From contig CALRBH010000003.1 of the NCBI GenBank assembly GCA_943354165.1, positions 5,149 to 69,148 on the forward strand: a stretch of 64,000 nucleotides of DNA, given 5' to 3'. The notes beneath the pieces were generated by a model. That model saw nothing but the letters and a program-made list of their open reading frames with translations, had not been told where the DNA came from and made no database searches. Source of the DNA: Candidatus Uhrbacteria bacterium RIFOXYB12_FULL_58_10. GTDB lineage: Bacteria; Patescibacteriota; Patescibacteriia; UBA9934; GWF2-40-263. This document shows positions 1 through 64,000 of this stretch, in pieces (positions within the stretch are counted from its first letter, which is position 1; every line of letters begins with the position of its first letter). The position numbers were made by a program, and so were the translations under genes.

Positions 1-23
1 TAATGTGCTAAGGTGAGGGGCGT

Positions 24-1142
24 ATGAAAGCGCCCCTCATTTTTGTTTTGTTTTCGCTTGTCCTGCTCGGAGCCGGTTGCGCTCCATCGTCGCCGTTCCC
101 TGAGCCGATGGCGATCACTCCCGAGCCCACGCACGCCGAACCTCTCCATCTCCCCACGCCGGAAGAGGTGCGTGGAATCTATTGGACCGGCCAAACGGCC
201 GGAACCAAGCGGGCGGATGAGCTCCTTGCGTACATGACGCAGACCGGTCTGAATGCGGCCGTCATCGATCTCAAGATGGACAACGGCCAGCTGGCATTCG
301 CTCCCAATGACGTTTCGCTCGCTCCCTATGCGATGGCAAAACCGGCGATCAAGGACCTTGAGGCGCTTCTCCTTAACTTAAAGGCGCAGGGGATTTATCG
401 CATCGCAAGAATTGCCGTCATGCGCGATTCTGCGTATGCGGCCATTCATCCGGACCTTGCCTTTCATTACGCGGGCGGTTCGCTGTGGCGCGACAACACG
501 GGGGCGGCCTGGGTGGATCCTGCGGCCGCGGACGTGGCGGAATACGCCGTCGCCTTGGGGAAGGAAGCCTATGCGCGCGGGTTCGACGAGGTGCAGTTCG
601 ACTACGTCCGGTTTGCTTCCGACGGAAAGCTCTCTTCCATCCGCTATCCTGTCTATGACGGGAAGAAGACGAAGGTTGCGGTGATGCAGGAGTTTTTCAA
701 GACCGTCGGAGGTGCGATGAAGGCGGACAAGATCCCCGTCTCGTTCGACGTCTTCGGCATGACGTACGAAACGAATGATGATTTCAACATCGGTCAGCGT
801 CTCATCGATGTCTATCCGGAAGCCGATTGGGTTTCGCCGATGACCTATCCATCGCACTATGCAAACGGATTTATGGGGTACAAGAATCCCGCCCTATTTC
901 CTTACGAGGTCCCAAAACATTCATTCGACTCCGGTGCGGCGATCCTCTTAAAAGAACTGGGGATTCCGGAATCGGAAAGCCGTTCGCATACGCGCCCTTG
1001 GATCCAAGACTTCGACATTGGTGCCATCTATACCGCCGCGCGCATCGAGGCACAGATCAAAGCGGTACGGGACGCGGGGGCATCAGGCTGGATGATTTGG
1101 AATGCGCGCAACGTGTACGAGCCGGCAAGGTACGTTCCGTAG
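24..1142 (+). CDS. Secreted lipoprotein with glycoside-hydrolase-like TIM-barrel domain (DUF4015/GH-like)
   Basis: 372-aa ORF with ATG start. N-terminal signal peptide with lipobox LLGAGC. Body resembles DUF4015/glycosyl hydrolase-like family proteins. Confidence 0.55.
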   Translation: MKAPLIFVLFSLVLLGAGCAPSSPFPEPMAITPEPTHAEPLHLPTPEEVRGIYWTGQTAGTKRADELLAYMTQTGLNAAVIDLKMDNGQLAFAPNDVSLAPYAMAKPAIKDLEALLLNLKAQGIYRIARIAVMRDSAYAAIHPDLAFHYAGGSLWRDNTGAAWVDPAAADVAEYAVALGKEAYARGFDEVQFDYVRFASDGKLSSIRYPVYDGKKTKVAVMQEFFKTVGGAMKADKIPVSFDVFGMTYETNDDFNIGQRLIDVYPEADWVSPMTYPSHYANGFMGYKNPALFPYEVPKHSFDSGAAILLKELGIPESESRSHTRPWIQDFDIGAIYTAARIEAQIKAVRDAGASGWMIWNARNVYEPARYVP

Positions 1143-1155
1143 TATAATACCCCCC

Positions 1156-2553
1156 ATGCCCCGTCTTCTTACTGAGCAGACGTTTTATCAGTACCTAAAA
1201 TGCCCGCATTGGGTCTATTTTGACGCGCATGCGGATGCGAAGAACCCACACGATCCGCTGCTTGCGGAGCTCGTGAACGAAGGGCTTATTGAGGAAAAAC
1301 AGCGTGCGCTTCTCGCGCACAAGCCCGACCTCGCCGAGGTTATGGCGGAGGATCCAGAGTCAGCCTTCAAGCAAACCCTCGCATTCATGCGCGAGGGGAG
1401 AGAGACTATTTATCGCGGCGTGCTCATTCATGGGCACTGGGTTGGCCATCCCGACGTGCTCGAGCGCGTAGAGGGGGCGTCGCATCTTGGCGGCTGGTAC
1501 TACGTAGCCGCGGATATCAAGCGCATGCGCGACGTGCGCGACGAGTATAAGTTTCAGGGCTGCTTCTATGCCGAACTGCTCCAACGCGTGCAGGGAATAA
1601 AGCCGTACCGTGGATACGTGATCACGCCGGATAACGAAGCGATCCCGTATGAGATCGAGACGTTCGAAGCGGAGTTTCGTCTGACGCTCGACGAGATTGA
1701 ACGCATTCTTGCGGGTCAGAAGCCGCCACATTTTTCCACGTCCGGGTGCAAGCAGTCTCCGTGGTTTATGGAGTGCCGTGGGGAATCACTCGCGTGCAAC
1801 GACATTTCGCTTTTGAATCGCGTGTGGCGTGAGGAAGTGGCGCGGCTTCAGGAGGCGGGGATCAAAACGATCGACGACGTTGCCAAGCGTTCCATCGTGG
1901 ATCTCGAAAATAAATGTCCGGACCTGCGTCCTGACAGATTGCTCACCATCCGTGATCAAGCCGTCGCCATTCGTGACGGAAAACACACCATCAAGGGCCG
2001 CATTGAATTTCCAAAGGCAAACGTCGAGCTCTACTTCGACATCGAAAGCGACCCGCTGCGCGACTTCGATTACCTGTACGGCTTCCTCATTTGCGAACGC
2101 GGAAAGGAAACGTACCAATCGATCTTCGCCAAGGACGAAGCCGGCCTCGAGCAGGCCTGGCGCGAGATCTGCACGCTCCTCGAGTCGTATCACGACGCGC
2201 CCATTTATCATTATGGCTCCTTTGAGGTCGATGTCCTGAAGAAGCTCATCAAGAAATTCGGTTCGTCTTCCATCGTCCGAGAGGTCGTGGAGCGGAACCT
2301 CATCGATGTAAACCAATCGCTGCGTCCGGTGGTGATCTTCCCATTGTCGTTTTATTCCCTGAAAGACATTGCGGCTTATCTGGGGTTCAAGTGGCGAAGC
2401 GATGACGCCTCGGGGGCGAACTCGGTCGTATGGTTTGAAAATTACCTCGTCAAGAAGGATCCGGAACTCAAGCGCAAGATCGTTGAGTATAATGAGGATG
2501 ATGTGCGTGCGACCAAGCTCGTGAAGGATTGGCTCGTAAAAAACGCCGTATGA
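1156..2553 (+). CDS. RecB-family (Cas4-like) nuclease, TM0106-type
   Basis: N-terminal QYLKCPHWVYFD motif and C-terminal Cys cluster typical of the TM0106 RecB-like nuclease family. RNase-H-like C-terminal YFDIESDPL motif. ATG at 1156 follows the upstream stop. Confidence 0.6.
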   Translation: MPRLLTEQTFYQYLKCPHWVYFDAHADAKNPHDPLLAELVNEGLIEEKQRALLAHKPDLAEVMAEDPESAFKQTLAFMREGRETIYRGVLIHGHWVGHPDVLERVEGASHLGGWYYVAADIKRMRDVRDEYKFQGCFYAELLQRVQGIKPYRGYVITPDNEAIPYEIETFEAEFRLTLDEIERILAGQKPPHFSTSGCKQSPWFMECRGESLACNDISLLNRVWREEVARLQEAGIKTIDDVAKRSIVDLENKCPDLRPDRLLTIRDQAVAIRDGKHTIKGRIEFPKANVELYFDIESDPLRDFDYLYGFLICERGKETYQSIFAKDEAGLEQAWREICTLLESYHDAPIYHYGSFEVDVLKKLIKKFGSSSIVREVVERNLIDVNQSLRPVVIFPLSFYSLKDIAAYLGFKWRSDDASGANSVVWFENYLVKKDPELKRKIVEYNEDDVRATKLVKDWLVKNAV

Positions 2554-2975
2554 GAGAAGATCATCGCCTCCTCGCCTTTTTCGTTCTCTGCTTTGTTGTG
2601 ATCATCACAGCGGTTACAGTTGCACTGAATCGCTCCGCCGTGATTCCGACCGTGCCGCTCGATGAGCTTCCCGTCGCTGCGCCGGTGAATGCGGTTGTTC
2701 CAACCGCAGAAGCATGCCAAGCTGCTGGAGGTGCCGTCGCGTATGAACGCGGCTCAGAATGTGTGAGTATCCCAAGCGTGACGGACGCCTGTGACTGGGG
2801 AATCCCCTGTTTCTTTCTGAGAAATGAACCTAATTGTCGCGAGGTTCGCCGTATGTACTGCTCCTGTACGAAGGCATCCCAGTGTCCATCGGGTTACGTG
2901 TGTAACACGTATGGACGCGAGGGGCGTTGCGAATCCATTCCCTCCTATCCTTATGCGCCGAAACCGATCCGTTAA
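2550..2975 (+). CDS. Hypothetical membrane-anchored cysteine-rich small protein
   Basis: ATGA start/stop overlap with the upstream gene. One TM helix followed by a Cys-rich ectodomain. No recognisable family. Confidence 0.4.
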   Translation: MREDHRLLAFFVLCFVVIITAVTVALNRSAVIPTVPLDELPVAAPVNAVVPTAEACQAAGGAVAYERGSECVSIPSVTDACDWGIPCFFLRNEPNCREVRRMYCSCTKASQCPSGYVCNTYGREGRCESIPSYPYAPKPIR

Positions 2976-3786
2976 TAAAATTTGGCTGGTTGTCCCGGTC
3001 ATTATTGCTGTTTGCGTTATCGGCTGGATGAAGCGCGGAGCTTTGATCGATGCGGCCAATGAAGCGGCGAAAACACCACTTCCCCCCGCGGTGAGTTTTG
3101 AGGAGGTCAAAAATCCTCCTCCGATTTCTGTCCCCGTTCCAACTCCACCTCCACCTCCAACTCCTGCTCCAGCCCCAACACCTGCTCCTACGCCCACTCC
3201 TACGCCCGCTCTTCCATCCGAAATCAACCTTGCGGTTCCATTTATCGTCCAAGCCCCGTTCGCCAACTGGGATGAAACCCATGAGGAAACCTGCGAGGAA
3301 GCGTCCGTATACATGGTCGCTCTCTACTACAAGGGCGTGAAGCCGGGTGCGACGAGCGAACAGGCGGCGGAAGACGAACTCCAGAAACTTGTGAAGCTGC
3401 AGGAATCGCTGTTTGGATATTTTGAGGACACGACAGCGAGGGAAACGGCCTTGTTTGCAAAACGACAGTACGCCCTCACGTCACGTCTTCTTGTTGACCC
3501 GACGCTTGAGGAGATCAAGAAGGAGCTTGCCGCTGGGAGGCCTGTCATCGTGCCGGCCGCAGGACAAGAGCTTGGGAATCCGTACTTCACGCCACCCGGC
3601 CCCATCTATCACATGATTGTTCTGCGCGGGTATACCAAGGACGGATTCATTACAAACGATCCAGGGACAAGACGCGGGGAAGGGTTCGTCTACTCCTTCG
3701 ACACCGTCATGAATGCCATTCACGACTGGAATGCGGAGGATATTCAGAAGGGAGGAAGGGTGGTGATCGTTCTAGAAAAGAAATAG
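2953..3786 (+). CDS. Membrane-anchored C39-like peptidase domain protein with Pro/Thr-rich linker
   Basis: Signal-anchor helix, PTPAP-rich linker, then a VQAPFANWDETHEETCEEAS motif resembling Peptidase_C39_2-like domains. Confidence 0.5.
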   Translation: MRRNRSVNKIWLVVPVIIAVCVIGWMKRGALIDAANEAAKTPLPPAVSFEEVKNPPPISVPVPTPPPPPTPAPAPTPAPTPTPTPALPSEINLAVPFIVQAPFANWDETHEETCEEASVYMVALYYKGVKPGATSEQAAEDELQKLVKLQESLFGYFEDTTARETALFAKRQYALTSRLLVDPTLEEIKKELAAGRPVIVPAAGQELGNPYFTPPGPIYHMIVLRGYTKDGFITNDPGTRRGEGFVYSFDTVMNAIHDWNAEDIQKGGRVVIVLEKK

Positions 3787-3862
3787 TTAGTAGTAAGTAG
3801 ATAGTAGTTAGTAGAGTTAGTCGACGAAAATCCTACTAACTACTTACTACTATCTACTAACT
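3785..3862. repeat. AGTAGWW-heptamer palindromic element, copy 1
   Basis: Left arm 3785-3820 (agttagtagtaagtagatagtagttagtag...), loop, right arm 3833-3862 (ctactaactacttactactatctactaact). Overlaps the TAG stop at 3784-3786. xseA ATG follows at 3874. Confidence 0.85.
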
Positions 3863-3873
3863 GCGTTTCGCAT

Positions 3874-5085
3874 ATGCCCGACCCAGCGGTTCTCTCCGTA
3901 GGCCAATATCTCGAACTAGTAAACGACCGCCTGCGCGAAGCGGCGGCATTTGAGTTTTCCATCGAGGGTGAAGTCTCGGATTTTCGCGTCGCGCAGGGAA
4001 AATGGGTGAGCTTCGATTTGAAGGATGAACTCGCGCAGGCCGTACTCAAATGTTTCATGACCGCCTGGCAGCTTCCGCATAAGGTCGAGGACGGGATGCG
4101 CGTGCGCGTGACGGGAGCCCCGAAAGTGTACGAACGGTTCGGGACATTGAAGCTCAATGTGCAATCGCTCGAGCTGGTGGGCGAAGGCGCGCTGCGCCGG
4201 GCGTATGAGGCGCTCAAGAAAAAGCTCGTTGATGAGGGACTCTTCGATCCTTCGCGCAAGCGCCAGCTCCCGCGCTTTCCCGAGCGCATCGGGCTCATTA
4301 CAAGCCGGGATGCCGCCGCATACGGCGACTTTTTGCGCATTGTGAATAACCGGTGGGGAGGGGCGGAAGTGATGCACGTGTCCGTTCATGTGCAGGGAAA
4401 GGAAGCGGTTCACGAGATCATCGAAGCCTTTCAGTACTTCAACGCGCTCGCTCCGGAGGATCGCCCTGATGCGCTCGTCCTCATTCGCGGCGGCGGCGGG
4501 CTTGAGGATCTCCATGCGTTCAATGATGAAGCTGTGGCGCGTGCGGTATACGGAAGCGCGGTGCCTGTTGTGTGCGGTGTCGGCCACGAACGCGACGAGT
4601 CGCTCTGTGATTTCGTCGCGGACGTGCGCGCGTCTACGCCGAGCAACGCGGCCGAGCGCGTGGTCCCAAGCCGCGAGGACGTCGGCTACGAGATCGCGAT
4701 GACCGAACGTCTGTTCGAGGACCGCATGCGCGAAATGATTGACCGGATGCGCCGGCCTATCGAACGGCTGTCGGCGAGCGCGGAACTTCTTGTGCAAGGG
4801 AAGGCGCTTCGCTTCTCGCAAGTGACGGGCAGTTTCGAAGCCAGCTTCAGCCGGTTCCTTCCGCGCGTGAGCGAACGTCTGCTCGCGAGCGAGCGCGTGC
4901 TGCGTTCCGTAAGTCCGGAGCGCGTTCTCGAACGCGGATACGCGATCGTACGTTCCGGCAAGGGAATCGTCCGCGATACGGGCGCCCTCGACATCGGATC
5001 CGATATTTCTGTACAATTGGCCGAAGGAAGCTTTGAGGCGGAAGTCCAGAGGGTGGAAGGCAAGGGGAAAACGAAATTGTTCTAG
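3874..5085 (+). CDS. xseA: Exodeoxyribonuclease VII large subunit
   Basis: N-terminal OB-fold and catalytic region typical of XseA. 403 aa. Followed directly by xseB. Confidence 0.9.
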   Translation: MPDPAVLSVGQYLELVNDRLREAAAFEFSIEGEVSDFRVAQGKWVSFDLKDELAQAVLKCFMTAWQLPHKVEDGMRVRVTGAPKVYERFGTLKLNVQSLELVGEGALRRAYEALKKKLVDEGLFDPSRKRQLPRFPERIGLITSRDAAAYGDFLRIVNNRWGGAEVMHVSVHVQGKEAVHEIIEAFQYFNALAPEDRPDALVLIRGGGGLEDLHAFNDEAVARAVYGSAVPVVCGVGHERDESLCDFVADVRASTPSNAAERVVPSREDVGYEIAMTERLFEDRMREMIDRMRRPIERLSASAELLVQGKALRFSQVTGSFEASFSRFLPRVSERLLASERVLRSVSPERVLERGYAIVRSGKGIVRDTGALDIGSDISVQLAEGSFEAEVQRVEGKGKTKLF

Positions 5086-5086
5086 T

Positions 5087-5296
5087 ATGGCCAAAAAACC
5101 ATTGCATTTCGCCAAAGCCTTTGAGGAGCTTGAAGCCATTACGGAATGGTTTGAGCGCGGGGACGCGGATCTCGAGGAAGGGCTCAAGAAGTTTGAGCGC
5201 GGCCTTGAGCTTGCGAGCGCCTGTCGCGAAAAGCTCACGGAGGTGGAAACCAAAGTCAAAGAGATTCGCCTTAAGTACACCGTAACCCCCGCGTAG
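5087..5296 (+). CDS. xseB: Exodeoxyribonuclease VII small subunit
   Basis: 69-aa helical protein (MAKKPLHFAKAFEELEAITEWFERGDADLEEGLKKFERG...) immediately downstream of xseA. Confidence 0.85.
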   Translation: MAKKPLHFAKAFEELEAITEWFERGDADLEEGLKKFERGLELASACREKLTEVETKVKEIRLKYTVTPA

Positions 5297-5297
5297 T

Positions 5298-5648
5298 ATG
5301 CAGTTAGTCTTTCGATGGGTCATCAACGCGCTCGCGATTCTCGTGATTGCAAACGTGGTGCCAGGGATCGAGGTCGCCTCGCTCTACACGGCGCTCGTTG
5401 CCGCTCTTGTTCTCGGCCTCGTGAACGCGCTCATCCGCCCGATTCTTTTCGTCCTCACCTTGCCGGTCACGGTCGTGACCCTTGGCCTGTTCGCATTCGT
5501 CATTAACGCGCTCATGGTGTGGCTCGTGAGCACGGTCGTGAAGGGATTCACGGTGGAAGGATTCGTTCCGGCGCTTATCGCCGCACTCCTTCTCTGGGTG
5601 GTCAGCCTCGCGACCAACTCCTTACTCAAACAAGCGAAGGAAACATAA
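5298..5648 (+). CDS. Phage-holin-4_2 family membrane protein (YvlD-like)
   Basis: 116 aa with four hydrophobic helices. The VINALAILV...LIRPILFVLTLP pattern is characteristic of PF04020. Confidence 0.55.
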   Translation: MQLVFRWVINALAILVIANVVPGIEVASLYTALVAALVLGLVNALIRPILFVLTLPVTVVTLGLFAFVINALMVWLVSTVVKGFTVEGFVPALIAALLLWVVSLATNSLLKQAKET

Positions 5649-5655
5649 ATTTCAT

Positions 5656-5680
5656 CCCCCGCCGTTGGCGGGGTTTTTCT
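5656..5680 (+). terminator. Rho-independent terminator
   Basis: GC hairpin ccccgcc-gttg-gcgggg followed by a T5 run. Confidence 0.6.
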
Positions 5681-5690
5681 TCCCCAGACT

Positions 5691-6398
5691 ATGAAGATTG
5701 AGAAACAACCTGTGATGGTGCTCTCAGTAGGTGGTTCGATCTTGGCACCGCAAAGCGGAATCGATACAGCCTTCATTAAGGGTTTCAAGAAGCTGCTGGA
5801 ACGCCACATCCACCGCGGCTGGAAATTCGTCATCGTCGTCGGCGGGGGAGCGGCGGCAAGGCAGTACCAGGCGGCGGCAAAGGACATTGGCTCCCTTACG
5901 CGCGACGACCTCGACTGGATCGGGATTCACGCCACGCGATTGAACGCGCACCTGTTGCGCACCGTGTTCCGTCGGCTTGCCCACCCAGTCGTCGTAAAAG
6001 ATCCGACGCGCATTCCAAAGAAATGGAAGGAACCAGTTCTCGTCGGCGCCGGCTGGAAACCTGGTTGGTCCACCGATTACGTCGCCGTTCGCCTGGCGAA
6101 ACGACTTGGAGCCCGTATGGTCGTGAACCTTTCAAACGTCGATTACCTCTACACCGAGGATCCAAAGAAGAACCCCGCCGCCGAACCTATCTGTGAGATC
6201 GATTGGCCGAAGTTCCGGAAGATGGTGGGAAGCAAGTGGGATCCGGGGATGAATGTTCCTTTCGATCCAGTCGCGTCGAAGCTGGCCCATGCGTCGAAAT
6301 TGCAGGTGGTTCTCGCCAACGGCACCAAGCTCGAAAATCTCGATGCGCTCCTTTCTGGAAGGAAGTTTTTTGGGACGATGATCGGGGAATCCAAATAA
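5691..6398 (+). CDS. pyrH: UMP kinase-like amino-acid-kinase family protein
   Basis: VLSVGGS...VIVVGGG glycine-rich motifs of the aspartate/glutamate/uridylate kinase fold. 235 aa, archaeal-type PyrH-like. Confidence 0.65.
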   Translation: MKIEKQPVMVLSVGGSILAPQSGIDTAFIKGFKKLLERHIHRGWKFVIVVGGGAAARQYQAAAKDIGSLTRDDLDWIGIHATRLNAHLLRTVFRRLAHPVVVKDPTRIPKKWKEPVLVGAGWKPGWSTDYVAVRLAKRLGARMVVNLSNVDYLYTEDPKKNPAAEPICEIDWPKFRKMVGSKWDPGMNVPFDPVASKLAHASKLQVVLANGTKLENLDALLSGRKFFGTMIGESK

Positions 6399-6440
6399 AC
6401 CCATTTGACGGGCGTCTTGATGAGTCTTGACGCCCCCAAC

Positions 6441-6472
6441 CCGGCCTGATATCCTCTTCCCATCAATCGAAT
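6441..6472 (+). promoter_or_regulatory. Candidate rplJL promoter (TTGACG-17-TATCCT) followed by a ~120-nt leader
   Basis: Sequence pattern only. The leader at 6475-6596 may be the L10 autoregulatory leader. Confidence 0.3.
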
Positions 6473-6596
6473 AGCCGCAGAAAACGAGCCGAAGGTCCTG
6501 AGCGAAAGCGAAGGATCTCCAGAAGTCTCGTCGAGGCACATCATCTCTTCTGCGACATTTTGGTTGGCAGAATTTTTTATTAACGTCCGTGTTTCT

Positions 6597-7097
6597 ATGG
6601 CCAAAAGCCGAGCACAGAAAGCGGCTACCATGAGTGGGATCACTGACATGTTCCGCTCCATGAAGTCCGCGGTGTTTACCAGTATTTCTGGATACACCAT
6701 GACGGATGCAGACGCCCTCCGTGCCAAGGGTCGCGAGTCCGGGGTTTCCCTGACGCTTGCGAAGAAGACCCTCCTGGTGCGCGCGCTGAAGGACGCCGGC
6801 ATCGAAGTGTCCAAGGACGCTCTCGACGGCAGCATCCTCTCCGCCGTGGGGACGGAAGACGAAGTCGCCGCCGCCAAGCTCATCGCTGACTTTGCGAAGG
6901 GCCGCGACGCGATCAAGATCGTGGGAGGATTCGTGGAAGGGAAGTTCATCGACGGACCGGCCGTCGTCTCGCTCGCGAAACTCGTGAGCAAGCATCACCA
7001 GCTCGGCCACGTGGTCGGCACGCTGAACGCCCCGATTTCCAGCTTTGTCCGCATTCTCGAGGCTGTACGGGTATCGAAGGAACCAGCTGCGGTTTAG
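6597..7097 (+). CDS. rplJ: 50S ribosomal protein L10
   Basis: MAKSRAQK... L10 signature. Precedes rplL. Confidence 0.9.
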   Translation: MAKSRAQKAATMSGITDMFRSMKSAVFTSISGYTMTDADALRAKGRESGVSLTLAKKTLLVRALKDAGIEVSKDALDGSILSAVGTEDEVAAAKLIADFAKGRDAIKIVGGFVEGKFIDGPAVVSLAKLVSKHHQLGHVVGTLNAPISSFVRILEAVRVSKEPAAV

Positions 7098-7100
7098 CGC

Positions 7101-7186
7101 AGTAAGTAGAAAGTAGTTAGTAGTAAGTAGGGTTTAACCCACGAACTGCCGACTACTATCTACTAACTACTATCTACTAACTAACT
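7101..7186. repeat. AGTAGWW-heptamer palindromic element, copy 2 (between rplJ and rplL)
   Basis: Left arm 7101-7130 (agtaagtagaaagtagttagtagtaagtag), right arm 7153-7186. The right-arm 30-mer ctactatctactaactactatctactaact is identical to copies 4 and 6. Confidence 0.85.
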
Positions 7187-7194
7187 ATCCAAAT

Positions 7195-7590
7195 ATGTCC
7201 GACGAAATCAAGAAGGAAGTTCCAGCCAAGTTCGCCAGCATCGTTTCTGAAGTGGAAAAGATGTCCGTGCTCGACCTCGCTGAGCTCGTGAAGGTGCTTG
7301 AAGACAAGTTCGGCGTTTCCGCGGCCGCTCCAGTCATGATGGCTGCAGCTGGCGGTGGCGCGGCTGTTGCGGAAGAGAAGTCTATCTTCGACGTTGAACT
7401 CACCGCTGCAGGTGCCGCTAAGATCAATGTGATCAAGGCTGTGCGCGAAATCACCGGTCTCGGCCTCAAGGAAGCCAAGGACATCGTGGACGCAGCTCCA
7501 AAGGCTGTGAAGACGGGTGTCGCGAAGGCTGAAGCTGAGGAAATGAAGAAGAAGCTCGAGGAAGCTGGTGCTACAGTTACATTGAAGTAA
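7195..7590 (+). CDS. rplL: 50S ribosomal protein L7/L12
   Basis: Ala-rich hinge and C-terminal domain ([13 protein letters not shown]) typical of L7/L12. Confidence 0.95.
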
Positions 7591-7591
7591 A

Positions 7592-7678
7592 CGACAAATA
7601 AAAAACGACAAACGACAAAAAAAGACAGAAACGACAAAGGGTAAAACCTTTGTCGTTTTTCGTTTGTCGTTTATCGCT
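7592..7678. terminator. Bidirectional terminator hairpin built from ACGACAA heptamers
   Basis: Left arm contains (acgacaa)n, loop gtaaaacc, right arm contains (ttgtcgt)n. Lies between convergent rplL (+) and the 7677-9854 (-) gene. Confidence 0.6.
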
Positions 7679-9854
7679 ATAAGTGGCTCAGGCGGACGGC
7701 GTAAAGCTTTGTTCCGGAGAGGATATAGGCAGTTTTTGTTGCTTCATCAATGATCACATCAAGCGCGTTTTCAAACGTGGGAGAGACGATTTGTGAGGTA
7801 AACGTTCCGGATTCCTTGGTATAGATCAGCAGACGCTTCTGCGCGGGCTCAAGGACATAAAGCCAGGTACTTGAGACGTCGGTCCAAATATCGGTTCCGG
7901 AGGACAGGGGTGGATCCACCACACTCGGCTTCCATCCCATCTGCCCACCGCTCGAGAACCGGACGACGTCCGAGCCTGTGAGGATGAAGACGGTGGCGTC
8001 GATGGCAAACGACCTGGCCTTTTCGAGGGTTACGGCTTTTGAACGAATCCACGGGCTTGGCGCGCTCCATCCACTGCCGGCGCGGGCGAACCGTTGGATC
8101 TGTCCGTCCGTTCCATTGGTTTCCAGGAGATAGAGTTTGTCCGCGTAAATCGTGAGATCGTTCCATGATGTTCCTGCCGCAGGAAGGAGGTCTGAGACAT
8201 GAAGGCCGTTGTCTTTGAAATCGAATCGCGAGAGGCCTGGTCGGTCGTCGAGGAATAAGATGCGGTCCGCGTCCAACGCAGCCTCGCGAGCGCTTCCTAC
8301 TTCGCCAATCGCGGCGATGATCGGCTCCGCCTTCTTTGCCGCCGGATCTATGCGGAAGACATGCTTGTCTGCCGAGAGGACATAAAGAAGTCCATCCTTA
8401 GAAATTAACGTACGGGCATCGGTGACCCCGAGGACGGCCAGGTCGGTGACAAGCGGAGGGTCTGGAATATTTACCGCCCGGCGTAGCTCATCAAGGCTCT
8501 GGGCAATGGACACCTTCAGCTCGTTTGCCGATTGTCCACGCTCTTCCGTGTCTGCAGGAAGTACTTCCGTAAGCGCAGATGCCTGTTGATAAAGGGCACG
8601 TGCTCTGGATTCATCTTGATAAATGACGGCCGCAGCGGCCTGTTCGCGCAAATCTCGGATCTGATCGATTTGCGCGGCATAGGTGGCATCAAGTTCCGCT
8701 GTTGCATGGGAACGGGAGAGGAAGGAGATGCTAAGAATGAGCGCAAAGACGACGCCGCCTGCGGCAACAAGAAGATATTTGCTACTAGGAGGAAGTTTAC
8801 GCAAGGATCCGAACGCCTTTGTGGCCGCCCGATCCGCACGGACCTTTACGCCTTCTGAGATGGCATAACGCGTCTCCTTATCAATGCCTTTTGGAAGAAC
8901 GGATTTTCCATGCCGCGTAATGCTTGCAATGCGTGTCTTTGTGGCAAGGAAGAGTCCGGAGATCCTGGCAGCCCTGCGCAGGAGGGCAGGCATCGTAGGT
9001 CGTTCGGCGCCGGCGACCTTTGGCTTTCGGCTGCGCAACCAGTTTCCGATGATGGTGAATGCGTTTCCCGGACGAGGACTCTGATCTTCAAGCAGACGTG
9101 TGGTTTCATCGCGTTTGTCGTGGAGGTTGGTAAGGGAACGCTCGGAGCTTGGCTTGGCCGTCTCAAAGGTGCTTCCGACGGAGGTGGCGCAGACCACGAA
9201 CACACTTACGCCCCCCTTGGGAGGGAAGTATTGGCGGATTTTGGCAGCAGCCCCGGTTGGCGGGAGCGTGGAGAGAATGGAACACAGCTCATCCGTGTCG
9301 ATGGTGGGCTGGAGATCCCGGTTGGCCACGCACAGCACGTCGCCTTCGTGCAGCTCGCCATCGAGCACAACCGCAAACGCTTTCTCCCAGGTGGGAAGTG
9401 CCTGTTCGGTTCGGATCGATCGTGACAGGTTGAACACCTGGTAGCGCTGCTGGGGCGTGCGATGCAGGAACATCGCCGTCACATCGCCGTTTCCGGAAAG
9501 GTACATCGTCTCTCCTTCCGCAATGCCGACCACGGCAAGAAAGGAGCCGATCGGCAACGACCACTCGGAATTTTTTACCGTGAGTGCGATGGTCTCGTTC
9601 AGCGAGGCTAAAAATTGTTCAAACCGGTGCTGAGCGTGTGCGTCCTCTCCAAACGAGTCGGCAAGGCGCTCAATGTGCTCCTCAATGATGGTCCGCAAAC
9701 GCTCCGCATCCATGGCGGATCGTCCCTGGGCGTCACAAAGCGCAAACGCGAATCCCATCCGCCCTTCGAGCGGTCGGACGATAACCATACGGCCCTCTTC
9801 CTTGCCTGCGAGGGGTGGATCCGTGAATTGTCCAGCTTTTAGCTCAATTTCCAT
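7677..9854 (-). CDS. Transmembrane protein with N-terminal cytoplasmic PP2C-like (probably degenerate) phosphatase domain and C-terminal extracytoplasmic beta-propeller-like domain
   Basis: 725 aa. N-terminal motifs resemble the PP2C fold (GFAFALCDAQG, YLSGNGDVTAMFL, GDVLCVANRDL) but lack the DGxGG metal-binding motif. One TM helix (YLLVAAGGVVFALILSISFL). Confidence 0.55.
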   Translation of the reverse strand: MEIELKAGQFTDPPLAGKEEGRMVIVRPLEGRMGFAFALCDAQGRSAMDAERLRTIIEEHIERLADSFGEDAHAQHRFEQFLASLNETIALTVKNSEWSLPIGSFLAVVGIAEGETMYLSGNGDVTAMFLHRTPQQRYQVFNLSRSIRTEQALPTWEKAFAVVLDGELHEGDVLCVANRDLQPTIDTDELCSILSTLPPTGAAAKIRQYFPPKGGVSVFVVCATSVGSTFETAKPSSERSLTNLHDKRDETTRLLEDQSPRPGNAFTIIGNWLRSRKPKVAGAERPTMPALLRRAARISGLFLATKTRIASITRHGKSVLPKGIDKETRYAISEGVKVRADRAATKAFGSLRKLPPSSKYLLVAAGGVVFALILSISFLSRSHATAELDATYAAQIDQIRDLREQAAAAVIYQDESRARALYQQASALTEVLPADTEERGQSANELKVSIAQSLDELRRAVNIPDPPLVTDLAVLGVTDARTLISKDGLLYVLSADKHVFRIDPAAKKAEPIIAAIGEVGSAREAALDADRILFLDDRPGLSRFDFKDNGLHVSDLLPAAGTSWNDLTIYADKLYLLETNGTDGQIQRFARAGSGWSAPSPWIRSKAVTLEKARSFAIDATVFILTGSDVVRFSSGGQMGWKPSVVDPPLSSGTDIWTDVSSTWLYVLEPAQKRLLIYTKESGTFTSQIVSPTFENALDVIIDEATKTAYILSGTKLYAVRLSHL

Positions 9855-9932
9855 GTTGTTCTTGATGATTCCGGTACCGTTGTGTAGATTATACGCAACA
9901 ATTCCGGGGGAGCCAACGTATCAATCCTATTT

Positions 9933-10547
9933 GTGTCGAATCCGGATTTCAAGCTTGAACATCTCTTTGGTTCAAAAACCCGCGCGCGTCTGCTCGGGCT
10001 CTTCTTGATGCACCCGGAAACCGCCTTCTTTGTCCGTGAACTGACCCGTAAAATCGATGCCCAGCTCAACTCGGTCCGCCGCGAGCTCAAGAACCTTATT
10101 GATCTCGGACTAGTGGTGGAACGCGTCGGGGACGTGCCTGTGAAAACCGGAGCTGCGCTTTCGGAAAAGAAAAAGTATTACATCGTGAACGTAGACTTTA
10201 TCTTGTTTGAGGATTTGCGCCAGCTGTTCAAGAAGGTCCAGCTGCTTTTGAAGAACGGTCTTGTTCAAGACCTGTCTAAGGTCGGAGGCGTTGACTACCT
10301 CGCGTTCACGGGTCGTTTTATTGAACGCACGGACATGCCAACGGATTTGTTCATCGTCGGATCAGTGTCCGTTGAAGACGTTCAGCGTACAGTGGCCGCC
10401 CTCGAGAAGGAACTCGGTCACGAAGTGAACTATACCCTTATGTCACGGGAGGAGTTCAAGTATCGTCGAGAATTGAATGATCGGTTCATCCAGTCCATTG
10501 TCCGTCCAGAGAACATTGTGACCGTGAACACGATTGATGTCGTATGA
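9933..10547 (+). CDS. Winged-helix DNA-binding domain protein
   Basis: GTG start. N-terminal wHTH (FVRELTRKIDAQLNSVRRELKNLIDLGLV). Overlaps the downstream tsaB-like start (ATGA). Confidence 0.5.
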   Translation: MSNPDFKLEHLFGSKTRARLLGLFLMHPETAFFVRELTRKIDAQLNSVRRELKNLIDLGLVVERVGDVPVKTGAALSEKKKYYIVNVDFILFEDLRQLFKKVQLLLKNGLVQDLSKVGGVDYLAFTGRFIERTDMPTDLFIVGSVSVEDVQRTVAALEKELGHEVNYTLMSREEFKYRRELNDRFIQSIVRPENIVTVNTIDVV

Positions 10548-10945
10548 CGCTCGTCGTATGCGGACAGGATATTACCCGTCTTGAGTTAGCCCTCTTGGAC
10601 GGGTCTTCTGTTGTTCAGGTGAAAACCGTTGCGGCCCCGCCTGAACAGTATCTTTCCACCATCGCCAAGTCGTTGGCCGCCTGGAACATCGACCCCGCCG
10701 ATCTCACGGAACTGATCGTGGTCTCTGGCCCCGGAGCGTTCACTTCAAGCCGACTTTCCACAACCTTGGTGAATACGTTTGGATTTGTTCACAACATTCC
10801 GCTGTTTTCCGTGGCAAACGAGGAACGCCTTCCTTTGGCTGTGTTTATAGAAAATGGCGCCCTCGCCAAGAAGGAATCGGTACGTTATGCACAGCCTGTC
10901 TACGACCGGCCCCCAAACATCACCTTGCCACGACCTGTAAAATAG
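10544..10945 (+). CDS. tsaB: tRNA threonylcarbamoyladenosine biosynthesis protein TsaB-like (short)
   Basis: VSGPGAFTSSRLSTTLVNTFGF matches the TsaB/YeaZ GPGSFTG-RIG motif region. Confidence 0.55.
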   Translation: MTLVVCGQDITRLELALLDGSSVVQVKTVAAPPEQYLSTIAKSLAAWNIDPADLTELIVVSGPGAFTSSRLSTTLVNTFGFVHNIPLFSVANEERLPLAVFIENGALAKKESVRYAQPVYDRPPNITLPRPVK

Positions 10946-10981
10946 CTTCAGAATAGAGGATATTCTTATCCACACACTTAT

Positions 10982-11671
10982 ATGGCCTCACCCGCGATGT
11001 CGTCGATCAGCGTTTTCCGTGATTCATTGTTCAGCCTTTGGCAGAGCGTTATTGAAGCGTTGCCGATCGTCGCTGGAGCCATCGTCGTATTCGTCCTCGG
11101 TCTCGTAGTCGCGGGTGTGCTCAGCCGCGTCGTACTGAAGGTGGTTGAAGTGCTTCGTCTCGATGAGTTGGTGGGGAAGCTAGATCTCAAGGCAACACTT
11201 GAGCGCGTAGGCATCCGCTTGCGCGTAGGCATCCTCCTTGCCTGGATGGTCCGTTGGTTCTTCATCATTGTCTCCCTGATTGCCGCCACCGATATTCTCG
11301 ATTGGGACCAGGTGACGGATTATCTCAAGCAGGTGGTCACCTACATCCCGAACGTGATCATCGCCGTCATTATTCTTCTTGCCGGAATCCTCCTCGGAAA
11401 CTTTGTCCGTGGCGTGGTGAAGTCGTCCGTGGAAGCCGCGAAGCTTTCCTCCGCGGAATTCCTCTCCGGCATGGCGAAGTGGGCCATCCTGGTGTTCAGC
11501 TTCATGGCAGCACTTGTCCAGCTCCAGATTGCTCCAGACCTCATCCGTACGCTCTTTACCGGGCTTGTGGCGATGCTGGCGCTCGCAGGTGGGCTCGCCT
11601 TCGGTCTTGGGGGCAAGGAGCATGCGGCACGCGTTATGGACCGTTTGCGCAAGGATATTTCCTCCAATTAA
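10982..11671 (+). CDS. Membrane protein with conserved-TM-helix repeats (MscS-associated TM_helix family)
   Basis: 229 aa with multiple hydrophobic segments and repeated charged loops. Family assignment is tentative. Confidence 0.5.
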   Translation: MASPAMSSISVFRDSLFSLWQSVIEALPIVAGAIVVFVLGLVVAGVLSRVVLKVVEVLRLDELVGKLDLKATLERVGIRLRVGILLAWMVRWFFIIVSLIAATDILDWDQVTDYLKQVVTYIPNVIIAVIILLAGILLGNFVRGVVKSSVEAAKLSSAEFLSGMAKWAILVFSFMAALVQLQIAPDLIRTLFTGLVAMLALAGGLAFGLGGKEHAARVMDRLRKDISSN

Positions 11672-11685
11672 GCCAAAGGACGATG

Positions 11686-11709
11686 AAACGGGGCATTGCC
11701 CCGTTTTTT
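11686..11709 (+). terminator. Rho-independent terminator
   Basis: aaacggggc-att-gccccgttt hairpin plus T-run. Confidence 0.6.
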
Positions 11710-11773
11710 CGATGAAATTTTGCCGTTGCCTTTGGCGCACAAGTCGATATACTCGATAGATACCTGATGGTGT

Positions 11774-12787
11774 ATGCCAGATATCCCCATGCCTAATAGT
11801 GCCGATTTTCTCTTGTACACCGGCCCGGACGGGGCAGTGCGGATTGACGTGTTCATGCGAGATGAAACGGTCTGGCTTACGCAGAAGCGGATGGCCGAGT
11901 TATTTGGCGTAGACAGAAGCGTCATTACGAAGCACTTAAGCAATATTTTTGAAGAAGCTGAGTTGAGCGAAAAAACAGTATGTGCAAATTTTGCACATAC
12001 TGCCGCTGACGGAAAAACCTATGAAACGCAGTTTTATAGTCTGGACGCGATCATTGCGGTTGGCTATCGCGTGAACTCCGAACAAGCAACGCAATTTCGT
12101 ATCTGGGCGACCAAGACCCTCAGTGGATACGTTGTAAAGGGGTTTGCGATCGATGACGAACGCCTTAAGAACGGACAGCACTTCGGGAAGGATTACTTCG
12201 ATGAACTGCTCGAGAAGATCCGGGAGATCCGCGCGAGCGAGCGCCGTTTCTATCAAAAGATCACGGACCTCTACGCGCAAGCAAGCATTGATTACGACAA
12301 GGCTTCCGAAACGACTTTTACGTTTTACAAGACCGTCCAGAACAAATTGCACTGCGCGATTCATGGGCACACAGCTCCTGAACTGATCGTGGAACGTGCA
12401 GATAGTGCGAAGCCAAAGATGGGACTTACGACGTGGAAGAACGCCCCTGCAGGGAAGATCCTCAAGTCCGATGTGGCCGTTGCAAAGAATTATCTGGAGG
12501 AGAAGGAGCTGACCGAACTCAATCGTGTCGTCTCCATGTATTTGGATTACGCCGAAGGGCAAGCGAAGAAACAACGGACGATGACCATGTGTGATTGGGC
12601 GGAAAAACTCGATGCGTTTCTTGCCTTCAATGAATACGATCTGCTGCGCGATGCGGGAAAAATCTCCGCAGAGGTGGCGAAGAAGTTGGCGGAGGAGGAA
12701 TACGAGAAATATCGCATTATCCAGGATCAGCAGTTTGTTTCAGATTTTGACGAGACGACGCGAAAATATCTTGAGGGAGGTGTATGA
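11774..12787 (+). CDS. RhuM-family protein
   Basis: N-terminal LLYTGPDGAVRIDVFMRDETVWLTQKRMAELFGVDRSVITKHLSNIF is the hallmark of the RhuM (PF13310) family, which is often island-borne. Confidence 0.75.
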   Translation: MPDIPMPNSADFLLYTGPDGAVRIDVFMRDETVWLTQKRMAELFGVDRSVITKHLSNIFEEAELSEKTVCANFAHTAADGKTYETQFYSLDAIIAVGYRVNSEQATQFRIWATKTLSGYVVKGFAIDDERLKNGQHFGKDYFDELLEKIREIRASERRFYQKITDLYAQASIDYDKASETTFTFYKTVQNKLHCAIHGHTAPELIVERADSAKPKMGLTTWKNAPAGKILKSDVAVAKNYLEEKELTELNRVVSMYLDYAEGQAKKQRTMTMCDWAEKLDAFLAFNEYDLLRDAGKISAEVAKKLAEEEYEKYRIIQDQQFVSDFDETTRKYLEGGV

Positions 12788-12802
12788 TTTTCCTGTTAGA
12801 CT

Positions 12803-14767
12803 GTGTGCAACCTTGACTCAAGATATCCACATATGCCCGAACGCCCCGGCCCTGGCCCAGAATTCCTAAAGAAGAAATACGACCTCCATAACACCCCGGA
12901 GGTCGCTTCGGCAGTGAAACGCACCGAGATTCGTACTGGCGAAAAGGCCCCGCAAGACCCGACTGTTCGCATCCAGAACTATCTCGACCGGCTCGAGCGA
13001 CTTGTCCTCGATACAGAAAAAACGCAGCGGCGGAAAAAACTGAAGGGAGGACGGGATGATGCCGAACGCCCACGAGCCATGACCTTGCTACGGGAAATGG
13101 TCATGAACAAATACGTTCGTCCTCAGAAGGAAAAGATGGCGCAGGCCGCTACTCGTGTGGAAGAACGCGCGGCAGGGGAACTCGGCATCAACATGCGTTA
13201 CACAGAAGAACAGCGAGAGCAGCGCGGCGACATCGCCGTAGAGGACGTGGAAGGCTCTCTCGACCAATGGATCAACTATCTTTCAGATCCGAACGAACCG
13301 TATCCGACCTGGTTTCGCTATTACGCCTTCCGAAACATTTTGGATCTGGGCGAGTACGACAAGGACAAAGGCGCGTTCCCAGAACGTTCTGCAGGAACCA
13401 TCCGCCTGTTTCCTGACATCGACCGGGGAGCCTTGGCCCACATGCAGGACCTTATCGAGGCTGATAAAGACTCAACCGTCTTTGATCGCTTACGGCATGC
13501 CCAGATGGAAACGCAGACACCGGCCGACCAGCTGCTAACCAAGGAAAAGGTTAAGGCGTTCGCAAACCTTTCCTTCGCCAAACAATACGCCGAAAGTATG
13601 AAGGAAGCGGGAGAAATCACTCCCGAGCTTCGAGCCGAAACCCGGGGATCGTGGGTGACATATCCAAAGGATTCAGACCCCGCTCCTTTGTGGAAGTCCC
13701 TTCAAAACAAAGGGGCTGCCTGGTGCACGAAAGGCTACGGCACGGCCGCGAACCAGCTGAAGGATGGAGATTTTCACGTTTATTACACCTTAGACAAGCA
13801 AGGGAACCCGACCATTCCTCGCATCGCCGTTCGGATGGTGGCTGAAAAGGTTTTTGAAGCGCGGGGAGTTGCCGACACGAAACAAAATCTTGAAGCCAAC
13901 ATGGCGGATATTGCTGAACAGAAGCTAAATCAGCTCCCCGGTGCGGAGAAATACCGCAAAGCAAGTGCGGACATGAAACAGCTCACCGACATCGGGAACA
14001 AGACTGAGAAGGAAACCGCTCTTACCAAGGCCGAACTAACGTTCCTATATGAGATCGATGGGTCGATCGAAGGGTTTGGGTATGGCCAAGACCCACGCAT
14101 AAAGGAGATTCAAGCCAAGCGTAATACCAAGGAGGATGCTCCTATTGTTCTTGACGTCGCTCCGGAAGAAATCGCCTGGAGCAAGAGTGAGATCGATCCA
14201 ATCCTCACCCGTGCCTACATCGGCCCATTGTTCCCGGGTGTATTCGAGATAAAAAATCTTGAACATTTGTACACAACTTTTCCTGCACGCGAAATTACGA
14301 CGACCACCCTCGAAGTCGGTGGGAAGACTCCGAAGCAATACGCCACCGAACTCACTAAGGCCGGTTTCAAGATTTACGACTACGCGCAGCAAATGCTCGA
14401 TAGAGCCGAGAAGGAAAAACTGTTTGTTGCAAAACGAAGTGAGAAAGATATTGTCCGTCTCACAGTAGCTGATCTCGGATTTTCGAATGGAGCCACGAAC
14501 CAGCAGATATGGGATCGCGGAATAGAGCTAGGCCTCGATCTGTGCCCTCCCGAGGTTGGACCAGAACTTCGTCTCTCCATGAAAGATCAACCACAAGGTG
14601 ATTATGTGGTTGTTATGATGAAACCCATCGCGGTCGCTGGTGGCGGCCTGGACGCGTTCGGCGTGTATGCGCGTGGCGGCGACCGCTGGCTCTTCGACGA
14701 CGATGGTCATCCCGGCCGCAGGCGGGATACCGACGATGCCGTTGCCTTCCTCCGTCGCAAGCATTAG
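12803..14767 (+). CDS. DGR target protein (variable C-terminal CLec/FGE-like region)
   Basis: 654 aa (alternative ATG at 12833). C-terminus ...YARGGDRWLFDDDGHPGRRRDTDDAVAFLRRKH resembles RGGSW...GFRL of FGE-type C-type-lectin folds that host DGR VRs. No signal peptide seen. Confidence 0.75.
   Translation: MCNLDSRYPHMPERPGPGPEFLKKKYDLHNTPEVASAVKRTEIRTGEKAPQDPTVRIQNYLDRLERLVLDTEKTQRRKKLKGGRDDAERPRAMTLLREMVMNKYVRPQKEKMAQAATRVEERAAGELGINMRYTEEQREQRGDIAVEDVEGSLDQWINYLSDPNEPYPTWFRYYAFRNILDLGEYDKDKGAFPERSAGTIRLFPDIDRGALAHMQDLIEADKDSTVFDRLRHAQMETQTPADQLLTKEKVKAFANLSFAKQYAESMKEAGEITPELRAETRGSWVTYPKDSDPAPLWKSLQNKGAAWCTKGYGTAANQLKDGDFHVYYTLDKQGNPTIPRIAVRMVAEKVFEARGVADTKQNLEANMADIAEQKLNQLPGAEKYRKASADMKQLTDIGNKTEKETALTKAELTFLYEIDGSIEGFGYGQDPRIKEIQAKRNTKEDAPIVLDVAPEEIAWSKSEIDPILTRAYIGPLFPGVFEIKNLEHLYTTFPAREITTTTLEVGGKTPKQYATELTKAGFKIYDYAQQMLDRAEKEKLFVAKRSEKDIVRLTVADLGFSNGATNQQIWDRGIELGLDLCPPEVGPELRLSMKDQPQGDYVVVMMKPIAVAGGGLDAFGVYARGGDRWLFDDDGHPGRRRDTDDAVAFLRRKH
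14631..14760 (+). repeat. DGR variable repeat (VR)
   Basis: Aligns with TR (offset 449 bp) over 130 bp. All 19 mismatches correspond to A in TR. The last ~40 bp are identical including unmutated As (IMH-like). Confidence 0.85.
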
Positions 14768-15079
14768 TACTTAGTCCTCGATTTTTTTAGATCTAGCCCT
14801 CAGTTCCTATGCCCTAAAAAACTTTTAGGATTTATACGTGTGATAGAATTGGAGAGGTAGTAGGCGAATCTTGCGAGAGATCACGGTTTCCCGCGGCCGA
14901 ATCCAGCATCTGTACATCGAGAATGTCTTCGATCACGGTTGGAGACAGGGTGGTGTATATGTCTTTCAAAAAATTGAAGATGCTTGGTGTGGGGTGCTAG
15001 GGCATTATGATGCCGAATTCGATTCAGCCCTGAGAATGGTCAAAGGGCGGTGTTTTGGAAGGCGCTCCATACATACGGA

Positions 15080-15209
15080 CGGACGCTGATGGCGACCTGA
15101 ACGCGTTCAACGTGAATGCGAATGACGGCGACCGCTGGCTCAACAACGACAATGGTCATCCCGACAACAAGCGGAATACCGACGATGCCGTTGCCTTCCT
15201 CCGTCGCAA
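15080..15209 (+). repeat. DGR template repeat (TR)
   Basis: Contains AAC/AAT codons (caacaacgacaat, cccgacaacaagcggaat) opposite varied VR codons. ORF 15055-15324 spanning it is probably not a protein. Confidence 0.85.
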
Positions 15210-15214
15210 CCACT

Positions 15215-15553
15215 TCATTTCTCTTCCGTCGCGGCAGACACGGAAGAGTTTTGTTTTTTGTTCAGTTGGCCGTCCCATCCGCCGAGGTTTCTTCCAATTT
15301 CATCTAGGAGTTCCGATAGCGTGATATATTTCTTGTTATCGAGCGATCCTGTTTCCCATAGGATCATCAGGAGAATTTTAGCCGTGTCGAGTTTGCGGAT
15401 CGCAAATCGGACCAGAGGAGATTTTTCCGGCTTCGGTAAAAAAGCAGCAACAGCAAGTGTCTCTATAACTTCTACAAATAGGCAATCTACCCGGATACCG
15501 AGCGAGTAACGGTGAGTTTTCGGGATCGTCTGGAGATAATTAAACCAAAGCAA
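15215..15553 (-). CDS. avd: Avd-like four-helix-bundle protein (accessory variability determinant candidate)
   Basis: ...KYITLSELLDEIGRNLGGW... closely matches the four-helix-bundle (IVS/Avd) family ending EIGKMLGGWIKS. TTG start; frame open to 15610, so helix 1 may start further upstream. Opposite strand to the RT. Confidence 0.6.
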   Translation of the reverse strand: MLWFNYLQTIPKTHRYSLGIRVDCLFVEVIETLAVAAFLPKPEKSPLVRFAIRKLDTAKILLMILWETGSLDNKKYITLSELLDEIGRNLGGWDGQLNKKQNSSVSAATEEK

Positions 15554-15618
15554 GTATGCACGTTTGGATTTCTCTAAAACTGGCAGTAATTGCGTTGGGG
15601 GGGGGAAAACTTAATTGA

Positions 15619-16620
15619 ATGTCGAATCGATTCGTCCATACGTACGAGGATATCATCTCGATCGAAAACCTGCTTGCGGCTTGGGAGGAATTTACGGTTG
15701 GTAAACGAGGACGGATTGATGTGCAGGAGTTTGGATTGAATCTGATGTCCAATATATTTGCCTTGCGTCGGGATCTTGTTGGCAAAACGTATGTTCACTC
15801 GCCGTATCATGCGTTTAACATCTCTGATCCAAAGCCACGGAATATCCATAAGGCAGCCGTAAGCGATCGTCTGCTGCATCATGCCGTTTATCGGATGCTC
15901 TATCCGTACTTTGACGCCAGGTTCATTGCGGATTCGTTTTCTTGTCGATTGGGGAAGGGGACGCATCGGGCGTTAGATCGGTTTCGTTCGTTCGCAAACA
16001 AGGTTTCACTGAATCACATACGAACGGTTTGGGTATTGAAGTGTGACATTAGGAAGTTCTTTGCGAATATCGATCACACCATCCTCTTAGGGATCCTGGG
16101 ACGATCAATCACTGACAAGGACATCAAGTGGCTGTTGGGGAGGATTGTCGGAAGTTTTTCGTCGACTCGGCACGGCGTCGGTTTACCGCTCGGGAATCTC
16201 ACCTCCCAGTTATTCGTGAATATCTACATGAACGAGTTTGATCAGTTCGTGAAAAAGAAACTGCACGTGAAGCATTACGTCCGATACGCTGATGATTTCG
16301 TCTTTCTGAGTGAAGATCGGAGCTGTTTGATCGGGGCCCTTACAGATATTGCTAACTTTCTCGGATCTCGATTGAGACTTTCATTGCATCCTGACAAGGT
16401 TTTTATTCAGACTTTTGCCTCGGGTGTAGATTTCCTTGGTTGGACCCATTTTCCTGATCACAGGGTCTTACGGACGACGACGAAACGGAGGATGATGAAC
16501 AGGATCAGTGAGGGGGTTGGAGATATGACCAAGGCCTCGTATCTCGGCCTGCTTATACATGGAAATGCGTTTGAAGCACAGCAGAAGATATCAAATACAC
16601 CTAACATCATTTTTGCTTGA
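15619..16620 (+). CDS. DGR reverse transcriptase
   Basis: 333 aa. Motifs FSCRLGKGTHRAL, VLKCDIRKFFANIDH, GLPLGNLTSQLFVNIYMNEFD (DGR-specific I/LGxxxSQ) and VRYADDFVFL (YxDD). Confidence 0.9.
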   Translation: MSNRFVHTYEDIISIENLLAAWEEFTVGKRGRIDVQEFGLNLMSNIFALRRDLVGKTYVHSPYHAFNISDPKPRNIHKAAVSDRLLHHAVYRMLYPYFDARFIADSFSCRLGKGTHRALDRFRSFANKVSLNHIRTVWVLKCDIRKFFANIDHTILLGILGRSITDKDIKWLLGRIVGSFSSTRHGVGLPLGNLTSQLFVNIYMNEFDQFVKKKLHVKHYVRYADDFVFLSEDRSCLIGALTDIANFLGSRLRLSLHPDKVFIQTFASGVDFLGWTHFPDHRVLRTTTKRRMMNRISEGVGDMTKASYLGLLIHGNAFEAQQKISNTPNIIFA

Positions 16621-16653
16621 TTTTCCACACATTTCTGCTAGGATACGCCCGTT

Positions 16654-18141
16654 ATGCAAGGCTTTTACGGGTATAGCTACGGGAAGATGCGTTTCTGGGA
16701 AATGCTCCCGGGCCTCCTCACCTGGGGAACTATTCTTCTGGCTATTCTGTTGTCCTTGTTTGCGCCAGTCGTCGCCATCGTCGCCATCATAGTCTTTGAC
16801 CTCTATTGGCTGACGCGGGTCGTCTATTTCGTCATTGTGCTGATCGCTTCGTATCGTTCCTACCGTCAGGCGTTGCGTGCGGATTGGAAACAGAAGCTCG
16901 GTGAAGTTTCAGGGGCTGACCGATTGCACCACCTCATCTTCCTGCCAACCTACAAGGAAGACCTTTCGATTATCCGTGCCACACTTCATGCGCTCGCGAG
17001 CCAAACCTTTCCGGCGAAGCGGATGATGATCGTCCTTGCGGGCGAGGCGAAGGATCATGAACGGTTTCAGAAAAACGCCGCCGCGGTGGTGCGCGAATTC
17101 AGTCAGGTATTCAAGCGCGTTATCATCACAGAACATCCATCCGGATTGCCAGAGGAAATTCCAGGGAAGGGATCCAATCTTCACTACGCCGGCAACAAAG
17201 TGGCAGAGATTCTCGCCAAGGAGGAACCAGCGCTTCGTGATGAAGACATCATTGCGTCTTCGTTCGATGTGGATACCATCGCGCATGCGGAATATTTTTC
17301 TTGTCTCGCGTATTTGTACGCGACAGTTCCGGATCCAACGCGCGCGTCCTATCAGCCGGTCGCGTTATTCTCGAACAACATCTGGGACGCTCCAGCCCCC
17401 GTACGCATCGCCGCGTTCGGGACCACGTTCTGGCTCATGGGCGAGCTCGCACGCAGCGAACGCCTTTGGACGTTCTCGTCCCATTCCATGCCATGGACCA
17501 TGCTGAAGGATGTCGGATTCTGGCAGAAGGACATCGTGTCCGAAGACTCGCGGATTTTCCTGCAGGCGTTCGTGCACTATGGCGGGGACTATCGCGTGGT
17601 GCCCATGTATCTTCCTGTGTCGATGGACACGGTCGCTGGCGTCGGCTACTTGGCATCGCTCAAGGCGCTCTACAAGCAGCAGCGCCGTTGGGCTTGGGGC
17701 GTGGAGCATCTGCCGGCGATGATCGCCGCGTTCCGCGTACACAAGGAAATTCCGTTCAAGCTGCGCGCCCGTGCCATCTTCAATCATGTGGAAGGCATGT
17801 TCACCTGGGCCACGGCTCCGCTCCTGATTTTCATCCTTGGGTATCTCCCACTCCAAATCGTTTCAGATCCGGAGGTGTTGGTTCAGGCGGCTCCGTATAC
17901 GCTGCAAGCGATTATGCGTTTCGCCACCATCGGTGTGTTCACTTCCGCGATCCTTTCGCTGTTCCTGCTCCCGAAGCGTCCGTCGTCCCATTCTCGTTGG
18001 ACGGGCCTCGTGATGTTGGCTCAATGGCTCCTGCTCCCGGTCACGTTCGTCTTGTTCGGGGCGCTGCCCGCCATCGATGCGCAAACACGGTTCTTGTTCG
18101 GTCGCTATCTCGGGTTTAACGTCACACAGAAAAAGCGCTGA
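16654..18141 (+). CDS. Membrane glycosyltransferase family 2 (processive beta-glycan synthase-like)
   Basis: N-terminal TM helices, GT2 core (FLPTYKEDLSIIRATLHAL, DVD, QxxRW-like QQRRWAWG) and C-terminal TM helices. Confidence 0.75.
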   Translation: MQGFYGYSYGKMRFWEMLPGLLTWGTILLAILLSLFAPVVAIVAIIVFDLYWLTRVVYFVIVLIASYRSYRQALRADWKQKLGEVSGADRLHHLIFLPTYKEDLSIIRATLHALASQTFPAKRMMIVLAGEAKDHERFQKNAAAVVREFSQVFKRVIITEHPSGLPEEIPGKGSNLHYAGNKVAEILAKEEPALRDEDIIASSFDVDTIAHAEYFSCLAYLYATVPDPTRASYQPVALFSNNIWDAPAPVRIAAFGTTFWLMGELARSERLWTFSSHSMPWTMLKDVGFWQKDIVSEDSRIFLQAFVHYGGDYRVVPMYLPVSMDTVAGVGYLASLKALYKQQRRWAWGVEHLPAMIAAFRVHKEIPFKLRARAIFNHVEGMFTWATAPLLIFILGYLPLQIVSDPEVLVQAAPYTLQAIMRFATIGVFTSAILSLFLLPKRPSSHSRWTGLVMLAQWLLLPVTFVLFGALPAIDAQTRFLFGRYLGFNVTQKKR

Positions 18142-18142
18142 T

Positions 18143-19192
18143 ATGACTACGCGCGTTATTGTCACCATCGTGGCCTGGAACGGCCTCCGGTATCTTAAGG
18201 AGCTTCTGCCATCCATGGATGCGCAGACGTTTCGGGATTTCCAACTAATCATCATCGATAATGGATCTACCGATGGCACGCTCGAATGGCTTCGCGCGAA
18301 CCATTCTCGCATCACCCTGCTTCGTAATACGCGCAACATCGGATTTGGTCCTGGGCACAACCAAGGAATTCGGTACGCGCTGGATCATTGGAAAGAGGCG
18401 CCGCTCGCTGACCGGTATATTCTGACGCTCAACCAGGACAGCATTTTGGCTCCCGCATTCCTTGATCGGCTCGTGGCCGAGGCGGAAGCCCACCCGGAAG
18501 CGGCTTCCTTTGGCGGGAAGCTCCTGCGGGCGTTCGGAGAGAACCTGCATGATGAAGTCATGCGCGAAACGGTAAAATCCGACATGATCGACACGACCGG
18601 ACTGACCGCGCACCGTAATCGCACATTTACGGAGCGCGGAGCAGGGGAGATGGACACGGGGCAATATAACGAAGCGGGGGAAGTATTCGGTCTTTGTGCG
18701 GCTGCCTGTTTGTATCGGGTGAGTGCGCTCGTTGAGGCGAAGTATAAGGAGGAATACTACGATCATGATTTCTTTGCGTACAAAGAAGATGTCGATCTCG
18801 CCTGGAGGTTGCGGTTGCTTGGGTGGGGTGCGCGTTACGTCCCCGGGGCGGTGGGATATCACTATCGCGGCGCCTATGGAAAGGAACAGATGGGTTGGCG
18901 TGAGCGATTAAAGAATCGCCGTGGGAAGGCTCAGGAACGGAATTTTGTTTCCACGCGCAATCACTGGAACCTGCTCATGAAGAACGAGCTGTTCGTAAAT
19001 GTGTTTCTCGCCCTGCCGTTCATCGCCTTTTCAGAAATTCGGCGTATCCTCTTTGTCTGCCTGTTCGAGCCCCGCACGATCCCGGCATTTTTCCAGGCGA
19101 TCGGACGTGTTCCGACGATGGCCCGTAAGCGACGTTCCATCATGCGGCGCAAGCGCGTAACGGCCATCGACCTGCGTAAATGGTTTATCTAA
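18143..19192 (+). CDS. Glycosyltransferase family 2
   Basis: VTIVAWNGLRYLKELLPSMDAQTFRDFQLIIIDNGSTDGT is a classic GT2 N-terminus. Confidence 0.75.
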   Translation: MTTRVIVTIVAWNGLRYLKELLPSMDAQTFRDFQLIIIDNGSTDGTLEWLRANHSRITLLRNTRNIGFGPGHNQGIRYALDHWKEAPLADRYILTLNQDSILAPAFLDRLVAEAEAHPEAASFGGKLLRAFGENLHDEVMRETVKSDMIDTTGLTAHRNRTFTERGAGEMDTGQYNEAGEVFGLCAAACLYRVSALVEAKYKEEYYDHDFFAYKEDVDLAWRLRLLGWGARYVPGAVGYHYRGAYGKEQMGWRERLKNRRGKAQERNFVSTRNHWNLLMKNELFVNVFLALPFIAFSEIRRILFVCLFEPRTIPAFFQAIGRVPTMARKRRSIMRRKRVTAIDLRKWFI

Positions 19193-19195
19193 CGT

Positions 19196-20017
19196 ATGGA
19201 CGTCTCCATCCTTATCGTGCACTACAACACCCCCGGCCTCCTGCGCCAGACCCTCAAAGGGATTCGCCGGAGCCTGCCTTCGGTTGTCCACGAGGTGATC
19301 GTGGTGGATAACAATCCAGACGCGCGCATTGGGGAGATGATGAAGGAATTCCCGGAAGTGAAACTCATCGAGAGCGCAAAGAACGCCGGATTCGGCGCCG
19401 GCATGAACGCGGCGATGAAGGTGGCGACCGGCCGATATCTTTTCGTCTTCAATCCCGACATCGCCCTTTTCTCCGGTGTGCTTGAGGAACTCGTGCGCTA
19501 CATGGACGCCAATCCAAAGGTAGGGATGTGTGGTCCGCAGCTTTTGAATCCAGACGGAAGCCTGCAGCTCAGCTGTTATCGCTTCATGCGCCCGATGACC
19601 GTCATTGGTCGTCGCGTGAGCTTCTCGCGCCTTGTACCAAGTGTCCGTGCGGATCTCGACGCCTACCTTATGAAGGATTGGGACCACAAGGAAACGCGCG
19701 ACGTTGATTATCTTCTCGGCGCCGCCATGTTCGCGCGCCGCGAGGCGATTGAAGCCGTCGGCGGATTCGATGAAGCGTTTTTCGTCTATTTTGAGGAGCA
19801 GGATTGGTGCCGCCGCTTCTGGAAAGCCGGGTGGCGTGTGGTGTATCACCCCGCAGCCAAGCTCGTGCATTATCACCGTCGCGAAACCGCGGAAGGCGGC
19901 CTGTTGGCGCAACTTTTGAACCCGCTTACCCACATCCAAATCAGAAGTGCGATATACTACTTCCGTAAGTACAGGAACGAACCGCATCCCTCTGCCGGGG
20001 TATGTCCCACCGCCTAA
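19196..20017 (+). CDS. Glycosyltransferase family 2
   Basis: ILIVHYNTPGLLRQTLKGI...VVDNNPD GT2 motif. Confidence 0.75.
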   Translation: MDVSILIVHYNTPGLLRQTLKGIRRSLPSVVHEVIVVDNNPDARIGEMMKEFPEVKLIESAKNAGFGAGMNAAMKVATGRYLFVFNPDIALFSGVLEELVRYMDANPKVGMCGPQLLNPDGSLQLSCYRFMRPMTVIGRRVSFSRLVPSVRADLDAYLMKDWDHKETRDVDYLLGAAMFARREAIEAVGGFDEAFFVYFEEQDWCRRFWKAGWRVVYHPAAKLVHYHRRETAEGGLLAQLLNPLTHIQIRSAIYYFRKYRNEPHPSAGVCPTA

Positions 20018-22023
20018 ATTTTCTCCATGAGCAGGAGCCGGCCTCGCACGCGCCCGTACATCATGCGCGCCAGGCTTCTCCTTCTTCGCGTCGCGCCCGG
20101 GTGATCGGGCTGATTGTTGTCGTGTTGCTCGCGGGCACCGTGTTCATTGGTGTGTCGGTGGCGCAGGTGTTCACCGGCGCCGTTGCTGGACGCGATGCGC
20201 TGTTTTCGGCCCGCGCAAAGGCGGAGGTATTGGATTTCGAAGGCGCCGCAGCGGATGTTGAACGTGCGCAATCGATGTTCGAACGGGCGGAACGCGGAAC
20301 GGTTGTGCTTACGCCGTTTACGATCATTCCGTTTCTCGGGCCACACATTGAAGCGGCGAATATTGCTGCGCACACTGGCGCCACGCTTTCCGCTTCGCTC
20401 AAGAATATTTTAGAAATCGGCGCCGATGTGGTCCGGCTCGCAGGGCTTACACGCGAGAATCTTTTCACGCTCGCGGAAGGCGCGGATCCGGGTATGAAGT
20501 TCGGCGACCTGCCGGGGGAGACGAAGCGCGCCATTCTCGCGCGTCTTGCGGCATCCGCCGGAGATTTCGAAGTGCTCGCGGCACGCATTCATATCGCCCG
20601 TGAAGAATTCGACCGGCTTCCGCAGGACGAACTGTTCGGGCCGGTGAAAACCGCTCTCGCACCGTTCTCGCGCCAGCTCGGCGAAGCGGAATCGCTCGTC
20701 ACGCTCGTGGCAAACACTGCGCGCATCCTCCCGCAATTTGCCGGACTCGACGGCCGCTCCGAGCAACTACTTCTTTTTTTGAACAATAACGAGCTGCGCC
20801 CTGGAGGCGGGTTCATCGGCTCGTTCGGGGAACTCGCGATGCAGTACGGAGACATCGCCGCGCTTGAAACGTTCGACGTATACGCGCTCGATGACAGGGC
20901 TCAGGCGTCCGTAAAACTCGTGCCGCCGCCAGCCATCACCCGATACCTCTCCTCCTCCAAGTGGCTCTTTCGCGATAGCAACTGGTGGCCGGATTTTGCG
21001 ATGAGCGCGCGCTTCGGCGTGGAACGGTATCGCGCGGAATACACGGCCGTGCACGGCAAAGACCGTGCCGTCAGTTCCGTCATCGCCGTCACCCCGACGT
21101 TCGTTTCAGATCTTCTTGCAATTACGGGGCCCATCGAGGTGCGCGGGCAGACGTTCCGGCCGGAGAACGTGGCAGACCTGCTGGAATACCAAGTTGGTTT
21201 CGGATTCGTGAAGGAGGGAATCCCGCTCGCGCAACGAAAGGAGATATTGGCCGATCTTGTTAGTGCGCTCAAGGATAAATTGTACGCGCTTCCGCTCGCT
21301 TCGTGGACCAGAGTGGCCGATGTCACGGAACGCGCGATTACGCGCAAGCAGTTCATGTTGTGGAGCGCAGATCCGCGCACGCAATCCGCCATCGAGACCG
21401 CTCACTGGGGCGCGCGCGTCTCGCCTGTCGCCGGGCATGATCTGCAGCTGGTCGCGGACGCTAACCTCGCGAGCTTGAAGTCTGACCCGGACGTGAAGCG
21501 TTCCATGAAGTACGAAATTTTCCGAAACACTTCCAAACAGTGGATAGGACGCACGACCATCCGCTACGTGCACAACGGAACATTCGATTTCAAGACCACG
21601 CGCTACCGAACGTTCATGCGCCTGTACGTCCCGGCCGGAAGCCAGTTCGTGCGCGCTACCGGAACGCTTGCGGATGACAAGCTGAAAAATCCGTCCAAGG
21701 CTCCCGGAACCGTGGACATCGGCTCCGAGATGGGGCTCACCGTGTTTGGGGCGTTCACGTCCGTTGAGCCGGGAGAAACGCGGGATGTTTCGTTCGAATA
21801 CGTCCTCGCTCCAAGCGTAGTTTCCGCCATCGAAGCCGGCGGCTATAAGCTCGATGTCCTGAAGCAGCCGGGCGCCCGGGAACGCGGGTTGACCCTCCAC
21901 CTCGACTTTGATAAGAACCTTACAGGCGCATCTCCGGGTGAGGACAGGAATGCCTGGGGAGATGACATATACGAATTGACGACATCGTTTGATACGGACC
22001 GCTCATTTGAGGCGGACTTGTAA
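20002..22023 (+). CDS. DUF4012 domain membrane-anchored protein
   Basis: Single N-terminal TM helix. LLLFLNNNELRPGGGFIGSFG motif typical of DUF4012, which is often found in cell-wall polysaccharide loci. Confidence 0.7.
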   Translation: MSHRLNFLHEQEPASHAPVHHARQASPSSRRARVIGLIVVVLLAGTVFIGVSVAQVFTGAVAGRDALFSARAKAEVLDFEGAAADVERAQSMFERAERGTVVLTPFTIIPFLGPHIEAANIAAHTGATLSASLKNILEIGADVVRLAGLTRENLFTLAEGADPGMKFGDLPGETKRAILARLAASAGDFEVLAARIHIAREEFDRLPQDELFGPVKTALAPFSRQLGEAESLVTLVANTARILPQFAGLDGRSEQLLLFLNNNELRPGGGFIGSFGELAMQYGDIAALETFDVYALDDRAQASVKLVPPPAITRYLSSSKWLFRDSNWWPDFAMSARFGVERYRAEYTAVHGKDRAVSSVIAVTPTFVSDLLAITGPIEVRGQTFRPENVADLLEYQVGFGFVKEGIPLAQRKEILADLVSALKDKLYALPLASWTRVADVTERAITRKQFMLWSADPRTQSAIETAHWGARVSPVAGHDLQLVADANLASLKSDPDVKRSMKYEIFRNTSKQWIGRTTIRYVHNGTFDFKTTRYRTFMRLYVPAGSQFVRATGTLADDKLKNPSKAPGTVDIGSEMGLTVFGAFTSVEPGETRDVSFEYVLAPSVVSAIEAGGYKLDVLKQPGARERGLTLHLDFDKNLTGASPGEDRNAWGDDIYELTTSFDTDRSFEADL

Positions 22024-22044
22024 TGGAGGGAACGGATATCGCGT

Positions 22045-23049
22045 ATGTTTGCAAAAAAAATCGGGATTGACCTTGGAACCACCACCGTACTTGTTTACGT
22101 ACCCAAGCGGGGAATCATCATTCATGAGCCGTCCGTCGTGGCCGTGAGCACTATCGATCAGAAAGTGCTCGCCGTGGGGAAGGAAGCTAAGGACATGCTT
22201 GGCCGCACGCCGGACACCATCGTCGCGCGCCGCCCGCTCAAGGACGGCGTGATTGCGGACTACCGCACCACGGAAGCCATGCTTCGCTACTTCATCAATA
22301 AAGCCCTCGGTGGGTTCCGTCTGTTCCGTCCGGAAGTGATGGTGGCCGTGCCGGGAGGCATCACCTCTACGGAACGCCGCGCGGTTATCGACGCGACGCT
22401 CGCGGCTGGAGCGAAGGCCGCGTACATCATTAAGGAACCGATCGTCGCTGCCATTGGCGCAAACATTCCTATCGGTTCTCCATCGGGCCACATGATTATC
22501 GATATCGGCGGAGGGACGTCCGAGATGGCCGTGATCAGCCTCGGCGGAATTGTCGCGTCAGAATCCGTGCGCATCGGCGGGGTGAAGATCGATGCAGCCA
22601 TTACGGAATACATCCGTCGCAAATACGGCCTTGCCATCGGGGAGCGCACCTCGGAGGACATCAAGATTCAGATCGGCTCCGCCATGTACATGCCGGACAA
22701 GCTCACGATGGAGGTAAAGGGACGCGATATGGTCACAGGCCTTCCGAAGATCGTGGAGATTTCTTCCGATGATGTGACGGCCGGCATCCAAAACGAACTC
22801 GAAGGCATTATCGCCACGGTGAAGGAAGTGCTGCACAAGACGCCGCCGGAACTTTCCGCGGACGTGATGGACAAGGGAATCGTGTTGTCCGGCGGATCGA
22901 GCCAGCTCCGCAACCTCGACACGCTTATTTCGGAGGCGACCGGCGTCCCAACGTTCGTCGCAGAAGATCCGCAGCAGTGCGTGGTGAAGGGAACCGGCAT
23001 CGCGCTCGAGAACCTCGAGTCGTATAAGCGAAGTATTTTTACGAGCTAA
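22045..23049 (+). CDS. mreB: Rod shape-determining protein MreB
   Basis: IGIDLGTTTVLVY..., actin-like ATPase motifs. 334 aa. Confidence 0.9.
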   Translation: MFAKKIGIDLGTTTVLVYVPKRGIIIHEPSVVAVSTIDQKVLAVGKEAKDMLGRTPDTIVARRPLKDGVIADYRTTEAMLRYFINKALGGFRLFRPEVMVAVPGGITSTERRAVIDATLAAGAKAAYIIKEPIVAAIGANIPIGSPSGHMIIDIGGGTSEMAVISLGGIVASESVRIGGVKIDAAITEYIRRKYGLAIGERTSEDIKIQIGSAMYMPDKLTMEVKGRDMVTGLPKIVEISSDDVTAGIQNELEGIIATVKEVLHKTPPELSADVMDKGIVLSGGSSQLRNLDTLISEATGVPTFVAEDPQQCVVKGTGIALENLESYKRSIFTS

Positions 23050-23054
23050 CGAGA

Positions 23055-23127
23055 GATAGTAGTAAGTAGATAGTAGTAAGTAGGCTGACGGAAAACTACT
23101 AACTACTTTCTACTAACTACTTACTAC
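23055..23127. repeat. AGTAGWW-heptamer palindromic element, copy 3
   Basis: Left arm 23055-23083 (gatagtagtaagtagatagtagtaagtag), right arm 23096-23127. Lies between the mreB stop (23049) and the GT4 ATG (23134). Confidence 0.85.
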
Positions 23128-23133
23128 GCACCT

Positions 23134-24255
23134 ATGACGATCGCGATCGACGCGAGTTCTGCGGCGAAGGGGGAAAAGACGGGGATCGAACGGTATGCGT
23201 TCGAGTTGATTCAGGCGATGAAGCGCGAACCGCTTCAGCCTGGCGAGCAGGTCGTTTTGTATTCGCTGTCCCCGCTGCCGGAACCGCTTTCGCAATTACC
23301 GGCTGGATGGAGTTCGAAGGTACTCAACTGGTCGTTCAATCGCGGATGGATGCAGGGAAGGGTGTCTCTGGAAATGCTTCGGCACGCTCCGGATGTTTTG
23401 TTCGTGCCCGGACAATCGCTCCCGATGTTTCTCCCAAAGAAATCCGTCACGACGATTCATGACCTCGGATTCCATGAAGTGAAGGACGCGTACACGTCGA
23501 AGCAGCGGAACGAGCAAGGCAAAGCCACGCGCCGCGCCGTGCGCCGTGCGACGAAGATCATTGCGCCATCGACGTTCACTGCGGATGAACTCGTGCGCAT
23601 TTATCACGCGAAACCAAATCAGCTCGCGGTCACGCCGCTCGCCGCGGATCCAGCCGTGTTTCACCGCGTCGACGAACCAGCCATTGCAGAGGTTCGCGCG
23701 CGTCATCGGTTGGGAAGAAATTATTTCCTGTACGTCGGCCGGGTGGAAACGAAAAAGAATATTGTAAATCTGATCCGCGCCTTCGACATCTTCAAATCCA
23801 CACGCGGGATCGGAGATCCGTTTGAACTCGTCCTTGCTGGGAAACCAGGCGTTGGCTATCAGACGATCCGTCCGTTCATCGATCTTTCCGTTAATAAGCA
23901 GGCGATCCGCGAGCTTGGGTATATTTCCGACACGGATGCGGCAGCACTCATGAGCGGAGCCATGGTGGTGACGTTCGTCTCTCAATACGAAGGGTTCGGC
24001 TTCCCTATTCTTGAAGCCGCCTTGTGTGGAACGCCAGTGATTGCTTCCGACATTCCGCCCTTCAGGGAACTCATGGGAAGTGCAGGGGCCGTGTTTGTGG
24101 ATCCGATCAATGCAGATGCGATCGCACGCATCATGACCGACCTCGTCCACAACCCGCCCATGCGTGAAGCGCTCGTGATGGAAGCCGGGAAGCGCGCTCT
24201 GCTATACTCTTGGCAGGAAACCGCACGTAGGACCTTCGCAGTGCTCAGGCGATAG
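23134..24255 (+). CDS. Glycosyltransferase family 1 (GT4-like)
   Basis: C-terminal EGFGFPILEAALCGTPVIASD motif of retaining GT-B glycosyltransferases. Confidence 0.8.
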   Translation: MTIAIDASSAAKGEKTGIERYAFELIQAMKREPLQPGEQVVLYSLSPLPEPLSQLPAGWSSKVLNWSFNRGWMQGRVSLEMLRHAPDVLFVPGQSLPMFLPKKSVTTIHDLGFHEVKDAYTSKQRNEQGKATRRAVRRATKIIAPSTFTADELVRIYHAKPNQLAVTPLAADPAVFHRVDEPAIAEVRARHRLGRNYFLYVGRVETKKNIVNLIRAFDIFKSTRGIGDPFELVLAGKPGVGYQTIRPFIDLSVNKQAIRELGYISDTDAAALMSGAMVVTFVSQYEGFGFPILEAALCGTPVIASDIPPFRELMGSAGAVFVDPINADAIARIMTDLVHNPPMREALVMEAGKRALLYSWQETARRTFAVLRR

Positions 24256-24333
24256 ATAGTAGAAAGTAGTTAGTAGTTAGTAGGGTTTCCTACGAATTAT
24301 CGTCTACTATCTACTAACTACTATCTACTAACT
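24253..24333. repeat. AGTAGWW-heptamer palindromic element, copy 4
   Basis: Left arm 24253-24283 starts on the TAG stop. Right-arm 30-mer 24304-24333 is identical to copies 2 and 6. The next gene starts at 24335. Confidence 0.85.
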
Positions 24334-24334
24334 C

Positions 24335-25120
24335 GTGATCCAACGTATGGACGAACTCCTCAGACATCTCATGCACCTCGGCCTCTCCGAAAAGGAAGCG
24401 GCCGTGTACGTTTCCGCGCTTGAACTCGGTCCTTCCACCGTTCAGGACATTTCGCATAAGGCCAAGGTGAACCGCGCCACCACATACGTGATGATCGAGT
24501 CGCTCGTCGGCCGCGGGCTCATGTCGAGTTTTATAAAAGGAAAGAAGCGGTATTTTTCCGCAGAGTCGCCGGACCGACTTTCCTCGCTCCTGCGTTCCGA
24601 GAAACAGGTGATCATCGAGAAGGAAGACGAACTGCAGAAAGCCCTCCCTATGCTGATGGCCCTTTTCAACGTGGAAGGAGCCAAGCCGCAGATCCGCTAT
24701 CTCGAAGGGCTCGAGGGGAAGGCGAGCGTGCGGGAAATTTTTCTTGGGCTGAAGGGGGAGTACGTCCAAATCGTTCCGCTTGACGACGTTCAGCAGAGGC
24801 CAGAAATCATGGAGACTCGTCCTAAACATATCGCGGACGTTGAGGCACAAGGAGCGTTTCATCGCGCGATTCTTGTGACAAGCGAGCAAGCCGCGGCAAA
24901 TCTCCCGCGCGTAAAAAATGGAGAGGTGCGTTATCTTCCTCCGGACAAGTTCCCTTTGCATGCCGAAATTACCGTCCGTGAAAATCACGTCTTCCTGTTT
25001 TCGTTCAAGTCGGCCACGCTTTCCATCATCATCGTCAGTAAGGAAATTGCGGACGCGGTTCGCATCATGTTTGATCTTGCCTGGCAGGGAGCGTCGGAAT
25101 ATCCCGTTCACAAGGTATAA
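24335..25120 (+). CDS. TrmB-family transcriptional regulator
   Basis: GTG at 24335 (or ATG 24347). N-terminal wHTH (LSEKEAAVYVSALELGPSTVQDISHKAKVNRATTYVMIESL) typical of TrmB. 261 aa. Confidence 0.7.
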   Translation: MIQRMDELLRHLMHLGLSEKEAAVYVSALELGPSTVQDISHKAKVNRATTYVMIESLVGRGLMSSFIKGKKRYFSAESPDRLSSLLRSEKQVIIEKEDELQKALPMLMALFNVEGAKPQIRYLEGLEGKASVREIFLGLKGEYVQIVPLDDVQQRPEIMETRPKHIADVEAQGAFHRAILVTSEQAAANLPRVKNGEVRYLPPDKFPLHAEITVRENHVFLFSFKSATLSIIIVSKEIADAVRIMFDLAWQGASEYPVHKV

Positions 25121-25124
25121 AAAA

Positions 25125-25340
25125 ATACGGATTCCTTGAGGGAATCCGCGTGCAGTCGGGAGCGGTCGTAGCACTAACCACCTTCGCCAGGGGACATCGC
25201 CTGTGTCAGGAGCCGATGGTGCCTCCGGACGGTCAGAGGGGTCATCGGACGGCGTTCCTGGTCGGTTTTCTTCATGGTGCTGCTCGTATTGTTCGTCGAG
25301 CCCGGATAGCCGACGGCCGCCACGCGTTGTGAGCGACTGC
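25125..25340 (-). ncRNA. Candidate small transcript (sRNA or 33-aa peptide mRNA), bounded by a promoter and an intrinsic terminator
   Basis: Minus-strand terminator hairpin cggattccctcaaggaatccg plus T7 run at 25128-25149. Unit length ~200 nt. Contains only a weak 33-codon ORF without RBS. Confidence 0.3.
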
Positions 25341-25342
25341 AT

Positions 25343-25371
25343 AATCTAGCAAAGGATTCCAATAATGTCAA
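25343..25371 (-). promoter_or_regulatory. Candidate sigma70-like promoter (minus strand: TTGACA-17-TAGATT)
   Basis: Read on the reverse complement as ccTTGACAttattggaatcctttgcTAGATTatg. Lies at the edge of an unusually AT-rich ~90-bp divergent region. Confidence 0.4.
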
Positions 25372-25443
25372 GGGAAACTGACAAGGAAATACATATATAA
25401 TACTAAGGAAATCTGTAAGAAGCTAAATATCGACCATGGACTC

Positions 25444-25472
25444 TTGACAGTTTCCGGCGATTGGGATAGTCT
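25444..25472 (+). promoter_or_regulatory. Candidate sigma70-like promoter (TTGACA-17-TAGTCT)
   Basis: ctTTGACAgtttccggcgattgggaTAGTCT. Divergent from the minus-strand promoter across the AT-rich spacer. Confidence 0.4.
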
Positions 25473-25479
25473 AGCGGGT

Positions 25480-25692
25480 CCCTCTGGAACTCCAGGGGAC
25501 ACCCGCGGGCTCATCCTGCGGTTAAGTCCTCCTTCGCTCCTGAAAGGGAGCTTCGGAGGATCCGCCATTTCTCTATTTGGGGAGTGGTGGGCGGACTAGT
25601 GCCGAGGAGAGAGTATCGGCATAAATCCCATCTTGTCGTGCCGGTTAAAGACCCGTTGTGAATTCAAACCTCACTCCGGGTCTTTTTCGTTT
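25480..25692 (+). ncRNA. Candidate structured ncRNA (~210 nt) with 3' intrinsic terminator
   Basis: No ATG-initiated ORF. Stable stems (gcgggt...acccgc; tcctcc ttc gctcc-tgaaa-gggagc ttc ggagga). Terminator agacccg...cgggtct plus T5 at 25650-25692. Class not identified. Confidence 0.4.
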
Positions 25693-25764
25693 TCCCCTTA
25701 AATGAAAACCGACCCCAGAGATTGGGGTCGGGCGGAACACTGGGAGAACCCAGTTTCCTGCGAG

Positions 25765-26301
25765 CTACTTCGTGAAGAACTCCTCCACGTCTTCGGTCGA
25801 GACGATGTCGACCATCGTTGCACGGCTGAGCGCCTTGGCGAAGATGGGCGAGCCCTTCTTTTTCAAGATGCGCAGGTGACGCATGGCTGCGTTGTTCAGT
25901 GCCTCGGGGCGGAAGTCGGCCGACACCAGGAGCACAGGCTCCTTGGTCTCGTCCGAGAGTCGGATGAGGACGTCAAAGCGCTCGTCCTTTTTGTTCAAGT
26001 CGACCCAGAAGGCGGCGGTCTTCAAACGGAGCCTGATTTCCTCCGCGGAGTCGAGTTCGAGGTCACGGAGCAACATCCAACACTGGTGGAGCATCCCCTG
26101 AAATTTGAGCGGGACGCCGTTCGGGATGTCGGGGTGCAGGATGTTTTTCGCGAGCTTCTGCTTCGGCGTCGACGCGGGCTTTTGGGCTTGCGTCTCGAAC
26201 TTCGGCTGCGGCGTGACTGCTTCGGCGGCGCGGATCTCGGCTTGCAGCTCGAGGTTGCTTTCGAACTGAGCGAGGGGGTTCGGGACAGTGGTCGTGGTCA
26301 T
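25765..26301 (-). CDS. Hypothetical protein
   Basis: 178 aa. ATG preceded by aggagag RBS 8 nt upstream. No recognisable family. Confidence 0.55.
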   Translation of the reverse strand: MTTTTVPNPLAQFESNLELQAEIRAAEAVTPQPKFETQAQKPASTPKQKLAKNILHPDIPNGVPLKFQGMLHQCWMLLRDLELDSAEEIRLRLKTAAFWVDLNKKDERFDVLIRLSDETKEPVLLVSADFRPEALNNAAMRHLRILKKKGSPIFAKALSRATMVDIVSTEDVEEFFTK

Positions 26302-26454
26302 GGGACTCTCCTGTATGTGGTCGCATTACTGCGACGTTCTGGATGGCTCATCGGGATGATGGCCAGGTCTGGACGGACGAGCGTGAGCTCATCGTTCCGG
26401 ATCCGGCACGCATCGTTTTTAGGCGATGCGGCGAGAAGAGTTGGTTGTGAGGTT

Positions 26455-26844
26455 CTAGTTGCTCAGGTCGATGCCGACGTTGGCGAAGTCCTGGTAGGCG
26501 CGCGGCAGGTACTCTTGGTACTCGGGCCGTTCGCCTTTCTTGAGGACGCGGGCGATGGCTTCGCGCAGCGTCTCCGGCTTGCCGGTGACGTCGATGCGGA
26601 GCGGGTCGGTGAGGAAGCCGTTGGCCCAGAGGAAGAGCTGCATGTAGCGCTCGTCCACTTTGGCTTGTTCTTCGACGAAGCGGTTGGCGACGTCCTGGAA
26701 CAGGCGGTCGGCAGTCCACTCGCAGAGGTCGGCGACGTGGATTTTCACGGCGATCGCGTAGATCGCGTTGGCGAAGTCTTCGTCGGTGTCGGGGGGCAAG
26801 TTGATGTTGGGTTCGGTGTGGGAAACGAGCTGGAGCATCATCAT
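26455..26844 (-). CDS. Hypothetical protein
   Basis: The C-terminal ~130 aa of the 210-aa ORF look protein-like. Start taken at MMM (26844); the upstream 80 codons look like non-coding read-through. Confidence 0.45.
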   Translation of the reverse strand: MMMLQLVSHTEPNINLPPDTDEDFANAIYAIAVKIHVADLCEWTADRLFQDVANRFVEEQAKVDERYMQLFLWANGFLTDPLRIDVTGKPETLREAIARVLKKGERPEYQEYLPRAYQDFANVGIDLSN

Positions 26845-27414
26845 GTGGAACCTGCTGGGGAACAGTCGCCGGGCGACCGCCGTGGGCACTTTTAGAGTGG
26901 CCAGGTATGAAGGGAAGAGATGTTCTTCCACTCGTATCTGGCCTCTCACTACACGTTGGCAGTGAGAGGCAGAGAAGCACGTGTTCAGCGCTTCTGTTGG
27001 GAACGTTCTGTGTCTGCATGGAGTACTCGGTGGTGATGACCAGTGGGCGCGGTCGGTGTTTGGAAATGGTTGTTGCCCAGCAAGCAATCAACAAGACGTT
27101 CTTATCAATTCTTTGCTAGGCCTGTGTCTCACGACAGCGGGCGAGTTTGGAAGGAAGGATTAGTATGCGATCTTCTTCTGCTGAGGCGGGAGTGCCTCAG
27201 CCTTCTTAATCGCGAGCGGTGTTTCGTACGTTTCAGGTTCGGGAATCTGGAGGGTGATGGCACATTGACCTGGGCAAGCCCTGGTGTGCGCCGTGGACAT
27301 CAGGCATATGGAGCGAGCGAGCCGAAGCCCGGTCAATCCATTTGATGTCCGTCCACTACGACCGAGGCCGCAATGGGGTTCACTCTCTCCCCCAGATTTC
27401 CGAACCCAAATTTG

Positions 27415-27593
27415 GTACAAAAAACCGACGGATGTCTGCACTCGTTTCTGTTAATTGAGTACAGGCATCCGCCGGCTCAGAATCACGTTTAGGTACGATG
27501 ATTCTAGGGATCGGTGAAAAACCAGATACTCTCTCCCGTTATGAAATTGTTTAGCTTCGGGCTTCGTAGTCCCTCGGCCGATGAACATTTCAA
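27415..27593 (-). ncRNA. Candidate sRNA or terminated leader (~180 nt) ending in an intrinsic terminator
   Basis: Minus-strand hairpin cggatgcctgtactc...gagtgcagacatccg followed by T6 (27415-27470). Contains only a 45-codon ORF with no RBS. No riboswitch class recognised. Confidence 0.35.
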
Positions 27594-27599
27594 CGCGCT

Positions 27600-27629
27600 A
27601 TTTATACCACATTTTGGCAACTTTGTCAA
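27600..27629 (-). promoter_or_regulatory. Candidate strong sigma70-like promoter (minus strand: TTGACA-17-TATAAA)
   Basis: Reverse complement reads gctcTTGACAaagttgccaaaatgtggTATAAAtagc. Confidence 0.45.
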
Positions 27630-27677
27630 GAGCTAAGCGAAGTAATTTGGCTGGGTTGGGGCTTGGAAAGTGTACGC

Positions 27678-27755
27678 AGTTAGTAGTCAGTAGAAAGTAG
27701 ATAGTAGAGTTATCCTTCAAAAACTACTAACTACTTTCTACTAACTACTAACTAA
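27678..27755. repeat. AGTAGWW-heptamer palindromic element, copy 5
   Basis: Left arm 27678-27707 (agttagtagtcagtagaaagtagatagtag), right arm 27724-27755. Lies upstream of holB (ATG 27779). This is the only copy not preceded by a plus-strand CDS. Confidence 0.85.
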
Positions 27756-27778
27756 AGATCCCATGCTATACTCCGCCC

Positions 27779-28696
27779 ATGAATCTCTTTTCCACCATCA
27801 TCGGCCATGAGCAGGCCAAATCCATCCTTTCCCGTCAGATGGAGGGAAACCAGCTTTCCCATGCCTATCTGTTTGTAGGCCCAAACGGGGTAGGACGGAC
27901 CACGATGGCCCATGCCCTCATGCGGGATTTTTTAGGCCTCGTCCCAGGGAGCCAGCTTTCGACCCACCCGGATGTCCTTTGTCTTGAGCGTGAGGTCGAT
28001 GAAGATGGAAAGCGTAAAACGGAAATCGTGGTCTCCGACGCCCGCACCTTCGTGGACTGGTTTTCGCTCTCACCCATTATGGGATCGCGCAAGGCAGCCT
28101 TCGTGGAAGAAGCGGAGCGTCTCAATACGTCGGCAGCAAATGCGCTCCTAAAAACCATCGAGGAGCCGAAAGGGGATACGCTTCTCATTCTTCGTGCTCC
28201 GTCGCTCGACGCGCTTCCGCTTACCATCGCCTCCCGTTGTCAGGTGATGCGCTTCGCGCCGGTGCCGATGAAGACGATCGCCGAAGCCGTCGAAAAACGC
28301 GGACTCGATAAAACAGAAGCGGCTTCCATTGCGCAGATGTCCTTGGGTCGCCCAGGACATGCCATTCGGTTCATTACGGACGGCGCCTTTCGCGCGGCCT
28401 ATGAAGTCGCACAGACACGTGTGCGCGAATGGCACACGTTACCGATCTATGCGCGCGTCCGAGCGGTCGCCGATCTTCTCCCAAAGGAAGAAGCCGACAA
28501 ACGCACCGTCCTTGAAGAAACGTTGAGCGGATTGGAACGCGCGGCACGTGCAGAATTAGTACGATGCGTGGAATCGGATCCGCAAGGGGCGCAGCACTGG
28601 AGCCAGGCTCTGACACGTATCCGCGACGCCCGTCTGGCCGCCTCGCATAACGGAAATCCCCAACTGTGTCTCGAACATGCCGTTTTTGCGCTATAA
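27779..28696 (+). CDS. holB: DNA polymerase III delta-prime subunit
   Basis: AAA+ clamp-loader motifs: HAYLFVGPNGVGRTT (P-loop), SRCQVMRF (sensor). Confidence 0.8.
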   Translation: MNLFSTIIGHEQAKSILSRQMEGNQLSHAYLFVGPNGVGRTTMAHALMRDFLGLVPGSQLSTHPDVLCLEREVDEDGKRKTEIVVSDARTFVDWFSLSPIMGSRKAAFVEEAERLNTSAANALLKTIEEPKGDTLLILRAPSLDALPLTIASRCQVMRFAPVPMKTIAEAVEKRGLDKTEAASIAQMSLGRPGHAIRFITDGAFRAAYEVAQTRVREWHTLPIYARVRAVADLLPKEEADKRTVLEETLSGLERAARAELVRCVESDPQGAQHWSQALTRIRDARLAASHNGNPQLCLEHAVFAL

Positions 28697-28718
28697 TGAT
28701 CCGAACTCATCACAACTT

Positions 28719-29777
28719 ATGAAACACATGAAACTTGCCGTGCCGTTTATTGCTCTCGCCCTTATGGGACTTGGATGCGGTTCAGGCGGCAGCGGTTCCA
28801 AGGCGGCGGACGGAGGCATCTGGAAAACCACAGATGCCGGCGTGAAATTTGCGTCCGCTAACGTACTTTCGGGCGGAAAGAGCATCGGCTCGCTCGCAAC
28901 GGCAAGCGTCATGAACATCGAGATGGATCCGCATGACAGCCAAATCCTGTATGCCTCCACGCGCGAACACGGACTGCTCGTTTCAGAAGACGGCGCCTCC
29001 ACCTGGCAGCAGCCGCGCCAGGCAGCGTTGCGGACCGGATCGGTCGTGGATGTGGAAGCGGATCCAAAGGAGCTTTGCACTGTCTACATCGCCACCCCCA
29101 AACGGCTCATGAAGTCCGACACCTGTCTGCGCACGCTTTATGAGCAAGTGTACGTGGAGAATCGCCCGACCGCCTCCATTACGGACGTGGAAGTGGACTG
29201 GTACAACGCCTCCGCAGTGTGGCTTGGCATGGGCAACGGCGACATCTTCAAGAGCGAGGACGCCGGCAAGACTTGGCGCAAGATCATCACCCTCAAAGGA
29301 GCGGTAACGCAGATGATGGTGTCCAATGCGGACAGCCGTCAGGTGCTGGTTGGGACGGATAAGGATGGCTTATGGAAAACGGTAGATGCGGGCGTCTCTT
29401 GGGTTCAAATTGAGAAGGAGTTGAAAGATTTCCGAAACGGCAATAAGGTGTGGTCTCTCGTACAGGACAAGACTTCGGCCACCGTAGTTGCCGCCACCCA
29501 GTACGGTCTCCTGCGTTCGCAGGATTTCGGCTCTACTTGGGAGGGAATCGCGCTGCTTACGGCCCCTGGCCAGATCACCATCAAGGCGCTCGCGATGGAT
29601 CCGGAAAACGTGAGCAGCATCGCCTTTGCCAGCCTCGGCACGCTTTATTCAACCACGGACGGCGGGGTCACCTGGAAGACAGTGAAGCTTCCAACGGCCC
29701 GTATTCCGGAAGTCCTCATTGCCGATCCGCTTCGTTGGGAAACCATGTACCTCGGCGTTTCCGCCCCACTCAAATAA
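28719..29777 (+). CDS. Lipoprotein with BNR/Asp-box beta-propeller repeats (Ycf48-like)
   Basis: Signal peptide with lipobox LMGLGCGSG. Repeated Asp-box motifs: TTDAGVKF, SEDGASTW, SEDAGKTW, TVDAGVSW, SQDFGSTW, TTDGGVTW. Confidence 0.7.
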   Translation: MKHMKLAVPFIALALMGLGCGSGGSGSKAADGGIWKTTDAGVKFASANVLSGGKSIGSLATASVMNIEMDPHDSQILYASTREHGLLVSEDGASTWQQPRQAALRTGSVVDVEADPKELCTVYIATPKRLMKSDTCLRTLYEQVYVENRPTASITDVEVDWYNASAVWLGMGNGDIFKSEDAGKTWRKIITLKGAVTQMMVSNADSRQVLVGTDKDGLWKTVDAGVSWVQIEKELKDFRNGNKVWSLVQDKTSATVVAATQYGLLRSQDFGSTWEGIALLTAPGQITIKALAMDPENVSSIAFASLGTLYSTTDGGVTWKTVKLPTARIPEVLIADPLRWETMYLGVSAPLK

Positions 29778-29780
29778 TGT

Positions 29781-30335
29781 ATGCATCCGTTCGTCGTCAG
29801 CAAGCAGTCCTCGTTTAAGGCCGTCATTGAACATCTCCAACACGAGCTGTCTTCATTGCGTACCGGCCGGGCCAATCCCGCCATCGTAGAAGACATCAAG
29901 GTGATGGCGTATGAGAGCACGATGGATTTGAAAGGCGTTGCGTCCATCACCGCACAGGACACAAAAACTCTCGTGGTGCAGCCATGGGACAAGTCGCTTC
30001 TGCAGGCGATTGAAAAAGCGATCCGCGACGCGGACATCGGCATCAATCCGGCCGTGGACGGCGGTATCGTTCGCCTCAACTTCCCGATGATGACGGAAGA
30101 GAATCGCAAGAAGCTGGTGAAGACCATGAAGGAATGGTGCGAAGAATCCCGCGTGGCCCTGCGCCAGGTGCGCGAAGCCTCCCGCGAGGAAGTGATGAAG
30201 ATGGAAAAGGCCGGCGACATCGGAGAAGACGAAAAGTTCAAGATGCTCGACGAGCTCGATGAGTACACCAAGGAGCTCACGCGCAACATCGATGAAATCG
30301 CCGAATCGAAGGAGAAAGAAATCATGACGATATAG
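29781..30335 (+). CDS. frr: Ribosome recycling factor
   Basis: 184 aa with typical RRF sequence (LRTGRANPAIVEDIKV...). Confidence 0.9.
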   Translation: MHPFVVSKQSSFKAVIEHLQHELSSLRTGRANPAIVEDIKVMAYESTMDLKGVASITAQDTKTLVVQPWDKSLLQAIEKAIRDADIGINPAVDGGIVRLNFPMMTEENRKKLVKTMKEWCEESRVALRQVREASREEVMKMEKAGDIGEDEKFKMLDELDEYTKELTRNIDEIAESKEKEIMTI

Positions 30336-30415
30336 AGTTAGTAGTAAGTAGTTAGTAGTAAGTAGTTTTACTTACGATCTTTCGACTACTATCTACTAAC
30401 TACTATCTACTAACT
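30336..30415. repeat. AGTAGWW-heptamer palindromic element, copy 6
   Basis: Left arm 30336-30365 immediately after the frr TAG. Right-arm 30-mer 30386-30415 identical to copies 2 and 4. glyQS ATG at 30423. Confidence 0.85.
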
Positions 30416-30422
30416 TCGCACT

Positions 30423-31745
30423 ATGTCAGAAGTCACCATGGATAAGCTCGTCGCTCTTTCGAAGTCACGCGGGTTTGTATTTCCGGGATCCGAAATTTAT
30501 GGCGGGATGGCCAACTCCTGGGACTACGGTCCGCTCGGAGCCGAATTGAAATTCAACGTGAAGAAGGAATGGTGGAAGATGTTCGTGCAGGAGCGTTTGG
30601 ATATGGTCGGCATCGATGCCGCGCTCATCATGAACCCAAAAGTTTGGGAGGCGTCCGGCCATGTAGCCACGTTCACGGACCCGCTCGTGGAGTGCAAAGA
30701 ATGTCATGAACGCTATCGCGCGGACCAGATCGATTTGAAGGCGGCGTGCGCCAAGTGCGGACGCAAGGGAACCTTCACGGAACCGTCGTCCTTCAACCTC
30801 ATGCTGAAAACCTGGATCGGTCCGAAGGAAGACGCCTCGGCCGTTGCGTACTTCCGTCCTGAAACTGCGCAGGCGATGTTCGTCGACTTTCCACAGGTTC
30901 TCCAGACTTCACGCAAGCGCATTCCATTCGGCATCGCGCAGATCGGGAAAGCATTCCGAAACGAGATCACACCAGGAAACTTCATCTTCCGCACCCGCGA
31001 ATTCGAGCAAATGGAAATCGAATATTTTATTCATCCATCCACTTGGGAGACAGTGTTCGAGGAATGGCTCGCCCAGATGAAGCGCTGGATCAAGCACGTC
31101 GGGATCGATGCGGCAAAAATCCACGACCTCGAAGTCCCTGCGGCCGACCTCGCCCACTACTCTAAGCGCACGGTTGATCTTGAGTTCGAGTTCCCGTTCG
31201 GGATCAAGGAACTCTACGGCATCGCGTACCGCACCGACTTCGACCTCAAGAATCATGGGACTCACACGGGGAAGGAGATCACCTATCTCGATCCTGAAAC
31301 GAACGAGAAATACACCCCGCACGTCGTGGAGCCAACCTTCGGTGTGGATCGCACCGTGCTCGCCATCATGTGCAGCGCGTACCACGAAGAAACGCTGACC
31401 GATGAAAAAGGCGAAACAGATACGCGCGTGGTGATGCGTTTCCCGAAGTCCATCGCTCCCATCAAGATCGCCGTCCTCCCGCTCTCCAAGAAAGACGAGC
31501 TCTCTTCCGTCGCACGCCCGCTCGCCGAGCGTCTCGCGAAGCTTTGGAAGACGGAATACGATGAGACGCAGTCCATCGGCAAGCGCTATCGCCGTCAGGA
31601 CGAAATCGGCACGCCGTACTGCATCACGGTGGATTTCGATACGCTGAACGACAACGCCGTCACCGTCCGCGACCGCGACACCATGAAGCAGGAACGAATC
31701 GCTCTTTCTGAACTGGAAGGATATCTCACAAAACAGTTCAACTAA
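30423..31745 (+). CDS. glyQS: Glycine--tRNA ligase (homodimeric class II, GlyQS type)
   Basis: N-terminal SKSRGFVFPGSEIYGG...WDYGPLG motifs of archaeal/eukaryotic-type GlyRS. 440 aa. Confidence 0.9.
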   Translation: MSEVTMDKLVALSKSRGFVFPGSEIYGGMANSWDYGPLGAELKFNVKKEWWKMFVQERLDMVGIDAALIMNPKVWEASGHVATFTDPLVECKECHERYRADQIDLKAACAKCGRKGTFTEPSSFNLMLKTWIGPKEDASAVAYFRPETAQAMFVDFPQVLQTSRKRIPFGIAQIGKAFRNEITPGNFIFRTREFEQMEIEYFIHPSTWETVFEEWLAQMKRWIKHVGIDAAKIHDLEVPAADLAHYSKRTVDLEFEFPFGIKELYGIAYRTDFDLKNHGTHTGKEITYLDPETNEKYTPHVVEPTFGVDRTVLAIMCSAYHEETLTDEKGETDTRVVMRFPKSIAPIKIAVLPLSKKDELSSVARPLAERLAKLWKTEYDETQSIGKRYRRQDEIGTPYCITVDFDTLNDNAVTVRDRDTMKQERIALSELEGYLTKQFN

Positions 31746-31786
31746 TTCCTTCCAAACCTCCCGGACCTCCAAAACCTTCCCAACCT

Positions 31787-33061
31787 ATGTCCGTCGCTCA
31801 CACGCTTCAAAACGGTTTTCGCGTCCGCCTCATTCCATTCGAAGGGACAGACGCCGCCACCGCCCTCATTCTTTTTAAGGTTGGTTCCCGCTACGAGTTC
31901 GAGGAAATCAACGGTGCCGCGCACTACGTTGAGCACCTCATGTTCAAGGGCACCAAGCGCCGCCCTTCGACGACCGATATTTCCAAGGCGCTCGACGGCA
32001 TTGGCGCGGAGTACAACGCGTTCACCAGCAAGAGCTGGACCGGCTACTACATCAAGGCCGAGGCGTCGCATCTTCCGCTCGCGCTCGACATGCTGCACGA
32101 CATGACCTTTCATTCCGTCTACGACAAGAAGGAGATGGACCGCGAGCGTTCCGTGATCATCGAGGAAATCAACATGTACCGCGACAACCCCATGATGCGC
32201 ATCGAGGAACTTCTCGAGGAGCGCATGTTCGAAGGTCCGCTTGGATGGAACATTGGTGGAAGCGAACATACGATGCGGACGATGACACGCAAGAATGTCC
32301 TTGCGTTCCGCGACAAGTTTTACACCCCAGATCGCGCCGTAGTAGTGCTGGCGGGAAAGGTTGGAGAGAACACCATGCCTGTCATCGAAAAGACCTTCGG
32401 ATCTGTGAAGGCTCATGTCGGTGATGCGGCCGCGCCGTTCGTTCCGTACCGCTTGCGCCCATCAACGAAAGGGCATCGGACGATCATTGAAAATAAGGAT
32501 ACGAAGCAGATCCAACTCGCTCTTGGATTCCCGAGCTACGCCATTGGGGATAAGCGCAATCCAGCCGTGAGCTTGCTTGGGAACATTCTCGGTGGCACCA
32601 TGAGCTCAAGGCTCTTTATCAACGTCCGTGAGCGTCGAGGACTCTGCTATTTCATTCGAGCGGGGAATGATCCAATGGAGGACGTAGGCGTATTTACCAT
32701 CAAGTCCGGCCTCGAGTCTGCACGCATGCCGCTTGCAACAAAGACTATTTTCCAGCAGGTGGAGCTCATGAAGAAAAAGGGCGTCACGCCGCGTGAAGTG
32801 CGCGAGGCCAAGGAAAACATCCGCGGCCGGCTGCTCCTCTCTATGGAAGACTCCTCGGACCGTGCCGATTGGTACGCTCACCAGGAACTGTTCCAGAAGG
32901 AGGTTAAGACTCCGGCACAATTCCTTGAGACCATCGCCAAGGTCACGCCCAAGCAGATCCAAGCCGCCGCGAACGACATTCTCAACCGCTCAGAAATGAC
33001 CGTCGCCGGCATCGGCCCCTTTAAGAATGAATCCGATTTCCGAAAAAAGTCCGCCCTGTAA
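31787..33061 (+). CDS. M16-family zinc peptidase (insulinase-like)
   Basis: Inverted zinc motif HYVEH plus downstream E. 424 aa. Confidence 0.8.
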   Translation: MSVAHTLQNGFRVRLIPFEGTDAATALILFKVGSRYEFEEINGAAHYVEHLMFKGTKRRPSTTDISKALDGIGAEYNAFTSKSWTGYYIKAEASHLPLALDMLHDMTFHSVYDKKEMDRERSVIIEEINMYRDNPMMRIEELLEERMFEGPLGWNIGGSEHTMRTMTRKNVLAFRDKFYTPDRAVVVLAGKVGENTMPVIEKTFGSVKAHVGDAAAPFVPYRLRPSTKGHRTIIENKDTKQIQLALGFPSYAIGDKRNPAVSLLGNILGGTMSSRLFINVRERRGLCYFIRAGNDPMEDVGVFTIKSGLESARMPLATKTIFQQVELMKKKGVTPREVREAKENIRGRLLLSMEDSSDRADWYAHQELFQKEVKTPAQFLETIAKVTPKQIQAAANDILNRSEMTVAGIGPFKNESDFRKKSAL

Positions 33062-33091
33062 CTACTGCCCACTGCCTACTCCCTACTGCCT

Positions 33092-33865
33092 ATGAAAACC
33101 ATTGTCGCCAACTGGAAAATGAACGTCGGAACCCGCGAGAGTATCGCGCTCGCTCGATCCGTCCTTTTGGTGCTGCGCGGGAAGAAAGTCATCCCGTCGC
33201 TGGTGGTCTGTCCGCCGTTTACTGCGCTCTCGGAGGTGCGTAAGATCGTCGCGCGTTCGCATGTTGCTCTTGGCGCGCAGGACGCGTCCTGGGAAGCGCA
33301 GGGGAACTTTACGGGCGAGATTTCACTCCGCATGCTCGCCGAACACGGCGTAACGCACGTGATCGTCGGCCATTCGGAGCGCCGTCGCGTTCTTGGGGAG
33401 ACCGATGAAATGGTCGGCAAGAAGTTTGCTGCGGTGCTTGCCGGTGGCCTGACACCTATCCTCTGCGTGGGGGAGACGAAGGCGGAACGCGAGGCCGGGG
33501 AAGCCGAGGCGGTGGTGCGCCGCCAGCTCACAAGCGCCCTGCGCGCGGCTGGAACCGTGCGGAAGGCCATCTGGATCGCTTATGAGCCCGTGTGGGCCAT
33601 CGGAACCGGGGTTTCCGCAGAACCGGCGGATGCGGTAAAGATGCATAGCGCGATTCGATCGATGATCGCCGATATTCTGCCATCCCTCAAAAACCAGGTC
33701 ACCGTGCTGTATGGGGGAAGCGTGGATCCCAAGAATGCCTATGCGTTTCTTCGTGAACAGGAAGTCGATGGCGTGCTCGTCGGCGGAGCGTCCGTGAAAG
33801 CAAACCAATTTGCGGAAATCGTGCAGGCAGGGGTACAGGTCATGGAGGCACAATCGGAAGTATGA
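33092..33865 (+). CDS. tpiA: Triosephosphate isomerase
   Basis: ANWKMN..., IVGHSERR, AYEPVWAIGTG, YGGSV motifs. Confidence 0.9.
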   Translation: MKTIVANWKMNVGTRESIALARSVLLVLRGKKVIPSLVVCPPFTALSEVRKIVARSHVALGAQDASWEAQGNFTGEISLRMLAEHGVTHVIVGHSERRRVLGETDEMVGKKFAAVLAGGLTPILCVGETKAEREAGEAEAVVRRQLTSALRAAGTVRKAIWIAYEPVWAIGTGVSAEPADAVKMHSAIRSMIADILPSLKNQVTVLYGGSVDPKNAYAFLREQEVDGVLVGGASVKANQFAEIVQAGVQVMEAQSEV

Positions 33866-34683
33866 TGTCACTCTTTTGGATCATTCCGCTCATCTTTTTT
33901 GCGGCAGCGAGCCTCGTTGCCCTCGTGGTTGTGATTCGGAAAATTCCGCAGCTCACTGTAGTGGACGCTTCTACTGCCGTAGGAGCGCGCGAGCACAAGG
34001 TGAAAGAGAACATCATCATGCAGCGGTTTGACCGCCTCGGAACGCAAAAGCTTTCCAAGGTCGCTTCGATGGCAACCGCATCGGTGCGTGGGGCCTCCAA
34101 TATCGGACGTCGCGCTGTGCAGCGTCTGTATGCCTTGGAGCAGTATTACCAGAAGCTCAAGAAGATTCCCGGCGCATCCGTCGCCGATCCTGACGCGGTA
34201 AAAAAACTTCTCGCTGAGGCGGAAGCCTTCACGAAGGAAGAGGAATACATCCAGGGGGAAAAGCGGTACATCGAAGTGATCGGACATAATCCAAAGATGG
34301 TCGATGCGTATGAAGGGCTCGGGAACTTGTACCTCAAGGCCAAGCAGCTCGGGCAGGCACGCGAAACGTTCGTGTTTGCGTTGCACCTCTCTCCGGACGA
34401 CGCAAGTATTCACATGAGTTTGGCGGATCTCGATGTCCTGGAAGACCATCTCGAGGACGCGATGAAGCACCTCAGAATTTGCGTGATCAAGCGCCCGAAC
34501 AATCCGAAGTACCTCGACACCTACATCGAAACCGCCCTGAGCGCAAAGTCGATTGAAGATGCAAAGAAGGGAATTACGAGCCTCAAAGCAGCGAACCCGG
34601 AAAACCAGAAGATTGAGGAGTTTGAGCGCAGGCTCGCGGAAATCACCCCATCCCCACCCACAGCACCTTCACAGGAGGCCTAA
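33862..34683 (+). CDS. TPR-repeat membrane-anchored protein
   Basis: N-terminal TM helix, then TPR-like helices (YEGLGNLYLKAKQLGQARETFVFALHLSPDD). Confidence 0.55.
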   Translation: MMSLFWIIPLIFFAAASLVALVVVIRKIPQLTVVDASTAVGAREHKVKENIIMQRFDRLGTQKLSKVASMATASVRGASNIGRRAVQRLYALEQYYQKLKKIPGASVADPDAVKKLLAEAEAFTKEEEYIQGEKRYIEVIGHNPKMVDAYEGLGNLYLKAKQLGQARETFVFALHLSPDDASIHMSLADLDVLEDHLEDAMKHLRICVIKRPNNPKYLDTYIETALSAKSIEDAKKGITSLKAANPENQKIEEFERRLAEITPSPPTAPSQEA

Positions 34684-34763
34684 GGTTTGTTACCATCGCG
34701 ACCAGCCTACGCTCTTGAGAGAGCTTCGGCTGGCAGGCGTTCCCTAAAAAAGAATGCCATAAC

Positions 34764-34839
34764 GCCGACATAGCTCAGTTGGTAGAGCGCATCCATGGTA
34801 AGGATGAGGTCATCGGTTCAATCCCGATTGTCGGCTCCA
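34764..34839 (+). tRNA. tRNA-Thr (anticodon GGT)
   Basis: Manual cloverleaf: acceptor gccgaca/tgtcggc, D-stem gctc/gagc, anticodon stem catcc/ggatg, loop atGGTaa, T-loop ttcaatc. CCA encoded. Confidence 0.85.
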
Positions 34840-34925
34840 GGGCAGGTACCCAAGCGGTCAAAGGGGGGAGACTGTAAATCTCTTGGCTTACGCCTACGTG
34901 GGTTCGAACCCCACCCTGCCCACCA
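34840..34925 (+). tRNA. tRNA-Tyr (anticodon GTA), type II with long variable arm
   Basis: Acceptor gggcagg/cctgccc, anticodon loop ctGTAaa, long variable arm, T-arm gggttcgaacccc. CCA encoded. Confidence 0.85.
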
Positions 34926-35011
34926 TCCTTCGCTCCTTGAGAGGAGCTTCGGCTGGCGGAGCCTGGCAGCGAATGCTGCCGCACCGCCGGACGTAGCCTT
35001 AGCGAAGTCCG
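34926..35011 (+). other. Highly structured 86-nt tRNA spacer containing the recurring gctccttgagaggagcttcgg hairpin motif
   Basis: Outer pairing ccttcgct/agcgaagg. Internal hairpins gctcc-ttgag-aggagc and ggcagc-gaat-gctgcc. Confidence 0.4.
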
Positions 35012-35087
35012 GCCGCCTTAGCTCAGCTGGTAGAGCAACAGTTTTGTAAACTGTAGGTCGTCGGTTCAAATCCGACAGGCGGCTCCA
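35012..35087 (+). tRNA. tRNA-Thr (anticodon TGT)
   Basis: Acceptor gccgcct/aggcggc, anticodon stem acagt/actgt, loop ttTGTaa, T-loop ttcaaat. CCA encoded. Confidence 0.85.
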
Positions 35088-35138
35088 TTGACAGAAACCG
35101 GCTGATCCCGTAAGGTTTCGGCAATTCACCTGATATAT

Positions 35139-35294
35139 ATGTCTCAAGATAATCTCATCAAGCTCGAGTGCATCGAGTGCAAGAAGGTTGGGTACAACAC
35201 CCACAAGAACAAGAAGATGCTCAAGGAACGTCTTGAGCTCTCCAAGTTCTGCAAGTGGTGCCGCGCCCACAACAAGCACAAGGAAACCAAATAA
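35139..35294 (+). CDS. rpmG: 50S ribosomal protein L33
   Basis: 51-aa ORF MSQDNLIKLECIECKKVGYNTHKNKKMLKERLELSKFCKWCRAHNKHKETK with the C4 zinc-ribbon pattern of L33. Below the ORF-track size cutoff. Confidence 0.85.
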   Translation: MSQDNLIKLECIECKKVGYNTHKNKKMLKERLELSKFCKWCRAHNKHKETK

Positions 35295-35332
35295 AAAAGA
35301 AGGCCGCCCAGAGAACCTGGGCGGCTTTTTTA
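35295..35332. terminator. Bidirectional intrinsic terminator
   Basis: A-run, hairpin ggccgcccag-agaa-cctgggcggc, then T6. Lies between convergent rpmG and the 35330-36037 (-) gene. Confidence 0.65.
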
Positions 35333-36037
35333 TAGGGAGTGACTCATCATAATGCGGACCGCACTCAAACGCTTTTTCATGGCACTCAAGTTGTGTGGTT
35401 CATGAGGATCCTTATTGACCCAGGAACCAACATGGGTGCTTCGCGCATGTTCGCCGCGACATCGAATAAGGAACAGCCCGTTCGCGAACACGACGTCTGG
35501 GCCGCCGTCCTTCGATTCACGCAGGATTCCGAGCTTGCGTGCCAGTCCCATGCTCGGAAAGCAGGGAAGGATCGGAAGGGATCCGTGGATGGTAATAGGG
35601 ATGGCTTCATCCCACGCGGTCCAGTGCTCGTTGGCAAACACGATGAGCGGAAGCGATTCTTCCAGACAAAATTGGATGAGAGGAAGCGTCAACATGTGCT
35701 GACGCTGCTTGTCATCCAACGGGGATGGAAGGGAATAAAAGGAACTGAAGGAAGCAATGAGACAGAGCGTTTCCTCCTTTCCGCGCTTCATGGGTTCGAT
35801 CAGCGTGCGGATTTCCGTACTCGGCGCAAAAACGAACGGATCATCTAGGAACGTGGGGACATAAATCTTATTCGGTCCCGGGGTCCCGTCAAATTCCTTT
35901 TCGAGGAGGTCGGGCAGGAATGTGACATGGAAAAGAGTATTGAATGTCGCCGTGTCGTCCGGCGGGGTGTCCGGATAGGAAAGATTTGCCGGATCCCCGG
36001 CAGGCGGCCGGGAATCGTTGGTCACAAGTATCTCCAA
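35330..36037 (-). CDS. Hypothetical protein
   Basis: 235-aa ORF with protein-like composition. Its plus-strand shadow ORF looks like junk. No family recognised. Confidence 0.4.
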   Translation of the reverse strand: MEILVTNDSRPPAGDPANLSYPDTPPDDTATFNTLFHVTFLPDLLEKEFDGTPGPNKIYVPTFLDDPFVFAPSTEIRTLIEPMKRGKEETLCLIASFSSFYSLPSPLDDKQRQHMLTLPLIQFCLEESLPLIVFANEHWTAWDEAIPITIHGSLPILPCFPSMGLARKLGILRESKDGGPDVVFANGLFLIRCRGEHARSTHVGSWVNKDPHEPHNLSAMKKRLSAVRIMMSHSL

Positions 36038-36130
36038 GTTGGTGAAGGTCGAATAGTGGTATATTCGGTGGTTTTGTCAATCCATTGCGCTTCACAAAAC
36101 CGAGAGAATCTGGCACACTGCGCCCCGCAG

Positions 36131-36204
36131 AGGGGCGTAGTGAAGTGGTATCACGCGGGTCTCCAAAACCCTCATTGTTGGTTCGATTCCAACCGCCCCT
36201 GCCA
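36131..36204 (+). tRNA. tRNA-Trp (anticodon CCA)
   Basis: Acceptor aggggcg/cgcccct, D-stem gtga/tcac, anticodon loop ctCCAaa, T-arm gttggttcgattccaac. CCA encoded. Confidence 0.8.
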
Positions 36205-36287
36205 GGCAACTGCCGCGGAGCCACAGATTCCACGCTCCGCGGCAACTGCCTGGCCTGCCATCGTATCGCAGAGTAAAATGGGTTCGT

Positions 36288-36578
36288 ATGTTTACGAGCC
36301 CATTTTACGTCTATGTCTGTATCAGTTTGAAGGACAAGAAACTGTATGTTGGCTCGACAAACAATCTTGAACGTCGACAAAAAGAACATGCGGATGGTCT
36401 TGTAACTTCGACCCGTCATCGACTTCCATTAGAACTGATTTACTACGAGGTCTACCTTCTTGAAAAAGACGCTCGTATGCGGGAAAGTTATCTGAAAGGT
36501 GGTGGACGAGCCCGAGCAAATTTATACTTACAGTTAACCGAAACACTTGCGAAGTATCGCCCAGAAATCTCCGCGTAA
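36288..36578 (+). CDS. GIY-YIG nuclease family protein
   Basis: FYVYVCISLKDKKLYVGSTNNLERRQKEH is the GIY-YIG/R/E core. 96 aa. The locus is locally AT-richer than its surroundings. Confidence 0.7.
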   Translation: MFTSPFYVYVCISLKDKKLYVGSTNNLERRQKEHADGLVTSTRHRLPLELIYYEVYLLEKDARMRESYLKGGGRARANLYLQLTETLAKYRPEISA

Positions 36579-36648
36579 ACAGTGGGGATTTTTGTTTCGG
36601 GGTAAGATCGTTGCGCGCATGTGGGTTTGTTGTTAACCTTTCAGAACT

Positions 36649-37143
36649 ATGTCCTCATTCCTGCACGATGTTCGTCGGAGCATATATGATCCTGCGTGGT
36701 ACGCATCATTGTTCCACATGCCTGCCAAGACGGCTTGGACGTATGCGGTAAAATTCCTCTGCACCACATTCGTCATCAGCTCCGTCCTGATTTCAATCCC
36801 GGTCCTCCGTGACCTGGAGGAGAAGACAGTTTCCAATGCCGCTATCGTACTTGCGACGGCACTCTTTTTTTCGATGATCGGAAGCCTCTTCCTGCTTGGA
36901 TTGAATCTGGTGTTTGCGTTACTTGTGATGGTGGTCGCACGTACGAAGAGTCGCTCCTGCACATTTCGCCAGGCATATCTCGTCGGGTTATTCGCAATGA
37001 CCCCCGTTCTTCTCCTCGAAGTCATTTCTAATATTGTGCTGAATTACACAGGGGTTTCGCTTCCGTCCGGCATTGGATTCAATATAGGTGTATTTCTCTT
37101 CTTCTTGTACCTGAACCTCTCCGGTCGTCGGATGGAGGGCTGA
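36649..37143 (+). CDS. Hypothetical multi-pass membrane protein
   Basis: 164 aa with 4-5 hydrophobic helices. Confidence 0.5.
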   Translation: MSSFLHDVRRSIYDPAWYASLFHMPAKTAWTYAVKFLCTTFVISSVLISIPVLRDLEEKTVSNAAIVLATALFFSMIGSLFLLGLNLVFALLVMVVARTKSRSCTFRQAYLVGLFAMTPVLLLEVISNIVLNYTGVSLPSGIGFNIGVFLFFLYLNLSGRRMEG

Positions 37144-37306
37144 GCCATGCATTCGTATTAAAGGAGAGTTCTAACCTCGTCCGCTAGCCCCTGCCACAAA
37201 AAATCTTGCTCAAAAAAGTAGGATTTTTTGTTTGGGAAGGTAGGAATGCAACAGATAGGCGAATTGCGCTTTAACAGGTAAGCTTCTTCCAAATTCTTTC
37301 TAGAGT

Positions 37307-39013
37307 ATGAACACACGTTTCAAACGATTTCAGGCTGGTCTCATTGGAATAGGTTGCCTCGCACTGGCGACGATCGCCTTTCATGTTTCCGCGGAGACCG
37401 TTGGATCCTGTCCCGTCCAGATGGGGAAGCCGTACCGCAGCGTGGAATCTTCCACGGTGTTTATTGTTACGCAAGAATGCGAAAAGCGTCCCGTCTTTAA
37501 CCCTGACGTCTTCTTTTCGCACTTCGCCTCCTTTAAGGACGTGAAGTTCGTGAAAGCGTCCATCCTCGCTTCTATTCCTGACTCCAAGCTCAAGTTCATG
37601 CCCTGGGGACCACTCCGGACATTTGGTACAGGTTCGCTTGTTAAAACGGTCACGGATCCAAAAGTGTACCTTTTGGTCGGTGCTAAAGCGCATCCCATCC
37701 GGAACGAACAGGGATTTACGGAACTCGGTCTGAAGTTTTCCGACATCGAAGACGTGACGGAGGACGTGCTCGTAAAATTTAAGAAACAGAAGATCGCTAT
37801 TCAAGGGACAGAAAACGTTCCGGAGTTCCTCGTATTTAAATATCCGAACAGCCCTGAAGTTTATTTGATTCGCCGCATTAACGGCGGCGAGCGCAAGCGA
37901 ACGCATATCACCACCATGGAGGAACTTAAGCGACTCGCCCGCTTGGATCGCATCATGGTTCTCCCACGTTCCGTTTCGTTCCCGCTTGATACGTCACCGA
38001 TCGCGACCCCTGTCACCGAACCAGTCGTGACACCAACACCAACACCAACGCCTACATCAGCTCCGACACCTACGCCAACAGCTGAACAGAGTGTCCATGG
38101 ACCAACCGGCGGGCCGCATATCGATGTATCCGCGATCCCGACAGGTCATCCTGGGGTAGATCATGTACGGATCATTCCGGCGCCGTTCGCGCGGAGAGTC
38201 GCGGATGGAGTTGGCGCATTCCGCACGCAGTGTCAGATGTCGCACATGAATTTTGACGACCCGATGGTCTTTCCAGGTCAGGTCGGTGCTTCGCACCTGC
38301 ACGCATTCTTCGGCCACAGTTCCATCGACGCGTTCCTGCAACCGGGACATCTCCGCGATGCGGGGGTGAAGAGCACGTGTGGGGGAGGTACCGCCAATAA
38401 TTCCGGCTACTGGGTTCCGGCCCTCATTGGCAAGGACGGCGTTCCGCTCGTTCCGACGAACAACATCGTGTACTACAAGAGCGGGTACGGCGGAGTGGAT
38501 CCAGAGGACGTGCAGGAATTCCCACAAGGGCTCCGCATGATCGCGGGGAACGCTAAATCGAGCGCATCACAACTGCCGCTTGCGTACTGGGAGTGCGTGG
38601 ACACGTCGAGCGAACATTTCGGCAGCATCCCAGCCACCTGCCCGTCAGGGACCAAGGAATTCCAGATGTCGGTAAGCTTCCCGCAGTGTTGGGATGGGAA
38701 GAACCTCGATTCATCGGATCACAAGAGTCACATGGCGTATCCGAATAACGGATGCCCATCAACGCATCCAGTGCCTGTTCCCGCCATCTCTTTCAATATT
38801 CGCTACGCCGTTCCTACAAGCGGAATGGCCAGTCTTCGCCTCGCCTCCGACATGTATTCGACGGATCTCCCGGGAGGACTCTCTGCCCACGGCGACTGGT
38901 GGGACGGATGGGACCACGAGATCGTAAAGAAATGGATGTTGAATTGCGTGAACGCCGGGATGGATTGCGGCGGGGGGCTTATCAGTGATACGGAATATCT
39001 CGAGCACGATTAG
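37307..39013 (+). CDS. Secreted protein with PT-rich linker and C-terminal DUF1996 domain
   Basis: Signal peptide. TPTPTPTPTSAPTPTPT linker. ...GASHLHAFFGHS... motif characteristic of DUF1996. Confidence 0.65.
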   Translation: MNTRFKRFQAGLIGIGCLALATIAFHVSAETVGSCPVQMGKPYRSVESSTVFIVTQECEKRPVFNPDVFFSHFASFKDVKFVKASILASIPDSKLKFMPWGPLRTFGTGSLVKTVTDPKVYLLVGAKAHPIRNEQGFTELGLKFSDIEDVTEDVLVKFKKQKIAIQGTENVPEFLVFKYPNSPEVYLIRRINGGERKRTHITTMEELKRLARLDRIMVLPRSVSFPLDTSPIATPVTEPVVTPTPTPTPTSAPTPTPTAEQSVHGPTGGPHIDVSAIPTGHPGVDHVRIIPAPFARRVADGVGAFRTQCQMSHMNFDDPMVFPGQVGASHLHAFFGHSSIDAFLQPGHLRDAGVKSTCGGGTANNSGYWVPALIGKDGVPLVPTNNIVYYKSGYGGVDPEDVQEFPQGLRMIAGNAKSSASQLPLAYWECVDTSSEHFGSIPATCPSGTKEFQMSVSFPQCWDGKNLDSSDHKSHMAYPNNGCPSTHPVPVPAISFNIRYAVPTSGMASLRLASDMYSTDLPGGLSAHGDWWDGWDHEIVKKWMLNCVNAGMDCGGGLISDTEYLEHD

Positions 39014-39082
39014 TTAGTAGATAGTAGTAAGTAGTTAGTAGGTTTCTTTTCGATAAACCCTACTAACTACTTACTACTAACT
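39013..39082. repeat. AGTAGWW-heptamer palindromic element, copy 7
   Basis: Left arm 39013-39042 overlaps the TAG stop. Right arm 39061-39082. Downstream small ORF ATG at 39093. Confidence 0.85.
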
Positions 39083-39092
39083 CTCGACCCCT

Positions 39093-39248
39093 ATGAACTG
39101 CCCAAACTGCAATAAGGCGATGAAATACCTGCGTGGAGATATGAGCACAGGCAAGCCGGGAAAGAAATATGATCGCTCATTCTATGAGTGTCGGTTTTGC
39201 GATGTCTGGGTGACAGTTGAGCTACCGCAGGAAAAGGAGGCTGAGTAG
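39093..39248 (+). CDS. Small zinc-ribbon protein (51 aa)
   Basis: MNCPNCNKAMKYL...YECRFCDVWV has a CxxC...CxxC pattern. Sits tightly between the element and engB. Not in the ORF track (<60 aa). Confidence 0.45.
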   Translation: MNCPNCNKAMKYLRGDMSTGKPGKKYDRSFYECRFCDVWVTVELPQEKEAE

Positions 39249-39266
39249 AGACAAATTGGGCTAGAA

Positions 39267-39857
39267 GTGGTAACTAGTACGGACATGATTGCTACGTTTC
39301 TCAAAAGCGTCACCGACCTGGCGGAGCTTCCATACGGGGAGAAGCCGCATATTGCCATGGTTGGACGGTCTAATGTGGGGAAATCCACCCTTATTAACCG
39401 TCTTACGCAGAAAAAGCACCTGGCGCGCGTGAGCTCGGCGCCTGGGCGGACGCAGACCATCAACCTGTATGACGTAGACGGGCGCGTCTACCTCGTGGAC
39501 CTTCCTGGCTATGGATTCGCTACGCGTTCAAAATCTGCCCGCGAGGTGTTCTCCCACATGATTTACCAGTACGTAGGGAAGACCAAGCAGGTGAAACTCG
39601 TCCTGCTCATCATCGACGCCCGCCGCGGCCTCATGGATCTTGATAAAGAGATGCTGGAATTTCTCCGCAAGTCACAGATCCCCTCGGTACTGATCACCAA
39701 CAAGATGGATAAACTCTCAAACTCGGAAGCGGGGGAGCTTAAGCGCACGCTCAAGCTCGCGTATCCGGATCTTCAGCTCATCCCGCACTCGGACGTGACC
39801 AGCAAGAACGTCGGGGAGATTTGGCTGGCGATTGAAAACGCAACTCGGGCGGCCTAG
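39267..39857 (+). CDS. engB: Ribosome biogenesis GTPase EngB/YsxC
   Basis: G1 GRSNVGKST, G3 DLPGYG, G4 TNKMD. 196 aa. Confidence 0.85.
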   Translation: MVTSTDMIATFLKSVTDLAELPYGEKPHIAMVGRSNVGKSTLINRLTQKKHLARVSSAPGRTQTINLYDVDGRVYLVDLPGYGFATRSKSAREVFSHMIYQYVGKTKQVKLVLLIIDARRGLMDLDKEMLEFLRKSQIPSVLITNKMDKLSNSEAGELKRTLKLAYPDLQLIPHSDVTSKNVGEIWLAIENATRAA

Positions 39858-41027
39858 ATGCCTATGAAAATCGCCTTCATTCACAATGAGAAAAAGATCG
39901 GCACCGGGGCGCACTACATCAATGACCTGATGAGCAAGTGCATGAAGGAGTCCGGTGTCACGGTGAAGAACTTTTATCCGACCCATCCGCTCATCGACCC
40001 GCCAGTGCATCTCAAAGGGCTTTACAACGTCCTGTTTTTCTACTCGCTTCTTGAGAAGAAAAATCAGATTCTTGGTTTTGACATCGTTCAGGGAACCACC
40101 TACACGCCGCTCGCGTTTCTCCCGTTTTCCATCCCGACTGTCAGTCATTTCGGTTCCACCACGTGGGGGTTCCTTCGGTCCGTGCCTGCAACGAAACCAC
40201 AGGAACCGCTCGGAGACATTTGGGTGCGATTGAAAAAGGACAGCGTGATCAAGCAGCTGAACCTGCGCACCAAGCGTCCGTTGCGCGACGTGGCGGAAAT
40301 CGAGAAGCTCGTGGCCACGCGCGTGGATGCGGTGATCGCCACCTCGGAAATCGTACGCAAAGACTTGCTCGATATTGGCGTTGAGCCGGACCGCATCCAT
40401 GTGGTTCCGAACGCGATTGAGGACTACTGGTTTGAAGGCAAGCCGCTGCAGATCGCCGAACAGCCTTCTTTGGTTTCGCTCGGCCGCATCGGTTCCGACG
40501 TGTTTACGCTCAAGCTGAAGGGGATCGATCGGCTGATCGACTGGTATCAAAACCATCCGTCGGTTCAGAAGCTCACCATCGGCATCACAGTGAATCATGC
40601 GCTCGTCAATTGGTTCCAGACCCATCTCCCAAACCACCGGTTTTTCCCGAACCTCGCCAAGGAACGGATCCCGGCACTGCTCGCAGAATATACGGGCGGC
40701 GTACTGCTCATTCCTTCCCGGTACGAAGGGTTTTCGTTGAGCCTTGTTGAAGGGATGTCCCAAGGCCTCATTCCGGTCGTGTATCCCGTCGGCATCGCCC
40801 CGGAGCTCATTAAGAACGGAGAAAACGGATTCCTCGTGGAGTCGCAGGCCGAAGGAAAGAAATTCATCAAGTACCTGCTGGCTCTGCCAAAAGAAGAACG
40901 TCTGCGTTTGGCGCTTGCGGCGCAGGAATCGGTAAAGAAGTTCAATTCGCGGATCATCACGAAGCAGCTCCTCGCCGTGTACGCCTCGGTACTCAAGCGA
41001 AAAGCTCGAGGTCCGTCGCCGTCTTAA
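39858..41027 (+). CDS. Glycosyltransferase family 1 (GT4-like)
   Basis: IPSRYEGFSLSLVEGMSQGLIPVV motif. Start overlaps the engB stop. Confidence 0.75.
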   Translation: MPMKIAFIHNEKKIGTGAHYINDLMSKCMKESGVTVKNFYPTHPLIDPPVHLKGLYNVLFFYSLLEKKNQILGFDIVQGTTYTPLAFLPFSIPTVSHFGSTTWGFLRSVPATKPQEPLGDIWVRLKKDSVIKQLNLRTKRPLRDVAEIEKLVATRVDAVIATSEIVRKDLLDIGVEPDRIHVVPNAIEDYWFEGKPLQIAEQPSLVSLGRIGSDVFTLKLKGIDRLIDWYQNHPSVQKLTIGITVNHALVNWFQTHLPNHRFFPNLAKERIPALLAEYTGGVLLIPSRYEGFSLSLVEGMSQGLIPVVYPVGIAPELIKNGENGFLVESQAEGKKFIKYLLALPKEERLRLALAAQESVKKFNSRIITKQLLAVYASVLKRKARGPSPS

Positions 41028-41043
41028 TGTATACTGGAGGCAC

Positions 41044-41445
41044 ATGAACCCGTTCCTGATTTTTCTCATCTATTCCGTGATCGGTTGGTTCCTCGATACG
41101 GCCTATCGGTCGCTGTACGACCACGAACTGTCCATTGGAAGTTATTTTAAGGCCCCGATCGCGCCGATCTACGGGTTCGGAGCGCTGCTGATTTTTTTTC
41201 TCCATCCGTACGTGGCTCAGGCCCCGCTTCTTTTGGAAGGCCTGCTGTTTGGGATCATGATCGCGGCGATGGAATATGTAGGCGGCGTGTATTGCGTGCG
41301 GGTACTCAGAAAAAAAATGTGGTGGTACAAGGGGAAGTGGACCATCGGCGGCCATACGCACGCGAACCGGATCTTGTTTTACGGCGTATTGGCCCTCATG
41401 ACCGTCTATATTGTTCATCCATTCATCGTAGCTCGTTTGCCTTGA
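41044..41445 (+). CDS. Small membrane protein (putative ABC-transporter type IV / PF06541-like)
   Basis: 133 aa, four TM helices. Similarity judged from motif memory only. Confidence 0.45.
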   Translation: MNPFLIFLIYSVIGWFLDTAYRSLYDHELSIGSYFKAPIAPIYGFGALLIFFLHPYVAQAPLLLEGLLFGIMIAAMEYVGGVYCVRVLRKKMWWYKGKWTIGGHTHANRILFYGVLALMTVYIVHPFIVARLP

Positions 41446-41938
41446 TCTTCTCGATGAGCGCTTCCGGTTCCAAGCGAATTTTAAAGGCACCGCCAATGGT
41501 GGCGTCGTACGTGGTGTGATGCGGGCGGATGACTTTTTCAAAATGTTCGCCTTGAAGTTCGAGGTCGGCGGCGAGTTCATCCATAGATCCGGACACGGGA
41601 AAAATTTCGATGTGGTCAAAGCCGCTTGCCTGGCTTCCGTCCGGTTTCTGATCGGAAAGTTCTAGGAACCAAATGTCGCCAAGCTCCGTGTTGATGGGCT
41701 GGGCGAATTTTATGATGGCGATGCGTCTTCCGGCGATGATCGACTGGTAGACGAATCCGCTCGTGGATTCGAAGAGGGCTCGCATCCGTTCGAACTCTGT
41801 CGAATCGGCGCACTTGTAGCAGATATGGTCGGCGATGGCAGATGGATGCATCTTCTGGTTCCAGGTGTTGAACATTTGGATGAACGGCTGTGCGGCTTCG
41901 AAAAAGTTTGCCACGGAAGCGAACATACTTAAATGCAA
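41423..41938 (-). CDS. VOC-family (glyoxalase-fold, YecM-like) protein
   Basis: 171 aa. Fold assignment tentative. Confidence 0.45.
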   Translation of the reverse strand: MHLSMFASVANFFEAAQPFIQMFNTWNQKMHPSAIADHICYKCADSTEFERMRALFESTSGFVYQSIIAGRRIAIIKFAQPINTELGDIWFLELSDQKPDGSQASGFDHIEIFPVSGSMDELAADLELQGEHFEKVIRPHHTTYDATIGGAFKIRLEPEALIEKIKANELR

Positions 41939-42927
41939 TACGTGCCATCCTTGTATACCACGACTCCGTCAATCGTGACGGTGGTAACATCGACGAATAC
42001 ATCGACATGATATCGGCTTGAGCGTTTCGGCATCCCCGCCTTCGCGTAAATCGTGTGCTTCTGGCCGAGGGAGAGGTGGATGCCGCACATGCGTTCGTAA
42101 CTACCTACGTCCACGAGCGTACGTGTCTTCGTGAGCGCGCGATTCATCCCGAAGCCGAGTTCACGGACCCAGACGGGTTCGTCGACACGAATCTGATCGA
42201 GAATTGCCAAGAAGGATTCTGGGGCGTCCGGTGCAGCGACGATCAGACCTTTTTCGATGATGACTGTGACAGGTTCGGGAGGGAAGGTGACCCGAAATTT
42301 TTCATCGCCGTACCCAAAAAGTTTGACGGTACCGTTCACACCATCGAGATTCATCGGTTCCGTAAACACTTCGCCAATAGGGAACATTCCACCGACATTT
42401 TTCATCTTCGAGTAGTCGCCGAGGTTCGGTTTTGCTGGTTCCATCGGTGTGTCATACACAAGCTCTGTTCCCGGGCAGGAGACGACAATGCGTTTAGCGT
42501 TGTTGATGAGCTCCATGAGTTTCGGTCCCAACGTCCGATAATACGTCGGATCATACGCAAGCGCGTCCACGTATGTCTCATGTTCGATGTCCGGAACGCG
42601 ACCGAGGTGAAGATGTTCGATCACTTTCAGTTTGCGATTGAACAGTTCAAGACGAAAGCGAAATTCGTTCAGGCGGAAACTCGACGACTGCACCATCACG
42701 ACGAGGTCGCCTGGCGACATGGCGTCGATCGCGCCTCGGACATCGCCCGGAGTCGTCTGTCCGAAGTCGATGAGCTGCGCGTCCGGAAGAATCGTCTTGT
42801 ACCCGGCGGTGAGGAGATTTCCGAGGACGGATTCCGTATCGAACACAAGTAGCGCCTTTGCAGGTGGGCTATAGGCGATGGCCGTAAACACGGTGTCCTT
42901 CAGGTTCTGTTCGAGGATGGATTTCAT
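41929..42927 (-). CDS. Hypothetical protein (possible aminopeptidase-like fold)
   Basis: 332-aa ORF with protein-like composition. Family uncertain. Confidence 0.4.
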   Translation of the reverse strand: MKSILEQNLKDTVFTAIAYSPPAKALLVFDTESVLGNLLTAGYKTILPDAQLIDFGQTTPGDVRGAIDAMSPGDLVVMVQSSSFRLNEFRFRLELFNRKLKVIEHLHLGRVPDIEHETYVDALAYDPTYYRTLGPKLMELINNAKRIVVSCPGTELVYDTPMEPAKPNLGDYSKMKNVGGMFPIGEVFTEPMNLDGVNGTVKLFGYGDEKFRVTFPPEPVTVIIEKGLIVAAPDAPESFLAILDQIRVDEPVWVRELGFGMNRALTKTRTLVDVGSYERMCGIHLSLGQKHTIYAKAGMPKRSSRYHVDVFVDVTTVTIDGVVVYKDGTYCI

Positions 42928-43020
42928 GCGAGGGACTCTAAACCAAAAACCTGGCGGTGGCCAGGCTTGAGACCCTTCAAGTCTGATGACCTTTAGGGTG
43001 ATTTCAGCCTAGGGCTGAAA

Positions 43021-43224
43021 TCACTTACAGCACTTGCACATCCCACAAGACATCTTCATCATCCCTGCGAGGATGAGCAGAACTGGCCAGGCGATATAAG
43101 CCGTACCTGCCTCCATGTAGCCGAGAGCCTTCAGAAGGAAGACGAGACCTATGAGGACGATGAGCAATGGGCCCATCTTGTGGTGCATGTAGCCGCACAT
43201 CCCGCCATGCATTCCTTCTAACAT
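43021..43224 (-). CDS. Small Cys/Met-rich membrane protein (hypothetical)
   Basis: 67 aa with two hydrophobic segments and a CGMCKCCK tail. Weak support. Confidence 0.3.
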   Translation of the reverse strand: MLEGMHGGMCGYMHHKMGPLLIVLIGLVFLLKALGYMEAGTAYIAWPVLLILAGMMKMSCGMCKCCK

Positions 43225-43304
43225 AGGTTGTGGATAAGGTATTCATACCTTCCAGTACACCTTAAAATATTCAAATTCGCCTCTTTCCACATTGAATCGC
43301 CATC

Positions 43305-44600
43305 GTGTTCATGAGACGATGCAGGGAATCCCTCATCGTTTTCCATATGAAGCACGATCCGCTGCGACAGCTTGTCCACCACATCAGTTTTCATCCGCGT
43401 GAACGGCTGGCGACGTTTCTGTCCCTCTCTATCCCCGAACAAGCGGAGATGCTTCGGCACGCGTCGAAACATATTCGCGCAGACATTCTTGCAAAGCTTC
43501 CAAACGATGCGGTCGTCGCCCTCCTCTCGTATCTCGATCCGGATGATGCGACCGACCTGGCGCGCCTGCTCTTGCCGCACCGCAGGGCGGAAGTGGTGAG
43601 GAACCTCAATGAGTCGCTCCAGCGCGATCTCACCGTACTTACCTCCTTTGATCCGGACACGGCGGCCGGCATGATGAATACGGATTACGTTCAGGTGCTT
43701 TCGACGAACACCATTGCGGAAGCAGCTGAACGGTTTAAGGTGCACGAGTCGCGCACCGGGCGTCCGCCGACGATCCTTGTGATGAAAGAGGGGAAGTTGC
43801 TCGGATACCTCCCGGGGCACGCCCTTGGCGTAGCCATGCCAAAGGATCACATCGAACGATACGTGAAGCACGTCTCAACGGTCGTACATGACGCCGACCA
43901 TTCCGCCGTCATCGATCTTTTCCGCAGTCACCCACATGACAAAGCCGTGGTGCTTGGAGTGCGGGGAAATGTCGTGGGAATTATTTTTGCCGATGACGTG
44001 CTCGACGCTCTCAAGGAACGCGAGACGGCCGCCCTGTATAACTTCGCCGGTATCCATGCGGAGGAAAGCGTCACGGATCCAATGTCGGTGAAGGTGAAAC
44101 ATCGATACAAATGGCTGATCATCAACCTGGGAACGGCATTTTTTGCGTCGTTCGTCGTGAGCCAGTTTCAGGATGTCATCAGTCAATTCGTATTGCTTGC
44201 CGTCTACATGCCGATTGTGGCGGGGATGGGCGGAAACGCTGCCACGCAAACCCTTGCGGTGATGGTGCGCGGAATTGCGCTGCGGAAAATCGATCTGCCG
44301 CACGCTTGGAAGGTGATGCGACGGGAAGTGGGGGCGGGGATGGTCAATGGCTTTATTAACGGCCTCATCGTAGCCACGGTCGTCATTGTGATGAACCGCG
44401 ATTTCAAAATCGCTTTCATCTTGGCGTTCGCTATGATGGCCAACCTCATTGTGGCCGCCTGCTTCGGAACCATCGTCCCGCTCATCATGCAACGGCTTGG
44501 GAAGGATCCTGCGGCCTCGGCAACCATTTTTATTACCACAGCGACCGACGTGCTCGGGTTCCTCGTGTTCCTAGGGCTTGCGCAGGCGATCCTGTTGTAA
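43305..44600 (+). CDS. mgtE: Magnesium transporter MgtE
   Basis: MgtE N-domain, tandem CBS, and C-terminal TM domain with PIVAGMGGNAATQT motif. Confidence 0.85.
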   Translation: MFMRRCRESLIVFHMKHDPLRQLVHHISFHPRERLATFLSLSIPEQAEMLRHASKHIRADILAKLPNDAVVALLSYLDPDDATDLARLLLPHRRAEVVRNLNESLQRDLTVLTSFDPDTAAGMMNTDYVQVLSTNTIAEAAERFKVHESRTGRPPTILVMKEGKLLGYLPGHALGVAMPKDHIERYVKHVSTVVHDADHSAVIDLFRSHPHDKAVVLGVRGNVVGIIFADDVLDALKERETAALYNFAGIHAEESVTDPMSVKVKHRYKWLIINLGTAFFASFVVSQFQDVISQFVLLAVYMPIVAGMGGNAATQTLAVMVRGIALRKIDLPHAWKVMRREVGAGMVNGFINGLIVATVVIVMNRDFKIAFILAFAMMANLIVAACFGTIVPLIMQRLGKDPAASATIFITTATDVLGFLVFLGLAQAILL

Positions 44601-44604
44601 TGAT

Positions 44605-45144
44605 ATGTCCGCCTCGCTCGAAGTCATCACCGGCTGCATGAAGTCGGGCAAGAGTGAAGAGTTCATGCGCCGCATTTCGCGCGCAAAGATTTTGCAGTTG
44701 GATACCATCATCGTGAAACCCATGCGCGACACGCGGGTGAAAGCACAGATCTGCTCGCGCAACGGCATCTGTATTGATGCGATCGAAATTGAAACGCCCG
44801 AGCAACTGCTCACCCTTGTCGAAGATCGCCACGCCATCGTCGGGATCGACGAAGCGCAGTTTTTTCCCGAGTCCCTCGTTGCCGTCGTGTCGAAGCTCGT
44901 CCATGAACGCAAGAAACGCGTGATCGTCTCCGGCCTCAATCTGGATTTCCGTGCCGAACCGTTTCCGGTGATGGCAAAACTCCTCGCCCTCGCGACGGAA
45001 GTGCACGTCGTAAAAGCCATCTGTGAAGCCTGCCGCAAGGCTGATGCGTTCCGTAGCCAAAAGATCGGCGGGAGTGCGGAGATCATTGAAATCGGGGATG
45101 TACAATACGAACCCAGGTGCTTAGAATGCTTTGTCCTTCCTTAA
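44605..45144 (+). CDS. tdk: Thymidine kinase
   Basis: P-loop GCMKSGKSEE. IDEAQFF. C-terminal CxxC...CxxC zinc ribbon. Confidence 0.85.
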   Translation: MSASLEVITGCMKSGKSEEFMRRISRAKILQLDTIIVKPMRDTRVKAQICSRNGICIDAIEIETPEQLLTLVEDRHAIVGIDEAQFFPESLVAVVSKLVHERKKRVIVSGLNLDFRAEPFPVMAKLLALATEVHVVKAICEACRKADAFRSQKIGGSAEIIEIGDVQYEPRCLECFVLP

Positions 45145-45155
45145 TTTCACATCAC

Positions 45156-45827
45156 ATGATCCTTCCAAAACATTTTTGGCCAACCCTTCTGGTTCTCGGA
45201 GTGATCGCCATCTTCGGCTATTCCTACGCCCTTCGTCCGCTTGCCGCGCCGAGTAAGGAGTCGGCGGTAGAATCATCGACGGAAGTGAATACGTTCCAAA
45301 TCGATCCGGCGGCTTCCTCCGCTTCGTTTACCGTTGGTGAAATATTGCGCGGCAAGCCATTCACGGTGGTCGGAACCACTTCGGACGTTTCCGGAGGCGT
45401 AAAACTCGATCCCAAAAACCTAGCGTCCGCGTCCATCGGGGAAATAAGGATCAACGCGCGTACCCTGAAAACCGACGCCGCAGGACGCAACTCCGCCATC
45501 GGACGCTTTATCTTGCAGTCCGAGAAACCAGAGAACGAGTTCATCGTATTTAAGGAGAAGAGCGTTGTCGGGCTGCCAAAGACGGCGACCATAGGTGATG
45601 AGCTCGCCTTCGATGTCATCGGCGACCTTACGGTGAAGGGGACCACGAAGGAAGTGAGTTTCCGCGTAACATCTAAGCTTGCAGACGCCGATACGCTTAC
45701 CGGACATGGGGAAGCCAAGATTCTGTACAAGGACTTCAACCTGACGATCCCTTCGGTTCCGTTCGTGGCAAGCGTGGAGGAATTTATGATGCTCTCGATC
45801 GACTTCACCGCTCGACACGCCAAATAA
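45156..45827 (+). CDS. YceI-family periplasmic protein
   Basis: Signal anchor plus YceI-like beta-barrel region (SASFTVGEILRGKPFTVVGTTSDVSGGVKLD). Confidence 0.7.
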   Translation: MILPKHFWPTLLVLGVIAIFGYSYALRPLAAPSKESAVESSTEVNTFQIDPAASSASFTVGEILRGKPFTVVGTTSDVSGGVKLDPKNLASASIGEIRINARTLKTDAAGRNSAIGRFILQSEKPENEFIVFKEKSVVGLPKTATIGDELAFDVIGDLTVKGTTKEVSFRVTSKLADADTLTGHGEAKILYKDFNLTIPSVPFVASVEEFMMLSIDFTARHAK

Positions 45828-45828
45828 T

Positions 45829-46764
45829 ATGCAACTCGCTCACGTAAAATACGTTCTTTCTGAGGAGGTCTTTACGGAGCATGCCGGCCGTGACGATTTG
45901 TTTTTGCTGTCGGTGAACCAGACGGCCACGTATCCGATGATCATGCTCACGGTGGCCGTTGTAGTCCTCGTCGCATTTGTGTGGGGAGGGAAGTTGAAAA
46001 TCGTAAAGCGCATTCATGAGGCGTTAGAGAAGAAGTGCAAGGAATACGAGCCACTCTTTCCATGGATGGCCCGATTGTCGCTTGGGATCGCCCTTATCGG
46101 CGCAGGATCGGCGGGTCATCTCCTGTCACCGGCACTTGAAGCTATTCCCGCCGTCGCCACCGCGGAAATCCTCTTTGGGTTCATGCTGCTCGCCGGGTTC
46201 CTCACGAATGCGGCCGCCTGCATGGTCCTTGTTCTGTGGCTGCTCGCCTTTTTCCATGGTCCATACGCGTTCGGTTCACTCGAGGTCGCGGCCCTTGCCC
46301 TTGTTCTTCTTGTCTCGCGCACGGAGAAACCTGGAATTGACGATCTGCTCGGCTTCCGCGCATCTCCGCACTTTGAACGGTTGACGAAATATACGCCGCT
46401 CATTTTGCGCGTCGGTCTCGGCTTCGCGTTTCTTTTTCTTGGGCTCTACGAAAAGATTCTGAACCCGCACGTCGCAGAAGAAGTCGTAAATCTCTACAAC
46501 CTCACGTCGATCGTTCATGTGAAGCCTGCCATGTGGGTTCTCGGCGCTGGCCTCATCGAGGCCGCGATCGGCCTCGCGCTCATTCTCGGCATCCGCACGC
46601 GCGCGGTCACCGCCATCGCCTTCTGTGTCCTCACCGCCTCGTTCTTCTTTTTCAGCGAAGACGTTTCCTCGCATGTGACAATTTTCGGCGCCCTCTCGAT
46701 CCTCTTCGTAACCGGCTCTGGTCCGCATGCGCTTGATGCGTGGATAAAGAAACAGGTGAAATAA
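45829..46764 (+). CDS. DoxX-family membrane protein (duplicated)
   Basis: Eight hydrophobic helices. DoxX-like pattern. Confidence 0.6.
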   Translation: MQLAHVKYVLSEEVFTEHAGRDDLFLLSVNQTATYPMIMLTVAVVVLVAFVWGGKLKIVKRIHEALEKKCKEYEPLFPWMARLSLGIALIGAGSAGHLLSPALEAIPAVATAEILFGFMLLAGFLTNAAACMVLVLWLLAFFHGPYAFGSLEVAALALVLLVSRTEKPGIDDLLGFRASPHFERLTKYTPLILRVGLGFAFLFLGLYEKILNPHVAEEVVNLYNLTSIVHVKPAMWVLGAGLIEAAIGLALILGIRTRAVTAIAFCVLTASFFFFSEDVSSHVTIFGALSILFVTGSGPHALDAWIKKQVK

Positions 46765-46765
46765 T

Positions 46766-47167
46766 ATGTCTGAAAAACGAAATCCTCCAACCGAAAGTAT
46801 GTCCTCCCCAGAAGTTTCCGAATCGCTCAAGCTTGCGAAAGAATATCTCGGAAAGAATGTCGAAGTTGTGATGGACCGTCCGCTTGGAAGCAAGCATCCC
46901 AAGCACGGCTTCGTTTACGAAGTGAACTACGGCTACATTTCAGGGACCAAGTCAGCGGACGGGGAAGAACTCGATGCCTATTTTCTTGGCGTCACAGAAC
47001 CAAAGGAATCAGCGAACGGCCGTTGCATCGCCATCATTCACCGGTTGAACGACGATGACGACAAGTGCATCGTTGTTCCAGAAGGAACCGAATTGACCGA
47101 CGAGGAAATCGATGCCCTTACGAGCTTTCAGGAACAGTTTTTCAAACATACGATTGTGCGGGAATAG
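46766..47167 (+). CDS. Short inorganic-pyrophosphatase-fold protein (PPase-like paralog)
   Basis: DRPLGSKHPKHGFVYEVNYGYISGT...DGEELD resembles the PPase core (PxNYGxIPxT..DGDPxD) in truncated form. Confidence 0.45.
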   Translation: MSEKRNPPTESMSSPEVSESLKLAKEYLGKNVEVVMDRPLGSKHPKHGFVYEVNYGYISGTKSADGEELDAYFLGVTEPKESANGRCIAIIHRLNDDDDKCIVVPEGTELTDEEIDALTSFQEQFFKHTIVRE

Positions 47168-47174
47168 TCGAGAT

Positions 47175-47678
47175 ATGCACCATCCGCAGAAAAACTACGC
47201 ATTTATCGACAGTCAGAATTTGAACCTTGCGATTCGCGCACAAGGATGGAAGTTGGATTTCAGACGTTTTCGAGTACATATTCAAGACAAGTATCACGTT
47301 CAAAAGGCCTATTTGTTTATTGGGTATATCAACGGGAATCAATCGCTATATACAATGCTGCAAGATGCCGGCTTCACTTGCATATTCAAACCGACATTAC
47401 AGTATAAGGACGGAACAACGAAAGGGAATTGTGACGCTGAGCTCGTTCTCTGGTCGATGATTGATTTTAAGGAATATGAGAAAGCAGTGATCGTTTCAGG
47501 AGATGGTGATTTCAACTGTTTGGTCGACTATCTCCTCAAGGAGAAAAAACTCGAGTGTGTATTGATCCCGGATCAACATCGATTTTCTGGCCTGCTGAAA
47601 TTTAAGAAGTTTCGGCCGTACCTTCGGTACATGAATGATTTGCGCGAGAGGCTTTCTACAAAAGAAAGGGCCCCGTAA
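47175..47678 (+). CDS. NYN-domain (LabA-like) putative ribonuclease
   Basis: YAFIDSQNL...VSGDGDF motifs of NYN/PIN-like nucleases. Locally AT-rich. Confidence 0.65.
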   Translation: MHHPQKNYAFIDSQNLNLAIRAQGWKLDFRRFRVHIQDKYHVQKAYLFIGYINGNQSLYTMLQDAGFTCIFKPTLQYKDGTTKGNCDAELVLWSMIDFKEYEKAVIVSGDGDFNCLVDYLLKEKKLECVLIPDQHRFSGLLKFKKFRPYLRYMNDLRERLSTKERAP

Positions 47679-47819
47679 GGACGAGACCTTACAGGGCTTG
47701 CTTTCCGTTGGTGATGAGGAAAGACTATCAGCATTTCCAGTTCCTGTCAACTTGACCCATCAACCAGTCACCCATACTGTATCTATCGTTTAGCCCCCTT
47801 ACCACCCTTACCACCCTGT

Positions 47820-48341
47820 ATGAACTATTCCAAACTTACCCCAGGAAAGGACGCTCCACGCGATATCTACGCCCTCATCGAAATTCCGATGGGTTCATCC
47901 ATCAAATACGAACTCGATAAGGAATCCGGCTCCATCTTCGTCGACCGTTTCCTATTTACTCCAATGGCGTACCCAGCCAACTACGGCGCCATTCCAGGCA
48001 CCATCGGTGGCGATGGGGATCCCGTCGACGTTCTCGTGATCGCGGACCAGTCCGTCGTTCCAGGAAGCGTGATTCGTTGCCGCCCAATCGGCGTCCTCAA
48101 GATGGAGGACGAGGGTGGCATGGATGAGAAGATCGTTGCGGTTCCGCACGACAAGCTCTCGCTCACCTACAAGGATGTGAAGGAACTCGGGGATCTTCCA
48201 GAGATCCAGGTGAAGCAGATGATCCACTTTTTCGAGCGCTACAAAGACCTCGAACCTGGAAAGTGGATCAAAGTTACAGGTCAAGGCGACGCGGCAGAAG
48301 CGATGAAATTGATTGAAGAAGGAATCGCTCGGGCGAAATAG
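47820..48341 (+). CDS. ppa: Inorganic pyrophosphatase
   Basis: YPANYGAIPGTIGGDGDPVDVLVI family-I PPase signature. Confidence 0.9.
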   Translation: MNYSKLTPGKDAPRDIYALIEIPMGSSIKYELDKESGSIFVDRFLFTPMAYPANYGAIPGTIGGDGDPVDVLVIADQSVVPGSVIRCRPIGVLKMEDEGGMDEKIVAVPHDKLSLTYKDVKELGDLPEIQVKQMIHFFERYKDLEPGKWIKVTGQGDAAEAMKLIEEGIARAK

Positions 48342-48347
48342 ACAAAC

Positions 48348-48382
48348 AGAAAAACGACTATCGAATATCGATAGTCGTTTTC
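48348..48382. terminator. Bidirectional terminator hairpin
   Basis: aaaacgactatcga-atat-tcgatagtcgtttt perfect palindrome between convergent ppa and the DEAD-box helicase. Confidence 0.6.
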
Positions 48383-48389
48383 GTTCCGG

Positions 48390-49925
48390 TTAAATAGGAC
48401 GCTTTGTTTTTCCGCGGCGCCAGCTGGTTGGTGGCTGGTAACGCTCTGGGTGGTTTTCTACCGGGTCCTTTGCGCGAGCCGGCGGTTTCTTGCCACGACT
48501 TCCGCCCTTGTAGGGTGGGCGGGAAGAGTTCGTTGATCCGGTTGAACCGGTCGAACCTGCTGATCGTGATCCGTATGAATTACCGGTGCGTGCAGGAGCG
48601 GATGTGCCTGTGCGTGCTGGATAGGCATTCCCTGTGCTTGTGCGTGCAGGGTACGAACTTCCGGTACGTGCCGGGTAGGCATTACCAGACGAACGCGCTG
48701 GAGCGGCGTTGCGGCCGTATCCGCCGGACGAACGACCACTCGATTGTCCGCCGCGGTATCCGCGGGCTGGTTCGCGTTCAATGTACGCGCCTGGAACGAG
48801 AGCCTCAGGCTTGTTGGTAGAAACGCGGGACTTCAGGGTGGTGCGGATCAGGCGTTCGATGAGGCGAATTTCGTTCTTCTCATCTGGCTGGACGAACGAG
48901 ACGGCCTTGCCGGTTTCTCCGGCACGGCCCGTGCGGCCGATGCGGTGCACGTAGTCTTCCGTCTGGTCAGGAAGATCGAAGTTCACGACGAGGGCAATGC
49001 CTTTCACGTCGATGCCACGCGCGGCAATGTCGGTCGCAACAAGTACGCGGACTTTTCCGGACTTGAAGTTGGCGAGCGCCATCTTGCGCTGGGAGAGCGA
49101 ACGGTCGCCGTGGATTTCATCGGCGGAGAATCCAGCCTTTACCAGCTGGAGCGCAAGGCGCTTGGCGCCAAACTTCATGCGGGTAAATACGAGCACGCTT
49201 CCGAGCTCCGCTTCAAGGATTTCCTTGAGTTCGGCAAACTTGGCGCGCTTCTCGACAATCACGATTTCCTGTTCCACGCGGTCCGCGGTGGAACCTTGCG
49301 GAGCGACCTCGATGCGAATGGGAGTACGCATGTGCTTGGACGCGAGGTCCATGATTTCCTTCGGCATGGTGGCCGAGAAGAGCATGGTCTGGCGCTCCTT
49401 TGGAATGAGGTCGAGGATGTGGCGAATCTGCGGCCAGAATCCCATGTCGAGCATGCGGTCCGCTTCATCAAGGATGAGCGTGTTGACCAGGTCGAGCTTC
49501 ATGGTGCGCTGCTCGAGGTGGTCGTTAAGACGACCTGGAGTTGCGACGATCACATGCGGCTTGGCGCCGAGTTCACGCTTCTGCATGCCCATGGAGGCAC
49601 CACCAATCACCACGGCGGTGCGAAGGCCGAAACCCATCGCGGCCTTTTTCAGCTCTTCATCCACCTGCAGAGCGAGCTCGCGGGTAGGAAGCAAAATAAG
49701 GGCCTGACCCTTGGTGCGCGAAATGCGCATGAGGGTTGGAAGGCCGAAGGCAAACGTCTTTCCCGTTCCTGTCTGGGCAATACCCACCACGTCCTTGCCG
49801 TCGATGGCGTGAGGAATGGCCTGGGCCTGAATGGGAGAGGGGATGGTAATCCCGCGGCGCGTGAGCGCCTCTACAAGCTTCTCGGACACGCCAAGTGCGG
49901 CGAATCCACTGGATTCGAGGGGCAT
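48390..49925 (-). CDS. DEAD-box ATP-dependent RNA helicase with C-terminal RG/Tyr-rich repeat tail
   Basis: Q motif, AQTGTGKT, DEAD, SAT, HRIGRTGR. C-terminal repeats NAYPARTG (x3). Confidence 0.9.
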   Translation of the reverse strand: MPLESSGFAALGVSEKLVEALTRRGITIPSPIQAQAIPHAIDGKDVVGIAQTGTGKTFAFGLPTLMRISRTKGQALILLPTRELALQVDEELKKAAMGFGLRTAVVIGGASMGMQKRELGAKPHVIVATPGRLNDHLEQRTMKLDLVNTLILDEADRMLDMGFWPQIRHILDLIPKERQTMLFSATMPKEIMDLASKHMRTPIRIEVAPQGSTADRVEQEIVIVEKRAKFAELKEILEAELGSVLVFTRMKFGAKRLALQLVKAGFSADEIHGDRSLSQRKMALANFKSGKVRVLVATDIAARGIDVKGIALVVNFDLPDQTEDYVHRIGRTGRAGETGKAVSFVQPDEKNEIRLIERLIRTTLKSRVSTNKPEALVPGAYIEREPARGYRGGQSSGRSSGGYGRNAAPARSSGNAYPARTGSSYPARTSTGNAYPARTGTSAPARTGNSYGSRSAGSTGSTGSTNSSRPPYKGGSRGKKPPARAKDPVENHPERYQPPTSWRRGKTKRPI

Positions 49926-50126
49926 ACTTCAAAAAAAGATAGCGACCCGACGCTGGGCCGCTTCTTGCGAATGCCACCAGGATCGAGTCCGTCCCGCATA
50001 AAGCGCGGGCACAACGCAGGAAGTATGCCATAAAATGGCTAAACCGTCAATGATCCCGGCCATGAGCTTGTCGAAGGGTTGCCCACCGCAACTTAGACGA
50101 GTAGGGTGGCAACGAGGAGGTGAACC

Positions 50127-50897
50127 ATGAAAGCAAGAATGCAGGTGTTGGCGTATTTCGCTCTTTTCGCTCCAGTGTTTGCTGTTTCCGTCCTGCATGG
50201 ATGGCTCATTATCCTTGAGAGCGGAACCTTGATGCGTCCACGACTGTCATGGTGGCGGCAACTGTGGGGAGGAGTATTTCTGAAGCTGTTCAGTTGGGTT
50301 GTGAATCTACGGATCACGTATGTGATGCCGTCAGAAGAAGATATTGGGTATCTGACCTCCGGCCCGTGCATCGTGGTATCGAACCATGCGAACGTACTGG
50401 ATGCGTTCCTGATTCCGTACGTGGAAGGGAAGCTCAGACTCGGTGAAGTCCGCTGGCTCATGAAAGAACCGCTCAAGCGTGCGTTCGGATTCGGGGCCAT
50501 GTTCCGCTATTCCGGGGCCGTGTTTCTTCAGCGGGAAAAAGGCTCAGAAGATATTTTGAATATCCAAGCAACGGCTGCTCATGCACGATCCCAAGGATTC
50601 TCGATGGGGATTCTTCCGGAAGGCACACGTGGCGCCGGCGCCCTGCTTCCTCCGAAGTCGGGCGGACTCAAGGTCATCGTGCGAAACATTCCCGATGTTC
50701 CCATCGTGAGCATCAGCATTGTGGGTGGTCCTCCGCTCGGATCAGGGAAGACGATGTGGGATGGGGTTGCGTTCTGCGGTCAGCGGATGCATGTCATCGT
50801 ACGGGTGCATCATCCGATCAAAGAAGAGCAGGTCGAGGCGTGGCTTGAGGACGAGTGGGAACGGAAACACGCAGAGCTTGCGGCGGGCCCTCCATAG
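50127..50897 (+). CDS. Lysophospholipid acyltransferase (PlsC-like)
   Basis: NHANVLD (HxxxxD) and PEGTR motifs. Confidence 0.7.
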   Translation: MKARMQVLAYFALFAPVFAVSVLHGWLIILESGTLMRPRLSWWRQLWGGVFLKLFSWVVNLRITYVMPSEEDIGYLTSGPCIVVSNHANVLDAFLIPYVEGKLRLGEVRWLMKEPLKRAFGFGAMFRYSGAVFLQREKGSEDILNIQATAAHARSQGFSMGILPEGTRGAGALLPPKSGGLKVIVRNIPDVPIVSISIVGGPPLGSGKTMWDGVAFCGQRMHVIVRVHHPIKEEQVEAWLEDEWERKHAELAAGPP

Positions 50898-50963
50898 CCC
50901 GCTTTTTTTACAAAGAAAAAGACGCACTGATGTGCATGGCAACCATGATTAAAGCTGAAGCAA

Positions 50964-52082
50964 TCAAGGGGAGAACGTGTTATCGAGCGCGCGCTCAGCT
51001 CCTTTCATGGAAGCATCCGTGAAATCCCAGAAAATATTTTTCGTGAAGTAATTCGTGACCCAGCCGTCTGGAAGAGAATTACGGACCGTGAACGCCAATC
51101 CTTTCGCATCGATCCACTGATGCATGGTTTTTCCGTCAGGACGATTGTGGGTCAATGCATCGTTCACCCCCATGTAACCAGCCCACTCGCTTGCGGTATC
51201 CACCCAGCGCTTATCAATCACAAGCTGACGCAATCCGCGCGTCGCTCGCAGAGCGTTGATCTCGCCGAGCCAATAGCGATTAAGCTCTACGACCTCGATC
51301 CCGGAAGGAACCGCTCCGATTTGAAAGGAGCTGGGAGTAATCGATTCGAACTCTCGCTCTATCAGAGGGGGAGCCGGAGGCATCAGCTGAGCTGAGTTCT
51401 GGGTGGGAGAACCGTCGAAGGCTTGATGAGAAGCGTTCGACTTGTAATCGCCGACAGGTCTGCATCCGTGATCCCTAAACTCTTCTCACGCATGAGCGTG
51501 TAGGCGGCCGGACCATCCTTCAAATAGAACACGCCGCCGTCTGGATGGATGTAATACGCTTCTCCGTGCAGCTGAACGCACAGGACAATGCGTCCCTTAA
51601 GCGAGTTGGTGCGCTCTCCTCCTTCACCAAGGAGGGGTTAGGCACCGCCATCGGGCGGGGCCCCGCCGCGGCGGTGGGGTGGTTGCCGTCGGTGTTGGAG
51701 CAGTCGTTGGTGTAGGGGTCGCGACGGTTGCGCCAGTGTGAGGGAACTTCGCTTCCACGATCGTACGGTCAGAATCCGTAAGCGAAATACTGCCCAGGTT
51801 CAGGAATGTGTTCCAAACCCAGCCAGTTGCTCCGCTCTGAAGGCGGATGAGATACCACTCATGATCTCCTGCGAGAACCATAACCTTCGCGCTGCTCGAT
51901 GCGGTCGCAACCACGGTCGTGTTCTCCTGACAGGGGCCAGTGTGCATGAATACCGCGCTCTTGATCGTCGCGCTTTCCGTCGCTTCACGGTAGGGCTCAG
52001 AGAAACATTCTCCCGCAAGCGCTGGGGCGGGGGAGGTAAAAGAGGCGACAAGGACGATGGCGAGCAATATTCGATATTTCAT
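50964..52082 (-). pseudogene. Secreted SH3b / PT-linker / unknown domain / CAP (SCP/PR-1) multidomain gene, split into three frames
   Basis: Minus strand. 52082-51628 has signal peptide, SH3-like domain and PT linker. 51627-51385 is protein-like in the +1 frame (LKGRIVLCVQLHGEAYYIHPDGGVFYLKDGPAAYTLMREKSLGITDADLSAI). 51383-50964 is the CAP domain in a third frame. First junction lies at a G/C homopolymer-rich run (51621-51675); second junction lies in 51386-51440. Confidence 0.45.
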
Positions 52083-52123
52083 AGAGAGGTGTATACTTCA
52101 TAACGATACGCTTCTAGCCGTAA

Positions 52124-53371
52124 TTGTTTATGAAACGCCCAACGCTTCTTCCTATTATCCTCACGGTATTCGTGGATTTGGTGGGATTCGGGATTGTAAT
52201 TCCCATCCTGGCGCCTCTCCTTATTTCGCCAGACAGTCCGGTGTTTTCGCCAGACACGCCGTTTGCCGTCCGTACCATCACCCTTGGTGTGATCATGGGT
52301 ATATATCCCCTTGCCCAGTTTTTCGGCGCGCCGATCCTTGGGGTATTCTCTGATCGGTATGGACGTCGATGGCCGCTTCTGTTCACGGTGTTTGTAAATG
52401 CCGTCTGTTACGCCCTGTTTGCTATTGGGATTTCCGCAGGTGCTTTATGGCTCATTATTGGAAGTCGAATCCTCGCAGGTTTCACGGGAGGAAACCTGTC
52501 GATTGCCTACTCGGCGATTGCGGACATCAGCAAGGAAGAGGAGAAGGCGCATAACTTCGGGCTGGTGGGCATGGCGTTCGGACTCGGGTTCATTATCGGG
52601 CCGATTATCGGCGGGCTGCTTTCCGGATCGGGGAGCGCGGCGATCTTTGGGGCGGCAACTCCGTTCTGGTTCGCGTTCATCCTTGGGATAGTGAACGTCG
52701 CCCTCGTGTACGTCCTGTTTCCGGAAACCTTGCAGGCGCGCGTGCGCATTCCCATGAGCCTGCTTACAGGCATGCACAATCTCCGCACGGCTTTTACGAT
52801 GCCGAACGTGCGCATCATGTTTCTCGTGGTGTTCCTGCTCACCTTCGGCTTCACGGCGTTCACGAACTTTTTTCAGGTGTACCTCATCGACAAGTTCCAG
52901 GTGACGGAGCTGCAGACGGGTCTCCTCTTCGGGTGGATTGGGATCTGGATTGCCCTTACACAAGGGGTGGTGACGCGAATATTTTTCCCAAAGACAAAGC
53001 CGACCTCCATTCTCACCTGGGCCATTTTCGGCCTCTCGATAGCCCTCATCGCCATCCTGTTCCCTGTGGAATATTGGCACCTGTATGTGGTAATCCCATT
53101 CATGTCCTTCTTCCAGGGTCTCACACAGCCGTATTCCACCGCCGTGATTTCGAACTTTGCAAATGCGGAATCGCAAGGGGAAGTCATGGGGATCAACCAG
53201 TCCGTCCAATCCATGGCGATGGCGATCCCCGCGCTTGCGGCCGGTGCGCTTTCCGCCTACTCGCCATCAGCTCCTATTATCGCTGCGGCCGTGGTAACCC
53301 TCGTGGCCTGGCTGGTGTTCGTCTTCGCATTTGACGCCAAACGCCGAACAAGGTTCCGTGAGGTTGCTTAG
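52124..53371 (+). CDS. MFS transporter (TetA-like)
   Basis: 12 TM helices. GxLSDRYGRR motif A. Confidence 0.8.
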   Translation: MFMKRPTLLPIILTVFVDLVGFGIVIPILAPLLISPDSPVFSPDTPFAVRTITLGVIMGIYPLAQFFGAPILGVFSDRYGRRWPLLFTVFVNAVCYALFAIGISAGALWLIIGSRILAGFTGGNLSIAYSAIADISKEEEKAHNFGLVGMAFGLGFIIGPIIGGLLSGSGSAAIFGAATPFWFAFILGIVNVALVYVLFPETLQARVRIPMSLLTGMHNLRTAFTMPNVRIMFLVVFLLTFGFTAFTNFFQVYLIDKFQVTELQTGLLFGWIGIWIALTQGVVTRIFFPKTKPTSILTWAIFGLSIALIAILFPVEYWHLYVVIPFMSFFQGLTQPYSTAVISNFANAESQGEVMGINQSVQSMAMAIPALAAGALSAYSPSAPIIAAAVVTLVAWLVFVFAFDAKRRTRFREVA

Positions 53372-53374
53372 CGT

Positions 53375-53800
53375 ATGCATACACGCGCCGCCGACTATTT
53401 ACGGGACCACGGATTGAAAGCCACCGCCCCGCGCGTGGCGATAGTTGCCGTTCTCCTTAAAGAGAAACGGCCGCTGTCCGTACAGGACCTGCTCGATGCG
53501 CTTCCAAAAAAGACCGCGGACCAAGCCACTGCGTATCGTTCGCTCGAAGCCTTCGCAGAGGCAGGTCTGATCCATCGATTGGATCTCGGCCAAGGAAAAG
53601 CGCTTTACGAACTTTCCGAGGAAGGGGAACATCACCATCATCTTGTCTGTACTTCATGCGGAAAAATTGAAGACGTGGAGGATTGTGAGGTGGAAGCGTT
53701 CGCGAGGCGTGCGCTTGAGGCATCGAAACGATTTGCCGAACTCCATCATCATTCGCTTGAGCTGTTCGGGATCTGTAAAGATTGCGTAAAAAAAAGATGA
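53375..53800 (+). CDS. fur: Fur-family transcriptional regulator
   Basis: N-terminal wHTH. HHHHLVCTSCGKIEDVEDC and ...HHHSLELFGICKDC metal sites. Confidence 0.8.
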   Translation: MHTRAADYLRDHGLKATAPRVAIVAVLLKEKRPLSVQDLLDALPKKTADQATAYRSLEAFAEAGLIHRLDLGQGKALYELSEEGEHHHHLVCTSCGKIEDVEDCEVEAFARRALEASKRFAELHHHSLELFGICKDCVKKR

Positions 53801-54580
53801 ACCACGAATGATCTCGTGATTCAGTGCGTGTGTGATGGTCAGTCGAGGGCCTTCTGCAGGCGTGCTCGTCTCTTTTGCCGGCTCTTCGACCGGAGGACCT
53901 TCGCTTGAGGAGACGGACAGCCCTTCAACGGACTTGAACGGGTTGTTCTCCCCAGAAAGGCTCGTGCCTTCCGGTGGCGTCTTCTCATCCGACACCTTTT
54001 CCTCCGGCGTTTTCCGGTCGTCGTCGACCACGTCGATCTCTTCCGTGGCGGCCGAAGGTTGCACAGGTTGCTGGATCGGATGGATCTCAGGGAGAACCAC
54101 CTCAGTGACATCGGCGTCGGGACCCACACGGCTGATGGCCCCATCTTCATGGGACATCACCAGTGGATGAGTCGCGCTTTTTTGCGTCCGGCCGCTTTCC
54201 TCGATCATCTGCGTTTTTAGCGCGCGAGCATCGCATCGGATCTTTGAGGCGTCTGACGATCTGTCCTTCACGGTCACCTTCGTGTCCGCGAAGCGAATCC
54301 AGTTTCCTCTCGAGCTTATCCGCACGAGATTTTGGACGTTGATGCGCAAACGGCGGTCAGGGAACTGAGCCGCGACTGCCTTCGCATCCAGACAGGAAAG
54401 CAGGTCGCCATGGCAGAAGAATTCCGTGATTTCCCCTGTAGGATCTTGATCCTTGAACGTGTGCGCAACCTGCGGAACCTCGTGTGTAGCATCGATGTAC
54501 CAGGCCGCAGGGTCGCCCGCGGGAATGATCGTGAACAGAAAGGCGCACATCTGCGCGGGGCCGATACAGATCGCGTTCAT
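53654..54580 (-). CDS. Hypothetical protein with acidic/Pro-rich disordered C-terminal half
   Basis: ATG at 54580 preceded by ggagga RBS. 3' end overlaps fur by ~147 bp on the opposite strand. Confidence 0.4.
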   Translation of the reverse strand: MNAICIGPAQMCAFLFTIIPAGDPAAWYIDATHEVPQVAHTFKDQDPTGEITEFFCHGDLLSCLDAKAVAAQFPDRRLRINVQNLVRISSRGNWIRFADTKVTVKDRSSDASKIRCDARALKTQMIEESGRTQKSATHPLVMSHEDGAISRVGPDADVTEVVLPEIHPIQQPVQPSAATEEIDVVDDDRKTPEEKVSDEKTPPEGTSLSGENNPFKSVEGLSVSSSEGPPVEEPAKETSTPAEGPRLTITHALNHEIIRGSSFFYAIFTDPEQLKRMMMEFGKSFRCLKRTPRERFHLTILHVFNFSA

Positions 54581-54694
54581 ATGTTCCTCCAGGGCTCGAT
54601 CCTGTCCCAATATATCGGTTTTGTAAATGGAAAAGAAACACGCCCCCGAGAGAGTGGGGGCGTGGAGCCAAGTGAAGGCCAAGGGCTGGAAGGA

Positions 54695-56008
54695 TCAGAA
54701 GAAGAGGTTACCGCCGAGCACTGAGAGGTTCCTGATGAAGGAACCATCGATGTTCGTGGCCTCGACGTCGTCGTCCCAGACAATGGCGGCATGGTCGTTG
54801 TCTTCTTCGTCAGTGATGTCGATACGAATCGAGTCGTCATCGATGGTACTTGCGCCTGTTGTGTCGACGCGGAGCACATAGGTTTTGGTTTGGCCGGCAC
54901 CGATCTCTTCCGAAGGATGGGACGCATCGTTTCGGAAGTCGATCAGTGCGAAGCCGAGAATCTCGCCGGCGCTGCATGGCTGCAGATCTGGGGTGAGAAA
55001 GGTCCAATCCGCGGCGTCGTCGAGCTTATCGCTCGCGTCGTCATTATTGAACAGTTCCCATTTTGCGGGGTCCGCAAAGTTTTCACATGCGTTCCAATCG
55101 TTGTCTGTAATATCGCTCGCATTGGCCTTGAACATCACCTGATGAAGGGTGACGAATCCGCGGCTGTCGGCGGCGACGTTGAAGCGCAAGGCCTCGTTGA
55201 ATCCCGGCACGGCCGCTCCCGAGGGGGAACCGGACGCGAGCGAGATCGTGGGTTTAGTCTTGCGGATCGTCATCGGCCTTCCGGTGACGTTGGCGTTGAC
55301 CTCTGATTCGGTCAGACGCGTTTCCGAGGTCAGGCCGAACGCTTCGAACGACCCAGGCGATACGGTGTCCAAGACGAGCTGGATCTGATCGCCCGAAGTG
55401 GCTCCCGACGGACCGACGACGTTCGTGTCGATGGTCATGTTGATCCGCGCGTTGCTCGGATCCTGCGGGAGCAGCAGCGACAGGTTGGTGAACCGGACCT
55501 GTCCTTCTGACAGGAATCCCGTCTTCGTCTGCGCGGCACCGCCGGTGTTGGTGTAAGAGATGCGGACCGCCGCAGCGACGTCGTCATCGAAAGTATTCTG
55601 GAACGAGAGTGTGTTCACCACGAATCCTTCAGCAGACGCGTGGAGGAAGAACTTGAGCACGCTCAAGTCCGTCGTGTTTCCGAGAATAATGGATTCTCTC
55701 GGACTGGTCGCATCGAGCGCGGCGGTGATCGGGCTCTCGCCTTCACCTTCGCCTTCACCTTCGCCTTCACCTTCGCCTTCACCTTCGGTGGGGGTCGGGC
55801 ATTGGCTCCGGTTGTCGACGATGCTGTCGTCGAGGCAGACAAAGCGCGTGATCTCGACGATCTCTTGATCGCAGGGATCGACGTCGCACTCAATCTCATT
55901 CTCGCCGCAGTAGCATTCGCGGACGGTCTCGGTCTTTACGACCTCGACGCGTCCGGCGCAAGCGCCAATCAGGGAGGCAATAAACAGAGACATGAAGAGA
56001 TTCTTCAT
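54695..56008 (-). CDS. Secreted lipoprotein with (Gly-Glu)n repeat
   Basis: Signal peptide plus lipobox LIGACAG. EGEGEGEGEGEGEGE encoded by a tandem repeat at 55738-55791. 437 aa. Confidence 0.6.
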   Translation of the reverse strand: MKNLFMSLFIASLIGACAGRVEVVKTETVRECYCGENEIECDVDPCDQEIVEITRFVCLDDSIVDNRSQCPTPTEGEGEGEGEGEGEGEGESPITAALDATSPRESIILGNTTDLSVLKFFLHASAEGFVVNTLSFQNTFDDDVAAAVRISYTNTGGAAQTKTGFLSEGQVRFTNLSLLLPQDPSNARINMTIDTNVVGPSGATSGDQIQLVLDTVSPGSFEAFGLTSETRLTESEVNANVTGRPMTIRKTKPTISLASGSPSGAAVPGFNEALRFNVAADSRGFVTLHQVMFKANASDITDNDWNACENFADPAKWELFNNDDASDKLDDAADWTFLTPDLQPCSAGEILGFALIDFRNDASHPSEEIGAGQTKTYVLRVDTTGASTIDDDSIRIDITDEEDNDHAAIVWDDDVEATNIDGSFIRNLSVLGGNLFF

Positions 56009-56426
56009 TTTCTTGTCTTTCTCGGCTCAATGGCCGGGGTTTGGTTGGGACAGGACAACTCAATTCTGCCCCTACAATATAGCACTTTTTTGATCTTTTG
56101 TCAATGGGAGTTAACAGATATTTTGGCTATGATTAGGCAAAAGAAACACCCTCCGTCGCTCGTGTGAGCTAGGGAGGGTGGAGCCAAGTGGCGGCTCAAG
56201 TCTGTCTTTCAGCGTGTGCAGCCTTCATCGACCTTGTCGTCGCAGTTGTTGTCGCGGCCGTCACACCGTTCGATGGCTTCGGGGTACATGATGTTGTTGT
56301 AGTCGTTGCAGTTACCTTGGTTTTCCGTGACACCGTCGAGATCATCGTCTCGATCCCGTGATCATTAGCTCGAGAGAGCGGCGGAAGGTGAGTCTGTTAC
56401 CCTCCGCCAGCGGTTGGCGGTCGTTG

Positions 56427-56894
56427 TCATGTTTCTTCGAGAAGCGCGTTGGCCTCCGCCTGGTTCAGGTTCGCGGTGGCGATGGCCTTCGCGAGATTCG
56501 GAACGATGAACGCGCCGTAGTCCCGGATGTCGTCAGCGAGGCTTGCCCCGCTCACGCCGGAACCGATCACGTAGAACCCATAGGTTGTTTCGTGGATGAG
56601 CTCGTATCCCGTTTGGGCGGCGAGCTTTTCCAGATCATAGAGGTTCCCAGTTCGGGGAATGCCTGCTTTGTCCGTGAAGATCATCATCCCACCCATGATG
56701 GGCAGGTCTACCTCGAAGTACGCGGTAATGACGTCCTCGTAGACGGTCCATCGGATCCGAAGCTTGTCCTGATCCGGGGCACGGAAGACTTCGTCGGGCT
56801 GGCGACACATGTCTTGGCTGAGTCTCTTCCACACGATGAGGAATGTCACCAAGGCAATCAATATCACAGTCAAGAACAATACTACCTGGTTCAT
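56427..56894 (-). CDS. Hypothetical membrane-anchored protein
   Basis: 155 aa with an N-terminal TM helix. Confidence 0.45.
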   Translation of the reverse strand: MNQVVLFLTVILIALVTFLIVWKRLSQDMCRQPDEVFRAPDQDKLRIRWTVYEDVITAYFEVDLPIMGGMMIFTDKAGIPRTGNLYDLEKLAAQTGYELIHETTYGFYVIGSGVSGASLADDIRDYGAFIVPNLAKAIATANLNQAEANALLEET

Positions 56895-57338
56895 GTGGAC
56901 TCCTGCTTGGCTAAGACAAAAAGAAAAGCCTGGGATGGGTACCAGGCTTACACCTAACGTTTTTAGCCACCTTTGGCCTTCAGGGGCGCGTGTATCGGCG
57001 GAGCGGGATGGAGAGGATGCGACGGCGAAGTTCGCCGTTGTGGAATTCCTTCCTCATCTCGCCGACCTTCGTCCGCACGGTTTGCATGCGGTTGGTGATT
57101 ATGACGATCCCCGCGATGCCGGTCACGACCGTGATGCCGACCGCAACCGTCGCCATGGAAACGAGCACGTCGCGCTTACGCGGCACGACGTCAGAAAAGG
57201 ACAAATCCTGCATGTAACCTCCTGGAGTGAACCGGCACTCTACCTGTGGACAACGGATCCGTCAATCCACCTTGCTTGTGCGGCATGGTCACGATAGTGT
57301 TCCTTCGGCCCTGTATCACACATTTAAAGGAGGATCAC

Positions 57339-58364
57339 ATGGCTTTGCAGGAGGTTCCGCGTATCGATCTTTCTCTCTTCAACACGCGCACGCGCGCGGG
57401 CCGCCAAAAATGCGGCACTGCCATTCTCGAGAGCTTCGTGGCCTACGGATTCGTACGGATCACCGGGCACCGCATCGGCATGAGTAAGCCGACGGTGCAG
57501 AACGTCTACGAGGAGGCAAAGAAGTACTTCGCCTTGCCGGAAGCGGAAAAGCTGATGCACATGTCGCCGTCCAAGGACTGCCAGGCGGGGTTCGCCCCGT
57601 TTGGACACGAACATGCGAAGGATTCCGCACACGTGGACCTCAAGGAGTTCTTCACCATCGGACAGGAACTCCCCTGGGGTCATCCGGTCCTTGATGACAA
57701 GCTGTACGTGCGGAACATCTGGCCGGACGAAGCGCGCGGCAACGAGAAGTTTCGGAAAGCCTGTCTCGATCTTTACCGAGAAGCCGAACAGCTCGCCGTC
57801 CTTATTCTCGGGTGCTTGTCGCTCGTTCTAGTGGAGGAAGAAGAGTGGCTGTCGTCGATGGTGTATTACGGCGACACCAAGATGCGGGTGATCCACTATC
57901 CGTCGCTTCGCAAGTGTCGAGAGCTACTCCCCGGAAAGGAGATCGATGGGGAGATCCGCTCCTCGCCGCATGAGGACATCAACCTGATCACGATCCTCCC
58001 ATGGGCGACCTCGGAAGGATTGCAGATCCTCACGCGCGAGAACGAGTGGCTGCCGATCCGGACGGAAGGAGAGGAGATGGTGGTGAACGTGGGCGACATG
58101 CTCTCGCGCATTACCAACAACCTGTTGCCGTCAACGACCCATCGAGTGGTGAACCCCGCGGACGAGAACGAGCATCGGCTGTCGATCCCTGTATTCATCC
58201 ATCCGCGACCTCGCGTGAGACTCGCGGTGCCGAAGGCGCTTCAGGATCGACGCCTGCCGTTCCCGCCGATGATCCTTGCCCGCACGTTCCTGTATGAGCG
58301 CTTGGTGGAGATCGGTAACATCGCGGATTCGGGCTTTGACCCTACGTCCTTGGAACGCGAGTAA
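57339..58364 (+). CDS. 2OG-Fe(II) oxygenase superfamily protein (isopenicillin-N-synthase-like)
   Basis: aaggagg RBS precedes the ATG. HxD...H iron-binding pattern (HEDINLITIL..., TTHRVV). Confidence 0.7.
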   Translation: MALQEVPRIDLSLFNTRTRAGRQKCGTAILESFVAYGFVRITGHRIGMSKPTVQNVYEEAKKYFALPEAEKLMHMSPSKDCQAGFAPFGHEHAKDSAHVDLKEFFTIGQELPWGHPVLDDKLYVRNIWPDEARGNEKFRKACLDLYREAEQLAVLILGCLSLVLVEEEEWLSSMVYYGDTKMRVIHYPSLRKCRELLPGKEIDGEIRSSPHEDINLITILPWATSEGLQILTRENEWLPIRTEGEEMVVNVGDMLSRITNNLLPSTTHRVVNPADENEHRLSIPVFIHPRPRVRLAVPKALQDRRLPFPPMILARTFLYERLVEIGNIADSGFDPTSLERE

Positions 58365-58433
58365 TACGCGCCCTTCTGTACGATCGCCTCCGTATCCACA
58401 CGGAGGCTCTTTTTTTTGGTACAATACGATCCT

Positions 58434-58907
58434 ATGAACCTTTCTGTTGGAACGGTCGCTCCGAATTTTTCTCTTTCCGACCAAGACAGCAAGATCCACG
58501 CCCTTTCTGACTACGCGGGGAAGTGGGTATTGCTGTACTTTTATCCGAAAGATGACACGCCTGGCTGCACGATCGAAGCCTGTACGCTCCGGGACTCTTG
58601 GAAAGAATTCGCTCCGCTGAACGCGGTTGTCCTTGGAATGAGCGTGGACTCGCCAAAGAGCCACGCGAAGTTCGTGGAGAAATACAAACTCCCTTTTACC
58701 TTGCTTGCCGATGAGGACAAAAAGGTCGTCGCGGCGTACGGCGTATGGGGAAAGAAGAAATTCATGGGCCGTGAGTACATGGGCATCAACCGCGTCTCCT
58801 ACCTCATCGATCCAGTCGGAACCATCGTGAAGGTCTACGAGACCGTGAAGCCCATGGAACATGCGAGCGAAGTCCTTAAAGATCTGGTAGAATTGCAGAA
58901 AGCCTAA
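58434..58907 (+). CDS. bcp: Peroxiredoxin Bcp (thiol peroxidase)
   Basis: FYPKDDTPGCTIEAC peroxidatic Cys motif. Preceded by an extended -10 tgGTACAAT at 58414-58423. Confidence 0.85.
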   Translation: MNLSVGTVAPNFSLSDQDSKIHALSDYAGKWVLLYFYPKDDTPGCTIEACTLRDSWKEFAPLNAVVLGMSVDSPKSHAKFVEKYKLPFTLLADEDKKVVAAYGVWGKKKFMGREYMGINRVSYLIDPVGTIVKVYETVKPMEHASEVLKDLVELQKA

Positions 58908-58916
58908 CCCCCACGC

Positions 58917-59093
58917 ATGCCGACGAAAAAAGAAGCCCTCAAACAGCGCCTTTCGGTTCTCGAAACCGGGATTGCCCAGGTGATGGAGCGCGTCGCCGGC
59001 ATTAAGGCGCGTATGAAGGACACAAGGGGCCGCATCGTCCGTGATCGGGACGCGCGGAAGATGCAAGCGATCAGAACTAAACTTGGAATCTAG
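58917..59093 (+). CDS. Small helical hypothetical protein (58 aa)
   Basis: ATG-to-TAG ORF sitting exactly between bcp and the next gene. Basic C-terminus. Confidence 0.35.
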   Translation: MPTKKEALKQRLSVLETGIAQVMERVAGIKARMKDTRGRIVRDRDARKMQAIRTKLGI

Positions 59094-59094
59094 T

Positions 59095-60198
59095 ATGGCC
59101 GAATCATTGCTCGAAAAAATGAAAGCCGCCCAAGAAGCCGCCAACCAAAAGCGGGCGGAGATGGAATCAAAACAAAAAGCCGAGCAAGAACAGGCTGCTC
59201 TTGAGGCGGCAAAATCTGTGAAAGAAGGTAAACGTTCGGAGTTGTCCGAGCAACAGGGACGCGTGGCTGCGGACGTCGTGAAAGCGGAGATTGCTGCCGC
59301 GGAAGCCGTCGATGTCGTCACGCAGGCAGAACTATTTGCCGCGGACCAAGGGGAACTTGTTGCCGATGAAGTAAAAGAACTGTTGGCGAATGCCAAGGCC
59401 GAGGCCACGGAAGCCAAGGCGATCGTGGAAGCCTTTCGTGGAGAGATGGAAAAGATCAAGGCAGAGCTCGCGCCACTCCTGAAAGAATCCGACCAGGGCG
59501 TTGATGAGGCAAAAGCGGAAGCTGTCGAAGCAAAACCGTCGCCTGGCGATCAATTGATCGCGGACAGGAACGCGTTCTCTGCGGCGATGGACAAGATATT
59601 TCCAGAGCAGCAAGGGCCGGCGGAAGCGACTCCGGAAGGGATTACGTCTGCGGGCGAGGCGTTAAAGGCAGAACGGGCAAAGGTCATGGAATCCGTTGGA
59701 GCGGTGGTTGCAGATGCGATCAAAAACATCGATACCATTCCTGGATCGCAAGCTCGAGATATTTTTATGAACACGATCCGGACATTGAACGCCGCCTCGG
59801 GTCCTGAAAATCGTCCCGACGCGCTTTCACAAGCCGTTGTGGCGGAAGGCCTCGATAAATTTTCTCCGGAGGAGAGTAAGAAGGTCTTGGAACTCGTCGC
59901 ATCACTTGGGAAGCTGCTTAATAAGCGTCGCGCGGAAACCGGTGATGCGTACGCGGACGATCAGGCCGAACTCTATGCGTTGGACGGGCTTGCGGCAGGT
60001 GCGCTCGAAAAGATGAGTAAGGAAGACCTTCAGGCCATTCGCGATAAGGTTGCCAAGGGATTCGATCAGAATAAGAATCGCGCGCCGTACGGAATGACGG
60101 GCGCGGGGACATCGGGATATTTTAAAAAGCAAAACGCCGTGAACAGCGATAGTTTCCTGGAAAATTTCGATCAGTTGATCTTGAAGAAGGCCGCATAA
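59095..60198 (+). CDS. Ala/Glu-rich coiled-coil hypothetical protein
   Basis: 368-aa low-complexity helical protein upstream of the HlyD-like gene. Confidence 0.5.
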   Translation: MAESLLEKMKAAQEAANQKRAEMESKQKAEQEQAALEAAKSVKEGKRSELSEQQGRVAADVVKAEIAAAEAVDVVTQAELFAADQGELVADEVKELLANAKAEATEAKAIVEAFRGEMEKIKAELAPLLKESDQGVDEAKAEAVEAKPSPGDQLIADRNAFSAAMDKIFPEQQGPAEATPEGITSAGEALKAERAKVMESVGAVVADAIKNIDTIPGSQARDIFMNTIRTLNAASGPENRPDALSQAVVAEGLDKFSPEESKKVLELVASLGKLLNKRRAETGDAYADDQAELYALDGLAAGALEKMSKEDLQAIRDKVAKGFDQNKNRAPYGMTGAGTSGYFKKQNAVNSDSFLENFDQLILKKAA

Positions 60199-60207
60199 GA
60201 ATCCGTC

Positions 60208-62082
60208 ATGCGCCGTTCCGTAAAACGACTCATCATCACCATTGTCCTCACAGCCCTCGCCGGTACTGTGGGATTTTGGTTCGCGTCCTCATCCAAGAAA
60301 CCTGCCGAACTCGTCACGGAGACCGTTCATATACGCAATCTTGTTCAGACCGTGGAAGCCACAGGAGCGATTGAATCGATCAGCGATGCCTCGCTTTCGT
60401 TCGATCTAAGTGGAACGGTGAAGGAAGTTTTTGTGAAAGTTGGCGATCATGTCGCGCTCAATGATCTTCTTGCCACGCTCGATACGTCAGAACTTGCCGC
60501 GGATGCGGAGAACGCCCGCAAGGCGGTGGAAAGCGCGCAGGCAAACCTTAACGCAAAGAATGCGGGAGCCGCGGATGTGACGGTCGCCATTTCGAGTGCG
60601 GGAGTCGCGGTCGCGCAGGCGAATCTCGCATCCGCAAAAATCGATGTGCAAAATGCCGAGCGAAAGTTGGCGTCGGCAATAACGCTCACGGAATCGGCTG
60701 TCAGACAATCTGAAGCAACGGTTTCAACGCGTCAAACAACACTCGCGAATGCCAAATTAAGCGTGGCACAGGACGAGAAGGAAACGGCCGAGGATTACGT
60801 GACGTCCTTGTATGATGCGGCCATTGCCGTGCGCAGCGGCCTGTCGGACGCCGACCGTGTGCTCGGGATCGACAACAGCCTTGCCACGACGGATTTCAGG
60901 AACGTCCTTTCCGTGACGGACGAGCAAGCGAAAATCAGTGCGGAAAACGCCTACCGCGCAGCAAAGATTACACGGAATGCCGCGGAGACCAAAGTATTTG
61001 CGCTGTCGTTTTCCGCACCCGCTTCTCAAACGAGCACCATCGTTCCGGCGGTTGAAGCCGCATTGAAGGATGCGGAAACCACTCTTCTCGAAACTCGTCG
61101 CGCCCTTGATGGTACCGTTATTGATACGGCAGATTTCAGCTTTACCGATTTGGTGAATTTAAAAACGGCCGTCGATTCCGCCCGCATCAACATCCAAGCG
61201 AAGCGTTCAGTATTGTTGAACGCCCGACAGGCTGTGCAGCGCGCGCGGATAGAGGGGGACGCATCGATTGGAAGCGCCGAGGAATCCGCCGTGGAAGCCG
61301 AACGAGCCTTTACGCAAGCAAAGGCCGATCGCGAGAATTCAATCGTCTCCGCACAGGCTTCCCTCGACGCGGCTCGTTCCGCGCTTGCAGTGCGCGAAGC
61401 GAATCTTTTACAGGATCAGGCGAGACTCACAGAGGCCGCCGCGCGCCCGCGCGCCGTAGATGTTGCCGCGCTCATTGCAGACGTTCAGCGTTCTCAGGCG
61501 TCCTATGAGGCATCGATGGCCCGGCTTGCAAAGGCCGAACTGCATTCGCCGATCGAAGGAACCGTAACGTCTGTGGAAATAGATCCAGGGGAACTCGCGA
61601 GCCCGTCCCTTGCGGCGATTGAGGTCGAGTCCAATGGGGAAGTATTCCGCCTTGTCGTGGACGTGGCAGAGGCCGATATCGCAAAAGTTCAGGTGCCCAA
61701 TTCCGCCGTCATCACTCTCGACGCGTTTGGCGAGGACGTTCTCGTCGTCGGGAACGTGACGAAGATCGATCCGTCAGAGAAGCTTGTTGAGGGAGTCGTA
61801 TTCTATCGGGTGACGTTGGACCTTACGGGAACTCTTCCGTCGGCTGGATTGAAATCTGGGATGTCGGCGAATGTGGTGGTTCAGACAAATGATCGGCAAG
61901 CGGTGGTTGCGGTTCCCCAGCGCGCGGTGCTTGAGCGCGCGGGGAAAAAATATGTGCGCGTATTCAACGGAGCGATCATTGAGCGCACGGTTACGACCGG
62001 ACTTCGCGCGGACAATGGTCTCGTAGAAATCCTCTCCGGACTCTCGGTCGGCGAAACGCTTATCGTGACCGTGCGTAATTAA
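60208..62082 (+). CDS. HlyD-family periplasmic adaptor (MacA-like) with long coiled-coil
   Basis: N-terminal TM, long Ala-rich coiled-coil, C-terminal beta-barrel (PIEGTVTSVEIDPGE...). Confidence 0.75.
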   Translation: MRRSVKRLIITIVLTALAGTVGFWFASSSKKPAELVTETVHIRNLVQTVEATGAIESISDASLSFDLSGTVKEVFVKVGDHVALNDLLATLDTSELAADAENARKAVESAQANLNAKNAGAADVTVAISSAGVAVAQANLASAKIDVQNAERKLASAITLTESAVRQSEATVSTRQTTLANAKLSVAQDEKETAEDYVTSLYDAAIAVRSGLSDADRVLGIDNSLATTDFRNVLSVTDEQAKISAENAYRAAKITRNAAETKVFALSFSAPASQTSTIVPAVEAALKDAETTLLETRRALDGTVIDTADFSFTDLVNLKTAVDSARINIQAKRSVLLNARQAVQRARIEGDASIGSAEESAVEAERAFTQAKADRENSIVSAQASLDAARSALAVREANLLQDQARLTEAAARPRAVDVAALIADVQRSQASYEASMARLAKAELHSPIEGTVTSVEIDPGELASPSLAAIEVESNGEVFRLVVDVAEADIAKVQVPNSAVITLDAFGEDVLVVGNVTKIDPSEKLVEGVVFYRVTLDLTGTLPSAGLKSGMSANVVVQTNDRQAVVAVPQRAVLERAGKKYVRVFNGAIIERTVTTGLRADNGLVEILSGLSVGETLIVTVRN

Positions 62083-62083
62083 T

Positions 62084-62797
62084 ATGTCGTCCATTATTCA
62101 CCTGACGAACGTGGTGAAGGAATATGTGAATGGCGACGTGGTGACGCCCGCCCTTCGTGGAATTTCGCTCGATATCGAGGCGGGAGAATATGTCGCCCTC
62201 ATGGGCCCGAGCGGTTCCGGAAAATCGACCCTCATGCACATCATGGGATTTCTTGATCATGCGACGCGCGGAGAATACCTGTTCGAAGGCGGTGACGTTT
62301 CCGTCCTCGATGACGATGCGCTTGCGAGAATGCGCCGTGACCGTGTCGGCTTCGTGTTTCAGGCATTCAACCTGCTTCCAAAGACGAGCGTCCTCGAAAA
62401 CGTCTCCCTTCCTATGATGTATGCGGGGGTCACAAACGGGGAACGTCGTCGTCGGGCCATGGAAGCGATTGAGGAGGTTGGATTAGGACATCGGGTGAAC
62501 TTTCTCTCCAATCAACTCTCCGGAGGAGAAAAGCAGCGTGTGGCGATCGCGCGCGCGATCGTAAACGATCCCGCGGTCATTTTTGCAGATGAACCCACCG
62601 GGAACCTTGATACGAAATCCGGAACTGACGTGCTAAACCTCCTGTCTGACTTAAACAATAAGGGGCGAACGATCGTGATGGTGACGCATGAGACAGAGGC
62701 AGCAGAACATGCAAAAAGAATTGTGCGCATGCGTGACGGACAGCTCCTCTCGGATTTGGTAACACATGATCGACGGACCGGTGGGTATAACAAGTAG
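62084..62797 (+). CDS. ABC transporter ATP-binding protein (MacB/LolD-like)
   Basis: Walker A GPSGSGKST, signature LSGGEKQR, Walker B IFADEPT. Confidence 0.9.
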   Translation: MSSIIHLTNVVKEYVNGDVVTPALRGISLDIEAGEYVALMGPSGSGKSTLMHIMGFLDHATRGEYLFEGGDVSVLDDDALARMRRDRVGFVFQAFNLLPKTSVLENVSLPMMYAGVTNGERRRRAMEAIEEVGLGHRVNFLSNQLSGGEKQRVAIARAIVNDPAVIFADEPTGNLDTKSGTDVLNLLSDLNNKGRTIVMVTHETEAAEHAKRIVRMRDGQLLSDLVTHDRRTGGYNK

Positions 62798-62798
62798 T

Positions 62799-64000
62799 AT
62801 GCATCGAGGCGACCTTCTCAAAACTTCTATAGCCTCCATTCTCCGCAACAAAGCGCGGTCGGTCTTAACGATCCTCGGCATCGTGATCGGTATTGCGGCG
62901 GTAATCCTCATGCTCTCCATTGGGCAGGGGGCGCAGCAGTACATTTTGAACCAGGTTTCAAACCTCGGTTCCGATGTGATCTTCATCGAACCGGCCTCCG
63001 GAGAAGGGACGAACGGTCCGCCGGATCCCTTTGTTGAACAGACCCTCACCATCAAGGACGCTACTGCCCTCGAAAAAAGCCCGTTTTTAGAGGCCGTATC
63101 CGCCGTCTACATTTCGAGCGCTCCCGCGAGTCACGAGGAGACAAGTAAGTTCGCCCAGATCGCTGGCGTGGACGAGGATTATCTGAAAATTTTTCCTGCA
63201 GACATCGGATTTGGAAGATTTCTGGATGCATCAGACGTTTCTTCCCATGCAAAAGTGGCCGTCCTTGGGATAAAAACCGCGAAGGATCTGTTCGGAGACC
63301 AGGATCCCATCGGGGGACGGATACAAATTAAGAATACGACGCTGCGGGTGATCGGGGTTTTCACGGAACTTGGGACGCAATTCTTCCAGAACTTGGATGA
63401 ACGAATTGTCATTCCGGTGACGACGGCCACCCGCGACATCTTTGGGGCAGACAACGTAAGTTTTATTTCGGCGAGAGCTTCGGGAGACATCGAACTCGCC
63501 AAGGAAGAAACCCAGTTTATCTTGCGTGACCGTCATAACATCAATAATCCCTCTGGCGATGTAGGGAAGGACGACTTCGCCGTCTCGTCGCAGAGCGATG
63601 CGGTCGCCACGGTCGCGGTTGTCGGTAACACGTTAAGTATTCTCCTTGCTTCGATCGCCGCGATCAGTCTCGTCGTCGGCGGGATTGGGATTATGAACAT
63701 CATGCTGGTGTCGGTCACCGAGCGCACGAGGGAAATAGGGTTGCGTAAAGCCGTGGGGGCGACGCGACGGGAGATTCTTTTACAGTTCCTCTACGAGGCC
63801 GTGCTCCTGACTTCCTTTGGCGGAGTCGTGGGTGTGGCTCTTGGAGTCGCGGTCTCCTGGACGTCAGCGACGATCGTGGCGCAGTTCGTCGACAAATGGC
63901 AGTACGTCCTCCCACCCGAGGCAATTTTCCTCGGCGTCCTTGTCGCGACGGTTGTGGGGCTCGTTTTCGGTGTCTATCCCGCCCGTCGTGCCGCAAAACT
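62799..64000 (+). CDS. ABC transporter permease (MacB/FtsX-like), truncated by window end
   Basis: Manual translation gives MHRGDLLKTSIASILRNKARSVLTILGIVIGIAAV..., a periplasmic domain, then the FtsX helix bundle. Runs off the window. Confidence 0.85.
   Translation, partial: MHRGDLLKTSIASILRNKARSVLTILGIVIGIAAVILMLSIGQGAQQYILNQVSNLGSDVIFIEPASGEGTNGPPDPFVEQTLTIKDATALEKSPFLEAVSAVYISSAPASHEETSKFAQIAGVDEDYLKIFPADIGFGRFLDASDVSSHAKVAVLGIKTAKDLFGDQDPIGGRIQIKNTTLRVIGVFTELGTQFFQNLDERIVIPVTTATRDIFGADNVSFISARASGDIELAKEETQFILRDRHNINNPSGDVGKDDFAVSSQSDAVATVAVVGNTLSILLASIAAISLVVGGIGIMNIMLVSVTERTREIGLRKAVGATRREILLQFLYEAVLLTSFGGVVGVALGVAVSWTSATIVAQFVDKWQYVLPPEAIFLGVLVATVVGLVFGVYPARRAAK

Follow-up and report, generated by a model that had tools for sequence, protein, structure and literature searches.

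The 64,000-nucleotide stretch analysed here (the window), from an Uhrbacteria-like Patescibacterium, carries seven copies of a hairpin repeat built from tandem heptamers, and an eighth copy lies outside it. Together these form a genuine dispersed family tied to gene boundaries: the copies are related by copy-and-paste, sit in a fixed orientation at gene junctions of a genome almost devoid of Shine-Dalgarno (SD) motifs, and were gained relative to related genomes, and their design is also found elsewhere, built from other heptamers or in other phyla. [quoted passage not shown]

Anatomy of the element family

All seven copies named in the sequence-only reading were found where it had placed them. 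Each consists of four AGTAGWW units, a loop of 12–22 nt and four CTACTWW units (three in copy 7), with cores at a period of 7 and ends AGTT...AACT, and the window copies measure about 75–85 bp. The whole arms are inverted repeats, and the terminal inverted repeats (AGTTAGTAG...CTACTAACT) are perfect. The motif AGTAGWWAGTAGWW occurs 29 times in the window against none expected from shuffles. The copies fall into two subtypes, A (copies 2, 4 and 6) and B (copies 1, 3, 5 and 7), and the 30-mer reported as identical in three copies, CTACTATCTACTAACTACTATCTACTAACT, is indeed so at 7153, 24304 and 30386. Element GC content (29–36%) agrees with the earlier estimate of about 30%, whereas the 58% given for the surroundings was slightly high, the window standing at 55%. 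The proposed imperfect stem of about 30 bp was recovered by folding in all seven window copies (ΔG −29.6 to −37.2 kcal/mol; z −4.8 to −7.1), and in these predicted folds the stop codon lies at the stem foot and the start codon 4–12 nt past the last pair.

A search beyond the window yielded the eighth copy (copy 0), 7.3 kb upstream on the reverse strand (L127, positions 2608–2682), before lexA. The elements are thus not absent from the rest of the genome, as one of the proposed refutations would have required. Across the eight copies 63 cores are intact and spacer bases are A or T in 61 of 62 cases, while the loops have diverged. No covariation of the arms was seen among these copies: spacer positions are paired in 34 of 62 cases, which equals chance, and arm complementarity is 0.874 within a copy against 0.866 between copies. 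It is thus the AGTAG/CTACT core that is conserved and not the duplex, and covariation does not support selection on the stem for pairing. An independent assembly, Logan SRR7054680, is identical across copies 3 and 4, showing that these two are not the assembly chimeras that had been considered a possibility.

The loops of copies 0 and 2 agree at 20 of 22 positions, which, together with the 30-mer present in three copies, argues for copy-and-paste over independent local growth. Local growth would have a stop-containing heptamer expand by slippage, with fold-back template switching, and would entail neither movement nor function. In its favour, many prokaryotes have heptanucleotides as their commonest long simple sequence repeats (SSRs), which are ascribed to slippage (Mrazek 2007, summarised in PMC4679880), the arrays keep the stop codons in register, 14-nt duplications occur inside the arms, and ATGs in this genome are also abutted by other short tandem repeats. 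On the plus strand, these include a one-armed (CTACTGC)x4 array (33062–33092) that reaches the tpiA ATG (33092), a G-poor, CCTCCCAAA-like repeat of period 9 (31748–31786) that fills the gap between glyS and an M16-peptidase gene up to the ATG at 31787, and an (CCCTTACCA)x2.4 repeat (47796–47817) that ends 2 nt before a pyrophosphatase ATG (47820). The number of units in the elements is, however, constant at 4+4, and their spacers differ from unit to unit, unlike those of fresh slippage products, for example (AGTAGAA)13 in another genome (L078). With non-repetitive loops common to distant copies, slippage is largely refuted as an origin of the family, and we regard it as extremely improbable.

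Placement at gene junctions

The elements are oriented identically relative to the downstream gene in all eight copies, including the reverse-strand copy before lexA; the seven in the window are on the plus strand. The TAG of a C39-peptidase-like gene (3784–3786) overlaps the left end of copy 1 (3785–3862), and the xseA ATG (3874) follows 11 nt past the terminal AACT. Copy 2 (7101–7182), one of those with the shared 30-mer, separates rplJ from rplL as previously stated, starting 3 nt after the rplJ TAG (7095–7097) and ending 12 nt before the rplL ATG (7195). Copy 3 (23055–23127) begins 5 nt after the mreB TAA (23047–23049), with the ATG of a GT4 glycosyltransferase (23134) 6 nt past its end. 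Within copy 4 (24253–24333), again with the 30-mer, lies the stop TAG (24253–24255) of the glycosyltransferase, whose C-terminus is 2–3 residues shorter than in orthologues, and a trmB-like ATG (24347) follows after 13 nt. Copy 6 (30336–30415), the third with the 30-mer, comes right after the TAG of frr (RRF; 30333–30335) and 7 nt before the glyS ATG (30423). In copy 7 (39013–39082) the left end overlaps the TAG of a DUF1996 gene (39011–39013), and a small CPNC zinc-ribbon ORF starts 10 nt past the right end at 39093, a start that was re-read here (MNCPNC...), the others being taken from public gene calls. Copy 5 (27678–27755) occupies an 883-nt gap without a nearby stop, directly upstream of a conserved TGCTATACT −10-like box and 23 nt before the holB ATG (27779).

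The earlier observation that six copies start beside an upstream stop therefore holds, with TAG overlapping or abutting the left end in copies 1, 4, 6 and 7. Proximity to the next start was also upheld, at a tighter range than the 7–30 nt first given: the distance is 6–13 nt in six window copies, and in seven of all eight, copy 5 being the one at 23 nt. The preceding stop is TAG in 5/6 cases against 9/37 for the remaining called genes. Six of the eight copies lie in tight same-strand operon junctions with a residual spacer of 7–15 nt, and these junctions hold only 161 of 4008 nt of non-coding DNA (4%; binomial P ~1e-7), a result that goes against random placement.

SD motifs are almost absent from this genome. 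None was found at the starts downstream of elements, as had been noted, but most other genes likewise lack one. The sequence upstream of starts is poor in G (17% at −20 to −1 and about 10% at −16 to −9, against 28% overall), and the other junctions are overlaps or gaps of 1–3 nt, for example TAGTATG. At several element-free genes a TATACT/TATAAT/TAAAAT box ends 6–8 nt before the ATG, which suggests that leaderless transcripts are common here. This would suit a transcriptional insulator: the upstream transcript would stop at a long hairpin devoid of a U-tract, TACTAT/TAACTN in the AT-rich right arm would serve as the −10 of a leaderless or short-leader mRNA, and ancestral operons would thereby be split into separate units. 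The elements are indeed AT-rich islands 6–13 nt from ATGs, hairpins of this kind lie between convergent genes in two other genomes (L078 and L023), and in some phyla transcripts end at long stems that no U-tract follows (PMC13613805). Consensus scans nevertheless called 0/7 copies promoter-like or terminator-like, a TANNNT hexamer stands at the right distance in one copy only, and copy 5 is followed by a distinct, conserved −10 box; we consider insulation unlikely. Identity with intrinsic (Rho-independent) terminators was rejected, as no T-run follows the stems and terminators with a canonical GC-rich stem and U-tract are present elsewhere in the window. A hairpin of the same design made of another heptamer (AAACGAC/GTCGTTT arms; 7588–7673, no strand assigned; ΔG −35 kcal/mol, z −8.3) separates rplL from the minus-strand gene of 725 aa that converges on it, and its inner part was scored as terminator-like on both strands.

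Gain relative to related genomes

The same junctions measure 1–37 nt in L124, L166, L167, L168 and a JGI contig, with 1–20 nt in most relatives, against 84–91 nt in the window, identifying the elements as lineage-specific gains by insertion; since most relatives lack them at equivalent junctions, they are also dispensable. Three relatives possess hairpins of the same design with different repeat units, clearly of 7 nt in two of them. The L167 hairpin has (TAGACNG)x4, opening with the stop TAG, then a loop, four further units and 7 nt to the ATG; that of L124 has AGGGATT units, and those of L125 have units of 7–8 nt (CTTGAAG/TTCAAGWT and AGGC-type).

Gains at junctions that are empty in relatives raise the possibility of a selfish, non-autonomous mobile element (MITE, REPIN or PATE-like) of no benefit to the host, placed by a site-specific enzyme encoded elsewhere that targets stop/TAG junctions, in which case the hairpin and the conserved core would be features recognised by that enzyme. 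Such an origin would fit the near-identical copies in two subfamilies, the perfect terminal inverted repeats, the extreme junction targeting, the lack of arm covariation and the repeat-unit families, which differ from one related genome to the next in the manner of REP/RAYT pairs (PMC3733652). However, the sole mobile-type enzyme in 74 kb is a DGR reverse transcriptase with its own TR/VR, and public Pfam calls and scans showed no RAYT, IS200/IS605-type Y1 or other transposase among the genes of these 74 kb, nor was a parent insertion sequence with the same ends found there. Of the MITE-like character proposed earlier, the terminal inverted repeats and the presence or absence at orthologous sites were confirmed, but target-site duplication was not: the flanks of the eight copies share no direct repeat. 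In addition, the combination of diverged loops, intact cores and spacers that change only between A and T looks like ongoing constraint and not neutral decay, no AGTAG/CTACT hairpins were found in viral contigs, and repeated horizontal transfer would be needed to bring an identical core and arm order into phyla that are so far apart. We hold a purely selfish element to be rather doubtful, although it deserves more weight than insulation.

Relationship to described repeats and occurrence in other phyla

Like REP/REPIN sequences, which are often found downstream of genes and co-transcribed, the elements are short extragenic palindromes that contain GTAG and form genome-specific families (PMC3733652; PMC8266576). 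A REP is defined as a 20–40 bp unit with a 5–13 bp stem and a single unpaired GTAG (or CGTC) tag at one end (PMC3733652). The suggestion of a REP-like element failed on this structural definition, since the stem here is AT-rich and about 30 bp long, and GTAG occurs four times per arm, in every heptamer, and is base-paired. A RAYT gene, which such repeats typically flank, was not seen in 74 kb. Correia/NEMIS (Neisseria), ERIC, RUP and BOX elements are inverted-repeat MITEs of about 100 bp that lie at gene boundaries and are co-transcribed as long hairpins that may be cleaved by RNase III or contain promoter hexamers. Unlike the present elements, these MITEs have target-site duplications and non-periodic inverted repeats, and they are not known for stop-codon/start-codon precision. 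In the window, Rfam matches at gathering score were to tRNAs only and none fell on the elements; copy 5 gave only sub-threshold, miRNA-like chance matches, and the relatives' hairpins gave nothing.

The elements clearly belong with the described but unexplained intergenic heptanucleotide arrays that lie beside start codons, the closest being the TAACTGA repeats (PMC4679880), the cyanobacterial STRR heptamer repeats and the prokaryotic LSSRs. The view that they match no described family thus stands for the hairpin form, of which literature searches found no description, but not for the heptamer arrays. TAACTGA repeats lie directly upstream of SD-less start codons in marine Beggiatoaceae, some Cyanobacteria and Bacteroidetes, and their function is unknown, although a translational role has been proposed (MacGregor 2015, PMC4679880). 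Like our elements, in which the (CTACTWW)x4 right arm precedes an SD-less ATG by 6–13 nt in 7/8 copies, they are tandem 7-nt units with stop codons, intergenic and ‘forward’, a few nucleotides before such starts; they too occur within ribosomal-protein operons and are scattered across distant phyla, and a shift of register turns the right-arm unit into TAACTAC, which has TAACT in common with them. TAACTGA repeats are, however, direct only (169 direct sets against 1 inverted), with no predicted RNA structure, whereas each of our elements is an inverted pair with a loop, defined ends and a fixed unit number of 4+4, and they abut the upstream stop codon as well. Membership of the TAACTGA family proper was rejected on account of the CTACTWW unit and of the inverted AGTAGWW array that pairs with it in every case, giving a stem of −30 to −37 kcal/mol. 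Cyanobacterial STRR/heptamer repeats and long SSRs are likewise period-7 intergenic arrays near starts or promoters (PMC4679880; bioRxiv 10.1101/2022.06.06.494920, Nostoc); they are usually long, homogeneous, one-armed and variable in copy number, in contrast to a dispersed hairpin unit with conserved termini.

The AGTAG/CTACT hairpin design is spread over many phyla and is not peculiar to the host genome. In other phyla, the AGTAG arm precedes the CTACT arm in 11 cases to 0, and an ORF of at least 150 aa begins within 35 nt of 18 of 32 metagenome hairpins, compared with 3.5% for randomly chosen positions. Many Cyanobacteria and Bacteroidota contain (AGTAGWW)n arrays. In other genomes, one-armed arrays follow stops with AGTAG in the sense direction in 60/109 cases and in the opposite sense in 20/109, and before starts the corresponding counts are 27 and 11. 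GC-rich metagenome contigs that use SDs have the hairpin ahead of an ordinary SD, so the pyrimidine arm does not generally stand in for one.

This strand specificity also bears on a DNA-level operator or centromere-like array, in which a dimeric DNA-binding protein would polymerise on direct and inverted AGTAG heptads, much as the omega/ribbon-helix-helix repressor binds 7-bp WATCACW heptads. The invariant 5-bp core with W flanks, the exact 7-bp spacing in both arms and the non-complementary spacers agree with such a site. Yet a double-strand binding site should show neither strand specificity relative to genes nor a loop orientation that tracks the downstream gene, no candidate protein emerged, and a regulon with a site about every 9 kb at housekeeping junctions would be odd; we judge an operator array very unlikely.

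A possible role at operon junctions

For the stop-hairpin-start reading that we prefer, we infer that the elements are co-transcribed, fold in vivo, affect translation or stability and were mobilised by an enzyme. The lack of arm covariation and the dispensability of the elements in relatives weigh against it, as do two copies: copy 5, upstream of its −10-like box, may lie outside the holB mRNA, and no ORF precedes copy 0. The short distance to the start codon at the six tight junctions could, moreover, be a mere leftover of the original spacer.

A role in RNA processing or stabilisation, as first suggested, is possible. The RNase III sites of phage T7 are an example of intercistronic stem-loops. 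In selective RNA processing and stabilisation operons (PMC4423207; PMC8219983), stable stem-loops between cistrons set the relative expression of neighbours; these evolved individually, unlike a dispersed family with periodic arms. Under the junction reading, the stem may in addition shield the upstream message at its 3′ end or fix where that end lies.

According to the junction reading, the elements would have spread through the Uhrbacteria-like genome by copy-and-paste, inserting on or right after the upstream stop in packed operons and keeping the original spacer of about 7–15 nt before the next ATG. The purine arm would provide the end of the upstream gene with TAG in every reading frame, often serving as its stop, and the G-free pyrimidine arm would become the leader of the next gene, matching the G-poor, SD-less leaders of the genome. 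Coupling of termination to reinitiation is documented for overlapping gene pairs (PMC6728339). By folding away about 80 inserted nucleotides, the stem of about 30 bp would leave stop and start only some 10–20 nt apart across its base, where a terminating ribosome may open the stem foot beside the start, and termination-reinitiation coupling, the presumed norm at the other junctions of this genome, could then go on.

Architecture of the repeat family

The seven AT-rich palindromes proposed by the sequence-only reading are all present, starting at window positions 3785, 7101, 23055, 24253, 27678, 30336 and 39013 on the plus strand (copies 1 to 7), and the 30-mer claimed to be identical in copies 2, 4 and 6 matches exactly. 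The window contains 29 occurrences of the double heptamer AGTAGWWAGTAGWW, and 100 shuffles yielded none. Each copy is made up of four AGTAG cores, a loop of 12-22 nt and, except in copy 7, which has three, four CTACT cores, repeated with a period of exactly 7 nt, which gives the consensus AGTTAGTAG-ww-AGTAG-ww-AGTAG-ww-AGTAG / loop / CTACT-ww-CTACT-ww-CTACT-ww-CTACTAACT, with termini that form a perfect inversion (AGTT...AACT). The elements have a GC content of 29-36%, compared with 55% for the window. At 55% GC, folding the region in sliding windows produced too much noise to be of use; folded individually, all seven elements are predicted to form imperfect stems of about 30 bp (-29.6 to -37.2 kcal/mol; z -4.8 to -7.1 relative to shuffles).

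An eighth copy (copy 0) was found outside the window, 7.3 kb upstream and on the opposite strand, at 2608-2682 of the upstream locus L127. Its loop, once reverse-complemented, shares 20 of 22 positions with that of copy 2, and the family divides into subtype A (copies 0, 2, 4 and 6) and subtype B (copies 1, 3, 5 and 7). Such shared loops disfavour an origin by independent slippage, site by site, which could generate tandem arrays and which we regard as highly improbable.

A 90-kb metagenome scaffold (scaffold_207 of ENA ERZ28613056, sample SAMN08297413) corresponds to the window, an independent Logan assembly (run SRR7054680) agrees with the window at every base across copies 3 and 4, and the gene order around the elements agrees with that of related genomes; an assembly artefact is therefore excluded. 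By coordinate mapping (window x = record 62971 - x), the final ~1 kb of the window (62971-64000) would fall beyond position 1 of scaffold_207; the contig from which the window was taken was presumably longer.

The eight copies together hold 63 cores, none of them altered, and have A or T at 61 of 62 spacer positions, whereas the loops have accumulated many substitutions and indels. Spacer positions are complementary in only 34 of 62 cases over these copies, the chance level for an A/T alphabet, and arms are no more complementary within a copy (0.874) than between copies (0.866); covariation supporting the stem was looked for and none was found. Because spacer pairing is at chance and a copy's own arms pair no better than foreign ones, the conserved feature is the 5-nt core at 7-nt spacing rather than the duplex itself, and the stem is a by-product of inverted arrays of a single core.

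Elements occupy tight junctions between stop and start codons

Placement statistics were derived from public gene calls over the 42 kb surrounding the copies. Six of the eight copies lie in same-strand junctions in which the residual spacer, with the element removed, is 7-15 nt, although such junctions account for just 161 of 4008 nt of non-coding DNA (P ~1e-7 under random non-coding insertion). The upstream stop codon is the element's first TAG, or adjoins it, in copies 1, 4, 6 and 7; it lies 3 nt before copy 2 and, as a TAA, 5 nt before copy 3. Orthologues of the glycosyltransferase (GT) that terminates in copy 4 are 2-3 residues longer. From the right end, the next ATG is reached within 6-13 nt in seven of eight copies, a count that sets the start after copy 7 at 39093, where a CPNC zinc-ribbon ORF opens. 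The loop has the same orientation relative to the downstream gene in all eight copies, including the reverse-strand copy before lexA. Strand specificity disfavours a reading of the arrays as double-stranded heptad operator sites, in the manner of omega-type DNA heptad recognition, and we consider this very unlikely even though the period is a regular 7 nt.

The host, whose glycyl-tRNA synthetase finds its best named matches in Candidatus Uhrbacteria / Patescibacteria, almost entirely lacks Shine-Dalgarno (SD) sites at the start codons of the window. G content falls from 28% overall to 17% in the 20 nt before starts and to ~10% at -16 to -9, and T occupies position -1 in 24 of 34 genes. Other junctions consist of 4-nt or other overlaps, or of gaps of 1-3 nt, as in TAGTATG. 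Further short G-poor tandem repeats also abut the start codons of unrelated genes: four CTACTGC units run up to tpiA (33062-33092), a CCTCCCAAA-like repeat to an M16 peptidase gene (31748-31786), 2.4 units of CCCTTACCA to a pyrophosphatase gene (47796-47817) and, just upstream of the window, four units of GTGTCTTA to the gene for a 1463-aa Big_7 protein (L127 3940-3973).

In several genes TATAMT-type boxes (TATACT, TATAAT or TAAAAT) end 6-8 nt before the ATG, suggesting that many mRNAs of this genome may be leaderless or nearly so. The elements might accordingly be pictured as terminator-plus-promoter insulators that yield leaderless mRNAs. Consensus scans call none of them a canonical promoter or terminator, while ordinary terminators with a GC-rich stem and a U-tract are found elsewhere in the window, and we judge the insulator reading unlikely. 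As a separate observation, the gene after rplL is not rpoB; a convergent 725-aa gene without a Pfam match stands there, and the gap between the two holds a hairpin of AAACGAC/GTCGTTT heptamers, the core of which scores as terminator-like on both strands (region 7588-9854).

Related genomes lack the elements at these junctions, and some carry other hairpins

In five syntenic Uhrbacteria-like genomes the mreB|GT, GT|trmB and frr|glyS junctions measure 1-37 nt, compared with 84-91 nt in the window. By this comparison of junction lengths the elements are thus lineage-specific gains, and they are dispensable.

The hairpin design is found again with other repeat units in three related genomes (L167, L124 and L125) and within the window itself, in the AAACGAC arms after rplL. 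Since they contain indels, the relatives' hairpins were missed by a gap-free hairpin finder and were located by reading gaps and folding. In L167, four TAGACNG units, a 21-nt loop and four inverted units (3592-3673) end 7 nt before the mreB ATG, and the first TAG of the array is the upstream gene's stop. A hairpin with AGGGATT arms of 7-nt units in L124 (7236-7372; -66.5 kcal/mol, z -6.6) precedes the holB promoter box, the site occupied by copy 5 in the window. In L125, hairpins of 7-8 nt units, with CTTGAAG/TTCAAGWT arms and of an AGGC type, occupy mreB|GT, glyS|M16 and M16|tpiA (197-341, 11327-11385 and 12670-12749; z -3.1 to -9.6); two further gaps of this genome (8117-8192 and 9874-10000) look periodic to the eye and fold no better than shuffles. 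As the relatives' hairpins share an architecture but differ in repeat units, these data suggest that the junction hairpins are genome-specific families of one element type.

A long non-coding stretch (250-880 nt) lies upstream of holB in the window (26896-27677) and in the corresponding position in every relative examined (L124 6709-7377; L125 6691-7208; L167 6965-7412; L168 7249-7504). After it comes a conserved TGnTATAMT box, 6-10 nt ahead of the ATG, and an Rfam search of the stretch matched no family.

Comparison with known elements

Rfam gave no real match to the elements, either at gathering score across the window and five related loci or at a permissive E-value for copy 5. A LOOT RNA (RF03000, 81 bits) was detected in the related Patescibacteria genome L168 (20484-20605), adjoining a region of phage-integrase and DNA-methylase genes.

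The proposed likeness to REP elements did not hold: REPs are 20-40 bp long, a single GTAG tag stays unpaired and the stem spans 5-13 bp (PMC3733652), a definition that these elements do not fit. The likeness to MITEs held in part: the elements have terminal inverted repeats and relatives have empty sites, but no target-site duplication flanks the copies. No transposase, RAYT or HUH enzyme was found in the 74 kb examined. A reverse transcriptase at 15619-16620 was rejected as a mover of the hairpins, being part of a diversity-generating retroelement (12803-16620) that has its own template and variable repeats and no link to them. This retroelement comprises a 654-aa target gene (12803-14767) ending in a variable repeat (14631-14763) and a template repeat (15080-15212) 85% identical to it, with 19 of 20 mismatches at template adenines; it lies in a lower-GC stretch adjoining a RhuM / PDC-S05 gene (11774-12787). 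Viral contigs scanned for the hairpin pattern contained none, and a phage origin was set aside. Avoidance of AGTAG/CTACT as a restriction or recognition site was likewise discarded, with 11 occurrences against 10-18 expected and 25 against 15-18 in the rest of the window.

To our knowledge, heptamer repeats beside the start codons of bacteria without SD sites have been noted for decades and have found no explanation. The closest description is that of the TAACTGA direct repeats by MacGregor, 169 sets of which mostly precede SD-less start codons by a few nucleotides, including in ribosomal-protein operons, with further occurrences in Cyanobacteria and Bacteroidetes (PMC4679880). No function was assigned to them, S1, Csp or CsrA being proposed as binders (PMC4679880). 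Heptanucleotides are, according to Mrazek as cited there, the commonest long simple repeats of prokaryotes (PMC4679880), and a Nostoc preprint reports that heptamer repeats affect expression, leaving the mechanism unresolved. Like the TAACTGA repeats, the window elements are heptamer arrays just upstream of SD-less starts; unlike them, they are inverted arrays that fold into a hairpin, whereas only 1 TAACTGA set is inverted against 169 direct ones and no RNA structure is predicted (PMC4679880). We found no description of inverted heptamer-array hairpins in the literature, and searches with the exact repeat strings returned unrelated primers only. The earlier reading did not recognise them as any described repeat family; this agrees with the searches for the inverted form, but needs qualifying by the kinship to TAACTGA-type repeats. 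The elements are a real and sharply organised family, a new hairpin-forming variant of the known, unexplained start-codon heptamer repeats, marked by unusual stop-to-start precision and wide phylogenetic spread.

Heptamer arrays across phyla

When one genome per species was scanned for (AGTAGWW)3AGTAG, at least 120 loci were returned; cultivable carriers include Terrimonas ferruginea DSM 30193, Pedobacter aquatilis, Parabacteroides sp. PF5-6 and Bacteroides sp. 519. Among the matches listed, most come from Bacteroidota, Cyanobacteria and Patescibacteria, with others labelled Acidobacteriota, Firmicutes (Clostridia) and further groups, and the majority are one-armed arrays. Where arrays of at least three units each are paired within 150 nt, AGTAG precedes CTACT in 11 of 11 matches listed. 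One-armed arrays follow the stop of a long ORF in the AGTAG sense in 60 of 109 listed cases and in the other sense in 20 of 109, a contrast that is partly built in because the array itself terminates ORFs; in the CTACT sense they precede a start in 27 listed cases versus 11.

In metagenomes the hairpin form was found by scanning at 38 loci (32-34 unique; GC 38-72%). Of 32 such hairpins, 18 have the start of an ORF of 150 aa or more no further than 35 nt from the right arm, compared with 3.5% of random positions on the same contigs, and in GC-rich contigs a normal GGAG lies between hairpin and ATG. A MAG labelled Heliobacteriaceae (CAZBPH010000052.1, 5-984) has a single 305-aa gene with heptamer arrays on both sides: seven CTACTTT units end 8 nt before its ATG and four AGTAGAA units contain its stop, so that the ends of its mRNA would be mutually complementary.

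A proposed role at mRNA junctions

We propose as the most likely mechanism, at a probability of about 40%, that the elements have spread by copy-and-paste and that the hairpin acts at junctions of co-transcribed mRNA. Copying is shown by the non-repetitive loops and the 30-mer common to several copies, and spread to stop-codon positions of tight operon junctions by the placement statistics together with the empty sites in relatives. The element would be transcribed with its neighbours and act within the mRNA. Its purine arm would offer TAG in every frame, often as the true stop of the upstream gene (a HutP-type UAG-N4 reading of this arm was also considered), and the G-free arm would suit the G-poor, SD-less leaders of the genome. 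The stem would take ~80 nt out of the path, holding stop and start ~10-20 nt apart across its base, so that termination-reinitiation coupling, as documented for overlapping gene pairs (PMC6728339), could persist, and a terminating ribosome would melt the stem foot next to the start. The model would also be compatible with the element protecting the 3' end or providing a processing site.

Constraint is argued by intact cores beside diverged loops, spacer changes confined to A<->T, units fixed at 4+4, an arm order that never varies and a design that recurs with other repeat units. A simple selected hairpin is argued against by the lack of covariation, by dispensability in relatives and by copy 5, which lies upstream of a promoter box. 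A purely selfish, site-specific mobile element would be compatible with the junction model and, as a full explanation, is somewhat unlikely.

More speculatively, and at rather long odds, inverted heptamer-array hairpins could be a general operon punctuation of SD-poor bacteria across phyla (CPR, Bacteroidota, Cyanobacteria and others), in which the stem bridges stop and start, the terminating ribosome passes over the stem base to the next ATG, and the 7-nt units serve as docking points for RNA binders of the OB-fold type (ribosomal protein S1 or cold-shock proteins, for instance), at about one unit per fold. If true, translation would be coupled and initiated in a new way, and the recurrence of heptamers specifically beside start codons would be explained.

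These elements touch on gene translation and operon punctuation in bacteria without SD sites, which are poorly understood. The family is a compact test object, with its fixed 4+4 units and exact stop/start geometry, and also offers natural pairs of junctions with and without the element and different repeat units in relatives. Since the elements supply stops and shift gene ends, they are relevant to the annotation of CPR genomes. If functional, they would be intercistronic control elements of a new kind and insulator parts ready for use; if selfish, they would exemplify a mobile element that targets its sites with the precision of a single codon, in genomes of ~1 Mb.

Follow-up and report, generated by a model that had tools for sequence, protein, structure and literature searches.

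What separates rplJ from rplL in this Candidatus Uhrbacteria genome, and does it act on translation between the two genes? A reading of the sequence alone had proposed that the spacer belongs to a set of stop-codon arrays which insulate adjacent cistrons or allow re-initiation between them. We analysed the window (the whole stretch of 64,000 nt) and its flank, together with genomes of other CPR (Candidate Phyla Radiation) lineages, other phyla and viral contigs. The quoted sequence was confirmed at 7095-7195: the rplJ TAG is followed by gcgcagTAAgTAGaaagTAGtTAGTAGTAAgTAG, a 22-nt loop, CTACTATCTACTAACTACTATCTACTAACTAACTATC, caaat and the rplL ATG. The features of this spacer are listed here.

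7095-7097, + strand: rplJ stop codon TAG, 8 nt ahead of the first GTAG core of el2 (Pfam Ribosomal_L10)
7099-7189, + strand: element el2, between rplJ and rplL; fold -36.1 kcal/mol, z = -4.3; period 7/14 by Tandem Repeats Finder
7101-7130, + strand: left arm of el2, four GTAG cores
7131-7152, + strand: loop of el2, GGTTTAACCCACGAACTGCCGA
7153-7182, + strand: right arm of el2, with a tail to 7189
7195-7197, + strand: rplL start codon ATG, 12 nt past the terminal CTACTAACT of el2, without an SD motif (Pfam Ribosomal_L12)

A family of heptamer-built hairpin elements

We found that el2 is one of seven copies of a single hairpin element in the window. An eighth copy (el0) lies just beyond the window edge, which gives at least 8 copies per 73 kb. 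Each copy runs from 4-5 AGTAGWW units through a loop of 12-22 nt to 4-5 CTACTWW units, with a total length of 73-91 nt. The motif AGTAGTWAGTAG was matched 44 times in the window when one mismatch was allowed, against 0.04 expected with shuffles as control, and all matches were confined to the seven loci. Tandem Repeats Finder reported period 7 (also 14) at 7/7 loci, with 3.3-5.1 copies per arm. The remaining copies, and one array related to them, are as follows.

L205 1474-1556, inverted on the chromosome: el0, in the divergent spacer of lexA and metK, next to the start codon of lexA
3782-3862, + strand: el1, junction of xseA (ATG 3874) with the C39-like peptidase gene before it, whose stop TAG (3784-3786) falls within the first unit (AATAG); fold -36.8 kcal/mol, z = -5.8
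23054-23128, + strand: el3, between mreB (TAA 23047-23049) and a GT4 glycosyltransferase gene (ATG 23134); fold -31.0 kcal/mol, z = -3.9; five cores in the right arm
24253-24333, + strand: el4, between the GT4 glycosyltransferase gene, whose stop TAG (24253-24255) is the first array unit, and a TrmB-like regulator gene (start GTG 24335 or ATG 24347); fold -37.1 kcal/mol, z = -5.2
27682-27754, + strand: el5, 25 nt ahead of the holB ATG (27779); fold -38.6 kcal/mol, z = -7.3; no adjacent upstream gene, 27301-27681 being ORF-poor and within a divergent region
30336-30415, + strand: el6, between frr (TAG 30333-30335) and a class II aminoacyl-tRNA synthetase gene (ATG 30423); fold -42.0 kcal/mol, z = -5.9
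39009-39082, + strand: el7, ahead of a small zinc-ribbon ORF (ATG 39093 or 39120) and behind a DUF1996 gene, whose stop TAG (39011-39013) lies within the first unit (ATTAG); fold -34.3 kcal/mol, z = -5.8
33062-33092, + strand: single-arm array, (CTACTGC) x 4.4, filling the gap from the M16 peptidase stop (TAA 33059-33061) to the tpiA ATG (33092); it looks like a right arm without its left partner

The ends of the element were fixed and inverted (AGTTAGTAG...CTACTAACT), the unit number per arm was steady at 4 to 5, and the loops were partly homologous between copies. Nine copies aligned from end to end with a mean column identity of 80%, and the loops of el2 and el0 were equal at 19/22 positions after one of them was reverse-complemented. 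The GTAG/CTAC core and the 7-nt spacing were invariant, while the remaining three positions of the unit varied among copies and among the rplJ-rplL orthologues (3 genomes). We also considered a parallel relation, in which inverting every heptamer of the left arm at its own site would yield the right arm. It fits el1 and fails for el6, and was dropped.

No direct repeat of the flanking bases, the target-site duplication expected of a MITE (miniature inverted-repeat transposable element), was visible at the eight copies, whose ends are inverted; some transposon families leave no such duplication. No transposase was found among the Pfam-annotated genes over roughly 40 kb of the contig. The Pfam family of RAYT (REP-associated tyrosine transposase, IS200/IS605-type) was likewise absent from the ~40 kb of listed genes and from ten scanned flanking proteins.

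Placement and orientation relative to genes

Genes were called by codon-usage scoring (55% G+C) and checked against an independent caller. All eight copies lay between called genes. In 6/8 copies the upstream stop codon stood 0-8 nt ahead of the element or within its first unit, and three upstream genes terminated on a TAG in register with the array. In every copy a start codon followed within 1-25 nt, the distances from the last CTACTAACT being 9, 11, 12, 5, 1-13, 25, 7 and 10 nt. The proposal that the elements sit flush with gene boundaries was borne out by these counts. Intergenic gaps were otherwise tiny, and the elements took up nearly all of each. Two copies occurred in divergent spacers of considerable length (245 nt; at least about 480 nt), yet these too were 9 and 25 nt from a start codon. 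At most co-directional junctions of the genome, where gaps were 1-45 nt, the element was missing.

The orientation of the loop tracked the direction of the downstream gene, el0 being flipped together with lexA. The constant features are thus a nearby downstream start codon and a loop orientation tied to the downstream gene. A fixed loop orientation has no tolerance-based reason in a near-palindrome, suggesting either a function at the RNA level or a strand-specific copying mechanism.

No SD motif was found downstream of the elements, before the next start codons, in agreement with the sequence-only reading. This is a trait of the genome rather than of these junctions, as an SD-like motif preceded only 11/74 genes. 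The genome-wide start context was G-poor, with C at -3 and T at -1, and the 3' arm of the element has no G, like the start regions of the genome generally. A common 3' tail, GATCCC or CGCAYT, which links the right arm to the ATG, was rejected as part of the element; it equals the genome-wide start context.

Stop codons in the arms

Each arm had been said to present stop codons in all three frames. For the left arm, read on the + strand, this was correct in 7/7 copies. The right arm contained TAA in only one or two frames of the + strand, so the statement holds only for the arm that faces the ribosome. The reverse complement of the right arm did carry stops in all three frames in 7/7 copies, as had been claimed for the other strand. 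Coverage of all frames is a matter of arithmetic, since the unit bears TAG and recurs every 7 nt, a number not divisible by 3. In part the intergenic placement is forced as well: an element with such stops could not survive within a gene. With regard to the insulation or re-initiation role, the elements are stop-rich toward ribosomes on both strands, but 2/8 copies (el5 and el0) have no upstream cistron. The role proposed for the stops is only partly supported.

RNA folding, terminator, promoter and Rfam searches

RNA folding gave minimum free energies of -31 to -42 kcal/mol with z-scores of -3.9 to -7.3 and an interrupted stem of about 29 bp; the consensus fold had 26 pairs. The RNAalifold covariation term was +1.23, and variable positions were unpaired in about one third of the copies. 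Within-family covariation lends the RNA structure no support. The arms were still complementary across the three rplJ-rplL orthologues, which is not statistical proof of structure because there are three sequences and the repeats are internally homogenised.

Elements of this family resemble intrinsic terminators in forming a stable stem-loop right after a stop codon. They differ in that their stems are AT-rich, their loops span 12-22 nt, a T-run is lacking and a start codon follows within 1-25 nt. The terminator-like sites listed for positions 1-40000 included none of the seven loci, and we therefore rejected a canonical terminator. Canonical terminators were flagged in the same region at 5657-5673, 7627-7660, 25731-25709 and 35325-35303, so the contrast drawn earlier with the terminators made of a GC stem and a T-run elsewhere in the window was upheld. 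At 7589-7676 the same genome has a clear bidirectional terminator made from a different heptamer.

A promoter with a leaderless start was also rejected, as neither inspection by eye for a -10-like hexamer at a set distance from the start codons nor a sigma-70 scan gave anything consistent at the elements on the gene strand. Membership in a known RNA family was searched for with Rfam 15, where only four tRNAs in the window reached the gathering score. The best that el5 gave were microRNA-precursor hairpins, all sub-threshold (28 bits, with 53-90 needed).

The rplJ-rplL spacer in other CPR genomes

Two distant relatives, L123 and L124 (L10 about 63% identical), have an rplJ-rplL spacer of the same layout: a stop codon, 9-10 nt, four GTAG units, a loop, 4-5 CTAC units and an ATG. 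Their units are GTAGGTG/CTACCCC and GTAGTAC/CTACGCA, and a covariance model of the element scored these spacers at 41-43 bits. In these relatives the geometry of rplJ-rplL is conserved despite sequence turnover. The el1 site was empty in both L123 and L124. In a relative carrying P0002 the rplJ-rplL spacer is 28 nt by gene coordinates, and in many CPR it is 2-40 nt; the element is dispensable at this position.

Other CPR rplJ-rplL spacers contain analogous inverted heptad arrays without any stop, for example with the units TACAAAT (L125) and GCGAGTT (L143). In L058 (Paceibacterota) we found the same element between tuf and rpsJ, in the stop-stem-start layout of the window copies and with a right arm equal to that of el1 at 30/30 positions. 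Single-arm arrays adjoin start codons in L030 and L070. Across 80 CPR rplL loci, short non-triplet tandem arrays stood beside start codons in 14/55 intergenic arrays, against 11% of random intergenic windows; this trend is weak, and a general enrichment at CPR rplL starts was not relied on.

Arrays in other phyla and in viral contigs

AGTAGWW arrays from other phyla followed an ORF end in the stop sense in 56/101 cases and in the opposite sense in 14/101, compared with 5% for random positions. Hairpins of the same type in Bacteroidota, Acidobacteriota, Actinomycetota and Firmicutes adjoined ORF 3' ends in 18/20 cases, and about 7/20 were between convergent ORFs. The AGTAGAA/CTACTTT variants in other phyla were T-rich past the stem. 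For the insulation or re-initiation role these genomes cut both ways. The stop-sense arrays after ORF ends agree with it; the hairpins between convergent genes, where re-initiation is impossible as there is no downstream start, and the stop-free arrays of other CPR do not.

AGTAGWW arrays were also found in 33 viral contigs, mostly as long one-directional simple repeats of 2 to 18 units. Spread by a phage vector was rejected: two of these contigs had an inverted partner and 0/33 had shared loops.

Relation to known repeat families

Gene-adjacent heptamer repeats are an old finding in cyanobacteria; giant sulfur bacteria and some Bacteroidetes joined their known hosts in 2015. In cyanobacteria a 7-bp STRR (short tandemly repeated repetitive) hairpin lies between hupS and hupL, where an effect on transcript stability or translational coupling was proposed (PMC2670836). 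Our elements share with STRR the tandem 7-nt units, the intergenic or intercistronic position in operons, the capacity to form hairpins and the many copies per genome. They differ in host and unit, STRR being found in filamentous cyanobacteria and the present AGTAGWW/CTACTWW units in CPR/Patescibacteria (Candidatus Uhrbacteria, to which L10 homologues assign the host). Canonical STRR units are of the kind CCCCAGT. A further difference is that the present element stands as a discrete unit whose length is set (4+4, with defined ends and a partly conserved loop), lies ~10 nt from a start and is oriented with the downstream gene. In our literature search we did not find fixed length, start distance or gene-tied orientation described for STRR.

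Direct repeats of the heptamer TAACTGA occur in marine Beggiatoaceae, some Cyanobacteria and Bacteroidetes (MacGregor 2015, PMC4679880). Such arrays stand just upstream of SD-less starts, also inside ribosomal-protein operons; S1, Csp or CsrA-like binders were proposed, only one of the 170 sets in the genome was an indirect repeat, and RNA structure was not predicted (PMC4679880). As with TAACTGA, our arrays are positioned a few nt (here 1-25 nt) before start codons without a ribosome-binding site, their placement is limited by forward-sense stops, and their distribution across phyla is patchy. The right-arm unit CTACTAA, when rotated to TAACTAC, even shares 5/7 bases with TAACTGA. In contrast to these direct repeats, the present units are different, are fixed in copy number and form inverted pairs that give a long stem.

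The GTAG core also suggested membership in the class of REP (repetitive extragenic palindrome), BIME and REPIN elements, with its GTAG-tagged REPs. Shared features are the short multicopy extragenic palindromes, mostly just past coding regions, the conserved GTAG, plausible transcription as RNA hairpins and a family sequence specific to the genome. REPs are 20-40 bp palindromes with stems of 5-13 bp (Di Nocera 2013, PMC3733652, Table 1), whereas our elements are 73-91 nt with interrupted stems of 26 pairs. In a REP one GTAG stands as an unpaired tail; each arm of our elements has four, spaced at 7 nt and paired with CTAC, and this heptad periodicity is foreign to REP. Since the elements depart from REP in the size, stem and tail that define it, membership was rejected.

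Among long simple repeats, those of period 7 form the most frequent class in many prokaryote genomes, according to Mrazek et al. 2007 as cited in PMC4679880. AGTAGWW arrays, sporadic in many phyla and viral contigs, resemble this class. In such repeats the unit number varies and there is no partner arm, whereas in the window family the number is fixed, the arms are inverted and the loop is shared.

Possible roles of the elements

The reading we put forward, with about even confidence, is that of a dispersed STRR/REP-like palindrome built of heptamers and transcribed as an intercistronic or leader RNA hairpin, its stops being mainly a by-product and a tolerance filter. The elements would be transcribed within operon or leader RNA, where the hairpin may act as structural punctuation. 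It would provide a stable 3' stem for the upstream cistron and shield the SD-less, G-poor start region of the next cistron from pairing with upstream coding RNA. The stops would come mainly from a TAG-bearing unit of period 7 combined with survivorship: only units that close every incoming reading frame could adjoin, or supply, a gene's stop codon. New copies would be made by copying an existing element rather than by separate slippage at each site. We read the stops in this way because three upstream genes terminate on an in-register TAG and because other CPR have stop-free heptad arrays. The empty el1 site in the two relatives and the dispensability of the element at rplJ-rplL both count against this explanation, as do the lack of support from covariation, the fixed loop orientation, and the absence of visible target-site duplications and of a transposase in the roughly 40 kb annotated.

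Alternatively, the stops might be the purpose of the element, as part of a dedicated insulator or re-initiation device. The stop-rich 5' arm would release ribosomes at the foot of the stem, the stem would bring stop and start within about 10-20 nt of each other across its base, and the ribosome or a fresh 30S would start on the G-free, SD-less leader. By analogy, this would be the bacterial counterpart of hairpin-bridged shunting or of termination-reinitiation. The layout is consistent with such a device: in 6/8 copies the stem comes 0-10 nt past the stop and is followed by the start at 1-25 nt, and L123, L124 and L058 are alike in this respect. A ribosome on the stop codon would, from the coordinates, open only the outermost 4-5 bp, so that the stem would persist. 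Near-absence of SD motifs in the genome, G-depleted start regions, AGTAG-sense arrays after ORF ends in many phyla and the orientation tied to the downstream gene point the same way. We nevertheless consider it unlikely. Besides the two copies that lack an upstream cistron, the same hairpins in other phyla are often placed between convergent genes, other CPR have analogous arrays devoid of stops, most co-directional junctions of the genome (gaps 1-45 nt) do without the element, and the all-frame coverage is the arithmetic of period 7. In addition, termination-reinitiation coupling is reported to require gene overlaps or very short distances (PMC10666635).

The invariant core and spacing, with three variable positions in copies and orthologues alike, would also suit arrays of binding sites for a protein that reads GUAG/CUAC in RNA or GTAG/CTAC in DNA at 7-nt spacing, as part of a global post-transcriptional or transcriptional regulon. 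The unit number fixed at 4+4, the identical arms in a distant CPR lineage, the single-arm arrays adjoining starts at 33062-33092 and in L030 and L070, and the same proposal made for the TAACTGA repeats (PMC4679880) all speak for it. We regard it as quite improbable: we identified no candidate binder, direct binding-site arrays have no need of complementary arms, and the same spacer in other CPR holds inverted heptad arrays with unrelated units, for which reason a single conserved binder cannot explain the architecture generally. Cleavage of the polycistronic RNA between cistrons at RNase III-type sites, by analogy with the early region of phage T7, might leave the G-free 3' arm as an unstructured leader. 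The ~29 bp of interrupted double-stranded RNA between cistrons and the periodic 1x1 and 2x2 internal loops, of a kind conserved across orthologues, would fit, as would a 3' arm that lacks G like the start regions of the genome generally. This reading is based on structural analogy and leaves the copies between convergent genes of other phyla unexplained, and we think it very improbable. Highly improbable, finally, is a split of operons into units by terminators or attenuators, perhaps bidirectional, that lack a U-tract. Strong hairpins directly after stop codons, the frequent position between convergent ORFs in other phyla (the classic site of bidirectional terminators, with AGTAGAA/CTACTTT variants that are T-rich after the stem) and the bidirectional terminator that this genome makes from another heptamer at 7589-7676 would favour them. 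The window elements, however, lack a T-run, their loops span 12-22 nt, and the scan flagged none of them. There is no room for a promoter after the element because the next start codon is 1-25 nt away, and no sigma-70-like site was found in or beside the elements on the + (gene) strand. A stop of transcription between rplJ and rplL would starve rplL, and el0, in the divergent spacer of lexA and metK, adjoins the lexA start rather than a gene end.

For the heptamer repeats as a group, this CPR genome is an unusually clean case, with fixed size, fixed start distance, gene-tied orientation and a rplJ-rplL geometry that outlives sequence. Such regularities lead to specific, testable predictions on RNA ends, ribosome occupancy and reporter behaviour, and they bear on how genes start in streamlined bacteria largely without Shine-Dalgarno motifs. 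If the elements are selfish, they would represent a repeat shaped to lie directly against genes where spare DNA is nearly absent, through inward-facing stops, a G-free arm beside the start and a constant size.

A bolder reading, which we rate as rather unlikely, is a portable, orientation-specific cassette for translation punctuation in bacteria that do not use Shine-Dalgarno pairing, spreading horizontally among CPR lineages. The stop-rich 5' arm would unload ribosomes, the fixed 4+4 heptad stem would bridge the stop and the next start, and the G-free 3' arm would be the initiation leader; downstream cistrons would then start by hairpin-bridged re-initiation or from a defined standby site. 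Were this so, the STRR/TAACTGA class of heptamers, unexplained since its description, would gain a function. Horizontal spread would be consistent with the right arm shared by Uhrbacteria and Paceibacterota, equal at 30/30 positions.

Heptad hairpin elements and their gene setting

The source of the contig is a metagenome assembly of groundwater type, and L10 homologues assign it to Candidatus Uhrbacteria (Patescibacteria/CPR, Candidate Phyla Radiation), the best relatives being 61-68% identical. Genes were called by codon-usage scoring and by an independent caller. The rplJ-rplL spacer (7095-7195) was present as the sequence-only reading had reported it: the TAG stop of rplJ, 8 nt, four GTAG-core units (+ strand: AGTAGAA, AGTAGTT, AGTAGTA, AGTAG), a 22-nt loop, four to five CTAC-core units, 5-12 nt and the ATG of rplL. 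With one mismatch allowed, AGTAGTWAGTAG matched the window 44 times, where shuffles predict 0.04, and every match fell in one of seven loci of the same build (el1-el7). An eighth copy (el0) lies outside the window.

Heptad hairpin elements, with upstream / downstream gene
el0, L205 (same contig) 1474-1556, 7.3 kb before the window start: no upstream gene / lexA (- strand)
el1, 3782-3862: C39 peptidase / xseA
el2, 7099-7189: rplJ / rplL
el3, 23054-23128: mreB / GT4
el4, 24253-24333: GT4 / trmB-like
el5, 27682-27754: no upstream gene / holB
el6, 30336-30415: frr / class II aaRS
el7, 39009-39082: DUF1996 / small zinc-ribbon ORF

Nine copies, one of them from another genome, were aligned end to end with a mean column identity of 80%. 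All carry the ends AGTTAGTAG...CTACTAACT, each arm has four or five units, and the loops are homologous in part. The sequence-only observation is confirmed, and it applies to a whole family that obeys clear rules.

The genome is compact (86% coding by codon-usage calls) and most co-directional gaps are 1-45 nt long; gaps with an element measure 79-97 nt and consist almost entirely of it. A start codon was found 1-25 nt downstream of all eight copies (typically 5-13), and the upstream stop fell 0-8 nt before the element in 6/8. The exceptions on the stop side, el5 and el0, lie in divergent spacers without an upstream cistron, yet are close to a start codon (el5 25 nt from it in a spacer of about 480 nt or more, el0 9 nt from it in a 245-nt spacer). 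Downstream starts did lack Shine-Dalgarno (SD) motifs, but this is not special to the elements, since only 11 of 74 genes have an SD-like motif in front. Between -20 and -1, the start regions of window genes were depleted in G; C occupied -3 in 46% and T occupied -1 in 59%. The anti-SD-like string ACCTCC or ATCCTCC was seen in some upstream regions (those of the genes with ATG at 31787 and 46799).

Stop codons

The left arm (AGTAGWW units) closed all three frames of the + strand in 7/7 window copies, and the reverse complement of the right arm (CTACTWW units) did so on the - strand, also in 7/7, in agreement with the sequence-only reading. That each arm carries stops in all three frames proved too broad: on the + strand, the right arm has TAA in one or two frames only, so that ribosomes from either side meet inward-facing stops. 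The all-frame coverage follows from arithmetic, as a TAG-bearing unit of period 7 visits all three frames within three units. At el1, el4 and el7 the upstream gene ended on a TAG that keeps the register of the array; the C39 peptidase before el1 ended at the same point as its orthologues.

RNA structure and loop orientation

Every copy was predicted to fold into a long interrupted RNA hairpin (-31 to -42 kcal/mol; z = -3.9 to -7.3 versus shuffles) with the GTAG/CTAC cores paired in every case. Full pairing of the three variable positions between cores was limited to about one unit in three, leaving periodic 1x1 or 2x2 internal loops. RNAalifold returned 26 pairs for the family, yet no net covariation (term +1.23), and no Rfam family matched the elements. 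They lack a T-run and none was flagged by the terminator scan, while GC-stem plus T-run terminators were present at other sites; the distinction from intrinsic terminators was therefore upheld. A second heptamer palindrome, (AAACGAC)n, loop, (GTCGTTT)n, was found between the convergent rplL and a 725-aa ORF (7589-7676), with T-rich tails and a terminator-like flag on both strands; it seems to be a bidirectional terminator likewise built of heptad repeats.

The el0 loop matched the reverse complement of the el2 loop at 19/22 positions. As el0 lies upstream of lexA on the - strand, loop orientation tracks the downstream gene and not the chromosome strand. Loops could be oriented in 7/8 copies, and all seven agreed with the direction of the downstream gene; the loop of el7 is close to a palindrome in its own right. 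With arms that are almost palindromes, this gene-linked orientation would not be expected from a filter based on tolerance alone; it suggests either a role at the RNA level or copying by a strand-specific mechanism.

The rplJ-rplL spacer in relatives and other CPR

L123 and L124, two further Uhrbacteria, have kept the synteny around rplJ-rplL; their spacers (87 and 85 nt) have the el2 architecture built of different units and scored 41-43 bits with a covariance model of the window family. The distance from the stop to the first core was 8-10 nt in the three genomes. Core, period, unit number and placement have thus outlived the remaining sequence. The el1 site was empty in both relatives.

Inverted arrays in rplJ-rplL spacers
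L123: (GTAGGTG/GTAGTTG) x 4, loop, (CTACCCC) x 4
L124: (GTAGTAC/GTAGGAG) x 4, loop, (CTACGCA) x 4-5
L125: TACAAAT/ATTCGTA
L143: GCGAGTT/CCGTAAC
L184: AACNAGT/GTTACNA

The element is not indispensable at this site, as the spacer is only 28 nt in the relative carrying P0002 and 2-40 nt in many CPR among 80 further rplL loci. Other CPR in this set had inverted short-period arrays of unrelated units, some of them stop-free (L125 and L143 are examples). Such lineage-specific arrays were seen in L125, L127, L143, L148/L150, L154, L156 and L184, often mismatched once, systematically, in each unit (TACAAAT opposite ATTCGTA), which looks like internal homogenisation of the arms. A Paceibacterota MAG (L058) carries an element between tuf and rpsJ whose right arm matches the el1 right arm at 30/30 positions and whose loop differs; the arm identity suggests horizontal spread or strong constraint.

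Occurrence beyond CPR

Exact four-unit AGTAGWW arrays were found in >120 genomes of many phyla and AGTAGWW arrays in 33 viral contigs, the latter mostly long and one-directional. In the genome set, an AGTAG-sense array followed an ORF end within 40 nt in 56/101 cases, compared with 14/101 in the opposite orientation and 5% at random positions. The covariance model matched hairpin versions at about 30 loci in Bacteroidota, Acidobacteriota, Actinomycetota and Firmicutes. Among the best 20 matches, with ORFs called mechanically, an ORF 3' end abutted an arm in 18, about 7 lay between convergent ORFs and 3 repeated the co-directional stop-hairpin-start layout; part of this signal is automatic, because with mechanical calls an arm closes any frame running into it. 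Unit number varied from 3 to more than 13 in the distant phyla, whereas the CPR family is fixed at 4+4. AGTAG/CTACT hairpins occurred in L076, L039, L027, L079, L080, L095 and others (genomes of Bacteroidota, Actinomycetota and Acidobacteriota), often between convergent ORFs with ends that abut or enter the two arms.

Interpretation

Stop-codon insulation and re-initiation between cistrons, the role first proposed, is still a possible purpose of the elements. It is weakened by el5 and el0, which have no upstream gene, by the hairpins between convergent genes in other phyla, where re-initiation is impossible, by the stop-free CPR analogues and by the arithmetic origin of the all-frame property.

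Similar repeats have been described. STRR (short tandemly repeated repetitive) heptamers capable of forming hairpins lie between hupS and hupL in several cyanobacteria; transcript stability or translational coupling was proposed, the function being unknown according to that paper (PMC2670836). TAACTGA direct repeats of marine Beggiatoaceae, some Cyanobacteria and Bacteroidetes stand just 5' of start codons without a ribosome-binding site, also in ribosomal-protein operons; their forward-orientation stops restrict the possible sites, and S1, Csp or CsrA-type binders were proposed (PMC4679880). Nostoc heptamer repeats near start codons or promoters are reported to alter reporter expression, by a mechanism left unresolved there (preprint 10.1101/2022.06.06.494920). 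Repetitive extragenic palindromes (REP) share the GTAG tetranucleotide, but are 20-40 bp long with a single unpaired GTAG tag (PMC3733652), a definition that excludes the window elements.

The elements are a new form of a known, unexplained repeat type. The most likely reading, to which we give roughly even chances, is a heptad palindrome of STRR/REP-like character that is dispersed through the genome and transcribed into a hairpin in intercistronic or leader RNA. The stop content would then be mainly a by-product plus a tolerance filter, and the hairpin may act as structural punctuation of SD-less operon RNA. Fixed 4+4 geometry, gene-linked orientation and conservation at rplJ-rplL argue against mere junk; given the missing covariation and patchy presence, any functional assignment from sequence is tentative.

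Other features of the contig

Short tandem arrays also end exactly at start codons at 47796-47817, (CCCTTACCA) x 2.4 before the ATG at 47820, and at L205 2805-2841, just outside the window, (TTAGTGTC) x 4 before the start of a 1463-aa Big_7 protein. The lexA-metK divergent spacer (L205 1600-1700, 7.2 kb before the window start) contains a perfect DnaA-box-like TGTGGATAA, a near-perfect TCATCCACA, weaker TGGAT motifs and GTTCG/CGAAC repeats (possible LexA operators), and could be a promoter under DnaA control or a region near the origin.

At 25120-27780 the independent caller gave a 397-aa + strand ORF of implausible sequence without a Pfam match; codon usage preferred - strand ORFs at 25765-26301 and 26455-26844. 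No convincing ORF or Rfam match was found at 27301-27681, possibly an unrecognised non-coding RNA or long leader. At 55737-55787, within the - strand ORF 54695-56008, 4.2 perfect tandem copies of the 12-mer TCGCCTTCACCT presumably encode a tetrapeptide repeat. A tRNA cluster (Thr-GGT, Tyr-GTA, Thr-TGT, Trp-CCA) at 34764-36204 adjoins rpmG (L33) and a GIY-YIG domain gene.

Follow-up and report, generated by a model that had tools for sequence, protein, structure and literature searches.

Evidence for a CPR-type diversity-generating retroelement in a Patescibacteria chromosome, with a predicted structured RNA around its template repeat

[quoted passage not shown] The TR, delimited by repeat comparison with the VR, follows at 15080..15209 (+). 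The gene for the accessory variability determinant, avd, which encodes 112 aa from a TTG start, is on the minus strand at 15215..15553 and is thus oriented divergently from the 333-aa RT encoded on the plus strand at 15619..16620. This TR (+), avd (-), RT (+) order in a Patescibacteria host is that of a CPR-type diversity-generating retroelement (DGR). An earlier note on this DNA had described a complete DGR cassette of target-VR, TR, Avd-like gene and RT, and the RT match, the Avd match, the adenine-only TR/VR differences and the recurrence of the cassette in about 19 species all bear this out. The note had correctly placed the Avd-like gene between TR and RT, but had missed its minus-strand orientation.

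As the earlier note had proposed from DGR-form motifs, the ORF at 15619-16620 is an RT (Pfam RVT_1, E 1.2e-21), with LGNLTSQ at residues 191-197, YADD at 223-226 and R74 aligned to R74 of bRT. The DGR RT motif (I/L/V)GxxxSQ is present where group II intron RTs have QGxxxSP. The best PDB match was 8ub7_A (E 1.2e-41), which the PDB table labels only 'Reverse transcriptase' and which we take to be the Bordetella phage DGR RT; the next was a chain deposited as a retron-type RT (E 1.6e-19), and a group II intron RT matched at 3.4e-19. Identity to the RTs of related CPR cassettes was 57-68%. The minus-strand gene between TR and RT matched both NCBIfam DivGenRetAVD (E 1.9e-12, 47 bits versus an 80-bit curated cutoff) and Pfam bAvd (E 7e-8, 33 bits versus a 40-bit curated cutoff), and both matches are significant, though under the curated cutoffs, which supports its reading as the Avd partner of a DGR. 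A minus-strand avd lay directly upstream of the RT in all 61 of 61 RT-selected loci. Were the RT of another class (group II intron, retron or Abi/DRT defence), the repeat would be a chance duplication. NCBIfam does return sub-threshold matches of this kind, to the group II intron RT/maturase model TIGR04416 (133.5 bits versus a cutoff of 300) and to Drt and retron models, but all are far under their cutoffs, and the best solved relative is a DGR RT by 22 orders of magnitude. Furthermore, no Rfam intron or retron RNA was found at 14600-15700, and adenine-only mismatches, an Avd gene and a conserved TR RNA are features specific to DGRs, leaving this explanation with next to no probability.

A repeat search recovered a 133-nt direct repeat (14631-14763 and 15080-15212; 85% identity, offset 449), in agreement with the roughly 85% identity claimed before between 15080-15209 and 14631-14760. 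Nineteen of its 20 mismatches are at TR adenines (A->G 13, A->T 4, A->C 2), and the twentieth, at 14761 (TR C, VR G), falls where homology stops. Within 14631-14760, 0 of 97 non-A positions differ and 19 of 19 mismatches are on TR adenines, the same 19 A-templated positions that had been counted before; as A makes up about 26% of TR positions, the probability of this by chance is approximately 0.26^19, or about 1e-11. Read in the VR frame, the TR translates as DADGDLNAFNVNANDGDRWLNNDNGHPDNKRNTDDAVAFLRR, with 12 adenines at codon position 1, 21 at position 2 and none at position 3, and all 19 VR differences are in codon positions 1 or 2. Since the adenines are restricted to these positions, mostly in AAC/GAC-type codons, up to approximately 20 residues could be recoded with no stop codons. 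The VR lies inside a coding gene with the TR adenines placed for maximal recoding, as in a DGR. The last A-mismatch is at 14726, and the following 34 nt (14727-14760, +) are identical in TR and VR despite six TR adenines inside them, which is consistent with an IMH/IMH* boundary at the 3' end of the VR; the IMH of the Bordetella phage is 34 bp (Wu 2018, PMC5758913). A folding scan found no convincing GC-rich cruciform downstream of the VR, and there was no second VR-like copy on either strand of the 64-kb window.

ATG 12833 is the most likely start of the target, as the 644-aa form is identical (100%) to the protein on record, P0001, and homologues align from this codon. The 654-aa ORF that the earlier note had reported is present, but its GTG start at 12803 is less likely. 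We found no Pfam, NCBIfam or PDB sequence match to the target and no transmembrane (TM) segment or signal peptide (maximum 19-residue Kyte-Doolittle hydropathy 1.39), as had been suspected of its N-terminal region. Since it lacks both a signal peptide and TM segments, the default reading of its sequence is that of an intracellular binder. A target without recognisable TM or conserved domain is typical of CPR DGR clade 2 (Roux 2021, PMC8144416). Its relatives are numerous: more than 600 full-length homologues with 55-60% identity were found in Patescibacteria, with records from Yanofsky-, Giovannoni-, Moran-, Sung-, Buchanan-, Komeili- and Falkowbacteria and other Patescibacteria MAGs, and the very large family comprises 7,325 clusters of signal-less proteins. 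At the VR, the homologue alignment shows hypervariable positions within a conserved frame.

In an AF2 model of the target (pLDDT 88.6), the VR-bearing C-terminus is predicted to form a compact C-type-lectin-like (CLec) domain (residues 528-644; 14414..14764, +). The closest solved fold is the C-terminal domain of Bdellovibrio Bd2740 (8oks), which has 8% sequence identity and is not known as DGR-diversified. The earlier note had suggested an FGE/CLec-like C-terminus and named structure prediction as the way to check it; the CLec part is upheld at the level of the predicted fold, but neither the whole target nor its C-terminal 188 aa matched FGE-sulfatase (PF03781) or DUF1566 in Pfam at E <= 10. 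A PcfJ-like domain (PF14284) has been reported in some CPR DGR targets (Wu 2018, PMC5758913). Among 30 members of the present target family there was no Pfam match to PcfJ at E <= 1, and comparing the family profile with pCF10 PcfJ by hhalign, where the PcfJ profile was shallow, yielded a probability of 0.3%, so that a PcfJ-like identity is not supported. By eye, WCTKG...GDFYVYY...EVRG in the target resembles HCVGS...TTIVFIR...QIQG in PcfJ, which is a lead only. A GNAT/MYST acetyltransferase fold, which would call for a structural match together with an acetyl-CoA-binding motif, was also considered as a candidate for part of the N-terminal 527 aa.

The 225 nt upstream of the TR (14855..15079, +) form a structured domain with five helices supported by covariation: H1 (14873-14881/14886-14894), H2 (14924-14933/14938-14947), H3 (14987-14998/15061-15072), H4 (15002-15006/15009-15013) and H5 (15027-15031/15044-15048), of which two are apparent duplicates. 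Across its 39 pairs, 96.5% of alignment cells are paired, versus 40-48% when the partners are slid, and 29 of the 39 pairs carry compensatory double changes. The covariance model built from this domain (R1) scored 179 bits in the window (E 1.6e-53, match starting at 14855) and matched 55 of 80 RT-selected loci; every match in held-out and RT-selected loci shared the strand of the RT and lay 520-780 nt upstream of it. We weighed whether this region might instead be a small protein gene or a DNA-level regulatory region, given that a 72-aa ORF between VR and TR (14871-15089) overlaps it in the window. The ORF was rejected as a gene because stop codons interrupt all six frames at most related loci; with indels that are not in multiples of three and the pairing and compensatory changes just given, we consider a coding or DNA-level role highly unlikely, and retain the structured RNA.

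Features on either side suggest that the TR is carried in a self-contained RNA gene of approximately 400 nt, with putative ends at about 14855 and 15259. An extended -10 promoter-like box, TGaTAGAAT (14841..14849, +), which a -35/-10 promoter scan of the window had missed, borders the conserved RNA on its 5' side; most related loci have a TGnTAnnnT box at the corresponding place of alignment A4, and we infer that it may be the RNA promoter. RNAalifold on the whole-RNA alignment (A8) predicted a long-range helix between AUUGAAGAUGCUU (14973..14985, +) and AACCACUUCAUU (15208..15219, +), the first two bases of the latter being the last two of the TR. This helix has moderate support, with 84.8% of cells paired versus 44-60% for the slid two-helix structure and double changes in 6 of 12 pairs, and its pairing would enclose H3-H5 and the TR. 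Directly after it, a hairpin and T-rich tract (15221..15259, +) consist of a 9-bp stem (CUCUUCCGU / ACGGAAGAG) with a 10-nt loop, followed by UUUUGUUUUUU. The hairpin has a folding energy of -15.6 kcal/mol (z -2.5) and compensatory changes in all 6 consensus pairs, and hairpin and tract are readable in most TR-bearing loci. It could be a terminator, an equivalent of the Avd-binding stem-loops of about 9 bp that have been predicted immediately downstream of the TR for 207 of 278 DGRs (Handa 2024), or both. Over approximately its last 15 codons, avd runs antisense to the 3' elements of this RNA, so that the two overlap at their 3' ends. At E <= 1, no Rfam 15 family matched 14600-15700 except a chance CRISPR-DR match on the hairpin. 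Nor did we find an RNA model around the TR in the DGR papers that were read. The earlier note makes no mention of a structured RNA around the TR.

In approximately 19 other Patescibacteria species, orthologous targets are accompanied by a cassette of the same target-TR-avd(-)-RT(+) order and adenine bias; of the TR/VR mismatches in these species, 363 of 419 were at TR adenines, and in most RT-selected metagenome loci the TR and VR are 100% identical at non-A positions. Neither TR nor RT is present at approximately 25 orthologous target loci for which the flank spans at least 5 kb, and seven further loci, some on short contigs, have no TR-like repeat or RT/avd in the available sequence and carry degenerate RNA remnants scoring 42-91 bits. 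Beside the large target family, the RNA may thus also be a marker of orphan TRs and decayed DGRs. As many related genomes have lost the DGR, its function is often lost in this family. These losses and remnants raise the prospect that the window holds a complete-looking fossil, whose VR, once diversified, no longer changes, and in line with this the homologue search found one VR allele on record and a scan of JGI metagenomes found no A-variant VRs. However, none of the RT, avd and target ORFs is disrupted, the catalytic YADD is kept, and the RNA domain, at 179 bits, is on par with that of loci retaining a full TR and mostly the RT. Since not one of the 97 non-A positions differs between VR and TR, the VR was rewritten recently relative to neutral drift. 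The DGR has apparently been active recently, and we judge a frozen fossil to be unlikely.

Because DGRs were first found in phage and a RhuM-family gene (11774-12787; Pfam E 3e-112) adjoins the target, we also asked whether the cassette might be phage- or island-borne and serve tropism switching, with RhuM as the mark of a mobile element. RhuM-family genes are common on islands and prophages. This cassette is nevertheless flanked by cellular genes, among them those for ribosomal proteins L10 and L12, one with a weak match to the TsaD family, one for an MscS-like channel and glycosyltransferase genes. The target does not resemble a tail fibre, and its cellular relatives number in the thousands. 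A gene-by-gene inspection of four orthologous loci found the cassette or target in differing chromosomal contexts, with no RhuM gene called; the RhuM neighbour listed in the earlier note is thus present but incidental. As CPR clade 2 DGRs are in addition almost entirely cellular (Roux 2021, PMC8144416), a phage or island origin seems very improbable, and the chromosomal reading is preferred.

No categorical difference separates the locus from described CPR DGRs (Roux 2021 clade 2, PMC8144416; Wu 2018 B3, PMC5758913), with which it shares a cellular, chromosomal Patescibacteria setting, the common gene order target-VR, TR, reversed avd, RT, a VR at the extreme C-terminus and a target without recognisable TM or conserved domain. 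The B3 architecture, with reversed avd between TR and RT, accounts for 90% of CPR DGRs (Wu 2018, PMC5758913). Likeness to the Bordetella phage BPP-1 DGR (mtd-avd-TR-brt; 8ub7; Handa et al. [quoted passage not shown] In BPP-1, however, all genes are co-oriented with avd before the TR, whereas here avd is reversed and 3' of it; the BPP-1 element resides in a phage, whereas here the host is a cell and the target is no tail-fibre protein. The main RNA scaffold of BPP-1 (Sp, approximately 140 nt) is 3' of the TR, whereas the window has a 225-nt, five-helix scaffold 5' of the TR and only about 50 nt (helix strand, hairpin and U-tract) after it before the avd antisense. The cellular CLec-fold DGR targets TvpA of Treponema denticola (2y3c) and Legionella LdtA bear lipoprotein signals, have FGE-sulfatase-type CLec domains of approximately 200 aa and are displayed on the surface, unlike the present target, which has no signal peptide and a minimal CLec of about 112 aa joined to a 527-aa N-terminal region with no fold family assigned. 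The RT-1 to RT-19 motifs (Weinberg et al. 2017, PMC5737381) are likewise structured RNAs beside bacterial RT genes, but neither they nor other Rfam families matched 14600-15700, the chance CRISPR-DR aside.

Taken together, the locus is very probably a chromosomal Patescibacteria (CPR)-type DGR with mutagenic retrohoming on the last 44 target codons. In the mechanism that we propose, a non-coding RNA of about 400 nt (~14855-15259, +; putative ends) would be transcribed from its own extended -10 promoter, and its 5' domain, TR-closing long-range helix and 9-bp hairpin may recruit and position RT-Avd, by analogy with the Bordetella phage RNP. The RT would copy the TR into cDNA, misincorporating opposite template adenines, the outcome of which is seen in the adenine-only TR/VR differences, and the cDNA would presumably replace the VR up to the 34-nt IMH-like boundary. 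Each round could recode up to approximately 20 residues on the C-terminal strands and loops of the compact C-type-lectin fold, yielding a hypervariable binding surface. For the RT of the window and its 57-68%-identical Patescibacteria relatives, we propose tentatively, and with somewhat more doubt than confidence, that the scaffold for protein docking lies mostly 5' of the TR on a dedicated RNA of approximately 400 nt, permuted relative to the Bordetella phage and belonging to a family absent from Rfam. As part of the same tentative reading, the orphan TRs and decayed DGRs that this RNA would mark may reflect a hypervariation repeatedly acquired and lost by an intracellular binder. The locus is a further member of the well-catalogued CPR DGR class, reportedly first surveyed by Paul et al. 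2017, to which this analysis adds a CLec-like fold for this class of VR, a measure of how large the target family is and a model for the RNA that surrounds the TR.

A repeat search of the window returned a 133-nt direct repeat of 85% identity (14631-14763 and 15080-15212), which contains the variable repeat (VR, 14631-14760) that ends the target gene (12833-14767, + strand) and the template repeat (TR, 15080-15209). The earlier note had proposed exactly this pair, with differences at TR adenines, and the comparison bears it out. The copies differ at 20 bases, 19 of them at an A in the downstream copy that reads G (13), T (4) or C (2) upstream; the twentieth, at 14761, is where the homology stops. 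TR and VR agree at all 97 non-A template positions in 14631-14760, and with about one quarter of the template being A, the chance of 19 of 19 mismatches falling at A is ~1e-11. This absence of non-A mismatches suggests that the diversity-generating retroelement (DGR) has probably been active recently. In the target frame, 12 TR adenines lie at codon position 1, 21 at position 2 and none at position 3. Over the final 34 nt (14727-14760) TR and VR are identical despite six adenines, a pattern consistent with an IMH boundary, the 3' limit of the VR/TR pair; the Bordetella phage IMH is 34 bp (Wu et al. 2018, PMC5758913). No further VR-like copies were found within the 64-kb window, and scanning JGI metagenomes for other VR alleles (the TR with A->N) gave 0 matches.

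The reverse transcriptase (RT) ORF (333 aa, 15619-16620, + strand) encodes an RVT_1 protein with the motifs and residues R74, L191-GNLT-S196-Q197 and YADD. Its best solved relative is 8ub7_A, the Bordetella phage DGR RT (E 1.2e-41, alignment spanning residues 4-298). The runner-up structures scored 1.6e-19, for a chain deposited as a retron-type RT, and 3.4e-19, for a group II intron RT, and the NCBIfam group II, Drt and retron models matched the RT far under their cutoffs. The Avd-like gene suspected from the sequence is real, as avd (15215-15553, - strand) matched NCBIfam DivGenRetAVD (E 1.9e-12) and Pfam bAvd (E 7e-8). It is divergent from the RT, with a gap of 65 bp to the RT start; the original description of the cassette had every element in place but overlooked this minus-strand, RT-divergent orientation. 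The layout is the 'B3' architecture, found in 90% of DGRs of the CPR (Patescibacteria) and almost nowhere else (Wu et al. 2018, PMC5758913). Given the A-confined TR/VR differences, the DGR-like RT and the significant avd matches, the reading as a complete DGR holds, and the locus is a true, complete DGR of the well-described CPR type. Because the enrichment of DGRs in CPR is already known, the locus changes little as a DGR; what is chiefly of interest is the conserved TR-bearing RNA gene, which is absent from Rfam.

The ~250 nt preceding the TR are conserved across loci, and in a multi-locus alignment an extended -10 box (TGnTAnnnT, 14841-14849) immediately precedes the conserved block; upstream of the TR, a sigma-70 -35/-10 scan gave no + strand promoter. 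RNAalifold predicted five helices, H1-H5, in this 5' domain (14855-15079). In a 16-species alignment of the domain, 96.5% of cells were paired versus 40-48% with partners slid, double compensatory changes occurred at 29 of the 39 pairs, and the observed covariation score was reached by no shuffle. Since no conserved ORF spans the 5' domain in related loci, the 72-aa ORF of the window at 14871-15089, which lies across the 5' domain and reaches into the TR, is considered spurious. H1 (14873-14894) and H2 (14924-14947) share a stem, bulge and GGY-loop-RYY architecture, and each has one G-U pair that is G-U in all sequences with letters at both positions. The two look like duplicates of one another and might act as equivalent docking hairpins for protein. 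Searching 14600-15700 against Rfam 15 (E <= 1) returned no family except a chance CRISPR-DR match on the post-TR hairpin.

Downstream of the TR, a hairpin followed by a T-rich tract is readable in most loci. In the window, the hairpin has a 9-bp stem (15221-15248) and precedes a T-rich tract at 15249-15259; together they may also serve as a transcription terminator. Folding of the whole-RNA alignment predicted a further, long-range helix (14973-14985 with 15208-15219) that encloses H3-H5 and the TR, with 84.8% of cells paired versus 44-60% in slid controls of the two-helix structure, and double changes at 6 of 12 pairs. Pairing of the A-rich linker AAAAAAGAA with the post-hairpin U-tract was rejected, as register and covariation failed between two subgroups; RNAalifold instead paired the segment just past the A-run with the TR-hairpin spacer, with compensatory changes present. 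Downstream of the VR, the search for a GC-rich cruciform gave no convincing candidate. avd has its stop codon at 15215-15217 (minus strand), and its final ~15 codons run antisense (15215-15259) to three parts of the RNA: the U-tract, the post-TR hairpin and the 3' strand of the long-range helix. As the 3' end of avd overlaps these RNA elements, the transcripts must converge, with an overlap of at least 45 nt. In relatives such as locus L006 the avd stop codon falls within the loop of the hairpin, and a conserved Lys-rich tail (EKKNR) is encoded antisense to the U-tract.

In the Bordetella phage ribonucleoprotein (RNP), TR-flanking RNA wraps around RT-Avd, Avd is bound by a stem-loop immediately 3' of the TR, and an upstream/downstream duplex, the 'cPRT Stop', contributes to the positioning and limiting of reverse transcription (Handa et al. 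2024). The 9-bp hairpin and long-range helix of the window resemble this scheme, whereas the large structured scaffold 5' of the TR does not. Stem-loops, commonly of 9 bp, and duplexes were predicted in 207 of 278 DGRs, CPR included, in a search confined to 40 nt on the 5' side of the TR and 100 nt on its 3' side (Handa et al. 2024); in the window, H3 takes up the 40 nt that directly precede the TR. Our data suggest that the CPR DGR RNA scaffold is organised differently from the sole structurally solved DGR RNP.

R1, a covariance model of the 5' domain, matched the window at 14855-15099 (179 bits, E 1.6e-53) and recovered the held-out loci L020, L038, L023, L008, L019 and L058. It also matched 55 of 80 metagenome loci selected by their RT (L065-L144; RT identity 60-68%, out of >586), in each case on the same strand as the RT and 520-780 nt upstream from it. 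Shortened R1 copies of 42-91 bits were present beside target genes in seven loci: L035 (5778-5937), L061 (5765-5924), L015 (3416-3566), L044 (3026-3241), L047 (1688-1951, cut by the contig end), L043 (5099-5235) and L010 (2193-2290). No TR-like repeat, RT or avd was found at these seven loci, some on short contigs, and the copies look like remnants of decayed DGRs. R1 thus offers an RT-independent route to TRs that also detects orphan and decayed copies.

Among the RT-selected loci, avd directly preceded the RT, on the minus strand, in all 61 with enough sequence, and the VR lay ~450 nt upstream of the TR, with non-A identity mostly 100%. Only 9 of 38 targets resembled that of the window, mostly in the C-terminal domain only; the remainder were proteins of 190-270 aa that bear no relation to it, have other VR scaffolds and match nothing in Pfam. 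As the targets are mostly unrelated, the RNA-avd-RT module must combine with different targets. The small targets, for example at L101 (2357-3130), L068 (2360-3115) and L138 (2562-3137), carry end motifs such as FFWGTIYRxSxGxLxVRxLxFxxGxW...PAALxAS.

A reciprocal selection comprised 58 GTDB species representatives encoding a target homologue. An intact avd(-)/RT(+) pair stood beside the target in about 15 of them, two more (L050 and L055) kept no more than partial avd or RT remnants, and a TR was present in about 20; across 19 loci, TR adenines accounted for 363 of 419 TR/VR mismatches. In three loci the entire TR-avd-RT module was inverted relative to the target. Three loci, L009, L031 and L058, had a TR and no RT or avd inside the ~6 kb flank, so that the RT either acts in trans from another place in the genome or was lost recently. 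The complete TR RNA, in each case with an A-biased TR/VR pair, occupies 8033-8420 in L009, 5488-5937 (minus) in L031 and 7985-8430 in L058; L008 resembles these RT-less loci, with a weaker TR match (74/110). TR and RT were both absent at about 25 loci with ample flank, where one target gene lies between fusA and tuf and another adjoins topA. The former, in the ribosomal protein cluster of L004, has three 47-nt direct repeats with TAGCGTACGC upstream (4600-4875). In L002, a DGR-less target gene lies between 84-nt direct repeats of 94% identity (4864-4947 and 7330-7413), the first inside an upstream 44-aa called ORF and the second overlapping the start of a RecO_N gene (7400-7831); this arrangement suggests insertion of the target gene into the 5' region of recO. 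L040 and L050 share one 487-kb Komeilibacteria contig (JBLYPW010000001.1) and hold paralogous target genes, one with a TR and degraded avd and the other without DGR parts.

The likeliest start of the target is the ATG at 12833, giving 644 aa; the recorded product, P0001, is 100% identical and lies on a 90-kb contig of ENA assembly ERZ28613056. The earlier note had described a protein without signal peptide or recognisable N-terminal domain, and searches agree: the N-terminus is hydrophilic, no hydrophobic segment is present (19-residue hydropathy maximum 1.39), and Pfam, NCBIfam and the PDB yielded no sequence match. Such signal-less, domain-less targets have been reported as typical of CPR DGRs (Roux et al. 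2021, PMC8144416). More than 600 full-length homologues of 55-60% identity occur in many Patescibacteria lineages, every one annotated as hypothetical. Their first ~590 residues are strongly conserved, and the last ~45 have hypervariable positions in a fixed frame, MKQIxDRxGxPxVFxLxRxGxGLWLxxxWAxPxxxWxPxxxFVFRLRK. A family profile run against 1.84 billion representatives matched 7,325 clusters at E <= 1e-3, among them proteins with other C-termini; the best 150 of the 7,325, the matches listed, were all strong family members and included no distant annotated relative. The N-terminal ~450-aa module joins other C-termini in proteins reaching 1,131 aa (L052, L056, L057, L062, L063, P0143-P0150, P0226 and others; for example from Collier-, Woese- and Uhrbacteria). 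Ten long or variant-architecture members contained no credible Pfam domain (the eight longest with nothing, two others with marginal short-stretch matches).

An AlphaFold2 model of the target built from 119 sequences was confident (pLDDT 88.6). Its VR-bearing domain is predicted to be a minimal C-type-lectin (CLec) fold of ~112 residues, in agreement with the CLec-like C-terminus anticipated earlier. A GNAT-like signal somewhere in the N-terminal 527 aa is an unconfirmed lead. The central conserved motif resembled PcfJ by eye, a lead that went unconfirmed: Pfam gave no match in any of 30 members, and hhalign of the family profile against pCF10 PcfJ (NC_006827) gave no match. A homologue search with the PcfJ domain retrieved near-identical Enterococcus fragments only, too shallow for a useful PcfJ profile. 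The RhuM-family gene at 11774-12787 (Pfam E 3e-112) ends 46 nt before the target start; RhuM was not called beside the target in any of four other loci inspected gene by gene, and it is an incidental neighbour.

A previously unclassified CPR VR scaffold is now a predicted minimal CLec, extending the rule that DGRs diversify CLec folds. The target family that carries it is very large, wholly unannotated and signal-less, and only some members have kept a DGR. It thereby sharpens the question raised by Roux et al. (2021, PMC8144416) of whether the targets of CPR DGRs are truly non-membrane, intracellular binders.
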